DNA from: a virus
Lineage: Duplodnaviria; Caudoviricetes
Virus record (IMG/VR): IMGVR_UViG_3300025934_000014
Coordinates: 1-64,000 of that record
Reading direction: 5' to 3' (one strand)
Length of the DNA: 64,000 nt
In this document: positions 1 to 64,000 of the stretch, in pieces
Layout of the letters: every line of letters begins with the position of its first letter
How positions within the stretch are numbered: the stretch's first letter is position 1
Made by a program: the position numbers and the translations under genes
Notes under the pieces: generated by a model
Told to the model about the DNA's origin: nothing
Databases searched by the model: none
What the model saw: the letters and a program-made list of their open reading frames with translations, nothing else

Positions 1-9172: not shown

Positions 9173-11599
9173 ATGTCTGACGATGCGCACCTCGCTCGCG
9201 TGGAAGAACTGCTTCGCGCCTACGACCTCTGGGACGATACCGACAACCTGAAGCACGCGCTGGAGGACTGGGAGCGGTGGGGCACGGCGATCCGGGCCAT
9301 CAAGATCGTCCCGGCCGCGCCGGAGGGCTACGACGGCCCGATCAATCCGGGCGATCACTTCATCTGGGAGCCGGACAAGCCGAGTGCGTGGTGCCACATC
9401 GAGGTCATGCGCGTGGAGGATCGAGGAACCACGGATCGCGTCGTCTGGACGCGCGTCGTGCAGAGCAATCGGTTCAACCCCGAAGGTCAAGAGACGTGGA
9501 ACGACGAGAGCCGCTTCCGCGAAGCGTGCCGTCCATGTGACGCACGCGGCGTCTTGCTGTCGGTGACGTTACCGCTCGACCAGATGCCGGTCAATTCGTA
9601 AGGAGGCGATGATGGCGACGACTGCGGTTCCTGACGATCTGGCCCTTGTGGCCCTCTCCCCGGCCGACCTCGCCCCGACGCAAGCCGCCCTCGGCGGTTG
9701 GTGCGTCGAGAAGGTCGCCGCCCTACAACGCGAGCAGACGGACTTGGAGGAGCATCTCCTGATCGCCACGGCGAACGGCTGGAAGCTGGCCGGGCTGAAC
9801 TCGGCGCTGAACCGGGTCGCGAGGCGCATTACGTACTACGAAAAGATCAAGGTCGCCGTCGAGGCTGGCTATCTCGTGGTGCCGAACTTCCCGGTGACGA
9901 CGCTGGCCGTGCGCGTCCAGCGCGAGAAGCCGCCGCACGAAACGCGCGACTACAAGTACAGCCACTTCGGCGCGAAGGCCCAACTGCTTCCGGCTGGCGA
10001 AGGCCGCTACGTGGACGACACGCTGATCCACCGGGACGAGAGCTTCACCGTCGAGAAGGACGGCAAGAAGGAACACAAGACGCTGCTGGTGTCGGACTCG
10101 TACGACGAGCCGGACTTCCCGTTCACGCTGGTGAAGCCTGCGGTGCTCGACGCGACCCAGCGTGCGATGGCGCTCAAGGTGTTCGATGAGATCGGCAGCG
10201 TGACGCATCGGTCGGGCGACCCGATCATGGTGGGGCGCATCCTCGACCCGCGAGGGACGGGGCGGTGCATTACGTTCTTCATCGCGTGGTGGCTGAACAC
10301 GGCGGTGCTGTGATGGCGTGGACGTATCGGGTCGTGCGACAGGTGCAGCAGGGCGAGGTGTCGTACGGCATTCACGAGGCGTACGATGACGGCGACATCG
10401 CGCAGCCGCACTCGATTACGACCGAGGCCGTGGCCGTCGTCGGAAACACGCCCGAGGAACTGGGGCCGACGCTGGATCGGATGAAGGCCGCGCTCGCCAA
10501 GCCCGTGCTGGAGTTCGACGCGTTCGGGCCGGAGGCACGTGTTGGAAAGCTCTGACGTGACGAGATGCCCCGCCACATGCCCCGGTGGACGCAGAGGGGC
10601 GGTGTCCGACTGGTCGCGCGTGCGGGTTGCATCCGGTCACGTGCCAGCCGTAGCCCGAAGGGGAGATTACGATGGCCGACGCTGACGTACTGAAGCGGCG
10701 CGTGGATCGCTTGGAAGCCGCGCTCGCGAAGGCCGAGGAAGACGTGGCCGATCTGCGCCGCGAACTGGCCGAGGGCCGTCGTGAACTAGGACTTCCCGAC
10801 GGCATCCACCGGGTGTTGCGTGCGCAGGCGGAGGCCGGTGATCTCGCGCCGGGCCTCGGCCACAAGCCGTTCTGAGAGGAGCCAGTGATGCCCGTTCCCG
10901 AGTCGCAGTTGGTGCAGTGGATGATCGAGAGCAACGACGAAGGCCAGTGGGCGCTGTTCTTCCGTGTGGCTGGAGTGACGCGTCAGGTGTCTGGCTGGCA
11001 CCCGACACCCGAGAACCTGCTCGACGCGATGCGCGACAAGTTCACGGCCCAGTAATGCCTGACGACGCGCCGTGTGCGACCGGGCACACGTGGACCCACG
11101 AGTACGGTGAGGACTACAAACCCGATGTCGGCACGCCGTGCGACTGCGGTCAGAAGCGATGGGGCATCCCGCTCGTTGTCGCGCGTGAGCACGAGTGGCA
11201 GTGGTACATGAACGGGACGTTCTGTTCGCGGTGCGGCGCACAACTCGGTGATGGGAGAACGTGTCGATGACGATCTTTGAGCATCCACTGTGGCCGACAC
11301 TCCTCCCATACCTCTACATCGCGCAGGGCCAGATCGGCCTCAATGGGGCGCGTCATCGCATCGAGGTGCGCAAAACCTGTCCGGTGTCCGTCTTCGACAT
11401 CGTCGTGAGTTGTGCGCAGTGCGGTGCGGACATTCATCCGGTGCGGGAGACGGAGCGCAAGGTCTGGACCTTCAATGTCAGTTGTCCGCTGAACGTGCGG
11501 TACAGGTGTGCGCGGAAACCGAACGCCCACCACATGGCCGATGCGGTTCGGGCGGCGATGGAGCATGCGCCGCATTCGTTGCCGCTGTTCGATGCGTGA
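9173..11599 (+). CDS. Run of hypothetical genes (9173-9601, 9609-10313, 10313-10555, 10672-10875, 10888-11055, 11055-11270, 11267-11599)
   Basis: RBSs and coupled stops/starts. 10313 has WTYRVV...YGIHEAY, a phage family motif; several are Cys-rich. Confidence 0.65.
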
Positions 11600-11800
11600 C
11601 CCTCGCGCGGAGCACTGGCTGGGATTCTTTGTTATCCTCGGCCTCTCCATGTTCGCCACCGGCTTCCTCGTCTGGCTGCTCTTTCAGTTCGCGTGACGCA
11701 GCGCCAGTCGGAACTCTGGCTCCTGTGCGCCGCAGCGGCGTTCCTCCTCCTCGTGATCTGGACGGTCCTCTGGGTCATGGCTCCGTGGAAGTGACCTGAG

Positions 11801-12022
11801 ATGCCTATCTGGGAATACCTCTGCCTCGCCGGTCATCGGCACGAAGTGATTGACCTCTCGCGCCAGTCCGACACGACGCGTCCCTGTCCCACGTGCGGCG
11901 GTCCCGCCCAGCGCCAAGCCAGTGCGGCGGCGTTCGCGTTCGCGGAGACGGGCGCGAAAGAATCGAAGGTGAGTCAGGCGATTCGCCGCGTGAAGAAGGC
12001 CGAGCGCGAGGGACGCGTGTAA
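11801..12022 (+). CDS. FmdB-family zinc-ribbon protein
   Basis: MPIWEYLCLAGHRHEV...CPTCGG..QR. Confidence 0.75.
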   Translation: MPIWEYLCLAGHRHEVIDLSRQSDTTRPCPTCGGPAQRQASAAAFAFAETGAKESKVSQAIRRVKKAEREGRV

Positions 12023-12180
12023 ATTCCGTCACAATTCCAACGGCTGGACACGGGCTGTGCTTTCTGCTACAGCGCGGTCGCATGGTGCATTTATACTAGC
12101 CATGCACTGGGAGGCCACCACGGTGGTGGCGCATTTGCAACCTCACTGTTTGGTGTGACTGGAGACGATGGAGCACGGCC

Positions 12181-12674
12181 ATGATCCGGCGATTCGTGCG
12201 ACTCGTGCGCCGCTTGCCGCGAGCGGGGGATCTGCGCCTGTATGTCCCGCCCGACCGGCCCTGCCTCCTGCCCGGTGAACGGCTGATTGCCGATCTCCCC
12301 GAGGCGGGTCTGCCTCGTCACGCCTCATGGATTGTCGAACCCGTCCCCGGCCGTGCCGCCGCCGTCGAGCGCCAGTACTGGCACCTCGTCGGCCGCTGGG
12401 TCTGGGCGGCGCAGCATGTCGCGGGACGGTGCGAGTGTGTCATCTCGGCCTCCCATGTGGAGCCGATGATGCAGCGTCGAGCCTGATGGCGAAGATACCC
12501 AGCGTGACCGTGGCGCAACTGCAACAGGTGAAGCACGGCCCGGACGAGGGCATCCCGGTGCCCTTCCGGGCGGTGTGCGACGTGAACCTGACGGACCCGA
12601 AGGCGTCCATCCCGGTGGAGGTTGAGTCGGAGCCGGAGCCGTCCCCGCAGGATCCGAACCCCGTGAATCCCTGA
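12181..12674 (+). CDS. Two hypothetical genes (12181-12486, 12486-12674)
   Basis: Coupled by TGATG; plausible codon usage. Confidence 0.5.
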
Positions 12675-12735
12675 CCTCCGTTAGCGGAGGGTGTTATCGT
12701 ACGACCCTTTGACATCTGCCTTTGAAGGAGGCGAT

Positions 12736-13410
12736 ATGACAGTGGACTTGTTGCCCGGTGAAACGGGCTTAGACCTGAAGCGCGATCCCTACTTCGGGAT
12801 GGTGGATGTCGGCGCGGGTGGCCCGGTGAAGCCGAAGGCCGAGTCACCGCGAGCGATGGCGTTCCGCGAACAGCGCGACGTGAACAGCGGACGCAAGCTC
12901 CTCGACGGCGACGAGCAGAACCGCGTCGAGGTGCTGACGGGCAAGCGCCTCCAGCAGCGACCCGCCCCCGAGCGCGGCGATCTGCCGCCGGTCGATCTGC
13001 CTGCGCCCACGCTCACCTCGCTGGAGCCGAGCACGGCGGTGCTGGGCAGTCCGGACTTCGACATCCACGTGAAGGGCACCGGCTTTGTCGAGGGCAGCGT
13101 CATCAACTTCGCTGGCTACGATGAGCCGACCACGCTGGTCAGCCCGGAGGAAGTCACGACGGGCGTGAACATGGCGGTGTGGCTGGGTCCGGACGCGGCG
13201 ATCCCGGTGCTCGTGCGCAACCCTGACGATCAGGAAACCGCGCCGATGAACTTCGCGTTCACGGCGGCGGAGGGCGGGGCGCAGTCGGCGCAGAGCGGCG
13301 CGGGTCAGACCTCGCACGAGGGCACGGGCACGGTTGCCAGCGGCGCGATGCTGGGCGGCAAGTCGGCCCCGGCGGCGCAGCAGGGCAAGCCGGTCGAAGC
13401 GAAGAAGTAA
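12736..13410 (+). CDS. IPT/TIG (Ig-like) domain protein
   Basis: PAPTLTSLEPSTAVLG...IHVKGTGFVEGSVINF...TTLVSPEEVT...VLVRNPD; RBS AGGAGG. Confidence 0.7.
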   Translation: MTVDLLPGETGLDLKRDPYFGMVDVGAGGPVKPKAESPRAMAFREQRDVNSGRKLLDGDEQNRVEVLTGKRLQQRPAPERGDLPPVDLPAPTLTSLEPSTAVLGSPDFDIHVKGTGFVEGSVINFAGYDEPTTLVSPEEVTTGVNMAVWLGPDAAIPVLVRNPDDQETAPMNFAFTAAEGGAQSAQSGAGQTSHEGTGTVASGAMLGGKSAPAAQQGKPVEAKK

Positions 13411-13430
13411 GACCGAGCGCGGGGCGGGGG

Positions 13431-13649
13431 CTAGTGCGCTCCCGTCCCGCCTTCGTCGTTCAGTTCGGCGTCCTCGTCGTCCGGTGGGCACTCGACGTGC
13501 GCCACCGTGGTCAGGTCGCGAAAGCCCTCGCCGTCGTAGTCGCCATCCTCGTTGACGACGACCAGTTCCTCCGCGCTCACCTCGCCCTCGCACTTCGTGC
13601 AGAAGGTTCCCGCGTAGCGCCAGCCAGCCAGTTGCGTATCGTTCGCCAT
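13431..13649 (-). CDS. Small acidic Zn-binding protein
   Basis: CTKC...HVEC; part of a minus-strand operon. Confidence 0.6.
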   Translation of the reverse strand: MANDTQLAGWRYAGTFCTKCEGEVSAEELVVVNEDGDYDGEGFRDLTTVAHVECPPDDEDAELNDEGGTGAH

Positions 13650-13655
13650 GTCCTG

Positions 13656-14177
13656 TTAGACGCTGATGACAGTGTCAATGTTCCCGAGGTAGGCGCAGTA
13701 GGCGTCGAGCGTCTCGATGCCCGGCACGTGCTCGACGCGGGTGCGCCCGGCCGGGTCGATGAGGACGAGCGGCAGCTTGCAGCGCCGGGCGTAGCGGATG
13801 GTCGCCCACGTCCCGGAGCGCACGCGTTCGCGAGCGCCGTCGGGCGTCGTCAGCAGCACGCTCGACGCGTGGACGATGTCGCGGTTGCGGTCGAGGAAGA
13901 ACTTGACCGGCATCACCTCGTCGCACGTGACGGCGGCGCGACGGTAGACGGTGCCGGTGTTGGTCACGCCGGGCCAGCCGACCAGCCTGAAGCCGAGATA
14001 CCGGGCCAGCCCGTGGAACACTTCGTCGGCCCCGATGCACATCCCGTGGTTGGCGGTGGACGCGCCGACGCCACGCAGACTGGTCAGCGCCTGCGTGACG
14101 CGGACAGCCTGCGCGGCGGTCATGCCGGACGAGGGGCCGGTGAAGCCCACGTGCTGCACCGGCCCATTGTGACGCAT
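13656..14177 (-). CDS. SLOG/DprA-like Rossmannoid nucleotide-binding protein
   Basis: VGFTG...HGMCIGADE...RNRDIV...SGTWATIRYARR. Confidence 0.75.
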   Translation of the reverse strand: MRHNGPVQHVGFTGPSSGMTAAQAVRVTQALTSLRGVGASTANHGMCIGADEVFHGLARYLGFRLVGWPGVTNTGTVYRRAAVTCDEVMPVKFFLDRNRDIVHASSVLLTTPDGARERVRSGTWATIRYARRCKLPLVLIDPAGRTRVEHVPGIETLDAYCAYLGNIDTVISV

Positions 14178-14182
14178 CCGCC

Positions 14183-14991
14183 TTAGCCCTTGCGCGAGCG
14201 GCGAGCCTTGCGGCGGCGCGGCGTCTTGCGTGCCTTGCGCAGGGCGTCCGGGTTGCCGAGGACATCGCCGCGAGCGATGCGGGTCGCCACGGCCTGCTGC
14301 GCCCCGCGCTTGCGGTTCACCGTCGTCGCGCGGTCACGCTGGCGCGAGATGGCGGCGGTCACGGCCGGGGGCAGCACGAGGCGAATGCCGCCGGTGCCGT
14401 CGATGCGCTGGAGCAGGACCGTCTCGTCGCCGTCGTGGCGGAACGTGTCCACGACCCACGTCTCGGAGTTGCCGTAGAGGTCCGTCAGGTCCACCTTGCT
14501 GGACGAGCGCACCGCGCCGGGGTTGCGGGTCAGGTCGCGCAGCGCGGTCGAGAACGCGTCACGCGGGAGGTACTGTTCGGGAATCGGTTCGGTTGCCATC
14601 GTCGTCGTCGTCTCCTTCGTTGTTGCCGTTAGTTGCCGTCGGGGTCGCAGGCGCGGCACGCCCGGTGGTAGCCGTGCTCGCAGGCGTCGGTGGTGCGGAC
14701 GGGCAGGGACCACACCACGGTGGTCCCCCGGCACACGACCGTCCAGCCGTTCTGTCGCAGCGTCAGCATGACCTCGCGACGGGCCGTGCGGCTGACGCGT
14801 GCCTCTCCCGGCTCCGTCACGTCCTGCGCCCACTGCGCCCACTGAACCTCCGCGATGGCGTCCTCGCACACCGGGCAGTCGGCCCCGTAGTGGACGCGGT
14901 GGAGTTGGCAGTAGGAGCCGAACGCCTCCTGCCGGTAGTCGTAGCGTGCGCTGATCTCGTAGTCGCGGTCTTCCTGCCACTGTGCGGTCAT
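14183..14991 (-). CDS. Two hypothetical genes (14183-14599, 14629-14991)
   Basis: Both have an RBS plus GAC-repeat leader on the minus strand and lie downstream of the promoter at 15035-15063. Confidence 0.65.
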
Positions 14992-15034
14992 CGTCGTCTC
15001 CGTCATCGTCACCGTCGAACTAGCTTACACCAGA

Positions 15035-15063
15035 TTAGACTGGATTGATACAGGCAATGTTCC
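15035..15063 (-). promoter_or_regulatory. ECF-sigma-like promoter P1 (GGAAC-N18-GTCTAA), leftward
   Basis: Minus strand reads GGAACATTGCCTGTATCAATCCAGTCTAA in the AT-rich divergent intergenic region. Confidence 0.65.
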
Positions 15064-15167
15064 ATCTTTCTCGTTCGACTCCGGTTGCGGCCGCATTTGA
15101 ACGGCACGTAAACCATTGATTCTAAAGGAGTTCTTGCCTCGGCCAGAGGAACAATAAAAATATCATT

Positions 15168-15195
15168 GGAACCTTTTCCGCGTCCCTACGTCTAA
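15168..15195 (+). promoter_or_regulatory. ECF-sigma-like promoter P2 (GGAAC-N17-GTCTAA), rightward
   Basis: GGAACCTTTTCCGCGTCCCTACGTCTAA. Confidence 0.6.
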
Positions 15196-15338
15196 CTCTA
15201 TGAACGACGACGGCGCGGGTGGCGGCAAGCCACCGGGAGCGAGGCGGCTGGACCTGAGCGGACCAGCCAACGGCACGAGCGGCACAGCGACCGCTCGACA
15301 CGAACGGGGGCGGGGGATGGTCCCCCGCCGCCAGCGCG

Positions 15339-16283
15339 GTGGAGACGACGACGGTGGCGACGACGGCGACGACGACGGTGGACCTGACCAGCTACGACGT
15401 GATTCTCGTGAACTCCTCGGGCGGCAAGGACTCACAGGCGATGCTCGACTACGTGGCGGAGCAGGCGACCGCGCAGGGCGTGCGCGACCGTCTCGTGGTC
15501 GTCCACTGCGACCTCGGGCGCGTCGAGTGGAAGGGCGTCAAGGCGCTCGCCGCCGAACAGGCCGCGCACTACGGCGTCCGCTTTGAAGTCGTGACGCGCA
15601 CGATTGGCGACCTCCTCTCGCAGGTCGAGTTCGAGCGCAAGCTGTGGCCCTCGTCCGACGCGCGGTTCTGCACCTCGGACCACAAGCGGTCGCAGGTGTA
15701 CAAGCTCCTGACGGCGCTCGTGAAGGAGCAGGGCGTGTCGCGCCCGGTGCGCATCCTGAACTGCCTCGGGCTGCGTGCGCAGGAATCGCCAGCGCGTGAG
15801 AAGTGCCGCGTGTGCAAGGGCAAGAGCCTCACCGACAAGCGCAAGGGCAAGAAGGCCGCGCCGAAGGTCACGAAGGAAACCTGCACGCTCTGCTCGGGCA
15901 CCGGGCTGCGACTGGAACTGGAAGCCGACGCGCAGGCGTCGAACGGTAAGCGCACGGTGGACACGTGGCTCCCGATTCACAAGTGGACGGAGACGGAAGT
16001 CTGGGCACGCATCAAGGCGTCGGGCGTCCGCCATCACGAAGCGTATGACCTCGGGATGCCGCGCCTCTCGTGCGCGTTCTGCATCTTCGCGCCGAAGGAG
16101 GCGCTGGTGCTCGCCGGGATCCACAACCCCGAACTGCTCGCGGAGTACGTGCGCGTCGAGGAGAAGATCGGGCACACGTTCAAGCACGGGCTGTCGCTCA
16201 AGCAAGTCCAGATCGAAGCGCAGACCCGGACGCTGCTCCCCATCGCGAACCAGCCGGTGGCGGTCGCGAACTGGTGCATGTAA
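15339..16283 (+). CDS. PAPS-reductase-family (PP-loop) protein with a Zn-finger insertion
   Basis: VILVNSSGGKDSQAML, RFCTSDHKR, LGLRAQESPAR, LPIHKWTETEVW, PRLSCAFCIFA; inserted CRVCKG...CTLCSGTG. Confidence 0.88.
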   Translation: METTTVATTATTTVDLTSYDVILVNSSGGKDSQAMLDYVAEQATAQGVRDRLVVVHCDLGRVEWKGVKALAAEQAAHYGVRFEVVTRTIGDLLSQVEFERKLWPSSDARFCTSDHKRSQVYKLLTALVKEQGVSRPVRILNCLGLRAQESPAREKCRVCKGKSLTDKRKGKKAAPKVTKETCTLCSGTGLRLELEADAQASNGKRTVDTWLPIHKWTETEVWARIKASGVRHHEAYDLGMPRLSCAFCIFAPKEALVLAGIHNPELLAEYVRVEEKIGHTFKHGLSLKQVQIEAQTRTLLPIANQPVAVANWCM

Positions 16284-16289
16284 GATAGT

Positions 16290-16319
16290 GGAACATTGGC
16301 AGTAGCAATCGCGTATACT
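16290..16319 (+). promoter_or_regulatory. Promoter P3 (GGAAC-N18-GTATAC, overlapping TATACT)
   Basis: GGAACATTGGCAGTAGCAATCGCGTATACT, intergenic, with the same ATTG-N7-CAAT core as P1 and P4. Confidence 0.6.
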
Positions 16320-16340
16320 ATGGGTATGGAGACGACGACG

Positions 16341-17217
16341 ATGACGACGACGCTGACGGCCACCGAGTTTCAGATTGCCCTCGACACCTTCCTCGCGACG
16401 ACGCAGGCGCGGCTCGACCGCGAGTACGCGCAGAACTACGGCGACTACCCGGCCGCGCCGACGCTGACGGTGGACCCCGGCGTCAAGAACGTCCGGATCG
16501 TCGCCAACGGCCCCGGCCCCCACCGGTCGGTGTTCTGCTTCATCCGCAAGGCGGACGGCGCGGTGCTGAAGGCCGCAGGGTGGAAGGCACCCGCGAAGCA
16601 CGTGCGCGGCTCCATCCTCGTCAACGCCGGGCAGGACGCCATCGGCACCTACGGGGCCAACTATCTCCGGTAAACCGGCGGGGGCTTCGGCCCCTGCCTC
16701 TCACGAGGCGACGACGATGGCACGCAAGTACGAGTTTCGGGGCGCACGCAAGGCACGCGAACGGCAGTATCGCGGCATCTTCGCGACGGTCGAAGGCAAG
16801 TGGGTGGGCCTCGACTTCTATGGCGAGAACCTGACGTTCGCCCGGATGCACGCGGAACAGGTCGCCAACGACGCGGCGATGCACGTCGAACTGGGGCCGC
16901 TCACGCTGGTGCGCGTGATGCCGGTGGACGACGACGAGTTCAAGGCCGGACAGGCCGGGTCGTGGTTCCCGGTCAACTAGGAGGCGACGATGACAACCGC
17001 ACAACTGGCGCTCCTTCGCAGTGCTGCCCAGACCGCCGACGGGACGGTGCTCGTGGCCGGGTTCAACAAGGGCACCCACGCGACGGTGACGGCGAAGGCG
17101 CTCGCGAAGCGCGGCCTCGTGGTGCTGCACAAGCACGGACGCGGCTACGACGTGTATCGGCTTACGCCGGACGGGCGAGTCGCCGCACGGAACATTGCGA
17201 CTACCAATCCCGTCTAA
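16341..17217 (+). CDS. Three early-type hypothetical genes (16341-16673, 16717-16980, 16990-17217)
   Basis: 16341 has SVFCFIRKADGAVLKAAGWKAPAKHVRGSI, a widespread phage family. GAC-repeat RBSs. UUCG hairpin at ~16677-16698. Confidence 0.75.
17189..17217 (+). promoter_or_regulatory. ECF-sigma-like promoter P4 (GGAAC-N18-GTCTAA)
   Basis: GGAACATTGCGACTACCAATCCCGTCTAA. Confidence 0.65.
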
Positions 17218-17389
17218 CCAGTTATGCGATGACGACGAGGGCCGGTGAGTAGGGGACGGGCGACAGGTACCGTGGCTCCCCCGAAGCGGCGAAACGAGCG
17301 CGGACCCGACGGGTGGCAGAATCCCTACGCCGGGAGGGGCCACCCCGGAGAAAAGCCCGGCACTCTTTTTCACCTTCAAGGAGACGACG

Positions 17390-17713
17390 ATGACGACGAC
17401 CCCTAACCTGATCGCCCAGACCATCCTCGCGCAACTCGGCGGACACAAGTTCACGGTCATGACGGGCGCGAAGTCTCTGTCCAGTCACCCCGAAGGGGCG
17501 CTGTCGTTCCGCATCCCCGGCGGCGGCGGGTTCGCGAAGTCGGGCATCAATTACGTCAAGGTCACGCTGACGCCCCGCGACACCTACACCGTGGAGTTCT
17601 CGCGCATTCGGGCGCGACAGGTGACGCGTGTGGCGCAGGCCGAGGACATCTACGCCGACCAGTTGCGCGACGTGTTCACGCGGGAGACGGGCCTGCGCAC
17701 GTCCCTCTTTTGA
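17390..17713 (+). CDS. Conserved phage hypothetical protein
   Basis: IAQTILAQLGGHKFTVMTGAK...DTYTVEF...IYADQLRDVFTRETGLRTSL. Confidence 0.8.
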   Translation: MTTTPNLIAQTILAQLGGHKFTVMTGAKSLSSHPEGALSFRIPGGGGFAKSGINYVKVTLTPRDTYTVEFSRIRARQVTRVAQAEDIYADQLRDVFTRETGLRTSLF

Positions 17714-17721
17714 AACCGGGA

Positions 17722-17750
17722 TTGCCCCGGCCTTGGACCCGTGGTAGTAT
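17722..17750 (+). promoter_or_regulatory. Sigma70-like promoter TTGCCC-N17-TAGTAT
   Basis: Intergenic, 17-nt spacer, upstream of the ATG at 17770. Confidence 0.45.
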
Positions 17751-17769
17751 CAATCAGGTGGTGACGACG

Positions 17770-20270
17770 ATGGCGACGACGATCACGTTGCAGGAATACA
17801 ACCGGCGCTGGGAGCGCATCATGACGGCCTTCGCGGAGGGACGTTTGTCGGCAGCAGAGGCATCAGCCGCCGTGCGCGACCTGACGGCGCAGCGCATCCA
17901 GCACGGCGGACGGCGATGACGATGATCCGGCACTACACCAGTTCTTCCCCGACGGATGCCTCGGCCGCGTTCGCGACCAAGCCCCCGATGCGCATGCAAG
18001 TCACGGTGACGGACGCCGAGGGTGTCTCGACACTGGTGGCCGAAGTCGTCGCGCCATTCGACGCGTTCGGGGCGTTCCAGCCCGGTGGTGGGTACTGGGA
18101 ACGCTGGGTCCGCGCACGGATGGCCGCAGGCAAGCCTGCTGGGGGTGCGTGCCTGCAACGCGCCGATCTGCCGCGCCTCTGGGATGGGCCGGTCGGTTCG
18201 ACGTGGCGGCTCGACCCGGACTGGCTCCGCCGCCGACAGGAGTCGCTGCAATGGTGATGACACTGGTGGAGATCGCGCTGGTGGACTTGGGCGCGAACCA
18301 CAACGGCCGCGTCGTCCGGCGCAACATTTACGAGAAGGCCGACGGCCGACGCGTGATCGTGGACCGAGGGCGGCACATCCCGGTGGTCTGCATCAACTCG
18401 CGAGCCAAACGCCGAAGCTGGGACATCGCGTACGTGACGACGCGATGATCACGCACGAACAGCGCGTCGAGTTCCTGCGCCTCGCGGGGGCGTGGGACAC
18501 GCAACCCCTGACGCCGGTCGTGGGGATCGTGGCTGGCGTCGTTCACGCGGTCACGCCGACCGAGTGGGTGCTGCTGCACCAGAAGCAGCGACTACTGGAC
18601 AGCCTGAATCGGACGATGCGAGCGAGGAGCAAGACGCGGTGATCGATCCGACGATGAACGCGAACGGCCGCTACATCCTGAACGCACTGGGCGAGCCGCA
18701 GTTGTGCCCGGACCTCGTGACGTGGGCGAAATGGTACGAGGCCGCAGATCGCACGCTGGAGTTGACGCCGATCAGTGAGGACGTGCGCGTCTCGACGGTG
18801 TTCCTCGCGCTCGATCACAACTTCACGCGCACGGGCCAGCCGCTCCTCTGGGAGACACTGGTGTTCGGTGGCCCGTTCGATGGCGAACAGTATCGCTACC
18901 ACACGCGGCAGCAGGCGCACGTCGGACACGAGCGCATGGTGGCGAAGTGTGGAGGCCGGGCCGCGCCGGTGCCGACGACCACGCGGCGGATCGACCTCGA
19001 CTGAGGTGACGCATGCGACGACGACTCGATGTACTGCGGAGGCTGGAGACGATGCCGAAGGGCGCGACGACGATTACGGTGACGATTGTGACCAAGCCGA
19101 CGGACTCGGGCCGGGTCAAGGTCAACGTGGGGATGCACGGGATCCAGTGGGCCGACGGGTTCAGCCGCGCCCAGCGCGAGGCGATCACGGAAGCGATTGG
19201 CGAAGCGATTGGCGGCGTCTTCAAGCGAGGGCATCACGGAGGACCGGACGCGCCGCTCCTGACCGTGACGCGTGACCTTGTCCTCTAGGCGCAAGATTTT
19301 TATCCGGTCCTCTCCGAAGCCGGAGCGGCCTCGCCAGTGCCCGGCGTGTCTCACCATTCACGATGCGGTGACGGAAATCTCGACCCAGCACAAAGCGCCG
19401 GGTCCGCCGCAGCCGAAGCCGGGCGACGTGACGTTCTGCTCTCAGTGCGGGACCGTGCTCGTGTTCACGGACGACGGGTTTCGGATTGCCACCGCCGAGG
19501 AACACGCGGCGCTCAGTCCCGATCTGCATCGCGTGATGGAGGTCTGGGAACAGTTGCGCCAGAAACGTAAGGGTGAATCGGGGCAATAAACCGTTCTGTT
19601 ACTATTTCCACCGACTCCGGAGGCGACGACGATGATCGATGGAGCTATGACTGATTCCGCTCCTTCCACGCTCAAGGCTGTCCCCGCGCGACCCGCTGCT
19701 ACGCAGGGCATCGTGCTGACGGCGGACGAAGCGCGTCTGCTCCAGTCGCTCTGGCGCTGCGACGAGCGCGTGGACTGGGCCGCGTACGACCGGCTGAAGG
19801 CTCGCATCCTCGCGCTCGTGCTCTGATGCGCTGGTGGGTCGGGGCGACCGCCCTACTGGTCGGCGCGGTCGTGCTCATGGCGCACGGTTCCCGGCAGTAT
19901 CGCGTGGAGACAGACCGCCGGGCGGCGGCGCGGCGCAGCGTCTGGCTGCGCTGAATCCTTTCACGGTACCGTGAAGGGCGCAGGGTAGAATCCCGCCGTG
20001 CCTGACACCGTCCCGGTCCCCGGCGTCCTTGACTACACCACGGTTGGGGATCCGACCCAGTGGAAGATGCTGTGCCAAGAGGCCAGCGAGTCCGAGGGCT
20101 GGGTGCGCGAGACGAAGGCCATCGACATCCCGGCCGTCGGCGTCCTCGTGCAAGTCACGACGCGACAGGTCTACTTCAACGGGACCAGTGCGGTCGCGCA
20201 GGCGCTGGCGTTCGTGCCCGGCGTCCGGGTCGTAGACGACGGCACCGGCGGTGCTCGGCTCGGCGTGTAA
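17770..20270 (+). CDS. Run of small hypothetical genes (17770-17919, 17916-18257, 18251-18448, 18445-18642, 18639-19004, 19013-19288, 19272-19589, 19632-19826, 19998-20270)
   Basis: Coupled stops/starts. 18639 has VSTVFLALDH...PLLWETLVFGG, a common phage family; 19272 has CPAC...PGDVTFCSQCG. Confidence 0.65.
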
Positions 20271-20974
20271 TGCACCTCCCCATCACACAAGCCAACCTCC
20301 TCGACTGGTTCCCGGCTCCGCACACGGAGAACCCGCTGGCTGGTGGGGACTGGTGGCAAGTGCAAAGCCTCGGCCTCCTCGTGGCGCTCCAGTTCATGCG
20401 GCTCCTGCCCGACACGCCGACGCGCCAGCAGGCGCTGGTCGAACTGCGCCGGGCGGTGGACACCGCGCTCCTCGACATCCCAACGCCAGACGACGACGAG
20501 ATCCGGTCGCGCATGGCGCAGACGCTCGCGCCGTGGTGCCCGACCCCGTTCGAGGTCGTGGAGGAGATGCTGGACCTCGCAGAGGTGGGGCCGGGCGACC
20601 ATCTGCTCGACCTCGGCAGCGGTGACGGCCGCGTGGTGTTCGCGGCGACGAAGCGCGGGGCGTACGGCCGTGGCATCGAGATCGACGCGCGGTTCGTGGC
20701 CGAGGCGAACGAACGTGCGGCCGAGGACGTGCGGTACGTGACCGCGTCGTTCCAGCACGGGCGCATCGAGGACAGCGACTGGGGCCAGCCGACCGTGGTC
20801 ACGTGCTATCTGGTGAGCAGCGCGATGGCGGTGCTGGTGGATCGGTTCCGTGCGCTGAAGCCGGGCACGCGCATCGTCTCGCATGGCTTCCCGATCCCCG
20901 ACTGGGAGCCGCATCGGGTGACGCGCACGGCGGATGCGCTGGTCTTCCTCTGGGTCGTGCCGACCCCAACATAG
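20270..20974 (+). CDS. Class I SAM-dependent methyltransferase with an N-terminal helical hairpin domain
   Basis: PWCPTPFEVVEEMLDLAEV...LLDLGSGDGRVV...GIEID...LKPGTRIVSHGFPIPDWEP. Confidence 0.85.
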   Translation: MHLPITQANLLDWFPAPHTENPLAGGDWWQVQSLGLLVALQFMRLLPDTPTRQQALVELRRAVDTALLDIPTPDDDEIRSRMAQTLAPWCPTPFEVVEEMLDLAEVGPGDHLLDLGSGDGRVVFAATKRGAYGRGIEIDARFVAEANERAAEDVRYVTASFQHGRIEDSDWGQPTVVTCYLVSSAMAVLVDRFRALKPGTRIVSHGFPIPDWEPHRVTRTADALVFLWVVPTPT

Positions 20975-21039
20975 ACGGCCGACGAGATTTTTCACCCCCG
21001 CGTGTTGTAGGGTGACGGCATAATGGTCCGGCTTTCCGC

Positions 21040-22947
21040 ATGAAACTGACGGATCTCATTCCACCGATCTTCCGCCGCGACCTCAGTCAACAGGGCGTGC
21101 CGTCGGCTCCGATTCGTGGCGTGGCCGCGCAGGAGCACGGCGTCTCCGGCACCGAGAACTACGGTGGCACCATTCGCCGGGAGGATTACAACCCCGACTT
21201 CGATGACTGGCAGAAGGCCGTTGCGCAGTACGACAAGATGCGCCGCACGGACGCCAACGTCCGCGCCATGCTGCAAGTCATCAAGCTCCCGCTGCGCGGG
21301 GCGACGTGGCAAGTCAACGCGGCCAGTTCCGATCCGGTAGACAAACAGATCGCAGAGTTTTGCAACGGGGCGTTGTTCGAGGACGACTCGATGGACGACT
21401 CGTGGGACTACACGCTGCGCCACATCCTGATGCAGTTGGAGTTCGGCGTCTCGGTGCTGGAGAAAATCTGGAAAGTGGACGAGCAGGGCTTCTATCGCTT
21501 CAAGCGACTGGCCCCGCGCCTGCCGAAGACGCTGCGCGAATGGCACGTCAACCGGGAAGGCAAGCTCGAACACATCGTGCAGTACGCGCCCGTGCCCTAC
21601 GCGGCGCGTGACTCACGCGGGAACAACCGGGCGGCGATCTACGGTGGCTCCGTCAGCTACCAGTACCTGACCATCCCCGCCGAGTACTGCGCGGTGTTCG
21701 TGCTCGACCGCGAGGGCGACAACTACCACGGGATGTCGCTGCTGCGGAATATCTATCGCAACTGGTTCTTCAAGGACGAGGCGTACCGCATCATGGGCGT
21801 CGGCCTCGACCGCTGGGGCGTCGGCATTCCCATCATCGCGCTGGAGGAGGGCAACACGCTTTCGACCGGCGACCTCGGGTTGATCCGGGAGATTTTGCGG
21901 TCGGTGCGTGCGAACGAAAAGTCGTACATGGTGACGCCGGAGCACACCGCGTTTCGTATCGAGGGTGGGAACAGCGGACAGGGCACGGCCGGGCAGTTCG
22001 GCATCTCATGGATCGAGCATAACGATTCGCAGATGGCGCGGAACGTCCTCGCGATGTTTCTGGCCTCCGGGCAGAACAACCAAGTGGGCACGCACGTCGG
22101 CTCCGGCTACGGCTCGCGCATCACCGATATGTTCATCTCGTCGCTCGACGGGATTGCGAACGGCATCAACGGCGATCTAAAGAACAGCGTGATCAAGCCG
22201 CTGTGCGACTTCAACTTCGATATGTCGCGCCGGAAGTATCCGGACCCGGTCTGCCTCGACCTCGAACAACTCGATCTCACCGCGCTGGTCAGCGTGCTCG
22301 CCCAGTTGCAGGGCACGCTCATCACGCCGCAGGACGACGACGAAGCGGTGCTGCGCAAGATGCTCGGGTTGCCGCCGCTCGCGCCCACGCGCTCGCGCGA
22401 GGCGAAGTCCGAGAAGGCCGCGCAACCGGGTGACGCGTCGGCTGTGCCGCAGCAGGGCGATGGCACGAACGCGGGTGATGCGACGAACCCGAATCGACCG
22501 GGGCCGGGCGAGGAACCGCCGGACCAGCAGCAACAGGCCGAGGGCGGCAACCCAGACGACCAACAGGGCGGCGAGCCGACGCCGAAACATCCCGGCGCAC
22601 CACGTGGGGCCGCACCGCCGCCGCACGCGCGGATGCCGCCGATGCACATGACGGACGACGAGATGGCGTTCGCGCTCGACTGGGACGAGGGCCAGCATCC
22701 GCGCAACGAGCGCGGCCAGTTCCTGACCGCCGCCGAAGGTGACGCGACGATTACGCGCATCCTCGGCCCGAAGGCGAATCGGGCGAAGCTGACCATCGAC
22801 ACGTTCCACCGGATGAAGCCGAAAGACCTTGACGATCTCCACTCCGCGTACGGAGCCATCGCGGCCGACCCACACACACCCGCCGCAGAGCGCATGAGCG
22901 CACGCGCGGTGCAGGCGGCGATCACGGCCACGCGCCGCCATCGGTAA
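21040..22947 (+). CDS. Portal protein (DUF935 / Mu gp29-like) with a C-terminal extension
   Basis: YDKMRRTDANVRAMLQVIKLPL, FGVSVLEKIW, GMSLLRNIYRNWFFK, DRWGVGIP, VIKPLCDFNF; Pro/Gln linker then DWDEGQHPRNERGQF. Confidence 0.9.
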   Translation: MKLTDLIPPIFRRDLSQQGVPSAPIRGVAAQEHGVSGTENYGGTIRREDYNPDFDDWQKAVAQYDKMRRTDANVRAMLQVIKLPLRGATWQVNAASSDPVDKQIAEFCNGALFEDDSMDDSWDYTLRHILMQLEFGVSVLEKIWKVDEQGFYRFKRLAPRLPKTLREWHVNREGKLEHIVQYAPVPYAARDSRGNNRAAIYGGSVSYQYLTIPAEYCAVFVLDREGDNYHGMSLLRNIYRNWFFKDEAYRIMGVGLDRWGVGIPIIALEEGNTLSTGDLGLIREILRSVRANEKSYMVTPEHTAFRIEGGNSGQGTAGQFGISWIEHNDSQMARNVLAMFLASGQNNQVGTHVGSGYGSRITDMFISSLDGIANGINGDLKNSVIKPLCDFNFDMSRRKYPDPVCLDLEQLDLTALVSVLAQLQGTLITPQDDDEAVLRKMLGLPPLAPTRSREAKSEKAAQPGDASAVPQQGDGTNAGDATNPNRPGPGEEPPDQQQQAEGGNPDDQQGGEPTPKHPGAPRGAAPPPHARMPPMHMTDDEMAFALDWDEGQHPRNERGQFLTAAEGDATITRILGPKANRAKLTIDTFHRMKPKDLDDLHSAYGAIAADPHTPAAERMSARAVQAAITATRRHR

Positions 22948-22952
22948 CGACC

Positions 22953-24035
22953 ATGCGCATCGTAGGCACACGTGCAGACGGCACCCAGTGGGTCACGCTC
23001 GACGGCGGGATGGCCGTGCTGCTACGTGCTGACCGGTGTTCGCCGCCGGTCGATCCGCACGTCATCGAGGGACTGGGGCCGTGGACGTTCGCGGCGGTCG
23101 TGCGCGACGGTGACGAGCAGCGCGTGCTGGTGCGCCGACTGGAACGCGCTCGCACGGTGGCGCTGCACACATTCTTCCTCGGGGATGCCGAGGGCCATCC
23201 GTTTCGTGGCAACCAGTGGACCGATGGCACCGGCGGCGGCGGCGGCGAAAGCAAGGACGGGAGCGATCACCATCCGTCGTTGACCGAAGTCCAACGGTCG
23301 ATGCAGGAGGCGATTCGCCAGCAGCGCAGCAAGCCGGTGCATGAAGTCAAGACCACCGAGGAGGCCGTCAACCTCATTCTGAAGGGTGAGAACGTCGAAC
23401 TGGCCGATACGCGACAGGTCCACACGGTGCTCAAGCTGCTGGCCGAGAAGGCGCTGGAAGCGCAGGCGGCGGGTGGGCAAGCGAAGAACTGGGATCCCTG
23501 CACGGTCACGGTGAAGGGCGCGAGCATCTTCTGTCAGGAGACGCTGAAGACCGAGAAGTTCAAGGAGGGCATCCCGCGCATCGAGATGCCGCAGTTCAAA
23601 TCCAAGAACCCGATTCCCGGCAGTGCCGCTGACAAACTGCCGCGCGATGCGAATGGCGAAGTGAACGCCGCGCAAGCGTTCCTCGCGCACCTTCGGGAGT
23701 CCGGCGTCAAGACGCACCCCGACGAAGTGCTCTCGCGGAAGCTGAAGGCCAGCCAAGCGGAGATGGAGGGCACAAAGGTCGCGGGGATGATGCTCAACCC
23801 GCACTTCGATCCCAAGTCGGAGAAGAACCGGATCTGGGTGTCCCGAGATAACTACGTCATCGACGGCCATCACACGTGGGCGGCGGCGGTCGGGCGCGAT
23901 GCGGAAGACGGCAATTTGAACAACGACGCCAAGATGAAAGTCACGGTGGTCGATATGCCGATGTCGCAGATTTACCACCTCTCCACGGAGTGGACGCGCA
24001 AGCTCGGCATCCCTCCCGCTGGCGTGAAGAAATAG
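22953..24035 (+). CDS. Tagged ParB/Srx-like domain protein
   Basis: LGDAEGHPFRGNQWTDG tag, then GIPRIEMPQF...LKASQAEM...IWVSRDNYVIDGHHTWAA. Confidence 0.75.
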   Translation: MRIVGTRADGTQWVTLDGGMAVLLRADRCSPPVDPHVIEGLGPWTFAAVVRDGDEQRVLVRRLERARTVALHTFFLGDAEGHPFRGNQWTDGTGGGGGESKDGSDHHPSLTEVQRSMQEAIRQQRSKPVHEVKTTEEAVNLILKGENVELADTRQVHTVLKLLAEKALEAQAAGGQAKNWDPCTVTVKGASIFCQETLKTEKFKEGIPRIEMPQFKSKNPIPGSAADKLPRDANGEVNAAQAFLAHLRESGVKTHPDEVLSRKLKASQAEMEGTKVAGMMLNPHFDPKSEKNRIWVSRDNYVIDGHHTWAAAVGRDAEDGNLNNDAKMKVTVVDMPMSQIYHLSTEWTRKLGIPPAGVKK

Positions 24036-24046
24036 AAGGAGACGAT

Positions 24047-24508
24047 ATGCGTGTCGCTGGCACTCGCGAGGATGGCGCACTCTGGTTGACGCTCGACGGC
24101 GGCATGTCCGTCATCCTGTGCGAAGACCGGTGCTCGCCCCCGATGGATCCGCAAGCCGCCGAGAAGCTGGGGCCGTGGCGCGATGCGCACGGCGTGAGCG
24201 GCGGGGATCGTCGTGAACTGACGCGACGACTGGACAAGGCGCGGACGTTCCCGCTGTCCACGTTCGCGCTCGATGTGCGGAAGGTCAAAGTCTCGACCGT
24301 CCACGGGAAGAAGAAGCTGAAGTTCGAGTACGAAACGGACGACGGCAGCAAGGCCATCGGCGTCGAGCCAGACGTGACGACGGACACCGACGAAGAAGGT
24401 GCCGCGCACGAGGCGACCGAGACGCCAGCCGAAGAAGCCGCCGAACCACCTGACGAGGAAGTCGCGGGTCCGGCGCAAGTCAAGAAGTCGTTCCCGTTCG
24501 CGAAGTAA
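24047..24508 (+). CDS. Paralog of the N-terminal domain of 22953-24035
   Basis: [35 protein letters not shown] versus MRIVGTRADGTQWVTLDGGMAVLLRADRCSPPVDP. Confidence 0.75.
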
Positions 24509-24551
24509 CCGTCGCGGCGGCGGCGGCACAGTCGAAACGGAAGCGGGACCG

Positions 24552-27500
24552 GTGGACGACTTTCGCAACTTTTCCTATTCCACGGTGGCGGGTGCTCCGG
24601 TACCCGCCAACACCGGTACCTCGCTGTCCGTGCAGCCGGGCCACGGCGTGCGCTTCCCTGCGCCGCCGTTCAATGCGGTCATCTGCGCCGCGAATGAACT
24701 CCCGATCTATCCCAACGCCGAGATCGTCCGCGTCATTGAGACGGCGGGGGACGTGTTCACCATCCAGCGCCTCGCGGAGGAACCGTTCCGCGAACGCGTG
24801 GTGGTGGTGGGCGATCAGATTTACGCAGGCATCACCGGCCACACGCTCGACTCGCTGAAGCTCGGCGTGCAGGGTCCGCCCGGACCCGAGGGACCAACGG
24901 GACCAGCAGGCGATCTGGGACCGCCCGGACCGCCGGGACCACAAGGCCCGACCGGTGCTGACGGGCAGAACGGTCAGCCGGGTGTCGATGGTCCGATGGG
25001 TCCGGCCGGACCTCCGGGCCTCGACGGGCCGCAGGGGCCGCAGGGACCGCAGGGCAACACCGGCGATCCGGGGCCAGTTGGTCCCGAGGGACCGGTCGGT
25101 CCGCCCGGCCAGCAAGGCATTCAGGGCATCCAAGGCGTGCCCGGCGCGGACGGTCCAGAGGGACCGCGAGGGCCGACCGGTGCGACGGGTGACACGGGGC
25201 CGCGAGGCGATCAAGGCGTGCCCGGTGCGCCCGGCCCGGAAGGTCCGCAAGGTCCGCAGGGCGAGCAGGGCGACCAAGGCACCGGCCTCTCGGTGCAGGG
25301 CAGCGTGCCGTCCGCTGGCGATCTGCCGACGCCGGGCAACCCCGGTGACGCGTGGTTCGCGGAGGACTCCGGGCATCTCTGGGTGTGGGATGCGGCGAAC
25401 GGCGTCTGGATCGATGCCGGACAGGTGCAAGGCCCGGAAGGTCCGCCGGGACCGCAGGGGCCGCAGGGGACGCAGGGACCGCAAGGGGATCCGGGCGCGA
25501 CGGGTCCGACGGGCGCGACCGGGCCGACCGGGCCGACGGGCGCTCAAGGCATACCGGGCGATCCGGGGACGCAGGGCGCGACCGGTGCGCAAGGGCCAGC
25601 CGGAGCCACGGGCGCGACCGGAGACATCGGCCCGGCCGGGCCACAAGGGCCAGAGGGTGCGCAAGGCGTGCCCGGCCCAGAGGGACCAGAGGGACCGCAG
25701 GGCGATCCCGGCGCTGGCCTCGCGATTCACGGGAGCGTGCCGACAGCAGGCGATCTGCCGCCGGTTGGTGCGCCCGGTGACGCATGGATCGCGGCGGACA
25801 CCGGCCACCTCTGGGTGTGGGACGACGACACGGACACGTGGGTCGATACCGGGAACGTGCAGGGGCCACCCGGACCCGCAGGCGTGCAAGGGCCAGTCGG
25901 CCCGGTAGGTCCGGAGGGACCGCAAGGCGTTGACGGGCCACAGGGCGTGCAGGGGCCGCAAGGGATTCAGGGTATCGAGGGACCGGAGGGACCGAAGGGC
26001 GAGCAGGGCGATCCGTCTCCCTCCGCGTCGTGGTTCCCGTACCGGATGAACGCGAACACCACGCCGCGTGACCCCGGCGCGGGAAACGTCTGCTGGAACG
26101 ACGCCGACCAACTGGCGGCGACCTCGCTCTACATCGACTGGCTGACGAGCGACGGGTTCGACGCGCACCTCATGTTCGCGGCGTTGCAGCCCGGCTCGTT
26201 CATCTACGTGCAGGACCGCGACCTCGCGGTCACGTACCAGAAGTGGGAACTGGTCGAGTACATCGGCTACTCGGACTGGTTCGAGGTCCGCGTTACGCTG
26301 GTCGAGCAGGGTGGCTCCGCCACGATGGGCAACAACAAGCCCATCGTCCTCGTGATCGTCGCGGTCGCACCGCAGGGACCGATTGGTCCCGTCGGTCCCG
26401 CTGGTCCCATCGGGCCGCAGGGCGAGACAGGCGCACAAGGCGAACAGGGTCCGCAGGGTCCGCAGGGCACGCCCGGCGACAACGCGACGTTGCCGACGGC
26501 ACCTCTGGGTCAGGTGCTCATCTCACAGGCTCCGGGCGTCCAGCCGATCTTCAGCACACATCCGTTGCTGATGGCCCCGGACGCGCTCTTGTCGTTCCAA
26601 GACAGACCGAACAGCCGCGCCTACACCATCGGGTTGCACCCGGAGTTCGACTCCGGCAACTTGGAGTTCGGCCGCACCGATGCGCCGCTGAAGGCGACCG
26701 TCGGGTTCTTCGGCAACACCGATGGCCTCGACAACGTCGGCTGGGGCTTGTCGGCGGGTGGCCGTCTCCTGTTCAAGATCGTCGGCGGACAAATCGTCTT
26801 CACGCCGAGTGAGGGCGGCGGCGCGGGGAAGGTGCAGTTCGGTCGTCGCTATCAGGACAGCAGTCCAGCAGTCGGCGCGGCCGTCGAATGCTGGCCGACG
26901 ACGACACAGGTGGATCCCGCGCTCGCGGTGATGACGCCGGGCGGCGCGAGTGCGACGTGGTGGGTAGATCGCCTCGGCGTCATGAACGCGCCTGCGGGAA
27001 TCGCGAGTCCCGTGCTGGTGCAGGCGGCGAACCCCGGTGTGGTGCTGGTCGATACCTCGCGTCCAGCGGACCAGCGACGGTGGCACATCTGGACGACTGG
27101 TGGGTATCTCCAGTTCGATCTAGAGAACGACGACGGGAGCTTCCAAGGGCGTCCGGCGTTCATCGACCGGGACTCGGGTGGGCACTTCCGGTGGAACGGC
27201 GCGATCTCCGGCCCGGTGGTTGTGCTGAACAACCGTCTTGAGTTGCAGGAGGTGCCGGTCGCGAATCTCTCGGGGCAGACCACCGGGGCGCTGGCGAGTT
27301 TTCTCGACGCCTCGACCGACGTAAACGGCGCGGCCATTGCGACCGGTGGCACGAAGCACGTTCTCGGTCGGTGGGACGGTACGAATTGGCGCGTGGTCGG
27401 TGGCGCGAGTGCGGCCGTGGTCGCGCACGCTACGACCCATGCGGTCGGCGGCACCGACCCGATCACAATCACGGCGCTCGCGGGATTCCCCGGCGGCGCA

Positions 27501-28838
27501 ACGACGTTCCTGCGCGATGACGGCGTGTTCGCGGCGGGTGTCTCGGGACCGATGGGTCCACAAGGCCCACAAGGTGCGACGGGTGCCACGGGTGCGACAG
27601 GTCCGCAGGGTCCAACTGGTGCGACCGGAGCACAGGGACCACAGGGCGATCAGGGACCACAAGGACCACAAGGTCCGCAGGGTAATCCAGCGTTCGTGCC
27701 CGACCTCGTGCAGGCGCGGCTCCTCGGGCGCGGGGGTGCGAGTGGCCCCGGTCAGCCCGAACCGATTGTGCTGGGTACGAACCTCTCGTTCAGCGGCACG
27801 ACACTCAACGCGGTCGGCGGCGTGCCGGGCGGTGCGACGACGCAGCTTCAGTTCAACGACGGCGGCGTGTTCGCTGGCGATGCCGGGCTGACATTCAACA
27901 AGACGACGAAGGCACTCACGGTCGGCGGCGACATTGTCGGCGGGGCATCACCGCTGGCGCTGCATCTGGCGACGGCTGCTGCGAGTGACACCAGCTACCT
28001 GATCTTAAGTGGCGCTGGTGTCGTGGATCATTTGCGCGGGGCGTACATCTTCGTCGCTGGCAATCAGAACAACAATCCCGGTCGCGTCCAGTTGCAGCCG
28101 GGGAACGTCGCCAATGCGAAGACGGTCATTTGTCGCTCCGATGGCAACCCGGCGCTGACCATCGACGGCGCGACCGGTGCGGCGCTGCTGTCGAACGGTC
28201 GCATCGTGCTCGGCCCCGACGGGTCGGCAGACGGCGGTGGCGGCAATGGCGCGACCATCGTGCGGGACACGCTGGATGGCGCGGACAACGGCTATGTGTA
28301 TATCGGTGGCGGCGGCGGCGTGGTTGACACTGCGCGTGGCGCACGGCTCCTGATCACTGGAAACGAGTTCGCGTATCCGGGCGGTGCTGTCATCTACACC
28401 GGCAACGCGGCTGGGTGCGCGGTGTCGTTGCGCGATTCGCAGGGTGTCATCGGACTGAACTTCGATGCCGACTCGCTGACGGTGAGCCAGCGTCGTCCGG
28501 TCACGGTCATCGGCGCAGTGCCGGTGTATGACGGCCCGACCACGAATCTCACGTTCGACTTGAAGACGGGTAGTGCATTTCAGGCGTCCGGCATCGCTGG
28601 CTCCTTCAACATCAAGTTCAGCAACCTGCCGCCGTCCGGCGTCGAGTATGTCTGCTCCATTCAGTTCGACATGGGTGCGGCCGTCGGGGCGGTGACGTAT
28701 CCCACTGGCACCGTATGGGACGAGGACGTTGTGCCGGTGTGGCCGGGCGCGGGGCGCACGATGATCCTTGGCTTCTCGACGCTCAACGGCGGCGGTCGCT
28801 GGCGCGGCTACGTCGGCGGCAGGAACTTCCCGACGTAG
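24552..28838 (+). CDS. Collagen-like (Gly-X-Y) virion fibre protein
   Basis: Long GPQGPxG runs; twice-repeated GSVPxAGDLP..G.PGDAW.A.D.GHLWVWD module; beta-rich C-terminus. The start is uncertain (GTG 24552). Confidence 0.85.
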
Positions 28839-28841
28839 GTC

Positions 28842-31256
28842 ATGCCGCGCTTTCATCCGACGCTCTACCGAAAGCGGTTGCAGCCGCCGACGGCGCTGGT
28901 TGCGAGTCAGATCGCACAGGTGCCAGCGGGGATCACGTCGATTCGCCTGACGTGGCACACGACGGATCCGAATCAGTACACGAATATCTGGTTCAGCAAC
29001 GGCTCGTACATCGGCTATGTGAACCCCGGTGTGCAGACGTACGACGTGACCGGGCTGGCGGCAAACACGCCGTACAGTTTCTATGTCACGCAGTCCGAGG
29101 GTGGCGGTGGGCGGCTCTCGGCTCCGTCGAATATCGCTGGGGCGACGACGCAGCAAGCGTTCGTCGCGCCGACGAACTTCACCGCGAGTCAGGTGCTGCC
29201 GCTCCCGGCTGGCGTGACCCAGATCGCGCTGGCGTGGACGAACAGCCCGTACGGGGATTACACGAACGTCTATCGCTGGACCGGCAGCGCGTGGGCGTTC
29301 CTCGCCACGCTCAATCCCGGCGTGGCGAGCTATACCGACACCGGCCTCGCCGCGAATTCGACGTACTACTACCACGTCAACCACGAACGGCCGACGGACC
29401 AGTGGTACGAATCCGCGCCATCGAACGATGCGGTCGCGACGACGCAGGTCAAGTTCGACGCGCCGACGGTGACGAGCGTGGTGGCACCGGCTGGCCCGGA
29501 CGGCAGCACGCAACTGGTCGTCACGTGGGTCAACGCGCAAGCGGGTGATGCCATTGAGATTTTCCGCTACATCAATCGGGGCGGCGCTGGCGACGGTTGG
29601 CAGTACGTCGGGCTGGTTGGGCCGGGCACGACGACGTGGACCGATACCAGCCTTAACCCGAGTGAGACGCGAGCGTACGGGATGGCGCACTATCGCTCGA
29701 ATGCGAGCGGTGCGTATGACACCGGTATTCAGCAGTGGTTGTGGGCCGGGACGAAGCCCCCGGCCGTGTCTCCGACGGGTGTGGTCGTCACCGTCCCTGC
29801 GAATCCAGCGGTCGGGCAGGCACAACTCGATGTGTCGTGGACGAATGCGCCGTACGGGGATCCCGTGCGCGTGTGGCGACGGAATACGACCGACAACTGG
29901 AACTGGGAGAACGTCGATCTTGCGGCAGGGACCGCGTCGTACTCACTGACCGGCCTCTCGACTGGTAAGCATTACGACGTGATCGTGCGCCATCTCCGCG
30001 ATGGCTACGACACGCCTGACAACGGCCAGAACTCCTCCGGGGCGGGTCAGCTACAGGCCGCGTTCAATCCGCCGTCGGGCCTCGCCGTCGCCGGGGTGAA
30101 CAGTTCGCAGATTGCCTTGTCATGGACAAACGGCTCGTACGACTACGTGCAGATTTATCGCTACGCGACGAACGACCCGGTCTGGCGGTACATCGGATCG
30201 CTCAATGCGGGGACGACGGCGTGGACCGACTCTGGCCTCACCGCGAATGTTGGGTACTACTACGCGATGGCGCACTACCGGAACGGCTACGAGACGGCGT
30301 GGTCGAATCAGGTCTACCAACTGACGACCCCTGCGCCTGCGTACAACTTTTCGGTCACGCCCGTCTCGAATGATCAGACCCTGCGGATGCAGTGGACTCC
30401 GCAGTCGAACGTCCAGCATCTGCTGATCCTGAATGGGCAGTGGTGGGCGTGGGCGGATGCGGGAGTCAACTACCTCGACATCGGCGGCTTGACGCCGGGT
30501 GCGACCTACACGTGCTACGTCCACGCGTACAACGGCAACTTCTCAGACCCGAGTAATCAGGCGAGCAACCGCCCGTCGATGGAGATGGTGATCACGTACG
30601 CGCCTGCCGGGAACTGGGGCGTCGATTACTCGGGCGGCTATACCACGATCTGGGTCGTCGCTGGAGACTGGGTCAACTTCTCGATCCGACGCGGCGGCAC
30701 GCTGCAACGCCTGTTCGTGGGCGCGGGTGGCAACGGTGGGCCGGGCAACGAGGACTACGACATCGGCGGTGGTGGCGGTGGCGGCGGCGCGGTCAACCAA
30801 TGGAACGATGTGGAACCGGTGGTCGATAGCTCGGTCTGGTGCGCCAACATCTACGTGGACGGGAATACGTACTATCGTGGTACCAACGCCGCTCCCGCTG
30901 GCGGGTATGGCAGCGGACCCGCCGACCTCGGGAATGGGTGGGGCGGCTACGGCGGCGGCTCCGGTCAGGGCTATCCCGGCGGCATCGGTGGACAGATGGG
31001 GGCGGGGGGCAGTTCGGGCGGCGGCGGCGGCGGCGGGTCTGGCGGCAATGGCGGCAACGGCACGAACCTCGGGGGCGCGGGAGGGCCGGGCACATGGGCG
31101 TGGGACGGTGGCTACTATGGCTACGGCGGCAAGGGCGGTCGTGGTCCGTTGCAGGGACCACCGGGTGCGAACAGCGGCGGCGGCGGCGAGGCGCAGAACG
31201 TCGGCGGTGCGCTTGTCGGGGCGCATGGCTTCGTGAAGTTCCGGTATCCGAACTGA
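28842..31256 (+). CDS. Fibronectin type III repeat protein with a glycine-rich C-terminal domain (virion fibre or adhesin)
   Basis: About six repeats of I.L.WTN...Y/W.DTGL..NT.Y.Y; LFVGAGGNGG...GGGGGGG...G.HGFVKFRY. Confidence 0.85.
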   Translation: MPRFHPTLYRKRLQPPTALVASQIAQVPAGITSIRLTWHTTDPNQYTNIWFSNGSYIGYVNPGVQTYDVTGLAANTPYSFYVTQSEGGGGRLSAPSNIAGATTQQAFVAPTNFTASQVLPLPAGVTQIALAWTNSPYGDYTNVYRWTGSAWAFLATLNPGVASYTDTGLAANSTYYYHVNHERPTDQWYESAPSNDAVATTQVKFDAPTVTSVVAPAGPDGSTQLVVTWVNAQAGDAIEIFRYINRGGAGDGWQYVGLVGPGTTTWTDTSLNPSETRAYGMAHYRSNASGAYDTGIQQWLWAGTKPPAVSPTGVVVTVPANPAVGQAQLDVSWTNAPYGDPVRVWRRNTTDNWNWENVDLAAGTASYSLTGLSTGKHYDVIVRHLRDGYDTPDNGQNSSGAGQLQAAFNPPSGLAVAGVNSSQIALSWTNGSYDYVQIYRYATNDPVWRYIGSLNAGTTAWTDSGLTANVGYYYAMAHYRNGYETAWSNQVYQLTTPAPAYNFSVTPVSNDQTLRMQWTPQSNVQHLLILNGQWWAWADAGVNYLDIGGLTPGATYTCYVHAYNGNFSDPSNQASNRPSMEMVITYAPAGNWGVDYSGGYTTIWVVAGDWVNFSIRRGGTLQRLFVGAGGNGGPGNEDYDIGGGGGGGGAVNQWNDVEPVVDSSVWCANIYVDGNTYYRGTNAAPAGGYGSGPADLGNGWGGYGGGSGQGYPGGIGGQMGAGGSSGGGGGGGSGGNGGNGTNLGGAGGPGTWAWDGGYYGYGGKGGRGPLQGPPGANSGGGGEAQNVGGALVGAHGFVKFRYPN

Positions 31257-31263
31257 GGAGTGC

Positions 31264-32422
31264 ATGACACGAGCGGTGGTGTTCGAGGGGCCGAAGGCGG
31301 CAACGCGGTTCACGTTGATCTGGACCGCGCTGGCGACGGGCGGGGACGGGAAAGGCGACCGCTCCCCGGCCACGATTCGCAAAGAGGCGCGGTTACAGGA
31401 CGCGTTTGATCGCATCAGTGAGCCGACGGCCTCGCCCACGGGGAACGAGCCGGATCGCAAGCTGACGGGTGAGACGCAGACGGTGGTGCTGGCGCAGGAG
31501 GACTTCGATCTGTTGCAGCAATACACCGAGAAGGTCGCATGGAGTCCGCGCGTCTCTCGCGACGTAGTGGATCTTTGGGACTTCTTAAGCGCCTGCCCGA
31601 AGCAGGAGTAGCGGCCGTATGATCGCGCCGTGATGATCTATCCGGGCGGGGGCTATCCGGGGCTGTACTTCCCGGCTGTCCGGATTGTCATCGTCATCCC
31701 GGAGGTCATCGAGTTCGACGTGCAAGTCTGCACGTCGCTCACGGCCGACGTGATTGTGGACACCCTCGTGGCCGACGAGGGGCTGGTCGTCATCGAGGCT
31801 GGCGAAGTCGAGGCGACGGTCGGTGTCGAGCGGCGGGTGGAGGTGGAGGCCAGCATCGAGCGCGAGGCGCTGATCGACGTGGCGCTCGCACCCTCGCAGG
31901 CGAAAGAGACGGCGGTGGTCCTGCCGCCCGGTGAAGTCGAGGCGATGGTCGTGGTCGGGCGGCGGGTGGATGTGACGGTCGGCATCCTGCGAAAAGTCTC
32001 GATGGTGGAGGCGACGGTGGCGGTGCATACGGCGCTGGACACGACTGCGCCGGTGCTGGTGCGGCTGGTCTTCTCGGTGGACACGGAGCGATGACATGGC
32101 AGGGCAGCTACGCAGGAACGACATTGGCTCCATCATCCGCGTGCGCGTGCGCGAGGAAGGCTTGCCGTTCAACGCGGCAGCGGCGACGACGAAAACGCTC
32201 AAGCTGCAAAAGCCGAGTGGCAGCGTGGTCGCCCGGCCAGCGGAGTTTGAAACCAACGGCACCGACGGCGTGTTCACCTACACCACCGTGAAGGATGACC
32301 TCAACGAGTCGGGTCCGTGGTCGGGGCAAATCTTCATGGAGTTCCCGACCGGCCAGTGGCACACCGATGCGTTCAACTTCCATGTGGGCGAGAACCTTGA
32401 GCTAGTGGTCACGGTACCGTGA
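31264..32422 (+). CDS. Three fibre-associated genes (31264-31611 chaperone-like; 31630-32094 Val-rich; 32096-32422 BppU-like Ig fold)
   Basis: Position after the fibre genes. 32096 has LQKPSG...DGVFTYTT...DLNESGPWSGQI...F.F.V. Confidence 0.55.
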
Positions 32423-35400
32423 GCGCCGCGCCTGCGCCCCAGCGGGACGCCGTGCCCGGCTTGCAGGCACTGGATCGTCTGCCCACGACCTCGACGGCCT
32501 CGATTCCGCTGGCGGTGCGAGCCGCCGACGTGTTCAAGGCAGCGGTGACGCCGCTGAAGGTACCGCTCAACCGCAAGACCACCCAGAACGTGGTACAGCC
32601 CGTGCGGCTCGACACGCTGGAGCCGACACGAGAACTGCTGCCCGTGGCCGGGTTGTCGGCGTACGTCGTGAAGCCTCGGCGCGATCCGCCGGACGTGGCG
32701 CACGTGGTGATGCGGAGCGGACGCGACCGCTGGGTCATTCAGGAGGGGCACACACGACTGGGCGCGGCCGTCCTGCGCGGCGATGAGACGCTCCCGGCGC
32801 GGGTGTGGGAGTTCGAGCAGGCGGACACCGGCGACCTCGTGCCGGTGCTCCGAGGGCTGCACCGGCGCGGCGTCCAGTTGACGCTGCGGGACGCGAAGCC
32901 CGGTCTGCATCCCGACTGGCAACTGGGCGAGACGGGGCTGACGCGGCAGATCACGTTCCCGAACCTCCGGGCGTGCGCGACGTTCATCTCGTCGCTGATG
33001 GACGCGGCGAACGACGCGAATCACCACCCCGACGTGCAGAACGACAACTGCGACGTGACGGTCACGTTCATCACCCACGCGACCGGGACCGTGACGGCGA
33101 AGGACTACGCCGGGGCTGAGGAGGCCGACCGGCTCGCAGGCGAAGCCCTGACGGTGCTCTCGGGCGATGACCTCGCGGTGCTGCTGCTCGACTGGCATGA
33201 GGAGTTGCCGAACGGGCGGGACAATGGTAGTATAGACCTCGGCGGTCCCGGCAGCGGAAACTTCGGGCATGCCGGACGGCCCGGCGAAGTGGGTGGGTCG
33301 GCGGATGGTGGCGGCGGCGGCGGAGACACAGTCAGCACGGTTCCTCTGCGCGAGCCGACGCCGCACGAATTCATCGAGGCGCGGAACAAGTCCTCGCGGA
33401 TGGCGTTCCTGTCACCCTTGACCCCGGACGATCTGAAGGGCCAGAAGCTGTACCTGTCGAAGGACGGGACGGTCGGCGGGGCCATGACGCCGGGCGGGGA
33501 CATGGGGAACCTGTTCAACAACGACGGGCCGTCCGGCGCGGCACGCGAAGTGTTGCTCCAGATGATCGCGGATGGGGGCACGACGGCCGACGCGTACGAC
33601 GGGTATCTGCCGTTGCTGTACACCCAGTTCGGGTTGCACGAAACCGGACGCATGGCGTTCAACCCGGAGTACGCGCCGAAGGATTGGAACTACGAGAAGG
33701 ACGATCATCCGGACGTGATCTTCCTCGCACTGGATCAGCACGCCCAGTCGGTCGATGAGATCCGGGAGCGACTGGCGGACGAGTTCCTGTGGCAGACGCC
33801 GAATGAACCGGGAGATAACTACTATGACGACTACGACCAAGGGAAACGAGACGCCACCGCCATCGCCAGCAAGCACGCCATCATCCGACGAAAAGACGCT
33901 GCCGCCAAGCGCACAGAGTCCGGAGGAAAGACGTTTCTTAGCGAAGCTGGAGCGGCTCAAGGGAGCCGACTGGGTCGCGAAGCATGGCGGGTTGGCGCTG
34001 CGGGAGGCGCGAGCACTGGGCGAGATTTAACCTACCGGGACAGGCTCGCACTGCTACTGGGCGACCTTCCCGGTCACGAGTTCCACGGCAACCAGTGGAC
34101 GGATGCGTACCCGGCCGCGTCACGCGACTACCGCATCGAGCCGGTCAAGGGCGACAAGCGTGCCTGCTGCGATCCCGGCGGCGTCAAGACGAAGCTGACC
34201 AAGCCGGAGCAGGGCGCGATTGGCGAGGCCATCGTCGCGGAGTACCTCACCCAGCAGGAGAAGGACCGCGTCTACGCGTCCAACGTCGGGCAACCCAACT
34301 TCCCCATCGACCTCGTCTCGATCAACGACGACGGCAGCGGCGAGGTCATCGAGGTCAAGGCTGGGAGCGCCGGAAACACCACTGGCGCACAGCAGTGGCG
34401 GCTGACCATCGGAGAGCCGGGCAAGGCCGAGAAGGCCATGCTGGCGGATATGTCCGAGGCGGACAAGGCTCGCTGGAACGACAGCAAGGAAGAACAGATT
34501 CTCGTCCGCAAGGAACGGGCGACGAAGCAAATCTCCAAGAACATCGGTCGCCCGGTCAAGGGGCGCACGCTGACGGTGATTCTCAACCCCGACACGCATC
34601 GCGCCGACGTGTACGAGTTCGACGGCTTCCACCAGCGCATCGGCTGGAACAGCGAGGAAGCGAAGGCTGGCTACCGGGGCACGTTCACGTACCGCCAGAA
34701 GCCAGCGGCGCAGCGGAAGGCGGAAGCGACCATCGCCGCACGCCAGTGGTTCGTGCTGTCAGCCGACAAGCCGGACACGTGGACATTCGTGCCGCCGCCC
34801 GGCCTTAACGTACCGCCCGAGGTCGTCGCGGAAGTGCAGCGCGACATCGAGCGCGAGGCGCGACGGTACGAAGCCTCGCTCACCCAGATGTTCCTGAAGA
34901 AATCGGAGACGCATCTCGGGGATGTGCCGGGCCACGAGTTTCACGGGAACCAGTACAGCGAGGGCACGACGGCGCACGCGCCGGGCAAGTCGGTCCAGTT
35001 GCCCGGTCGGTACGACAAGACGAAGGTCGAGAAGCACTCGATCATTGTCACGTCGAAGCACGGCTACATCGCCGCGACGAAGTCGTCCTCGGATCCGGAC
35101 TACTACTGGGTGAACCACATCCGGGTGGACAGCAAGGCCCGAGGCAAGGGTGAGGGCACGGCGCTGTACATCGCGGCGCTCAAGGAAGCGCAGAAGCGCG
35201 GCGGCAAGGGCATCCTGAACGGCGTCCTGCCGGGCCGTGACATCTCCGACGACGCCAAGCGCGTCTGGGCGTCCCTCACGCGCAAGGGACTGACGGAGCC
35301 GATTACGGCGCACGTTCAGAGCGAGGGCAAGGACATCGCGTTCGAGTCTGTCGTGCTCGTGCGATCTGAGCCGAAGGCCACGCACGCATCGACCGCGTGG

Positions 35401-38400
35401 CATCTCGGGGACGTGCCCGGTCATGACTTCCACGGGAATCAGTGGACGCATGAAGGTGGACGCGGCACGCCGCACGGGGCCAAGAAATCGACCAGCGCGG
35501 ATGGCTCCACGGTCGAGAGTTGGTACGACCGGAAATCCCGGTCGTGGATCACGCAGAAGAAGTCGGGCGGCACCGAGGTGGACTCGGAATACAACGGCAC
35601 CAAGGAGGGCATGAACGTCAGTCACGCCACGATGGTGGCGTCGGCGGAGCCTGCGTCGGCGGAGACAGTCACGGACATCCCCGCCGGTGAGAAAGGCGAA
35701 TGCTTCCGCAACGCGGCGCGGTTCGTCCGTCAGCGCGATGGCTACGTGCTTGTCCACGGCAAGGTGACGAACGGCGAGGGGCAGACGTTCGATCACGCGT
35801 GGGCCGAGTCGGCTACGACGGTCGCGGACCCGACCACCGGCGTGGAGATGAACAAGGGCCGGTGGTATGGACTGGTGAAAGCCAAGCCCGAGGCGAAGTA
35901 CACCGCCGAGCACTCGGCCATCAACATGCTGCGAACCCGCAACCACGGGCCGTGGACGGACACGGAGGTCGGTTCGCGCAAGCTGGCGCTCTCCGCGCTG
36001 TATCTCGACTGGGATGAAGGCTCGCATCCGCGTGACGAGAGCGGTCGCTTCGCGGCCGGGTCGGTGTCCGAGTCGATGGCCGCGTTCAAGGCGAAGTATC
36101 CCGAGGTCGCGTCTCGCTACGCACAGCACAGTGGGACAGAGCGCGGCAGCATCGAGGCGCACACGCGCGAGGTGGGCGACACATGGGCGCAGCAACTGAC
36201 GCCCGAGGAGATGTCTGGCATTTCCGCACGGTTCGGGTCCGACGTGGGCAAGCTGATGGCGGCAGCGATTCCGCTGCACGACATCGGGAAGGCCGACGCG
36301 ATTCGCGAGGGCGGGTCACAGCACGAGCACACGATTCCGATTCTGCAACGCGTGCTCCGGCGCGAAGGCTTCGGCGCTCGTGATGTGGCGCTCGCGACCG
36401 AACTGCTGAACCACGACATGATCGGGCCGCTGCTGCGTGCGCATGAGGGCATGCGAGCGACGTACACACCAGAGCAAGTCGCCGCCAAACTGGAAGCGAA
36501 GGCCGAAGCGGTCGGCATGAGTGCGTCCGACTTCGCGACTCTCCAGATGGCGTTCTTCCAAGCGGACGCCTCGTCGTATCCCTTCGTCGCCCGGCAGATG
36601 ACCCGCGAGAAGTCCGGGCGGCACACGTTCGCCGGGTCGAAGGTGCTCGCGCCGATTCACGCGCTGGTGTCGCGGACGATTCGTCTGTCCATCGATCTGG
36701 GCGATCTGCCCGGCCATGAATTCCACGGCAACCAATGGACCGACGGGTCCGGCGTCAGCGGTCGCGAGTTCGCTGGCAACGAGGGCTACGAGTGGCACGA
36801 GCGCCCAGAGATGGAGACGTATGCCCGGAGCTTGCCGCCGCAGGACGTGGAGGCGGTTGGTAATTACGCGGGGTTCTCCTACGCCGATGTGAATCAACTC
36901 CTGCGCGGCACGTTCCAGCCCGACATCGTCAACGAGTTCGTGCGTCCCGCCACGCCCGAGGAGATCGAAGCGTACAAGCCGTCGATGATGTTCCGAAGTG
37001 GTGGCGCGAAGGACTACGAGCCGGACGATCCGACGAACAAGGTGGCTGACGGGCGCATTATTCGTAATGCGTTCACGGTCGATCCTGCCACGGGTGAGAA
37101 AGTCTTTTACAGCATCCAGCGTGCGGTCCCCGATCAGGCACGCATCCGGAATCTGGAAGACATGACGCGGACGATCAACACGATGATTCGTGAGCGAGGG
37201 TACGTTCTTCCAGAGGCGATCACGGTCAATCGTGCGGCCTACGTGCCCGGCCTGTCCTACGACGATCTGAAGGCGATGGAGGGCGGCGTCATGGAGGAGA
37301 AGGGCTTCACCTCCACGATGCTGGGCAATCCCGGCAATCGGCTGGACAGCTACGTGATGGGTGGCAAGTCCGAGAGCCTCTACAAGAGGTACGCGGACAA
37401 GGAAGGCTCGCACGCGATCTACACACGGCAGGACGAGGTCGGTGCGCCGATGCGCATCAAGATCGTTTTGCCTGCTGGCACCAAGGTCGCTCCGGTCGAA
37501 TCGCTGCGGCGGATCGATTACGAGTACCCGAAGATCCAAGACCCGGCGGTGTTCGACCATCCGGAGTGGTTAACGAAGGATGACGGCACGCCGAATGGCC
37601 TGACGGCCAGCGACTACACGAAGACGGACTACACCGCGAAGCCGACCATCAAGACGAATCGGCTGCATGAGACGAACCAACGCAGCGAGGCCGAGATTCT
37701 ACTGGGCAGCGGAGCGCAGTTCCGCGTCGTCAATGTGCAGCGCGGCCCCCGACGCATCACGTCCTCCGATCCGCAGATGAAGGCGCTGGACGTGATCGAC
37801 GTGACGCTGGAATACATCGGCGGCGGCAGCAGCGAGGGGACGCAGAAGAAAGACCTGAGTAGCAAAGTGGAACGCTGTTCCACTTTGCCCTCGCTCGATC
37901 TCGGTGGCCCCGGCAGCGGCAACTTTGGACACGCCGGTCGCCCCGGCGAGATCGGTGGATCGGCCAGCGAGGAATCGAATGCGTCGGCATTCATTCAGCG
38001 CGACACCTTACCGGCCGATGCCGAGGCGCTGGCGACGATTGAAGGCGCTGGTCCGGAGCGGCGGAAGTGGGTCGAGCGGCTGGTGGCCTCACGGAAGGCC
38101 GATGCCGCACTGTACGACGCAGAGGAGGCGCACAAGGCGTCGATCAAACTGGTCGAGCAGCGGTACGGAACGTGGGAGAGCTTGCTGACTCCGTCCGCCA
38201 GCGATGAAGAACTCGGACGACGCGCGGAGGCGCTGGAGGCCAGACGGCGAGCCGACCCGGACTTCCGGGCCACGCTCGACGTGATGGTGGCCGCGTACGA
38301 CGCGAAGGTGGCGGCGGAGAAGGCGTGGAAGGAGCAAGAGTCTCCGATGCGCGTGGAAGTGATCACGAACCTCTCGCACGCCGTGGCAAAGGACATGGGC

Positions 38401-39165
38401 GTCGATCCGTCGATCATTCACGTCGTGGACAAGGAGCCTCGGGCGTTCACGGTGGGCACGAAGGAATTCCGCGAGGGTGGGCACTACGACACGATCACCA
38501 ATCAGATCGAAATCAATGCCCGGAACCTCCCATACGGGGACGTGCCATCAGTTCAAGGCATCGCGGCGCACGAAGCCTCCCATGCGATCTATAACCGGTT
38601 CAAGGACGAACTGAAAGCCGAGGACGAGCGATACAAGGTGCTGTCCGGGCATTACAACGACGAGAAGGGCACGGACTGGTTCTATGAGCGGTTCGACCAG
38701 CCGCACCGGTTCGGGGAGACGACGGTGAAGCCGGGGATGCGCGAACAACTGGCGCGAGAGTTCCCGGCGTCGGCCGTGTGGGCCAACCTTCACGACGGGA
38801 AGATGTTCACGGGCCTCTCGGACAAGATCATCAAGGAGAACGGGCACAGCGCCTACGCGAAGTCGTACTGGACGCCTGACGCCGTGCGCGTGCGGGGGCA
38901 CGGGACGTACGACACGGCGATCAACGAAACCGTGGCCGAGGTCACGCGCTGGCTCGTCGCACCCAAGTCGTGGAATGAAGAACCGGCCAAAGCGTCGGTG
39001 GCCGATGGCAAGATTCGTCTGCAATCGACGGGACTCGGTCCCAAGTCTGCGTGGGTCGCGCTCACCAAGGGCATGCACGCGTGGTACAAAGACCTCCGAA
39101 CCAAAGAGACGGCGGAGTCGGACGCGTACTGGGCGAAGCGCAGGAAAGAGCAGGCGCAGTCATGA
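32419..39165 (+). CDS. 2248-aa polyvalent protein: ParB-like, pterin-4a-carbinolamine dehydratase-like, GNAT-like, PD-(D/E)XK nuclease, GNAT, transglutaminase/papain-like, HD, VIP2-type ADP-ribosyltransferase and zincin domains
   Basis: EGHTRLGAA; NHHPDV...TH; GEAIVAEYL...PIDLV...IEVKAG; IRVDSKARGKGEGTALY; GECFRNA...HAWAE...DPT; LHDIGK; YADVNQLLRG...GFTST...EAEILL; AHEASHAI. The domains are separated by repeated peptide tags. Confidence 0.8.
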   Translation: MSAAPAPQRDAVPGLQALDRLPTTSTASIPLAVRAADVFKAAVTPLKVPLNRKTTQNVVQPVRLDTLEPTRELLPVAGLSAYVVKPRRDPPDVAHVVMRSGRDRWVIQEGHTRLGAAVLRGDETLPARVWEFEQADTGDLVPVLRGLHRRGVQLTLRDAKPGLHPDWQLGETGLTRQITFPNLRACATFISSLMDAANDANHHPDVQNDNCDVTVTFITHATGTVTAKDYAGAEEADRLAGEALTVLSGDDLAVLLLDWHEELPNGRDNGSIDLGGPGSGNFGHAGRPGEVGGSADGGGGGGDTVSTVPLREPTPHEFIEARNKSSRMAFLSPLTPDDLKGQKLYLSKDGTVGGAMTPGGDMGNLFNNDGPSGAAREVLLQMIADGGTTADAYDGYLPLLYTQFGLHETGRMAFNPEYAPKDWNYEKDDHPDVIFLALDQHAQSVDEIRERLADEFLWQTPNEPGDNYYDDYDQGKRDATAIASKHAIIRRKDAAAKRTESGGKTFLSEAGAAQGSRLGREAWRVGAAGGASTGRDLTYRDRLALLLGDLPGHEFHGNQWTDAYPAASRDYRIEPVKGDKRACCDPGGVKTKLTKPEQGAIGEAIVAEYLTQQEKDRVYASNVGQPNFPIDLVSINDDGSGEVIEVKAGSAGNTTGAQQWRLTIGEPGKAEKAMLADMSEADKARWNDSKEEQILVRKERATKQISKNIGRPVKGRTLTVILNPDTHRADVYEFDGFHQRIGWNSEEAKAGYRGTFTYRQKPAAQRKAEATIAARQWFVLSADKPDTWTFVPPPGLNVPPEVVAEVQRDIEREARRYEASLTQMFLKKSETHLGDVPGHEFHGNQYSEGTTAHAPGKSVQLPGRYDKTKVEKHSIIVTSKHGYIAATKSSSDPDYYWVNHIRVDSKARGKGEGTALYIAALKEAQKRGGKGILNGVLPGRDISDDAKRVWASLTRKGLTEPITAHVQSEGKDIAFESVVLVRSEPKATHASTAWHLGDVPGHDFHGNQWTHEGGRGTPHGAKKSTSADGSTVESWYDRKSRSWITQKKSGGTEVDSEYNGTKEGMNVSHATMVASAEPASAETVTDIPAGEKGECFRNAARFVRQRDGYVLVHGKVTNGEGQTFDHAWAESATTVADPTTGVEMNKGRWYGLVKAKPEAKYTAEHSAINMLRTRNHGPWTDTEVGSRKLALSALYLDWDEGSHPRDESGRFAAGSVSESMAAFKAKYPEVASRYAQHSGTERGSIEAHTREVGDTWAQQLTPEEMSGISARFGSDVGKLMAAAIPLHDIGKADAIREGGSQHEHTIPILQRVLRREGFGARDVALATELLNHDMIGPLLRAHEGMRATYTPEQVAAKLEAKAEAVGMSASDFATLQMAFFQADASSYPFVARQMTREKSGRHTFAGSKVLAPIHALVSRTIRLSIDLGDLPGHEFHGNQWTDGSGVSGREFAGNEGYEWHERPEMETYARSLPPQDVEAVGNYAGFSYADVNQLLRGTFQPDIVNEFVRPATPEEIEAYKPSMMFRSGGAKDYEPDDPTNKVADGRIIRNAFTVDPATGEKVFYSIQRAVPDQARIRNLEDMTRTINTMIRERGYVLPEAITVNRAAYVPGLSYDDLKAMEGGVMEEKGFTSTMLGNPGNRLDSYVMGGKSESLYKRYADKEGSHAIYTRQDEVGAPMRIKIVLPAGTKVAPVESLRRIDYEYPKIQDPAVFDHPEWLTKDDGTPNGLTASDYTKTDYTAKPTIKTNRLHETNQRSEAEILLGSGAQFRVVNVQRGPRRITSSDPQMKALDVIDVTLEYIGGGSSEGTQKKDLSSKVERCSTLPSLDLGGPGSGNFGHAGRPGEIGGSASEESNASAFIQRDTLPADAEALATIEGAGPERRKWVERLVASRKADAALYDAEEAHKASIKLVEQRYGTWESLLTPSASDEELGRRAEALEARRRADPDFRATLDVMVAAYDAKVAAEKAWKEQESPMRVEVITNLSHAVAKDMGVDPSIIHVVDKEPRAFTVGTKEFREGGHYDTITNQIEINARNLPYGDVPSVQGIAAHEASHAIYNRFKDELKAEDERYKVLSGHYNDEKGTDWFYERFDQPHRFGETTVKPGMREQLAREFPASAVWANLHDGKMFTGLSDKIIKENGHSAYAKSYWTPDAVRVRGHGTYDTAINETVAEVTRWLVAPKSWNEEPAKASVADGKIRLQSTGLGPKSAWVALTKGMHAWYKDLRTKETAESDAYWAKRRKEQAQS
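37860..37890. repeat. 31-bp palindromic element, copy 2, in frame within the polyvalent gene
   Basis: Identical to 3091-3121; encodes SKVERCSTLP in an interdomain linker. Confidence 0.9.
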
Positions 39166-40388
39166 CGCCCGAGTCCATCACCATCGACGGCCGCTCCGGC
39201 AGCGTCGTCTATCTCGATGCGAACTGGCACCCGGTGCCAGCGGCGCAGGCGACGATGGCGAAGGTTGTGTTCGATGACGGCGGCACTTCGTTCTTCACCG
39301 TAGCCGAGCCACCCGCGCCGGAGCCTGCGCCACCACCCGACCCGCATCACCTGACCTATCGCGAGAAGCTGGCGTACCTGCTGGGCGGCGCAGGCAGCGG
39401 CAACTTCGGGCACGCGGGGCGACCCGGCGAGGTCGGCGGATCGGCTGAGGGCGACAGCGACCCCATCGAGGCGAAGCACCGCGCGTTCGTCGCACTGGTC
39501 AAGAAGGGCGAGGACACCCAAGCCAGTCTGAACGTCATGCGTGACGGCATGAAGGACGCGTGGGAGGTCTGGCGCAAAGACATTACCGACCGCAAGAAGC
39601 CGCTGAAGCCCGATGGCGCTGCTGCGAAGAAGCTCGACTCGTACAAAAAGGTCAAGGAACTGGAGGCGACCTTCCACGCGGCGTACGACAAGGCGATCAC
39701 GGAGAGCAGCGAGATCAACCGACAAGCACGCGAGATGCTGAAGGTGCCCGTTGGGGACCGGTCGGCGCTGACGTTCGCGACTGCGCCGGAGGTGCAGGGG
39801 GTGCTGGCGGTTGGAGCGAACCGGGCGCTCGCCGTGTTTCGCCAGTTCGACGGGTCGGGCGCATTCACGGCGCACAAGTATCCCATCGAGATGCTGGAGA
39901 AGTTCCGTGTGGTCGTGGGCGAGACGACGCCGATCACGGAGAACGGCGACGGCACGTTTTCCATTCCCTCGACCTTGCGTGTGGGCAAGGCGGCAGGGGG
40001 GCGTGCGTCCGCGACGGTCGGCGGCATCATGATCGCGGGTGGTCGCGATCTGGATGCGTCGATCTGGCACGAGGTCGCGCACCACGTCGAGATGAACAAG
40101 CCGTCGGTGTTGAAAGCGGCCATCGAGTTGCGGGACAAGCTGGCGAAGCAGCCTCGTGAGGTCTATTCGCTGAAGACCGTCAGTCCCTCACTTGATGAGC
40201 ACGAGGTCGCGCTGCGTGGCAACTTCCCGGACCCATACTCGGCCAAGCTCTACCCGAACGACATTGCGACGGAGATCATCTCGACCGGCGTGGAGGCGTA
40301 CATCAAAGACCCTGTCGGGTTCGCGCGAGATCGCCCGGAGCATTTCAAACTCATCTTCGACGTGATGCACGGGAAGTACCACTCATGA
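39162..40388 (+). CDS. Tagged zincin metallopeptidase-like protein
   Basis: YREKLAYLL-GGAGSGNFGHAGRPGEVGGS tag; WHEVAHHVE...YSAKLY...TEIISTGVE. Confidence 0.75.
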   Translation: MTPESITIDGRSGSVVYLDANWHPVPAAQATMAKVVFDDGGTSFFTVAEPPAPEPAPPPDPHHLTYREKLAYLLGGAGSGNFGHAGRPGEVGGSAEGDSDPIEAKHRAFVALVKKGEDTQASLNVMRDGMKDAWEVWRKDITDRKKPLKPDGAAAKKLDSYKKVKELEATFHAAYDKAITESSEINRQAREMLKVPVGDRSALTFATAPEVQGVLAVGANRALAVFRQFDGSGAFTAHKYPIEMLEKFRVVVGETTPITENGDGTFSIPSTLRVGKAAGGRASATVGGIMIAGGRDLDASIWHEVAHHVEMNKPSVLKAAIELRDKLAKQPREVYSLKTVSPSLDEHEVALRGNFPDPYSAKLYPNDIATEIISTGVEAYIKDPVGFARDRPEHFKLIFDVMHGKYHS

Positions 40389-40615
40389 TCACCATCAAGC
40401 TCCCCTCCGGCGAACTCGCGAAGGTCGAGGACGGTATCTGGTCGGTGCCGGAGAACAACACGCTCGCGGAGTTACTAAACCGACCGTCGATGCAGCCGCC
40501 GGACAACGGGTACTACGCACCCAGTGAGGACGCACGCGCGGCCGAGCATGTCCTGAAGGTCTGGGGCGGCACGTGGGTGTCGCCCACGCCGCGCTGGCCG
40601 AAGAAGGTGTACTGA
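40385..40615 (+). CDS. Small hypothetical protein
   Basis: Coupled on both sides (ATGA and TGATG). Confidence 0.65.
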   Translation: MITIKLPSGELAKVEDGIWSVPENNTLAELLNRPSMQPPDNGYYAPSEDARAAEHVLKVWGGTWVSPTPRWPKKVY

Positions 40616-42672
40616 TGCCTGCCCCGCCGCACGCGGATCGCTTCACGTGGCACGAGTTCACGATTGTCAAGCCGAAGCCGAAGACGCTGTCGTATCGCGA
40701 GAAGCTCGCGCTCCTGCTGGGCGATGTCGAAGGCCACCCGTTCCGGGGGAACCAGTGGACCGACGGCGAAGGCGGCGGCAGTGACCGCACGGAGTCGCCC
40801 CGATTCAAGGCGTGGTTCAAAGAGTCGAAGGTAGTCGATGACTCCGGCGAGCCGCTGGTCGTCTATCACGGCACGACACACGACATCGAGGCGTTCAAGA
40901 AGGCCGGGGACGAGGGACTGAATCCCGAGTCGGACTGGGGCGCTGGCGTGTACTTCACCAGTGAACCCGAGGACGCGGGGGAGAACTATGCAGGCGAAGG
41001 GCCGGACCTGACGGCTCGCATCGAGAACGAAGTGGATCGCCTGCAAGGAGAGAACGAGGATCTGTCCCGCGAGGAGGCGCTGGCGCAGGCACGCAAAGCA
41101 CTGGCTGGCAAGTCCGTCGCGATCTACCCGGCGTACGTGTCGATGCAGAAGCCGTTCATCGTGGGCCAGACCAACGGCACCTCACCGCAGGCGGAGACGT
41201 GGCTGACCTCCGAGCCGGTCTATGACGACCCCGAGGATCCTGACAGCGACATCATTGACGAGCAGGGCACGTTGCCAGACTTCATGAAGGCGCTGCGGGA
41301 CGAGGCCAGTCGCCACGATGGCGGCGACAAGGCCGTCGATGAATTCCAGACACGCGTCATGGACAGCCACGGCAGCGAGATCAAGGCGTCCGATCTCGTC
41401 AAGGCATGGAACGACACCGAGGAAACCAGCTACATCACGGACGACGAGGGCAGGCTGACGGGCAAGGAAGTGTTCCGGGCGGCGCTGGAACGGGCCGGGT
41501 TCGATGGCGTCATCGACCGCGAGGTGGATACGAAGTTCGGGTCGCAGCGGCGTCTCGGCCAGTCGATGAAGGGGATGAACCCGGACACGACGCACTTCGT
41601 GGTCTTCACGCCGACGCAGATCAAGAGCGCCACGGGTAACACGACGTTCGACCCCGCGAACCCGAAGATCACCATGTCGGCGCACGGCCGACGCTTCGTG
41701 TTACTGGGCGGGGCCGGGAGCGGAAACTTCGGACACGCCGGTCGGCCGGGCGAGGTAGGTGGCTCTGGCGAGGGTGAGGAATTCCCCACTCGTGCCTCTG
41801 GAAAGAACGCAGCGCAAGTCCGGGATGCGATGCTGAATCACGCACGCGAGAGTGCTGGGCTGAAGCGGTCGGCCGCTGCATGGCTCGACCCCGAGACGAC
41901 GAGTTCACTGCCGGTGCGTGGCGCGGTGAAGAACGCCATCGTGACGAAGATCACAGCCGCGCTTGCAGACCATCCCGCGTTCGCGAGCATGGAACCTCGG
42001 CCTCCGATGAATCTGGACCCTGTCTCGGAGTGGGTGAAATCCAAAGTCAATTTGTGGGCGGACACATCAGGGGATAGCGATGTCGATGCCGCGAAGATGC
42101 AGTTGGCTGTGGCGCGAGAATTAGGGCTGACCAACGCAGAGACGGACCATCTCCAGCGGAACATCAAAGCCGCGCACGGCGGACCCGTCACATTGAAAGG
42201 GAAAGAAGAAGAACAGCTTCGCGCTTTCGTGCGAGCCGAATACGACGCCACGCAGGCATGGTTCAAGGAGCAGGGCATCACGCACGTCTCGGTGTTCCGT
42301 GGAGTAAGTGACGACGACGACGAACTGGGGTACGGGTTCGAGACAGTGACGATGCAACCGGCGTCCTCGTGGTCAACGGACCTCCAGACCGCGTGGGAGT
42401 TCTCGCAGAACGGATCGAAGCCGAAGGTGCTCACAGCACGGGTGCCGGTCGCGAAGGTCTTGAGCACGTGCGTGACGGGACGCGGCTGCTTGGCCGAGCA
42501 GGAGGTGATTCTGCTGGGCACGCCGACGAAGGTTCGCGTCTACGGAGCCGACGACGAATGGAGCAAGATCGAGAAGAAAGTCGCGAAGGATGTAGGACTA
42601 CCAGCCCCAGTGGACACGACTGGGATTGCACCGGGCATGAGTTGGGACGACGTAAAGAAGTCGTTTGAATGA
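40615..42672 (+). CDS. Polyvalent protein with two ADP-ribosyltransferase-like domains
   Basis: FKAWFKESKVVD.SGEPLVVYHGT...GVYFT...GFDGVI...VVFTPTQIKSATGN (polyvalent-protein ART); second domain VFRGV...SSWSTD...EQEVILLG (R-S-E type). Two tags. Confidence 0.8.
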   Translation: MPAPPHADRFTWHEFTIVKPKPKTLSYREKLALLLGDVEGHPFRGNQWTDGEGGGSDRTESPRFKAWFKESKVVDDSGEPLVVYHGTTHDIEAFKKAGDEGLNPESDWGAGVYFTSEPEDAGENYAGEGPDLTARIENEVDRLQGENEDLSREEALAQARKALAGKSVAIYPAYVSMQKPFIVGQTNGTSPQAETWLTSEPVYDDPEDPDSDIIDEQGTLPDFMKALRDEASRHDGGDKAVDEFQTRVMDSHGSEIKASDLVKAWNDTEETSYITDDEGRLTGKEVFRAALERAGFDGVIDREVDTKFGSQRRLGQSMKGMNPDTTHFVVFTPTQIKSATGNTTFDPANPKITMSAHGRRFVLLGGAGSGNFGHAGRPGEVGGSGEGEEFPTRASGKNAAQVRDAMLNHARESAGLKRSAAAWLDPETTSSLPVRGAVKNAIVTKITAALADHPAFASMEPRPPMNLDPVSEWVKSKVNLWADTSGDSDVDAAKMQLAVARELGLTNAETDHLQRNIKAAHGGPVTLKGKEEEQLRAFVRAEYDATQAWFKEQGITHVSVFRGVSDDDDELGYGFETVTMQPASSWSTDLQTAWEFSQNGSKPKVLTARVPVAKVLSTCVTGRGCLAEQEVILLGTPTKVRVYGADDEWSKIEKKVAKDVGLPAPVDTTGIAPGMSWDDVKKSFE

Positions 42673-45600
42673 TGAACATCGACGCCAAACTCTCGAACGC
42701 CGACTGGCCCAAGCGCACGCCCGACCGCTTCCCTGCCCGTCGTGTGCATCTGGGCGGAGCCGGGTCCGGTAACTTCGGGCACGCGGGTCGGCCGGGTGAG
42801 ATTGGCGGATCCGCCGAGGGCGATGGCGAGGGCAGCTACAGCAAGAAAAGCGTCAAGGGCAAGAACATCGTCCGGGTGGACGATGAAGCGAACGATGCCG
42901 TCGTGTCGAACGTGCTGGGGCTGCACTCCGAAGCGGCCGTGCGTGACTTGGCCGAGTCGATGGTGCAGTACGCCGATCAGGAGAAGTTCGCGGTCACGAT
43001 CATGACCGAGGGCGGCGGTCCCGACGAGGAGGAACTCCGCGAGAGCTATGACGAGTACGTCGAGCAGTCGCGCCGGGAAGCCCGGAACGACTGGGTGGCC
43101 GAGCGTCGAGATCGCGCGGCCGAGATCGACACGCTCTGGGAGTCGATGAAGGCCGAGGCCGAGGAGGCCCGGCGCACGGGTCCGTATGGTGATACGCGCG
43201 AGATCCCGACGCTGCCGCTAGGCGAAGGCGAAGCCTTCCAGCCGGGCGACACGGCCGAGAAGATCGAGTACGAGGATCTCGTGGAGGGGCTGGATCCGTC
43301 GGCCCCGTGGTCCGAGGACGAGAAGGCCATCCTGCGCGAGCGCCTGATGCAGACGGGTGGTCCCGTGCAGAAGTCCATCAACCAGATGCGCAGCGAGTGG
43401 GACGAGGGCGTCGGGCAGGACTTTGAACCCAACGACTCCTTTCACGAGTGGAGCGCGGAGCAAGACGACAGCAATTACAGCGGCGAAGAAGTAGTGCGCA
43501 TCAAGTTTGCCGGATCCGCTGGCACGCAGATTACCCGCGAGTTCAAGCGCGATGGGAACGGCGAACTGGTCGTGGATCACAGCTACTTCCAAGCGGGGAA
43601 CACGGGCGGTGGCCTCGCGAAGGATCTCCTACGTGCGAGCTTTGACGAGTACGAGCGCATGGGCGTGGACAAGGTCACGGTCCACGCGAACATCGACGTG
43701 GGTGGCTACGCGTGGGCGAAGTTCGGCTTCAAGGTCGATGACGACGAGCACGGCGGACCTGATGTCGATAGCCTGATCGCTCGTGCCGAGCGCCGGGGCA
43801 TGATCACGCACGAGGAGCGGCTTCAGTTAGAGGACATTGCCACCGAGACGGACGGCGAGGACACGCAACTCTGGGCGATTGCGGATGCGACGAGCGAGGG
43901 CAAGAAGATCGGGTCGGCCGTGTTGCTGGGCAGCGACTGGTACGGACAAATCCGCCTCAAGGACAAGGAGGCGATGAACCGGTTGCACAAGTATCTCTCG
44001 GCATCGAAACCCGAGAAGGCGCTCCCTAAGAAACCCGCGCCAGCGCCAGTGCCAGTGACTGGAAAGCCTGAAGACAAACTCGCGGCGAAAGCAGGGGCGC
44101 TCACGGCGGAGCGTCGTCGGCTGATTGATACTGCGCGTGGCACGGCGGCTGAGGACGCGCGGTTGCGCGAGATCGATACCGAACTTCGGCGGCTGCAACG
44201 CGAGGCCCAGCGCGTCGTGCGTCCGTCGAACCAGAAAGCGAAGGAGACGGTCGCACAACGCGAACGACGCAAGCGTGAACGCGCCGACGTGCTGGCCGAG
44301 CAGAAAGAGCGGAACGCGAATCGGAAGCGACTGGGATTATCACCCATCAACTTTGCCGATGACCCGCCGACGCCCCCAACCGATCCGCCGACGCCTGATG
44401 CGCCGAGGCCGGGCAGTCGCGAGATGTTTTACGAGGAAGCCGACGGCACGCGTGCCGACCGCGACCTGTGGCGCGATCTGCTGGGCGAGGACTTCCCTGA
44501 CGACCTTCCACCGAAGCCGACCTCGCTGTACCGCGACAAGCTCCGGTCGATGCAACTGGAGTGGGACGAGGGCGAGCATCCGCGTGACGCACGCGGCCAG
44601 TTCGAGGACTCACACTCGCCGGGTGAGGCGCTGCATTCCCTGCTGGACGGCCACAAGACCAACATCGATCCACATCACGTCCGGGCGCTGCTGAAGAAGG
44701 CGCTCAAGCAGGGACTGGACGCGGATCTCACCGATCTGCACGTCAACGGGCATCTCATCTTCGGCGGCAACGGACTGGGCATCGCGCGAGCGGACATGCC
44801 GCAGATTCCGCCCGAGCATCGCGAGCCGTTCCTCCAGTCACTGCGGGACGCTGGCGTCACGGTGACGCGGGAGATGGTGAACCCGCTGACGCTCGCGCCC
44901 TCACAGAAAGAAATCTCCGCACGCCGCGCCGCCGAGAAGCTGGACAAACTCGAAACCAAGGGCAAGCCGTTCAAGCCGGTCTTGGTGTCACAGGGGAACC
45001 GCGTGCTCGACGGGCATCACCACTGGGCCGCAGCCGCCGCGCTGGCGCTGGAGCACCCAGAGATGAAGGTGCCGATCTATCGCATCAAGCTGCCGACGCG
45101 CCGGGCGCTGGCGAAGATGCACACGTACGACAAGACGCACGGCATTGAGCGCGTGGCGTTGTCGGCCATCGAGAGCGACGAGGTGACGGCGCATGAACAA
45201 GTGCTCCTGCTCGACTGGGACGAGAGCCTGCACCCACGCGCCGACGACGGCGAGTTCACCGATGGCTCCGGCGGCGGGAGCAATGCGTCTCCGTACGCGG
45301 TGTCGGAGGATGCACCTAGAGGCGGCGAAGGCCAGCAGGCGCTGTTCGAGTACCAGCCCGAGGCCGGGAGCGAAACCGCGCTGAAGATCGAAGCATCGAA
45401 GGGAATCGCGGCCATTGAGAAGCTCCTGCCAGACGCGATTGACGATGCGGACTATAAGGTCGCGGTCAAGTCGTGGGACGAACTGGACTCCGACGATCAG
45501 AACTCGGCCGAGGAGTCCTACATTGACGACATCATCAATGACAGCGGCCCGTCAGAGGCCGGGCAGGAAGCCTCCGACGCATACGTGAGCGAGCACCTCA

Positions 45601-46967
45601 ACGAGTCTGATATTCACGAGAAGATGATCGAGGACGGGTTCGCGGAAGACTTCGTGGGGCTGGACGAGCGGCGCGACCTTGATCCGAACGCGTACGGCGA
45701 TGCGTACGGCGATGCGAAGGAGGCGCTGACCAATAAGTTGCGGGACAGCGATGGCGCGATGGAAGCCTACTCGGACGCGTCTCGCGAGTACGCGCAGAAC
45801 GACTGGAATGAATTGAGTTCCAGTGAGCAGTTCGATTACGCCAAGGACCACGGCTTCGCGACCGGAGCCAACCTGCGGCCGGGCGCACCGGACACGTGGG
45901 TGTGGGACAGCGACCGCGAGGAGGACGAACCCGAGAGCGAGGACTACCTCCGCACACGGGTCATCGCGAATGAACTGGTGACGGAGCGCACCACTGCGCT
46001 CATGAAAGAGCGCGGCCTCCCCACGGAGCCGGGTACCCCGACACCGGAATTCATCAGTCAGCAGTTGTGGGACGCATGGAAAAGCGACTCCCAGTCCTCA
46101 CTGGGGTACGCGATGCAGATCGCCGTGTCAGAGGAACTGGGCACGCATTCGACGCCCTCGATCACGTCGGCCGAGCGCGAGGCCGCAGAGAAGGCGATGA
46201 TCGACACGTTCACGACGAAAGCGGAACGGCAGGCGATGAGTCCCGAGGCGCTGGGGATCATCAAGGAGATCGACAAGCTCCCCGCCGACCAGCGCACGGA
46301 CGCCCTCAATCGGGCCATTGAGGCGCAGCAGGCTGGCAAGGGAGCCATCCTCAAACTGGCGAAGGATCGCGTGAAAGCCTACGTACGCGGCCAGTGGGAG
46401 ACGACCCAGTTCCTGCTGCATCAGGCCGACACGTTGCGTGTGCCGGTGTATCGCGCCATCGTGCGCCCCCGCGACGAACTCGATCAGACGCGTCACGTGG
46501 ATCTGGAAGCCGGAACGAAGCTCCCGGATTATCAACTCCGGCAGAATGCGGCAGCGTCGGCCACGACGAAGCGTCAGGTCGCCAACGAGTGGAACGGCGT
46601 CAGTGTGCGCCTCGATCCGAACAAGTCGCAGCGGGTGGTCCTGCGCTTCGACGCGCCGCGCACGGCGGTCTTCTCGCTGCCGGTGTACGGGCAGAATGTC
46701 TACAACGAGTCCGAGGTCGTGCTGATGGGCACGAAGGGCTTGAAGTGGGACGCGTGGCTCAAGGAAGGTCCGGAGTTCAAGGAGCAGCGGATCGACATGG
46801 CTCGCTTCAAGGTGGAGATCGAGATGGACGAAACGCCGAAGCCGCCGCCGCCCCCGGCGAAGAAGGGTCCAGTGATTGACCTCCTGAAGGATCAGGAGAA
46901 GCACTGGCTGCACCCGGACCACTACAAGTTCAAGACGCGGAAGCCGAAGAAGCCCGAGGCGAAGTGA
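42669..46967 (+). CDS. 1432-aa polyvalent protein with GNAT-like, ParB-like and ART-like domains
   Basis: GGGLAKDLL...VHANIDVGGYAWAKFGF; GIARADMPQI...VLDGHHHWAA; VYRAI...SATT...ESEVVLMG. Three tags. Confidence 0.75.
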   Translation: MMNIDAKLSNADWPKRTPDRFPARRVHLGGAGSGNFGHAGRPGEIGGSAEGDGEGSYSKKSVKGKNIVRVDDEANDAVVSNVLGLHSEAAVRDLAESMVQYADQEKFAVTIMTEGGGPDEEELRESYDEYVEQSRREARNDWVAERRDRAAEIDTLWESMKAEAEEARRTGPYGDTREIPTLPLGEGEAFQPGDTAEKIEYEDLVEGLDPSAPWSEDEKAILRERLMQTGGPVQKSINQMRSEWDEGVGQDFEPNDSFHEWSAEQDDSNYSGEEVVRIKFAGSAGTQITREFKRDGNGELVVDHSYFQAGNTGGGLAKDLLRASFDEYERMGVDKVTVHANIDVGGYAWAKFGFKVDDDEHGGPDVDSLIARAERRGMITHEERLQLEDIATETDGEDTQLWAIADATSEGKKIGSAVLLGSDWYGQIRLKDKEAMNRLHKYLSASKPEKALPKKPAPAPVPVTGKPEDKLAAKAGALTAERRRLIDTARGTAAEDARLREIDTELRRLQREAQRVVRPSNQKAKETVAQRERRKRERADVLAEQKERNANRKRLGLSPINFADDPPTPPTDPPTPDAPRPGSREMFYEEADGTRADRDLWRDLLGEDFPDDLPPKPTSLYRDKLRSMQLEWDEGEHPRDARGQFEDSHSPGEALHSLLDGHKTNIDPHHVRALLKKALKQGLDADLTDLHVNGHLIFGGNGLGIARADMPQIPPEHREPFLQSLRDAGVTVTREMVNPLTLAPSQKEISARRAAEKLDKLETKGKPFKPVLVSQGNRVLDGHHHWAAAAALALEHPEMKVPIYRIKLPTRRALAKMHTYDKTHGIERVALSAIESDEVTAHEQVLLLDWDESLHPRADDGEFTDGSGGGSNASPYAVSEDAPRGGEGQQALFEYQPEAGSETALKIEASKGIAAIEKLLPDAIDDADYKVAVKSWDELDSDDQNSAEESYIDDIINDSGPSEAGQEASDAYVSEHLNESDIHEKMIEDGFAEDFVGLDERRDLDPNAYGDAYGDAKEALTNKLRDSDGAMEAYSDASREYAQNDWNELSSSEQFDYAKDHGFATGANLRPGAPDTWVWDSDREEDEPESEDYLRTRVIANELVTERTTALMKERGLPTEPGTPTPEFISQQLWDAWKSDSQSSLGYAMQIAVSEELGTHSTPSITSAEREAAEKAMIDTFTTKAERQAMSPEALGIIKEIDKLPADQRTDALNRAIEAQQAGKGAILKLAKDRVKAYVRGQWETTQFLLHQADTLRVPVYRAIVRPRDELDQTRHVDLEAGTKLPDYQLRQNAAASATTKRQVANEWNGVSVRLDPNKSQRVVLRFDAPRTAVFSLPVYGQNVYNESEVVLMGTKGLKWDAWLKEGPEFKEQRIDMARFKVEIEMDETPKPPPPPAKKGPVIDLLKDQEKHWLHPDHYKFKTRKPKKPEAK

Positions 46968-48241
46968 TGCCCAGTCTCCAGCGCGACCAGATCGACGGCC
47001 GGTGGGCCACCATCGCGTACCTCCACGACGACGCACTGGTGGACCCCGACCGCGCGACGACGGCGATTGCGAAGTTCGACAACGGCGAGGTCATCCTGCT
47101 CGCGGTCACGCAGGAGCGGTCGCTGGCGCTCCCCGTGGGCGAGGTGATTACCATGCCGTTCGCGGACTACGAAGACTTCGCGGACTGCGTCGAGAAGAAT
47201 CAGGACAAGGACGACCCGAAGGCGTTCTGCGGCTGGCTGAAGCATCGCATCGAAGGGTCGGACCCGCCGCCGGTGGACCTGAGTTACCGGGACAAGCTCG
47301 CCCTGACACTGGCGGTCGCGAACTATGATAGTATAGATGCACGTCACCTTGAGTGGGACGAGGGGCAACACCCGCGTGCGGATGACGGGAAGTTCAGCGA
47401 AGGAGACGGCAGCAATGGCGGACACGCCGACGGACAACCGCAAGGATCGGGAACTGACGGAGGAGGAGGAAGATCGGTATCCGCCCCCGCCGCCAAAACG
47501 CACGCCCGTCCCGGAGCCGACCCCGCCGCCACGCGCGTAGCGGACAGCTACAACGAGCAGCACGGACTCCCGCCGGTCGATCACAGCACCTACGCAGAGG
47601 TTGACCAGCCGCGTGCGCGGAGCATTGCCGACGCGTACGACGCGCTGCCGGTCAACGACCAAGACAACCCCAAGGTCAAGGAAGCCTACGCCGCGCTGAG
47701 CACGGAGATTCAACAGCAGTGGGACCACATCGTCGCCAGCGGCATGACGTTGGAGCCGTGGACACAAGAGGGTCAGCCCTATCAGACCTCGACCGAGATG
47801 GTCGCGGACGTGAAGAACAACAAGCACATGTACTTCTACACGGGTGGCGAGCCGCACCCGTTGATCGGGGCGAAGTCGAAGGACAAGTCCGGGCTGTCCC
47901 TGAACGAGAAGTTCCGCGCCGTCCATGACTACTTCGGTCACGCCGCAGGCGGGTACGGCTTCGGGCCGCGTGGCGAGGAGAACGCGTGGCGCTCGCACTC
48001 GCAGATGCTGACGATGCCAGCGCGGCGTGCGTTGACGACGGAGACGCGCGGCCAGAATTCGTGGGTCAACTTCGGACGCCAGAACTACGAGGCCGACGGC
48101 ACGCACAAGAACCTGCCGCCCGGCGAGCGCCCGTTCGCCGCGCAGAAGGTGGCGCTCCTGCCGGACGAGTATGTGCTGATGCCCGGTGAGCAGCCGAAGT
48201 CGCTGTCGGCGTATCGCCAGCGGCTGCTGGGGGTCATGTGA
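46964..48241 (+). CDS. Tagged protein with a conserved polyvalent-protein domain
   Basis: N-terminus paralogous to that of 39162; LEWDEGQHPRADDGKF tag; FRAVHDYFGH...FGPRGEENAW...TETRGQNSWVNFG. Confidence 0.7.
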   Translation: MMPSLQRDQIDGRWATIAYLHDDALVDPDRATTAIAKFDNGEVILLAVTQERSLALPVGEVITMPFADYEDFADCVEKNQDKDDPKAFCGWLKHRIEGSDPPPVDLSYRDKLALTLAVANYDSIDARHLEWDEGQHPRADDGKFSEGDGSNGGHADGQPQGSGTDGGGGRSVSAPAAKTHARPGADPAATRVADSYNEQHGLPPVDHSTYAEVDQPRARSIADAYDALPVNDQDNPKVKEAYAALSTEIQQQWDHIVASGMTLEPWTQEGQPYQTSTEMVADVKNNKHMYFYTGGEPHPLIGAKSKDKSGLSLNEKFRAVHDYFGHAAGGYGFGPRGEENAWRSHSQMLTMPARRALTTETRGQNSWVNFGRQNYEADGTHKNLPPGERPFAAQKVALLPDEYVLMPGEQPKSLSAYRQRLLGVM

Positions 48242-48894
48242 TCGCCTACCGCGAGAAGCTCGCCGTGCTCGCGCTGGGAGATGTCGAAGGGCATCCCTTT
48301 CGCGGCAACCAGTGGACGGATGGCGAGGGCGGCGGCACCGATGGCGAGCACTGGGCGTGGGGCGACACGGGGACCAAGAGCGCCATCCGCATATACACGC
48401 AGGGCAACGCCCGGTACATGAACGAACTGCTGCGCGTGACGGCGAAACGGGCGCGAGGAGAGACGGTCACGGGGCGGTTCAGTACTGGCCCGTACGCGAA
48501 AGCAGTTCCCGACGCCGATGCGGTACGGCTACTCGATGCGCACATGCGAAAGAATCCATTTCCCGAGGACACGACGCTCACGCGCACGGTGTCCAACTTC
48601 GTCGTGAAGGGATTGGATGTTGGGGATGTGTACCAAGACGACGGCTACGCGTCCACCACGTCAGACGCAGGCATGCTCGATCAGATCCGCGCCGACATCG
48701 GCGTGAGCATGCCGTCCTACCAGACGAAGCTGACCGTGCTGGCCCCCAAGGGGCTGGGGCGCATCGACGTGAACAAGGAGATCGGCACGGACCACGAATA
48801 CTCCCATCAGCACGAAGTCATCCTGCCGCGTGGCCTCCGGTACAAGGTCGTCAGCAAGGGTCCGAACGAAATGACCGTACAGGTGCTCCAGTGA
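48238..48894 (+). CDS. Tagged VIP2/C3-like ADP-ribosyltransferase
   Basis: YREKLAVLAL-GDVEGHPFRGNQWT tag; IYT...MNELLR...LTR...GYASTT...QHEVILPRG.RYKV. Confidence 0.8.
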   Translation: MIAYREKLAVLALGDVEGHPFRGNQWTDGEGGGTDGEHWAWGDTGTKSAIRIYTQGNARYMNELLRVTAKRARGETVTGRFSTGPYAKAVPDADAVRLLDAHMRKNPFPEDTTLTRTVSNFVVKGLDVGDVYQDDGYASTTSDAGMLDQIRADIGVSMPSYQTKLTVLAPKGLGRIDVNKEIGTDHEYSHQHEVILPRGLRYKVVSKGPNEMTVQVLQ

Positions 48895-51302
48895 GAGACG
48901 CCCACGCCGACCGATTCGCGTTGAAGGCTGGTGACTTCGTCATCGTCTCCAAGGCGAAGAAGGCGCTGAGCGCGGACCCGTTCCTCCTCGGGGATACCGA
49001 GGGGCATCCGTTTCGCGGGAACCAGTACACCAACGCGGGTGAACACGTCGAGGTCGAGGGCCGGTCGATCAAGGTCACGCACAGTGCTCGCGCTCGACGC
49101 GCTGGCGACGTGCTCGTGCCCGTGGACATGGCGAAGTTCGATGCCGCATGGAAGCAGGACACCGGCTTCCACATCGACCCGTCAGGCACCGGCGCGATTC
49201 ACGGGCGGCTGGAGCGCATTGCGGACTTCCTGAAGACCTCGCCGCAGATGGACGCCGCCGAGGTCAACGTCGATGCCGATGGCCGCGTCGGCTTCACGAA
49301 CGGGCGTCACCGCATGGCCTACCTGCGCGACAAGGGCGTGACGCGGGTGCCGGTGTCGATGACGAAGGAGTCGCGAGCGAACGCGAAGAAGCATGGGCTG
49401 ATCGCCGCCGAGCGCACGGACCTCCGTGGGCTGTTCCAGTTGTACAGCGATGACCAGCCGCGCGATGAGCAGGGCCGGTTCGCGGAGACGGGTTCGTCGC
49501 CGTACGCGGCCGAGCCGCGCGTGTTCAATACCGACGATGACCTGATCTCGGAACGGAACTGGGGCAAGGACCAGTGGGTCTGGAAGGACAAGAAAACCGG
49601 CAAGGGGTCCGGGATGCTGCTGACCGGCGAACCGATCCCGCGTGCGCAGCTACCGACGGAGTTGTACCACGTCACGACGAACGCGCCAGCGGTCGAGGCC
49701 AGCGGCGTGCTCTTGGGTCAGCGATCCGATGCCGGGCTTGGCGGCGGGCAGGCTGACGGCGTGTCGTTCACCTCGTCCAAAGAGGACGCACGGGTCATCC
49801 AGCGCGAACTGGTGCGCAGCGTGAAGATCGCCCGAGGCGACGACGACGGCATGGACGCTATCGCGCAGTACGCGCGTGAGGACGAGAAGGAGGCGGGACT
49901 GCCGCCGGGCACGCTCGACCACGCCGTGGAGTTCGCCCGGAGCGGCTGGGATGCGGGAGCGCAGTCGCGCACGGCCACCTTCACGGACGGGGCGTATCAC
50001 GACGACATTCCGCTGCCGAAGGACGAGCAGGCCCGGTTGCGTCGGAGCAGCACGAAGGATGCGTTGAACGCGTACCTTCAGATTCGCGGCCACCATGACG
50101 ACACGCATCCGATCCTGAAGAACCCGATCCTGTTTGGCCGTCAAGAGAAGCTCGCGAAGATCGACCCCGACTCGATCAAGACACTGACGATCCCGACGAA
50201 GAACATCCCGGCCAAGGCGCTGGTCACAACCGGGTCCGACAAGTTCCTGCATGAGGTCCGGGCGTACGCGGACGTACCGGCCGGTGGTGCGACTGCGACG
50301 AAGCTGTACCGGGACAAGCTCGTGTCGATTATCAATCTGCCCGACATCAGTGACGTGTCGTTCCCGTCGATGGTCGGGGCGATCCCGTCGAAGCCACCCA
50401 AGCGGAAACGGACGCGCACGCTCTACAAGGGCGTGAGCCTGAGCCGACGGCCGATGAAGTTCGAGGCCAAGGTGCTGTCGCTGACGGAGATCCCCCGGCG
50501 ACTCGACGCGTGCCGCGACACGCTGCTGGGTTGTGACGAGGACCGCTGGCGCGACACGCTGCACGATCTCGCCGCGTACGGCGCGAGCGAAGTGCTGATG
50601 GAACTGGTGCGGCAGGGCGCACCGGCGCGGCTGGGCACGCGCGAGATCCCGGTCGATGTGGACGGCATCTGCGCGGCGGTGCTGGCTGACCGGGCACGGG
50701 CGCTCACCAGCCTGCGCGAGGACTACGAGGCGCGGCTCCGGCGGCGACGGATCGGGGCCGACCGGCGCGAGGCGCTCACCCGGTCGTTCACGGATCGGCG
50801 CTCGCCGTCGCTGCTGAAGCGGTTCGCCAGCCGGGCGACCAACGAAGCGTTCGCGCTGGGTCGCTCGACGGCGATGCAGGCGCTCCGGCGCTCGCGCATC
50901 CCGCTGGAGTTTGAACTGGCCTACCGGGACGAGAACGGCAAGTTCATCAGCAAGGCCGAGGCCGTGGCCGGGGGCGAGGCCATCGTGGACGCGGTCATCC
51001 AGACGGCGGTCATGGACACGGGCACGTGCGATGAGTGCGCTGAGGTCGATGGCGAGTCGATGGAACTGGGCAGCGACCGGCAGGAGGAACTGCGCCCACC
51101 CTACGTGAAGTGCCTCGGCGGGGATGCCTGCCGGTGCGTCCAGATCGCGCTCCTCTCCGACGGCAGCGAAATCGACGTGGACGAAATTGACGAGGACACG
51201 CTGGGCGACCACGAGAGCGACAAGCCGAGTAAGCCGAGCACGAAGGCCGCGCCCGAGGCCGACACGGCCGATACCGGCGACGAGAGTGATAGCGAGGATT
51301 GA
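48891..51302 (+). CDS. MuF-like minor head protein fused to tagged ParB-like and ART-like domains
   Basis: GTG start overlapping the previous stop; FTNGRHRMAYLRDKG; LYHVTT...GVSFT...HEV; C-terminal TAVMDTGTCDECAEVDG...PP...CLGGDACRCV (MuF Cys motif). Confidence 0.78.
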   Translation: MRDAHADRFALKAGDFVIVSKAKKALSADPFLLGDTEGHPFRGNQYTNAGEHVEVEGRSIKVTHSARARRAGDVLVPVDMAKFDAAWKQDTGFHIDPSGTGAIHGRLERIADFLKTSPQMDAAEVNVDADGRVGFTNGRHRMAYLRDKGVTRVPVSMTKESRANAKKHGLIAAERTDLRGLFQLYSDDQPRDEQGRFAETGSSPYAAEPRVFNTDDDLISERNWGKDQWVWKDKKTGKGSGMLLTGEPIPRAQLPTELYHVTTNAPAVEASGVLLGQRSDAGLGGGQADGVSFTSSKEDARVIQRELVRSVKIARGDDDGMDAIAQYAREDEKEAGLPPGTLDHAVEFARSGWDAGAQSRTATFTDGAYHDDIPLPKDEQARLRRSSTKDALNAYLQIRGHHDDTHPILKNPILFGRQEKLAKIDPDSIKTLTIPTKNIPAKALVTTGSDKFLHEVRAYADVPAGGATATKLYRDKLVSIINLPDISDVSFPSMVGAIPSKPPKRKRTRTLYKGVSLSRRPMKFEAKVLSLTEIPRRLDACRDTLLGCDEDRWRDTLHDLAAYGASEVLMELVRQGAPARLGTREIPVDVDGICAAVLADRARALTSLREDYEARLRRRRIGADRREALTRSFTDRRSPSLLKRFASRATNEAFALGRSTAMQALRRSRIPLEFELAYRDENGKFISKAEAVAGGEAIVDAVIQTAVMDTGTCDECAEVDGESMELGSDRQEELRPPYVKCLGGDACRCVQIALLSDGSEIDVDEIDEDTLGDHESDKPSKPSTKAAPEADTADTGDESDSED

Positions 51303-51646
51303 TGCCGACGGCGACGACCCATCACGGTACCGTGAAAACTCTGCTCCTGATTCTGGCGAAGGTGCTGGGGGCGGACGCGGCCGAGGAGCGACCCCCGGCG
51401 ACCGAGAAGCTCGTGGATCGGCTCGACGTGACCGTGGACGCGTACTGCCCGTGCGGCTCGACGCATCTGCATCACCTCACGCTCGTGTCTACGTCGGAGT
51501 GCGCCCGGTGCAGCCGGACGCTGGCGATTCGCTCGATCCAGTACGTGCGGTCGAACTTCGGGACGATCCCGCAGGCACAGGTGTCGGTCGGCTACGTGTT
51601 CACGCCGGATTCGCTGCGGCGTCGGCGGACCACCGGGGTGCATTGA
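51299..51646 (+). CDS. Hypothetical Zn-ribbon protein
   Basis: CPCG...CARC. Confidence 0.55.
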   Translation: MMPTATTHHGTVKTLLLILAKVLGADAAEERPPATEKLVDRLDVTVDAYCPCGSTHLHHLTLVSTSECARCSRTLAIRSIQYVRSNFGTIPQAQVSVGYVFTPDSLRRRRTTGVH

Positions 51647-51936
51647 GTGGACTGCGGACGCATCTGTCAATGGGACAGCCCGGCGGTTCGGCTGGAGCAG
51701 CGGACGGGCATCTGGCACTGGCACTTCAGGTGCCGGAAATGCCTCCGGATAATATCGTTCACGTCCGCGTACGCCCCGAGTTCGCGGAGCGGGTCCAATA
51801 GATTCAACAACTTACAGGAACGTGTTGCGCCTCAGCCCGAAGCAATCGCAAAGTATGGGGGTTTGGCGGCGGCATCACCCCACCGCTAGTCCCATGTTTT
51901 CATCTTGACTTTGTCGGACAACCTTGCGGTGTTCCA

Positions 51937-53805
51937 ATGGCTGATCTGACGCGCGTCATCCTCTCGACTCCCTCCCTGCTGAGCGCGATCACGCTGAGCG
52001 GCACGGGCAAGCGCAGTTGGATCCAACTCGCGCGTACGGGTTCCTTCACGTCCAGTCGCTACGGCAAGTTCAGCATCACCAAGGACGACCTGTCCTCGAT
52101 GCTGCACAACTTCAAGACCATCACGCCGAAGAACCCGACCGAACTGCCGATTGATTGGGACCACCTCTCGATGGACCCCAAGAAGCCGGGCGACGGGGCG
52201 GCAGCGGCGTGGATGAAGAACCTTGAACTGCGTGACGACGGCGACACGCTCTGGGCCGAGGTCGAGTGGACGCCGAAGGGCATGGACGCGGTCGAGAACA
52301 AGGAGTACCGGTTCATCAGCCCGTCGTTCGTGAAGAACCACACGCACAAGGACGGGTCGAAGATCGGCACGACGTTGCTGGCGGCGGCGATCACGAATCA
52401 TCCGTTCCTTGAAGGGATGACGGCGCTGTCGCTCTACTCGTGCAAGGAAGTGCCGTTCATGGACTTCACCAAGACGGGGACGCTCGATGTGTCCGCGCAC
52501 GAACTGGTGAACCTGTCCACGACGGAAGGCACCAAGGCCGGGATGCGCGTCATGATCGCGCCGGGCAACGCCCGGACGCAGGACGAGATCGGCGCGACAT
52601 TCGAGATTGCCGAAGTGGTCGGGGAAGGGGACGACGCCTTCGTGTCCGTGAAGGATGCGAACGGCATGATCCACAAGTGGTTCCGCGCGACGGAACTGCT
52701 GCCTGCCAGTGCGACACCCGCCAACCCTCAGCATCCGGGCCTGACGCCGGGCGCAGCGCCGACCGTGCCGGTGCCGGGCCTGCCGGGACCGGGGGTGCCG
52801 GGGATCCCCGGTGCGCCGGGCGTGGTGCCGCCACAGGCTCCTATCGCGGCGCTGCCGGGCCAGCAGGGTGTTGCGCCCAACACAGCGGCGGTGGTGAATC
52901 CGACCAACCCGAATACGCCGGTGACGGATCCAGCGGCTCCCGTGACCCCGCAGGTACCGAATCCGGTCGGGGCCAAGCTGGAACAGAAAGCCGCTGGCTC
53001 GCAGGAGAAGGACGGCGCGGACGGCAAGGGCGGCAATCCCTTCGCGAAGGGCGAGGGCGACAAGAAGCCCGACGTGAGCGCGAAGGTCGATAAGGGTGCC
53101 GACGGCGAAGCCACGGTCGTCACCAAATCCGGGACCGACGGCGACGAGTCAAAAGTCGCCGCTGTCGTCAACAACCTGCCGCTTCCAGACGAGTTGAAGC
53201 AAGCCATCGCGGCTGCGTTGGCTGCGGCTGCGGCCAACCCACAGCAGAAGGGAATGCACATGAAGTTCATGCTGAAGAACGACGCCGGTGGCGAGGTGGA
53301 AGTCAGCCTCGAACAGTTGGAAGCCGCTGGCGTCAAGATCGTCAAGGACGGCGAGACGGTCATCCCGAAGGCGGACCTGACCAACTTGCAGTCGCAGGTG
53401 GTGTCGCTGTCTTCACGGCTCGATCAGACCGAGAAGGAAAAGTCCACGGCGGCGATGACGGTCGAACTGAACCGGCTGTCGCAGGGCGCGTTCATCACGA
53501 AGCCCGAGCGCGACTGGGCCGAGAAGATGTGGAAGGACACCGTGGACCTCTCCGGGTTCCGCGAGTGGGCCGCGACCAAGACCACGCCCGTTATCTCGCT
53601 GAACAAGGAGCACGGCTCCGGCGGCAAGGCCGAAGGCGATGCGAAGACCAACGGCGAGCAGGCCGAGGAGAAGCTGATCGAACTGTCGCGGAAGATCGCG
53701 AAGGACGAAGGCATCTCGCTGCGGGACGCGACGATCAAGGCGGGAACGCAGTTGGCGGGTGACGCCGAAGCGTACCGCGAGCGGTTCGCCTCGGCGGACG
53801 CGTAA
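51937..53805 (+). CDS. Mu-like prohead protease with C-terminal scaffold
   Basis: WIQLARTG, LPIDWDH, AAAWMKNL, LWAEVEWT, EYRFISPSF, AAITNHPFLEGM; coiled-coil scaffold C-terminus. Confidence 0.9.
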   Translation: MADLTRVILSTPSLLSAITLSGTGKRSWIQLARTGSFTSSRYGKFSITKDDLSSMLHNFKTITPKNPTELPIDWDHLSMDPKKPGDGAAAAWMKNLELRDDGDTLWAEVEWTPKGMDAVENKEYRFISPSFVKNHTHKDGSKIGTTLLAAAITNHPFLEGMTALSLYSCKEVPFMDFTKTGTLDVSAHELVNLSTTEGTKAGMRVMIAPGNARTQDEIGATFEIAEVVGEGDDAFVSVKDANGMIHKWFRATELLPASATPANPQHPGLTPGAAPTVPVPGLPGPGVPGIPGAPGVVPPQAPIAALPGQQGVAPNTAAVVNPTNPNTPVTDPAAPVTPQVPNPVGAKLEQKAAGSQEKDGADGKGGNPFAKGEGDKKPDVSAKVDKGADGEATVVTKSGTDGDESKVAAVVNNLPLPDELKQAIAAALAAAAANPQQKGMHMKFMLKNDAGGEVEVSLEQLEAAGVKIVKDGETVIPKADLTNLQSQVVSLSSRLDQTEKEKSTAAMTVELNRLSQGAFITKPERDWAEKMWKDTVDLSGFREWAATKTTPVISLNKEHGSGGKAEGDAKTNGEQAEEKLIELSRKIAKDEGISLRDATIKAGTQLAGDAEAYRERFASADA

Positions 53806-53915
53806 TCACGATCCACTCGTGTAGGGGCCGCATCCACGGTCCCGAACCACCTCACTGCCCGTGAGGTGCCGGAGAGGGATCTCCGGATCGCGAGTGACAA
53901 GGGCTGCACGGGATT

Positions 53916-53974
53916 GGGCCTCCCTGCCTGCACGCGACCAGTGGTGTCGTGGCGGTAGTGGAGGCCCGTTTTTT
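53916..53974 (+). terminator. Intrinsic terminator-like hairpin upstream of the capsid genes
   Basis: GGGCCTCC...GGAGGCCC followed by GTTTTTT. Confidence 0.6.
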
Positions 53975-54032
53975 GTGGCCCGACCTTTTTGACTTTGGCA
54001 GGAACAGCGTTACCAGAGGAGCGGAGACGAGC

Positions 54033-54428
54033 ATGCGCATTCATATGCCCGGCATGGACATGACGCTGGAATCAGCGGCGGACCTGTCCACCCATCAGTA
54101 CAAGTTCGTGATTGGAGCGGCAGCAGTCGCGGGTGGTCAGCAGGCGCGTGTCAACGTGTCCGGCGCGAATGGCCGCTCCATCGGCATCCTCCAGAACAAG
54201 CCGTCGGCGGCGGGACTGGGGGCGGTCGTCCGCGTGAGCGGCCGGTCGAAGCTCCAGACCGACACCAGCGCCATCCTCGTCGGCTCGCCGCTCAAGGCGG
54301 GTCCGGCTGGTGAAGGCTCGCTGGCAGCGGCGGACAAGGACAAGGTCGGCGCGATTGCGATGGAAGCCAATGGTGGCGCGGCCATCATCATCGACTCGCT
54401 GATCATGCAGTACGACCTCGCGGTCTAA
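54033..54428 (+). CDS. Capsid decoration/cement protein (DUF2190-like)
   Basis: SAADLSTHQYKFV...IGILQNKP...GAIAMEA; located between protease and MCP. Confidence 0.8.
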   Translation: MRIHMPGMDMTLESAADLSTHQYKFVIGAAAVAGGQQARVNVSGANGRSIGILQNKPSAAGLGAVVRVSGRSKLQTDTSAILVGSPLKAGPAGEGSLAAADKDKVGAIAMEANGGAAIIIDSLIMQYDLAV

Positions 54429-54540
54429 CGCGAGGTGTTCGACATCGTTGGGACAGCGGACGCGCGACCGCACGCTGAGTGCCGGAGGCACCGTGTCGCG
54501 GGGGTCACTGTCATGAACCGTTTGAGCAAGGGCGACATCA

Positions 54541-55467
54541 ATGCCGCTGATCACATCCGTTAAATTCGACCAACTGCTGACGAACATCTCGTTGCAGTTT
54601 GCCGCAGCGCCCGAAGGCTATCTGGCCGACGAAGTGCTGCCGCCGGTCCCGGTCGCCAAGGAGTCAGCGGCGTACTGGGTCTACGACAAGAGCCGCATGG
54701 ACGCGCCGGACTCCAAGCGTGCGCCACGCAGCCAGTACAACCGGATCGACTGGAACGTCACCACGGACACCTACTTGGCCGAACAGTACGGCCTTGAAGG
54801 GGAGATTGACGACGAGGAGCGCAAGAACGCCGCTTCGCCGCTCGACCTCGACGTGGATACGACCGAGATCGTGACGGACATGGTCCTGAACAACCGCGAG
54901 AAGCGGGTGGCGGACCTTGTGCTGAACCCGGCAATCATCACGAACAACATCACGCTGACCGGTGGCGATCAGTGGAGCGATGCCGCGAACAGCGACCCGC
55001 TCGATGATGCGAAGAATGCGCGGACCACGATCTACACCGGCGCACCGGGGTACGGCCCGAACACGATGCTCATGGGCTACCTCGTGTTCGAGGCGCTGAA
55101 GATCCATCCCGACATCAAGGAGATCGTCAAGTACACCGAACGGGCGATCATCACGCGCCAGATTCTGGCGGCGGTGTTCGAGGTGGACGAAGTCCTCGTC
55201 GGCAAGGTGATTCGCCGCGTGTCCAAGGAAGGCGCGGTCGATGCCTTCGCGGACGTGTGGGGCAAGGACGTGCTCCTGTTCTACAAGGAGAGCCGCCCCT
55301 CGCTCAAGCGTGCGTCGTTCGGCTACCAGATGCGGACGAGCGATCTGCGCGTCTTCCGGTATCGGGAGGACAAGCGGGATACCGACGTGATCCGGGTCAG
55401 CGAGAAGCAGGACGAGAAGATCGTCAGCGCCGCGCTGGCGTACTTGATCAAGGGCGCGGTTGCGTAG
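54541..55467 (+). CDS. Major capsid protein
   Basis: DQLLTNISL...YLADEVLPPVPV...NREKRVA...QWSD.ANSDP...PNTMLMG...LKIHP...SFGY; position in the head operon. Confidence 0.9.
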   Translation: MPLITSVKFDQLLTNISLQFAAAPEGYLADEVLPPVPVAKESAAYWVYDKSRMDAPDSKRAPRSQYNRIDWNVTTDTYLAEQYGLEGEIDDEERKNAASPLDLDVDTTEIVTDMVLNNREKRVADLVLNPAIITNNITLTGGDQWSDAANSDPLDDAKNARTTIYTGAPGYGPNTMLMGYLVFEALKIHPDIKEIVKYTERAIITRQILAAVFEVDEVLVGKVIRRVSKEGAVDAFADVWGKDVLLFYKESRPSLKRASFGYQMRTSDLRVFRYREDKRDTDVIRVSEKQDEKIVSAALAYLIKGAVA

Positions 55468-55510
55468 GTGATTCGGGCGCGGGTTTCGGCTCGCGCCCAG
55501 TCAACGCCTC

Positions 55511-55972
55511 ATGCCCTACGCCACCCTCGATGACGTGCAGCGGAGGATGCCGCAGTTCCAACTGACGGCGACCTCCAAGCCTGCCGCCGATTCGGCGCAA
55601 GTGTTTCTCGATGACACACACGCGCAGTTCGACGCGGCGATGGAGAACCTTGGCTACAAGATTCCCATTACCGGCGCACGGTCACTGGCGCAATCGAAAG
55701 AGATCGTCAGTCAGGGGGCGATCTGCAAGATTCTCTACGCGCGTGCGGCAGCGGTCGGCACCGAGGTCACAATGCAGAGCGCCGACCGCGCCTGCAAGCA
55801 GTACGAGAACGCGCTGAAATTATTGGCGGACCCGAACAGTCCGATTGAATTCACGGACGCGGAACGCACGGACGACATGGTGCCGAAGCCCGGTGGTGCC
55901 CCGATGGGCCTCATCTTCGATGACTGCGGCAACCGCATCGAGCCGCGCGTGACGATGAACATGAAGTTCTGA
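55511..55972 (+). CDS. Head-tail adaptor (Mu gp36-like)
   Basis: MPYATLDDV N-terminus, GYKIPI, position after MCP. Confidence 0.75.
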   Translation: MPYATLDDVQRRMPQFQLTATSKPAADSAQVFLDDTHAQFDAAMENLGYKIPITGARSLAQSKEIVSQGAICKILYARAAAVGTEVTMQSADRACKQYENALKLLADPNSPIEFTDAERTDDMVPKPGGAPMGLIFDDCGNRIEPRVTMNMKF

Positions 55973-55973
55973 G

Positions 55974-56513
55974 ATGCCGAACCAGCCTCAAGGCATCCTG
56001 AGTTTCACCGTCATCGGTGACGAAGCCGTCAAGGCGGGGATGGCCGCGCTGTTGGCGTCGGTGCAGGATCTGACGCCGTTCTGGCGTGACGTGTTCGCGC
56101 CGAAGTACTTCGGGATGGTGCAGGACTTGTTCGCCACCAGCGGCACGCCGCGTGGCGAGGGCGGACGGTTCATTGGTGGACCGTGGGCCAAGCTGTCTCC
56201 GAGGTATCGCATCTGGAAGACGGCGAACTATCCGGGGTTGCCGATCCTCACGCGCGAGGGTCGGCTGCGGAACTCGCTGGCGTGGAACGGATCGAACGTC
56301 GGACCCGAAGGCATCTTTGAAGCCCACCCGATGTTTGCGGTGGCTGGCACCTCGGTGCCCTACGGCAAGTTTCACCAGTGGGGCACGAGCAAGATGCCTG
56401 CGCGGCCGTTTCTGCCGCCGCCGGATCCAGCGGTGTTCGCGCCGTTGCTCCACGCGTGGCTCGTGAAAGCGCACGACACAGGATCGGCGTCCGCGCCGTC
56501 GGCAGGGTCATGA
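55974..56513 (+). CDS. Virion morphogenesis / tail completion protein (Mu gpG-like)
   Basis: PWAKLSP.Y...ILTREGRLRNSL...GTSVPYGKFHQWGTSKMPARPFL. Confidence 0.85.
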   Translation: MPNQPQGILSFTVIGDEAVKAGMAALLASVQDLTPFWRDVFAPKYFGMVQDLFATSGTPRGEGGRFIGGPWAKLSPRYRIWKTANYPGLPILTREGRLRNSLAWNGSNVGPEGIFEAHPMFAVAGTSVPYGKFHQWGTSKMPARPFLPPPDPAVFAPLLHAWLVKAHDTGSASAPSAGS

Positions 56514-56516
56514 CGG

Positions 56517-56987
56517 ATGTTTCACGTTACGCAGGCCAAGCGAAAGTTGCGCGACCGGTTGCAGGCCGAGTTGCCGGGGCGACTGGCCGAAGCCGACATG
56601 GCGGCTGGCGACGGCATCGTGACGCCGCCGCCGTACGAGATCCACACGACGGACAAGGCGGACCTCGGCGGCTTGCCGTCGCTCGAACTGATCGTGACGG
56701 ACTCGTCCCCGCAAGTGAATTCGTACTCGCGGGTGATGCGGCATCGCGTGGTGATCGGCGTGTCGATTGGCGGCGACACCGAGGAAACCATCTCGATCCA
56801 GTTGGAACGCTACCTGTGGTGCCTGCGAGCCATCGCGCGGGATTCGCATCTGACGCCCATCGAGGGCACCGGGCCACTCGACACAGGGGGCGAGCAGTAC
56901 ACGCCGCTGCAAAAGCGTCCGGAAACCGTCGAGACTCCGTTTGTGAAGGGCGGGTTCTTGGAAGTCTTCATCACCACGGTGGAGTAG
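56517..56987 (+). CDS. Putative tail terminator
   Basis: Size and position before the tail tube gene. Confidence 0.55.
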   Translation: MFHVTQAKRKLRDRLQAELPGRLAEADMAAGDGIVTPPPYEIHTTDKADLGGLPSLELIVTDSSPQVNSYSRVMRHRVVIGVSIGGDTEETISIQLERYLWCLRAIARDSHLTPIEGTGPLDTGGEQYTPLQKRPETVETPFVKGGFLEVFITTVE

Positions 56988-57020
56988 TGGCACCGACCAG
57001 TTTCGTCTGAGGAGTAACGA

Positions 57021-58043
57021 ATGGCCCAGAATCCAGCAAACATACACATCGGTGCCGCGAGAATCTTTCTCGGTGTGACGCCGCCTGCGACGGGCAACCC
57101 GCCGCAGCTACTGGTTCACAACGACGGCACGCCCTTGTCCGGCGTTGAGGTCGGCTACACGCAGGACGCGGCGACGTTCACCTACAAGCAGAACAAGCAA
57201 GAGGTGGTCGCGGAGCAGTCGTTGAACCCGGTCGATGTCTTCGTGGTCAGCGAAGAAATCCAGATCGAGTTCACGGCGATGGAGCACGTCTACACCACGC
57301 TGAAGGCCGCGTTCGACAACGTCGGATCGGACGACGATGCCGCTCGCATGCTGTTCTGGGGTGGCGACGGTGGCAACCTGATCAGCGTGCAGACGCAGTG
57401 CGTGGCGCTGACCTCGCGCATCCGCACGTCGCCCAAGAAGTTCGAGGTGCTGTGTCTCTATCGCGTGTACAACGTGGAAGGTGTCGCCATCCCGTACAAC
57501 CGGACGGGTGAGGCCATCTACAAGATCACGCTCAAGGGACTCGTGGACGCCAAGCGCACGGCGGGGGATCGCTTGTTCCAGTGGTTCCGCGAGAAGGCTG
57601 CTCCGCTGGCGACGGGCGCGGTGGCCGGAGCACCGGGTTCGTGGTATCCGACCGGATCGAGCGTGCCGATGACTCAGTCGGAAATGGGCGGCGTCCAGCC
57701 GGTCGATGCGACCGGGTTGATCGTGACGGCGCACTGGACGGTCGGGCAGTACGTGACGCTCGACAACGGCTCGAAGGTCTACTGGAACGAGTCGGCGTGG
57801 GTGCCGGGGATCGTTCCGGCGACGTACCCGATGACCAAGGCGACCCAAGTTCCCGGTGCGGCAGGCACGTGGTCGCCCACGGGCGGCACGATCCCGATGC
57901 ACCTGTCGGACATGGGGACCATTACGCCGGTTCCGGCGTCGGCGTGGGTCGAAGGCTCGTTCATGACGTTGGGCGATTCGTCCAAGTGCTACTGGAACAA
58001 CGCGGTCTGGGTGCAGGGAGTCGCACCCGCTGCGCTCGTGTAG
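57021..58043 (+). CDS. Major tail (tube) protein with two C-terminal decoration repeats
   Basis: NIHIGAARIF, VGYTQDAATFTY; repeats A.G..G.W.PTG...P...W..G..TL..S..YWN...WV.G twice. Confidence 0.8.
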   Translation: MAQNPANIHIGAARIFLGVTPPATGNPPQLLVHNDGTPLSGVEVGYTQDAATFTYKQNKQEVVAEQSLNPVDVFVVSEEIQIEFTAMEHVYTTLKAAFDNVGSDDDAARMLFWGGDGGNLISVQTQCVALTSRIRTSPKKFEVLCLYRVYNVEGVAIPYNRTGEAIYKITLKGLVDAKRTAGDRLFQWFREKAAPLATGAVAGAPGSWYPTGSSVPMTQSEMGGVQPVDATGLIVTAHWTVGQYVTLDNGSKVYWNESAWVPGIVPATYPMTKATQVPGAAGTWSPTGGTIPMHLSDMGTITPVPASAWVEGSFMTLGDSSKCYWNNAVWVQGVAPAALV

Positions 58044-58053
58044 ATCGGTTCGT

Positions 58054-58096
58054 GGCGGGAGACGCTTTCCGGGCGGTTGGCGTCTCCTGCCTTCTT
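58054..58096 (+). terminator. Terminator after the tail tube gene
   Basis: GGCGGGAGACGC...GCGTCTCCTGCC followed by TTCTT. Confidence 0.6.
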
Positions 58097-58168
58097 CACT
58101 GGTCCTGAGCAGACCGACTCTCATCGGTCATTCCGGGTGACGCGGCCCCGGATAAAGGAGCCTTCCTC

Positions 58169-59417
58169 GTGGGCATCACCAATAAACAACGCGGCGGTCA
58201 ACTGCTCCCCGGCCTCGGGCCGTGGGTGGATGTGCCGTTCAACGCGGCGAACTTCTTGGGCGCTGGTGGCATGACGTGGGCAGTCACGGCGGCTCCGTAC
58301 ATCAACCGCTACTGCCGTATCGGGAATCTTGTTGTCTGGAATCTCTGGGTCGCCGCGAATTCGACGCTGGGCGGCACGGCAGGGAATCAGGTGACGTTGC
58401 TGGCTCCGACGCCGGGGAAAGTCGCGCGGTATGCGGAAGTTCACGCGCAGCTTGGGGTGCAAGCCCCGGCGGAATTAGGACTCGGCAAACTGGCCCCGTC
58501 GAGTGCGGGAGTGGGCGGACAGGTCGGACTGAATCGCGTGCCGCTCGCCAATTTCACGTTGGGATCGCTGCAAGTGCAATTCACGATCATGTACGAGTAC
58601 GGCGACACGTAGGGCCACATGGGTATTACCAATAAGCAGCGCGGCGGACAGCTACTGCCCGGACTGGGCCTCTGGACGGATGTGCCGTTCGACCCGGCGA
58701 ACTTCTACGCCAGCGGCGCAATGACGTGGGCGCTGACGCCGCCGCTGATCACGAACCGGTACTGTCGGATCGGGAACGCCATCATCTGGAACTTCTATGC
58801 AGGGACGACCACGATTGGCGGCACGCCGGGGTTGAACCTGTTCCTGAAGTGCCCGACCGGGATGTCCAAGTACGCGATGGGCACCGGCCTCACGCTCAAC
58901 GGTGCGCCGGTCGTGCCGTTGATGGTCAAGGGGAACGCGGGGAATCCCGGTGTCATCGGCCTCGGGCTGATCTCGAACGCGGCCTTTGTGGTCGGCGCGG
59001 CCCAAGTGCAGTTCAGCATCACGTACGAGTACGGCAACCCGTAGAGGAGCATCGACAATGGGCATCACCAGCAAGCAGCGCGGTCGGCACCTGTTCCCCG
59101 AGGGGATCTCTGGTGCGGCGATCCGCTACACGGCCGATGGGCCGTTGCAGCAACTCTCCGGCGTCCACTCGCTCGCGAAGACCAGCGTGGGTGCGTTCAC
59201 GGTGGCCGCGCCGCAAGCGGACAACCTGCGCCTCACCGTGGTGAACCGCACCGCGTTCGCGCACGTGTTGACGGCGACGGGCTTGATCGATGACGGCACG
59301 GCGGCGGCGTCGAAGAACACCGCGACGTTCGCGGCCTTCCCCGGTGCGAGCATCGAGCTTGTCTCCGGCGGCGGGAAGTGGAACGCTCTCAGCAAGAACG
59401 CGGTCACGGTCGCGTAG
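58169..59417 (+). CDS. Three tandem proteins sharing an MGIT(N/S)KQRG N-terminus (58169-58612, 58619-59044, 59058-59417)
   Basis: MGITNKQRGGQLLPGLG twice and MGITSKQRGRHLFPEG once. The first two are paralogs over their full length (NRYCRIGN...WN...QVQF.I.YEYG). Confidence 0.8.
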
Positions 59418-59419
59418 TC

Positions 59420-59617
59420 ATGTACGTGCCGCGTATCGGAGACTTGGTGACGGTGCGCGGCCCGATCATCGGCGGCACGTACCGAGTGCGTCCGGCAGTG
59501 GTCACGGCAGCGGCTGGCGACATCGTCACGGCGAAGGTGGGGCACGGGTCGGAGGTCTACGTCGGCCTCCCGAAGTGGGTGCGCGGCGTGACGCCAGTCG
59601 GCTGGACCCGGTCATAA
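59420..59617 (+). CDS. Small hypothetical protein
   Basis: PRIGDLV...RPAVVT. Confidence 0.55.
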   Translation: MYVPRIGDLVTVRGPIIGGTYRVRPAVVTAAAGDIVTAKVGHGSEVYVGLPKWVRGVTPVGWTRS

Positions 59618-59738
59618 GAGGCAGGGTGCGCTGGCTTCAGCGTGCTGCGCGATGGGCGTGGCGCGTGCTCGCGGCGCTCGTGGGCGGGAACTGAACGACC
59701 CGACTGGTATATCCAGCCGGGTCGTTGTGCGTACGGCG

Positions 59739-60194
59739 CTACTTGGGTTCGGGCGTGGTCCCCGGCAGCGTGCCGCTGGTTGGCGGTGGCGTGGTCGGCA
59801 GCGTGTTGTCGGGCACGAGGATCAGCCCCTGACACGCGAGCCATTTCACGACGAACTTCATGCCGGGGTGAATCACGCCACCGGGCAGCGTGTTGTCGAT
59901 CTCGCCGCCGCTACCGGGCAGCGTGTTGTCCGGCTTCGTCGGGTCGAACGGGAATACCGGCAGTGTGCCGATGGATCCCGGAGGGCCGACCGGCAGACCG
60001 TTGTCGGGACGCACCGGGCGTCCACCGCCGAAGCCCGGATCGACCGGACTCCATCCACCGCCCGGTCGGCCGTAACCGGGGTCTACGGGTCCACCGGGCA
60101 GCGCGTTGCCGGGGTACACGGGCGCACTGGGCAACCCGTTGTCGATGTCCACACCCTGCGGGGTGATGAACGTGATAATCGCGAGTCGTGACAT
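59739..60194 (-). CDS. Pro/Gly-rich low-complexity protein (antisense moron)
   Basis: Repeats (I/P)DN(G/T)LP and PVDPG(Y/F)G; RBS AAGGAGA on the minus strand. Confidence 0.7.
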   Translation of the reverse strand: MSRLAIITFITPQGVDIDNGLPSAPVYPGNALPGGPVDPGYGRPGGGWSPVDPGFGGGRPVRPDNGLPVGPPGSIGTLPVFPFDPTKPDNTLPGSGGEIDNTLPGGVIHPGMKFVVKWLACQGLILVPDNTLPTTPPPTSGTLPGTTPEPK

Positions 60195-60243
60195 GGTCTT
60201 TGGATCTCCTTAAAACAAAAACAGCGAAGGGTTGGTGCGGGGT

Positions 60244-60405
60244 TCAGCGGAGGTGCAGGTTGCCGGTCAGGACCAGAATCAACAGAATCACGATGACCAA
60301 TCCGAGCAACCCGCCGTACTGCGGACCACCCCAGTTGGACCGGTACCCGTAGCCGCCGCCGCCGAGCAGAATCAGCACGATCAGGATGATCAACAGCGTG
60401 GTCAT
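60244..60405 (-). CDS. DUF3309-like small membrane protein (not in the ORF track)
   Basis: Translated by hand: MTTLLIILIVLILLGGGGYGYRSNWGGPQYGGLLGLVIVILLILVLTGNLHLR. Confidence 0.8.
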   Translation of the reverse strand: MTTLLIILIVLILLGGGGYGYRSNWGGPQYGGLLGLVIVILLILVLTGNLHLR

Positions 60406-60661
60406 GATGGTGTCCTTACGTGGGCCACGGAATCATCGAGGCGGTCAGAAACGCCAACCCCGCTGCCACCAGACGCGGATGGTACGGTTGGGTCTGTGGT
60501 GAAAGTGGAAACGTGGCGAGGACGAAACACACCAGCGCGAAGACGAGCAGGATCAGTCGAAGTACTGCCACTGGACCCTCCAACCCTGCACGCTAACACC
60601 ACGCGGCCGACTTTGCACGATAACCGCCGCTCGTGACAAGCACAGCTACAATCTCGGCTTC

Positions 60662-61276
60662 GTGGCCTACATCTTTCGCGGGGGTGTCCCGCTCGCGGTG
60701 CCGGTCGGGTACGCGACCGACCCGGCGCACGTGACCTTAGTGGCGCACCTGACCCGCCTGACGCGCTACGCCGATGCGGTCGCGTTCCTTGAAGCGCATC
60801 CCACTGACGGGTACCTCGCGGCCGACGTGCTGAACGGGGCGCTCTGGGCGAAGCGGTACCTGAACGCGTCGGCCCGGTTCTCGGCCGGACCTCCGAAGGA
60901 CCGGGCGCTGGCGCTCCGAGGCTGGCGTGCGCTCATGCACGTGCTGAATGGCACTCGCCCAAAAGTCGGGCGGCACCGGGAGCCGCCGCTGACGGCGGAA
61001 GCACTGGGGAGGGCAGCGGCCTCGGTCGCCCGGTGGCGGTCGGCGGTGGACGCGCTGTGGGGGCAGGAACGGGCCACGCTCGTCGCCCTGCTGCTTCAGA
61101 AGGCCGAGGGGCACTTCCGGGTATCGGTCGGCCATCGACGCGCCCTGAAGGCGCTGGCGCGGCGGAAGGGGCTGCGGAAGCGGGACGTGGTCCTGACGCT
61201 GGCCTCGTGGGATACCGGGCTGGCGCTCCGCCGGTTGCGGATGGCGACCTCGGTGGCGGACCTCGTCTACGCCTGA
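60662..61276 (+). CDS. Basic hypothetical protein
   Basis: 204-aa Arg/Ala-rich ORF; no family recognised. Confidence 0.55.
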   Translation: MAYIFRGGVPLAVPVGYATDPAHVTLVAHLTRLTRYADAVAFLEAHPTDGYLAADVLNGALWAKRYLNASARFSAGPPKDRALALRGWRALMHVLNGTRPKVGRHREPPLTAEALGRAAASVARWRSAVDALWGQERATLVALLLQKAEGHFRVSVGHRRALKALARRKGLRKRDVVLTLASWDTGLALRRLRMATSVADLVYA

Positions 61277-61333
61277 CACCGGAAAGCCCGAGGCGCGTTT
61301 CCGGTTGCACCCGCCCGGCTGAGAATCCCCGCC

Positions 61334-61858
61334 ATGTCTACACTCATGAATCCTCGCGCGATGCGCGAACGTCACGTTGTCGAAATCGACATGGGTCAGG
61401 GCCAGCACGTGCTCGCGCGGCGCGAGGACATGACGGTCATGGTCTTTGAAGGCCGCATCCCGATGCCGCTGCTGGTCGCGGTCCAGAAGATGATCGAGAT
61501 GCCGGGCGCGTCCCCCACCGAACGCCTCGCCGCGCTGGGCGAAGCGCACTCCCGTGAACTGGTCGATGTCGTGCGCGAGCATGCGATCAAGGTCGTCCTC
61601 CAGCCGGTGCTCGTGGCCGAAGACGACGGCAATCCCGATCACCTTCCGGTCGGTTTACTCACGCTCCCCCAACTCATTCAAATCTGGAGCGAGACTGCCG
61701 TTGTGCCGTTGATGACGGCGCAGACGGCGGCGGACTTTCGTGCAGGCGCACGCACCCCTGATGCTCCTGTGCTTCCAGATGGGGAAGCAGTACAACCAGC
61801 CGCCAAGCCGGTGGTGGTTCCAATCCGACCCGACATCGACGAATTCGTCCGCCTCTGA
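61334..61858 (+). CDS. Tail assembly chaperone (gpG-like)
   Basis: Lies directly upstream of the tape measure gene and has an overlapping second ORF. Confidence 0.7.
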   Translation: MSTLMNPRAMRERHVVEIDMGQGQHVLARREDMTVMVFEGRIPMPLLVAVQKMIEMPGASPTERLAALGEAHSRELVDVVREHAIKVVLQPVLVAEDDGNPDHLPVGLLTLPQLIQIWSETAVVPLMTAQTAADFRAGARTPDAPVLPDGEAVQPAAKPVVVPIRPDIDEFVRL

Positions 61859-61991
61859 ACGGGCGATGGCGTTCGACTTCGACGCCGCGTGCATGTCACT
61901 GGGACTCGACGCGGAGTTGAAGGCGCGTGAAGCCTACGACGAACAACATACCGGGACGAAGGTGACTCGACGCCGCTTCGGCGTGGGGTAA
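61737..61991 (+). CDS. Tail assembly chaperone extension (gpT-like), +1 frame
   Basis: The +1 frame reads on from GAC_TTT_CGT (61733-61741) and ends 12 nt before the TMP start. Confidence 0.6.
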   Translation, partial: FVQAHAPLMLLCFQMGKQYNQPPSRWWFQSDPTSTNSSASERAMAFDFDAACMSLGLDAELKAREAYDEQHTGTKVTRRRFGVG

Positions 61992-62003
61992 GGGTGTGCG
62001 CTG

Positions 62004-64000
62004 ATGGCCGACAACGACGTACTCATCAAAATCGCAGCGGATGTCGCCAGTGCCGTCAAGGCACTGGAGGGCATGGTCGAGAAACTCGACGCGACCAACA
62101 AAGCGATTGCGGCGATTGGTGATACGTCCAGCAAGGCGAAGAAGGACTCCGAGTCGCTGAGCACGTTCTTCGGCGTGCAGATGGCGAAGTCGTTCGACGC
62201 GGCGAAGGAAGCGGCGCTGGGGTTGGTCGAGAAGATTCCCGACATGGTGGGCCACGTCGCGGAACTGGGCGACTCACTCCTCGCCATGAGCCAGCGCACC
62301 GGCGTCTCCGTCGAAGGGCTGTCCGGGTTGCGGTTCGTCGCGTCACAGGCTGGCGTGTCGTTTGAGTTGCTGGGCCGCACGGTTCAGCAGATGGGGAAGG
62401 AGATCGGAGAAGGCGGGACCAACACCGTCAACGCGATTGAAGGACTGGGCCTCTCGTTCGAGGCGTTGAAGGCGCAGTCCCCCGAGCAGCAGTTCCTCGC
62501 CATCATGGACAAGCTGCACGGCATCACCGACGCGTCCGAGCGCACGCGCAAGGGCGTCGAGTTGCTGGGGCCGAAGTTCAAGATGATGTCGAACCTCGCG
62601 ACGGAGGACATCGGCAAGTTGATGGAGGAGGCCAAGAAACTCGGCCTCGTCATGTCGGAGGATACGGCACGCGCCGCCGACCGGTACGGCGACTCCCTCG
62701 ACCGCATCAACAAGATGATGGAGGCGACCCGAAACGAGATCGGGGCGTCCCTTCTCGGCCCCCTGTCAGACTTCCTCGACCTCGCGCCACAAGTCAGCGG
62801 CGCATTGCTGGTAATCGGAGACGCTGTCCTCGATGTTGGGAAGGCCGCAGGCAAGGTCTTCATCAATATGCTCCCGCAAATTGTGGACAAGCTGGGAGGC
62901 TGGAAGAAGGCGTCCGAACTCGTCAAGACGGAAACCATCGCGCTCGTCACCAAACTCTGGACACAGGTCGCGGCCACGACGGCCTTGAGCGCGGTGCAGA
63001 CCGAAGCGACGGTCGCCACGAAAGCGTGGGCGGTCATACAAGGGATCGCGGCGGTCGCGACGGCAGGCGTGACGGCGGCGGTCAGGGCACTGACGGCTGC
63101 GATGCTGGCGAACCCGGTCCTCGCCATCATCGCCGGGCTGATTGCGCTGGGTGCTGCGCTCTGGGCGTTGAAGTCGCACTACAAGGGCGTCGAGGAGGAG
63201 GCTGCGAAATCTGCCAAGACCCAGATGGACGCGGGAAAGAGCGTCGTCCAGATCGAGGCCGAACTGATCCAGAAGGAGAAGGAGTATCAGGCGGCGCTGA
63301 CCAGAGGCGAGGTAGTACTCGCGGCGCGGCTCGACTCGGAGATCAAGGGCGTCAAGAGCAGCGAGGACTACAAGAAGGCCATCGAGGACTACAACACCGC
63401 CATCGAGGCTGGTTTAGCGCCGGGGGCCAATCAGGCGCAGGTCACGGCGTTCCTCGCGGAGAAGCAGGCGGAAGCCACACTCGAACTCCACAAGGGCGCG
63501 GATGCTCAGGCCGAGATTATCAAGCAGTCCGAGCACTTCAGGGACGCGCAGGACGAAGGCGCGAAAGCGTTAGAAGGCTTCTCGTACGAAACGCAGGAGC
63601 AAATCAAGTGGTTGCTCCTCGACGCCGATGCCACCAATGCCGTGGTCGCTGGCATCACCGGCATGACGGAAGCGCAAGTCCAGTCCGTCCGCACGCTCAT
63701 GGCTGCGCGTGCCGAGGCTGCGGCCTTCGACGCGAAGATCGCCGCACAGCGCGAGTCGATGGGGTTGACGGGCACGAGCGCCGCGCTGGCGAATGCCAAG
63801 GCCGAGCACGATGCGGCCATCCAAGCGATCAATGACAACAAGGCGTGGAAAGATGACGCCGCCAGAAACGAAGCCATTCGGCAAGCGGATGTCACGGCCC
63901 AAGTCAAACGCGCCGAGATCCTGACGAACTCTGCGCGTACCGCCGCGCAGTCGCGCATTCAACTCGCCGCCGATGCAGAGATCGCCGCCGTCAATGCGTC
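62004..64000 (+). CDS. Tape measure protein (truncated at window end; not in the ORF track)
   Basis: MADNDVLIKIAADVASAVKALEG...LAMSQRTGVSVEGLSGL...AAMLANPVLAII; Ala-rich helical; no in-frame stop noticed to the window end. Confidence 0.88.
   Translation, partial: MADNDVLIKIAADVASAVKALEGMVEKLDATNKAIAAIGDTSSKAKKDSESLSTFFGVQMAKSFDAAKEAALGLVEKIPDMVGHVAELGDSLLAMSQRTGVSVEGLSGLRFVASQAGVSFELLGRTVQQMGKEIGEGGTNTVNAIEGLGLSFEALKAQSPEQQFLAIMDKLHGITDASERTRKGVELLGPKFKMMSNLATEDIGKLMEEAKKLGLVMSEDTARAADRYGDSLDRINKMMEATRNEIGASLLGPLSDFLDLAPQVSGALLVIGDAVLDVGKAAGKVFINMLPQIVDKLGGWKKASELVKTETIALVTKLWTQVAATTALSAVQTEATVATKAWAVIQGIAAVATAGVTAAVRALTAAMLANPVLAIIAGLIALGAALWALKSHYKGVEEEAAKSAKTQMDAGKSVVQIEAELIQKEKEYQAALTRGEVVLAARLDSEIKGVKSSEDYKKAIEDYNTAIEAGLAPGANQAQVTAFLAEKQAEATLELHKGADAQAEIIKQSEHFRDAQDEGAKALEGFSYETQEQIKWLLLDADATNAVVAGITGMTEAQVQSVRTLMAARAEAAAFDAKIAAQRESMGLTGTSAALANAKAEHDAAIQAINDNKAWKDDAARNEAIRQADVTAQVKRAEILTNSARTAAQSRIQLAADAEIAAVNA

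What the first reader, a model, noticed from the sequence alone, without database searches (positions are those of the whole stretch)
22660..51302. Three interchangeable peptide tags punctuate nine head-module proteins: candidate protease-released, capsid-packaged effector system
Seen: tag A, L-(D/E)WDExxHPRxxxGxF, at ~22675 (portal), 36004, 44556, 45210, 47348, with variants at ~49440 and 50915. Tag B, L-GDxxGH(P/E/D)F(R/H)GNQ(W/Y)(T/S), occurs 8 times at ~23178, 34057, 34915, 35404, 36697, 40717, 48274, 48987. Tag C, L-GG(P/A)GSGNFGHAGRPGE(V/I)GGS, occurs 5 times at ~33238, 37899, 39381, 41704, 42750. Every tag follows a Leu, almost all sit at the N-side of a different domain, and the tags substitute for each other in the same context. 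Established: polyvalent proteins and MuF-fused toxins in phage head modules are thought to be virion-delivered. Inference: cleavage after Leu exposes each tag as a new N-terminus that acts as a packaging or ejection address, converting a few polyproteins into about 20 separate cargo enzymes. I do not know of this three-tag grammar having been characterised.
Basis: partly seen in the sequence, partly recalled or inferred. Interest (0 to 1): 0.88.

Follow-up and report, generated by a model that had tools for sequence, protein, structure and literature searches.

The report
Three conserved joints in phage cargo polyproteins
A 122-kb phage joins about 20 enzyme domains to its head proteins with three short peptide motifs that occur in thousands of other phage proteins and are most likely where the head-maturation protease cuts the chains into separate injected enzymes, although no cutting has been measured.

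Summary
Eighteen strong tags (5 A, 8 B, 5 C) lie at the stated places in nine + strand genes between the Mu-type portal and the Mu-like prohead protease. All follow a Leu, and none occurs elsewhere in the 122-kb genome.

The tags are not private to this phage:
- A tag B profile finds 2,486 protein clusters, with up to 9 copies per protein.

Tags sit on the N-side of effector domains, often after a short leader and almost never near a C-terminus. Upstream they are fused to capsid-interior carriers: portals of four families, MuF, and prohead proteases of several families.

The residue just before the tag is uniform within a genome but differs between genomes. It follows the protease type: Lys with S78/XkdF-type proteases, never Lys with Mu-like proteases.

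In close relatives, tags B, C and A replace each other at orthologous joints, and module swaps break at tag edges.

Best reading (about 0.55): these are cleavable joints of capsid-packaged polyvalent proteins, cut by the prohead protease just before the tag. The role of the universally conserved tag itself, whether address or otherwise, remains open.

I found no paper or family model describing them. This scan has noted similar protease-punctuated polyproteins on other DNA, with other motifs.

The parts
21040..22947 (+). Mu-type portal (635 aa) with a Pro/Gly/Gln-rich linker, tag A and a 74-aa C-terminal appendage
   Evidence: Pfam Portal_Mu PF06074, E 9e-36, aa 64-428. Tag A at aa 547-561.
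22678..22722 (+). Tag A copy 1 (L|DWDEGQHPRNERGQF), in the portal C-terminal region
22953..24035 (+). Gene g22953 (360 aa): 76-aa leader, tag B, Gly linker, ParB/Srx-like domain
   Evidence: AF2 model: aa 65-119 have pLDDT below 50 and aa 125-360 about 90. Weak Srx/ParB-N fold matches. Homologous domains elsewhere are preceded by tag B, C or A.
23181..23219 (+). Tag B copy 1
32419..39165 (+). Polyvalent protein g32419 (2248 aa), eight segments: PCD/DCoH, unknown, NERD/NOV_C-like nuclease, GNAT, unknown, weak HD, ART, HEASH (zincin-like?) domain
   Evidence: Pfam scans of the whole protein and of the segments. HExxH at aa 2051.
33190..33240 (+). Decayed tag A (DWHEELPNGRDNGSIDL) directly before tag C
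   Evidence: intact tag A at the orthologous place in L400
33241..33300 (+). Tag C copy 1
34060..34098 (+). Tag B copy 2 (preceded by LTYRDRLALLL)
34918..34956 (+). Tag B copy 3
35407..35445 (+). Tag B copy 4
36007..36051 (+). Tag A copy 2
36700..36738 (+). Tag B copy 5 (before the ART domain; the orthologous ART in L400 follows a tag A)
37903..37962 (+). Tag C copy 2 (before the HEASH domain; a homologous domain in L398 follows a tag B)
39162..40388 (+). Gene g39162 (408 aa; ATG overlaps the previous stop): ITIDGR mini-domain leader, YREKLA helix, tag C, HEVAH (zincin-like?) domain
39384..39443 (+). Tag C copy 3
40573..42672 (+). Gene g40573 (699 aa): leader, tag B, ART-PolyVal, tag C, DRAT-like domain
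   Evidence: Pfam PF18760, E 2e-20; DRAT weak
40720..40758 (+). Tag B copy 6
41707..41766 (+). Tag C copy 4; relatives L398/L399 carry tag B plus a different domain at this same joint
   Evidence: homology ends at nt 41693-41710
42669..46967 (+). Gene g42669 (1432 aa): 28-aa leader, tag C, 582-aa segment, tag A, ParB-like segment (phrog_2859), tag A, 569-aa segment
42753..42812 (+). Tag C copy 5
   Evidence: homology with L398 resumes at nt 42744
44559..44603 (+). Tag A copy 3
45213..45257 (+). Tag A copy 4; this tag and the 569-aa module after it (to nt 46952) are absent from L398/L399
46964..48241 (+). Gene g46964 (425 aa): 129-aa leader with IDGR mini-domain and LSYRDKLA, tag A, 281-aa domain ending in SAYRQRLLGVM
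47351..47395 (+). Tag A copy 5
48238..48894 (+). Gene g48238 (218 aa): 13-aa leader (V/M)IAYREKLAVLAL, tag B, C3-like ADP-ribosyltransferase
   Evidence: ADPrib_exo_Tox, E 7e-8
48277..48315 (+). Tag B copy 7
48891..51302 (+). Gene g48891 (803 aa): 33-aa leader, tag B, degenerate tag A, PFIN-like segment, weak MuF/SPP1 gp7-like C-terminus
48990..49028 (+). Tag B copy 8
49443..49481 (+). Degenerate tag A (YSDDQPRDEQGRF) at the left edge of a 300-aa module absent from L398
51937..53805 (+). Mu-like prohead protease fused to scaffold (622 aa); no tags; C-terminus AEAYRERFASADA; the candidate enzyme that cuts the joints
   Evidence: Pfam Mu-like_Pro PF10123, E 5e-30. Sequence. 184 homologues; H76 and S128 invariant among 48 aligned.
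54541..55467 (+). Major capsid protein (308 aa), no tags
   Evidence: Pfam Phage_cap_E

Best explanation
The three tags are alternative forms of one portable joint used by tailed phages to build capsid-packaged polyvalent (multi-effector) proteins. A module consists of the tag, a Gly-rich flexible linker and an effector domain. In this lineage the module often ends in a YR(D/E)(K/R)L helix.

Modules are strung behind something that already enters the procapsid. That carrier is the portal C-terminus, a MuF domain, the prohead protease, or a short N-terminal leader. In this phage the leader resembles the scaffold's C-terminus.

Inside the procapsid, the prohead protease (here the Mu-like gpI homologue, 51937-53805) cuts between the lineage-specific residue (Leu here, Lys in most phages) and the first residue of the tag. 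This frees each enzyme from its carrier and its neighbours so that it can leave with the DNA at infection.

Shown:
- the anatomy of the tags and modules;
- their distribution in other phages;
- the interchangeability of the three tags;
- the genome-specific junction residue and its link to protease family;
- the carriers upstream of the tags.

Inferred:
- that cutting happens, where it happens, and which enzyme does it;
- that the products are packaged and injected.

Open: why the 13-20 residues after the cut are conserved across bacterial phyla and protease families. They may be a substrate handle for the protease, or a signal on the new N-terminus.
For: 1. All 18 tags follow Leu, and they are confined to the portal-to-protease interval of the genome.

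2. In 500 unique tag contexts from IMG/VR, the pre-tag residue is the same in 86% of within-locus pairs. Shuffled data give 25% (maximum 34% in 1000 shuffles). The residue differs between loci: K, L/A, D, N, F, E or M. The third residue before the junction is hydrophobic ([VI]xK|G). This matches the general form of prohead-protease sites such as T4 (L/I)xE and herpesvirus (V/L)xA|S; that comparison is my own knowledge.

3. The pre-tag residue follows the protease. Loci with S78- or XkdF-type proteases have K before tags B/C in 29 of 30 cases. Loci with Mu-like proteases have K in 0 of 8 (L, N, N, A, G/A, N, V, N), even where the portal and MCP are homologous to the window's.

4. Tags are N-terminal prefixes of domains. 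Two of 404 lie within 60 aa of a stop codon, whereas 35% lie within 60 aa of the upstream stop.

5. Of 126 segments upstream of the first tag, 42 are portals (four Pfam families), 10 are MuF and 16 are prohead proteases. Natural fusions of XkdF protease, tag and ParB-like domain exist. Downstream segments are typical polyvalent-protein effectors.

6. The Mu portal lacks its last 124 residues in the virion, which is attributed to protease I (PMC11915804). This phage's portal carries tag A in that region. Portals of other families carry it too, for example Xanthomonas phage PhiXhv-5.

7. The tag and linker are predicted to be disordered and therefore accessible (pLDDT 29-36).

8. Close relatives swap tag C for tag B, and tag B for tag A, at orthologous joints. 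Eleven of 26 homology breakpoints lie within 30 nt of a tag edge, against 2.6 expected (0 of 20,000 random trials).
Against: - No proteomic or biochemical evidence of cleavage or packaging exists for any tagged protein.
- The protease-scaffold protein and the MCP of this phage carry no tag. The motif therefore cannot be anchored on a classical maturation site in the same genome.
- A plain cleavage site does not need 13-20 conserved residues on its C-terminal side. Nor should it stay the same across S78, XkdF and Mu-like protease families.
- Three phages with 64-71% identical proteases have no tags within 10 kb upstream.
- The protease-family comparison rests on small, partly related samples, and on protease genes that happened to lie within the fetched flanks.
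- For tag A the exact junction residue is less clear than for tags B and C.
Confidence: 0.55

Rival explanations
1. The tags are uncleaved docking peptides, or docking is their main job. Each tag would be a short linear motif on a flexible Gly-rich tether that binds a conserved partner inside the capsid, such as the packaged DNA, the portal channel or the inner capsid surface. This would work in the manner of encapsulin cargo-loading peptides and would hold or order the cargo for ejection.
For: - The tags are conserved across many bacterial phyla and across head-protein families. That argues for a universal partner rather than a lineage-specific enzyme.
- All three tags share a His-(Pro/x)-(x)-Arg core with an aromatic residue and glycines. 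Hybrids of B and C exist. This fits one common reader.
- The tags sit in predicted disorder followed by a Gly-rich linker, like known cargo-loading peptides (my own knowledge).
Against: - It does not explain why the residue just before the tag is fixed within a genome and follows the protease family.
- It does not explain why single-domain proteins keep a leader in front of the tag.
- It does not explain why a tag is needed behind a portal or a protease that is already inside the capsid.
- No partner has been identified.
Confidence: 0.2
2. The joints are cut, but by a different enzyme. Candidates are a zincin-like metallopeptidase carried in the polyvalent proteins themselves (the processing route proposed by Iyer et al. 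2017) or a host protease after injection.
For: - Two cargo segments carry HExxH motifs: g32419 aa 2051 and g39162 aa 303.
- Iyer et al. propose MPTase-driven processing of polyvalent proteins (PMC5512222).
- A conserved cargo-borne or host enzyme could explain why the tags are so widely conserved.
Against: - Neither HExxH segment matches MPTase-PolyVal or any other peptidase family above threshold.
- No MPTase family appears among 276 segments flanking tags in other phages, apart from one ATLF hit.
- The junction residue tracks the prohead-protease family.
Confidence: 0.1
3. The tags are mainly evolutionary joints. On this view they are conserved linker cassettes that allow effector modules to be shuffled by recombination, with no specific biochemical reader beyond providing a flexible, tolerated junction.
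For: Module gains, losses and replacements between close relatives break at tag edges far more often than chance.
Against: - Synonymous sites are scrambled between copies, so there is little DNA identity to drive recombination.
- Seven to twelve residues per tag are invariant across phyla. A mere linker would not show this.
- The genome-specific junction residue is not explained.
Confidence: 0.08
4. The tags cleave themselves, for example through the invariant Asn of tags B and C, without any protease.
For: - Conservation is independent of head-protein families.
- Tags B and C have an invariant Gly-Asn.
- Asn-driven self-cleavage is known in other virus capsid proteins (my own knowledge).
Against: - Tag A has no invariant Asn.
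- The three tags share no common nucleophile geometry.
- The genome-specific residue before the tag, and its link to the protease family, would be unexplained.
Confidence: 0.04

Closest known systems
Phage T4 internal proteins (IPI-III, Alt) with their capsid targeting sequence, cut by the gp21 prohead protease
   Same: - Cargo proteins are loaded into the procapsid through a short N-terminal leader.
- The leader is removed by the prohead protease at a site with a hydrophobic third residue and a fixed residue before the cut.
   Different: - T4 sites are three residues long (L/I-x-E) and have no conserved motif after the cut.
- T4 cargo proteins are single proteins, not chains of up to eight enzymes.
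- Here a 13-20-residue motif, conserved across phyla, follows the putative cut.
Polyvalent proteins of phages and conjugative elements (Iyer, Burroughs, Anand, de Souza, Aravind 2017, PMC5512222)
   Same: - Giant multi-effector proteins (ART-PolyVal, GNAT, nucleases, ParB-like, DarA_N, InPase, PBECR) encoded next to head genes.
- They are proposed to be packaged, processed and injected.
   Different: - That paper proposes processing by zincin-like metallopeptidases.
- In the text I searched, it does not describe these linker motifs or a link to the prohead protease.
Phage Mu portal gpH (gp29), processed by protease gpI
   Same: - Homologous portal (PF06074) and protease (PF10123).
- The C-terminal part of the portal is missing from the virion and is thought to be removed by protease I (PMC11915804).
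- The tag in this phage's portal lies in that region.
   Different: - Mu gp29 and gp30 carry none of the three tags.
- Mu has no cargo arsenal between portal and protease.
Phage P1 Dar system (DarA, DarB, Hdf, DdrB; Pro protease)
   Same: - Large anti-restriction effectors are packed in the head, and DarA is cleaved on incorporation (PMC5512222).
- DarA_N domains occur next to tags in prophages.
   Different: - P1 uses separate proteins with an ordered, mutually dependent incorporation, and a different site.
- None of the three tags is known there.
MuF polymorphic toxins of temperate phages (Jamet et al. 2017, PMC5576092)
   Same: - A MuF head domain is fused to variable toxin domains.
- MuF is a carrier upstream of tags in 10 of 126 cases.
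   Different: - The paper does not mention a conserved linker, motif or cleavage.
- In this window the MuF-like match is weak and lies at the C-terminus of g48891.
Encapsulin cargo-loading peptides
   Same: A short conserved peptide on a Gly-rich tether directs unrelated enzymes into an HK97-fold shell (my own knowledge).
   Different: - Encapsulin peptides are usually C-terminal, are not cleaved and bind the shell protein.
- Here the motif is N-terminal to each domain, repeats inside polyproteins and has a protease-linked junction residue.

Membership tests
Polyvalent proteins (Iyer et al. 2017) | Two or more unrelated effector or enzyme domains in one polypeptide of a phage or conjugative element | tested here: met
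   g32419 carries PCD, nuclease-like, GNAT, ART and further segments. g40573 carries ART-PolyVal plus a DRAT-like domain. The genome is a 122-kb phage with portal, protease and MCP.
Polyvalent proteins (Iyer et al. 2017) | Signature domain families of the class (ART-PolyVal, LPD, PBECR, DarA_N, InPase, ParB-like) | tested here: met
   PF18760 in the window. LPD3, PBECR1/3, DarA_N, InPase and ddrB-ParB lie next to tags in other loci.
Polyvalent proteins (Iyer et al. 2017) | Zincin-like MPTase domain as the processing enzyme | tested here: inconclusive
   Two HExxH segments have no significant peptidase family match.
Prohead-protease-processed capsid cargo (T4 internal-protein type) | Recurrent site whose fixed residue fits the phage's own prohead protease | tested here: inconclusive
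   The junction residue is genome-specific and follows the protease family. The specificity of the Mu-like protease is unknown, and no classical substrate in this genome carries the site.
Prohead-protease-processed capsid cargo (T4 internal-protein type) | N-terminal leader or carrier that brings the protein into the procapsid | tested here: inconclusive
   Short leaders precede 35% of tags. Leaders here carry YR(D/E)KL, which resembles the scaffold C-terminus, and an ITIDGR mini-domain. Carriers are portal, MuF and protease. Targeting itself was not shown.
Prohead-protease-processed capsid cargo (T4 internal-protein type) | Presence of the cleaved products in virions | not testable with these tools
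   No proteomic data are available for this or any tagged phage.
Mu-like head module | Portal_Mu portal, Mu-like gpI protease-scaffold and MCP in this order | tested here: met
   PF06074, PF10123 and PF03864.
MuF polymorphic toxins | N-terminal MuF domain followed by a C-terminal toxin domain | tested here: not met
   In the window the only MuF-like match is sub-threshold and C-terminal: g48891 aa 675-752, Pfam E 0.1 and TIGR01641 E 0.07. MuF-then-tag architectures do occur in other loci.

The most novel reading that the evidence does not exclude
After the cut, the three tags would act as a universal N-terminal address shared by tailed phages of many bacterial phyla. A free GD..GH.F.GNQ, GG.GSGNFGH.GRPG or [DE]WDE..HPR...G.F end on a Gly-rich leash would be read by something common to all of them, such as the packaged DNA or the portal/tail channel. 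Each freed enzyme would then be retained in the head and threaded out in order at infection. That would be a general protein-delivery code for phage capsids. It would also be a ready-made tag for loading foreign proteins into phage heads.
Probability: 0.25. Interest if true: 0.9.

Novelty: new variant of a known kind. Interest (0 to 1): 0.78.

Why it matters
Phages are known to inject proteins with their DNA. How dozens of unrelated enzymes are loaded, separated and delivered is understood for only a few model phages.

These three motifs give a sequence-level handle on that process in thousands of uncultured phages:
- They mark where one cargo enzyme ends and the next begins.
- They allow cargo (anti-defence and takeover effectors) to be listed automatically.
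- They predict the cutting preference of each phage's head protease from its genome alone.

If the cut is confirmed, the joints explain how polyvalent proteins evolve by cassette exchange. They would also offer a modular way to load chosen proteins into phage capsids. If the conserved part proves to be an address, it would be a new, widely shared delivery signal.

Tried and rejected
- **Complex prediction.** I ran the protease domain (aa 1-195, 48-row alignment) with the first 45 residues of g48238. It gave no verdict and is not used either way.
- **Short-peptide tblastn against cultured phages.** This found almost nothing for tag B and about ten records for tag A. The method is insensitive for 13-residue motifs, so it says little about absence.
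- **Literal motif strings in the paper library.** No relevant paper was found. Iyer 2017 and Jamet 2017 do not mention such linkers, and a wider keyword search found nothing closer.
- **Family models.** Pfam, PHROGs and NCBIfam have no model covering the tags.
- **Relatives found through the protease.** Three phages with 64-71% identical proteases have no tags in the 10 kb upstream. One large neighbouring protein there is a structural repeat protein, not cargo. They could not be used to test the Leu rule.
- **DNA-level repeat or recent duplication.** Rejected, because codons are scrambled between copies.
- **Resemblance of DVEGHP in tag B to eukaryotic 2A skipping peptides.** Rejected as lineage-specific, since the general consensus differs.
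- **ITNHPFLEG in the protease as a tag.** Rejected, because it is an invariant part of the protease fold.
- **The 50915 variant.** Not supported as a tag.
- **Hits in bacterial genomes.** About half of the 59 matches to the degenerate tag B pattern are chance matches in wrong frames of GC-rich DNA. Only about 24 were treated as real.

Full report
**1. What is in the window**

The window is the first 64 kb of a single 122,115-bp contig, about 65% G+C. It carries a Mu-type head module:
- a portal at 21040-22947 (Portal_Mu, E 9e-36);
- a protease-scaffold fusion at 51937-53805 (Mu-like_Pro, E 5e-30);
- a major capsid protein at 54541-55467.

Between portal and protease lie 29 kb of + strand genes. 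Two are large structural-looking proteins, one collagen-like and one fn3-bearing. The others are eight genes built from unrelated enzyme domains: PCD/DCoH, a NERD/NOV_C-like nuclease, GNAT, a weak HD domain, three or four ADP-ribosyltransferases including ART-PolyVal, a PFIN-like segment, ParB/Srx-like domains and two HExxH segments. These are polyvalent proteins in the sense of Iyer et al. 2017 (PMC5512222).

**2. The observation**

None occurs elsewhere in the genome or in other frames.

Identical residues share the same codon in only 44-60% of copy pairs. Selection therefore acts on the peptide.

Gene structure needed two corrections:
- g48238 (218 aa) is a separate gene with tag B after a 13-residue leader.
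- The next gene starts at GTG 48891, and g39162 starts at an ATG overlapping the previous stop.

Further points on the variants:
- The 49440 variant is a credible degenerate tag A.
- The 50915 variant is not supported.
- A decayed tag A lies directly before tag C at 33241.
- AlphaFold2 on g22953 places the tag and its Gly-rich linker in a disordered stretch (pLDDT about 30). This stretch lies between a weakly predicted leader and a confident ParB/Srx-like domain.

**3. The tags are widespread**

A 34-column profile of tag B was searched against 1.84 billion representative proteins:
- 2,486 proteins at E <= 1e-3;
- 493 at E <= 1e-10;
- up to nine copies per protein.

In one genome per prokaryotic species, the tag B pattern found only 59 stretches, of which about 24 look genuine. 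These are spread over Verrucomicrobiota, Beta-, Gamma- and Alphaproteobacteria, Actinobacteria, Firmicutes, Bacteroidota, Chloroflexota and Saccharibacteria. Their neighbours are Portal_Mu, Mu-like_Pro, DarA_N, InPase, PBECR and ddrB-ParB, which indicates prophage head modules with polyvalent proteins.

The general consensus motifs are:
- A = x[ED]WDE[S]KHPRxxxG[KQR]F;
- B = [VI]xKGDxPGH[PE]F[HR]GNQ[YW];
- C = xGGPGSGN[FW]GHxGRPGxVGGS.

Each is followed by Gly/Ser-rich sequence. All three share a His-(Pro)-x-Arg core, and B/C hybrids exist.

**4. Position and partners**

Tags almost never lie near a C-terminus: 2 of 404 are within 60 aa of the stop. In contrast, 35% lie within 60 aa of the upstream stop. 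A tag is therefore the N-terminal prefix of a domain, at a protein's start after a short leader or inside a chain.

A Pfam tally of 150 segments after tags gave typical effector domains:
- ADP-ribosyltransferases, MuF and zeta toxin;
- PBECR nucleases, PI3/4-kinase-like domains and GNAT;
- RelA_SpoT, LPD3, HipA-like and CdiA-C.

A tally of 126 segments before the first tag gave capsid-interior carriers:
- 42 portals of four families (Phage_portal_3, Portal_Mu, Phage_portal, lambda type);
- 10 MuF domains;
- 16 prohead proteases (S78, S78_2/XkdF, DUF2213, Mu-like).

Other architectures seen:
- Natural fusions of XkdF protease, tag B and a ParB-like domain exist. The same ParB-like domain follows tag B, C or A in different phages.
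- Cultured phages carry tag A in a portal C-terminal extension. Examples are Xanthomonas phage PhiXhv-5, Pseudomonas phages Orimi01/Orisa and a Helicobacter prophage.

They are not tied to Mu-type parts.

**5. The junction residue**

The Leu is not universal. Before tags B and C most phages have Lys; others have L/A, D, N, F, E or M.

Within a locus, 86% of tag pairs share the residue, against 25% in shuffles (maximum 34% of 1000). Where different tag types occur together, they share it.

The third residue before the junction is hydrophobic in the Lys class.

The residue follows the protease:
- Loci with S78- or XkdF-type proteases have Lys in 29 of 30 cases for tags B/C.
- Loci with Mu-like proteases have Lys in none of 8 (L, N, N, A, G/A, N, V, N).
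- This holds although several Lys-type phages have portals and capsid proteins homologous to the window's.

The samples are small and partly related. Even so, this is the pattern expected if the prohead protease reads the junction and cuts just before the tag.

Phage Mu gives a precedent. The last 124 residues of its portal are missing from the virion and are ascribed to protease I (PMC11915804). The window's portal carries its tag in that region. Mu itself has no tag.

**6. Interchange and module exchange**

Two close relatives (L398 and L399, 91-99% identical in shared parts) and a third (L400, about 85-88%) were compared with the window.

- At the joint after ...NPKITMSAHGRR..LL, the window has tag C plus a DRAT-like domain. 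L398 and L399 have tag B plus an HExxH domain, whose window homologue follows a tag C.
- The ART domain of g32419 follows tag B in the window and tag A in L400.
- The module of tag A plus 569 aa at 45213-46952 is absent from L398.
- The 300-aa module starting at the degenerate tag at 49443 is absent from L398.

Eleven of 26 homology breakpoints lie within 30 nt of a tag edge, against 2.6 expected (0 of 20,000 random draws). The three tags are functionally equivalent joints at which modules are exchanged.

**7. Lineage-specific extras**

- Six joints are preceded by (S/T)YR(D/E)(K/R)LA. This resembles the scaffold's C-terminus (AEAYRERFASADA) and the C-terminus of g46964. The Ala-Tyr near the scaffold end is conserved among protease-scaffold homologues.
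- The leaders of g39162 and g46964 share an about 50-aa ITIDGR...YLD mini-domain. It recurs at the N-termini of tagged proteins in other contigs.

These may be the elements that bring free-standing cargo into the procapsid. That is inference.

**8. Reading**

The most economical model is a cleavable joint. Carriers or leaders bring the chain into the procapsid. The prohead protease then cuts between the lineage-specific residue and the tag, and each enzyme is released with the tag at its new N-terminus.

I give this about 0.55.

What it does not explain is why the 13-20 residues after the cut are conserved across phyla and protease families. That leaves room for two further readings:
- a docking role without cleavage (about 0.2).

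Processing by cargo-borne zincins, a pure recombination-linker role and self-cleavage are less likely, for the reasons given under the rival explanations.

**9. Novelty**

I found no paper, Pfam, PHROG or NCBIfam model describing these motifs.

Earlier notes of this scan describe polyvalent proteins punctuated by protease-type sites in other phages, with other motifs. The general arrangement has therefore been seen before on other DNA.

What is new here:
- three long, interchangeable motifs conserved across phyla;
- a junction residue that follows the protease family;
- carriers that include portals and the protease itself.

Noticed in passing
window 24399-31256: Two large + strand genes lie between the portal/ParB gene and the cargo genes. 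One is a 1479-aa protein with eight collagen triple-helix stretches. The other is an 804-aa protein with fn3 domains. Neither has tags. A relative (L401) has a 2273-aa Thr/Gly/Val-rich repeat protein in the equivalent place.
   Followed up: partly
window 39162-39320, 46964-47110, 22953-23180: An about 50-aa N-terminal mini-domain (ITIDGRxGxVVYLD...ATxAKVxFDDG) is shared by the leaders of g39162 and g46964. It recurs at the N-termini of tagged proteins in about 10 IMG/VR loci. g22953 has a different conserved leader (MRIxGTRADG..W..LDGG), which is also present as separate small ORFs in relatives.
   Followed up: partly
window 38560-38580 (g32419 aa 2051) and 40066-40080 (g39162 aa 303): Two HExxH motifs (HEASH, HEVAH) lie in cargo segments with no significant peptidase family match. 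They may be divergent polyvalent-protein metallopeptidases.
   Followed up: partly
L018 (IMGVR_UViG_3300004684_000199): Hybrid tags such as KGGPGSGAQAGHPFEGNQY join the first half of tag C to the second half of tag B. This suggests that the tag types are related by descent.
   Followed up: no
L113, L011, L065, L097 (IMG/VR): An XkdF-type prohead protease is followed by a DUF6496-like basic helix, then tag B and a ParB-like domain. The protease itself is therefore used as a cargo carrier. Some of these fusions also carry Cys-rich zinc-ribbon-like inserts.
   Followed up: partly
L348, L356, L357, L368, L381, L388, L390 versus L336, L339, L346, L363, L371, L378, L387, L389: Prophage tag B copies in Betaproteobacteria and Xanthomonadales all have Asp before the tag (..LDGDF.GHPFRGNQ[YF][RK]K). 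Those in Verrucomicrobiota, including Akkermansia, all have Asn (..NGD). Two Bifidobacteriaceae loci have Ala.
   Followed up: partly
window 48186-48280: The C-terminus of g46964 (..LSAYRQRLLGVM) and the N-terminus of the overlapping next gene (IAYREKLAVLAL) are tandem copies of the same YRxxL motif, lying across a GTGA stop/start overlap.
   Followed up: no
L121 (Xanthomonas phage Rb1, PQ569993, 51801-55466): A weak tag-B-like match lies inside an annotated 'internal head protein' of a P1-like phage. It sits beside DarA_N, an M12B-like metallopeptidase and a 2238-aa DarB-like helicase.
   Followed up: no
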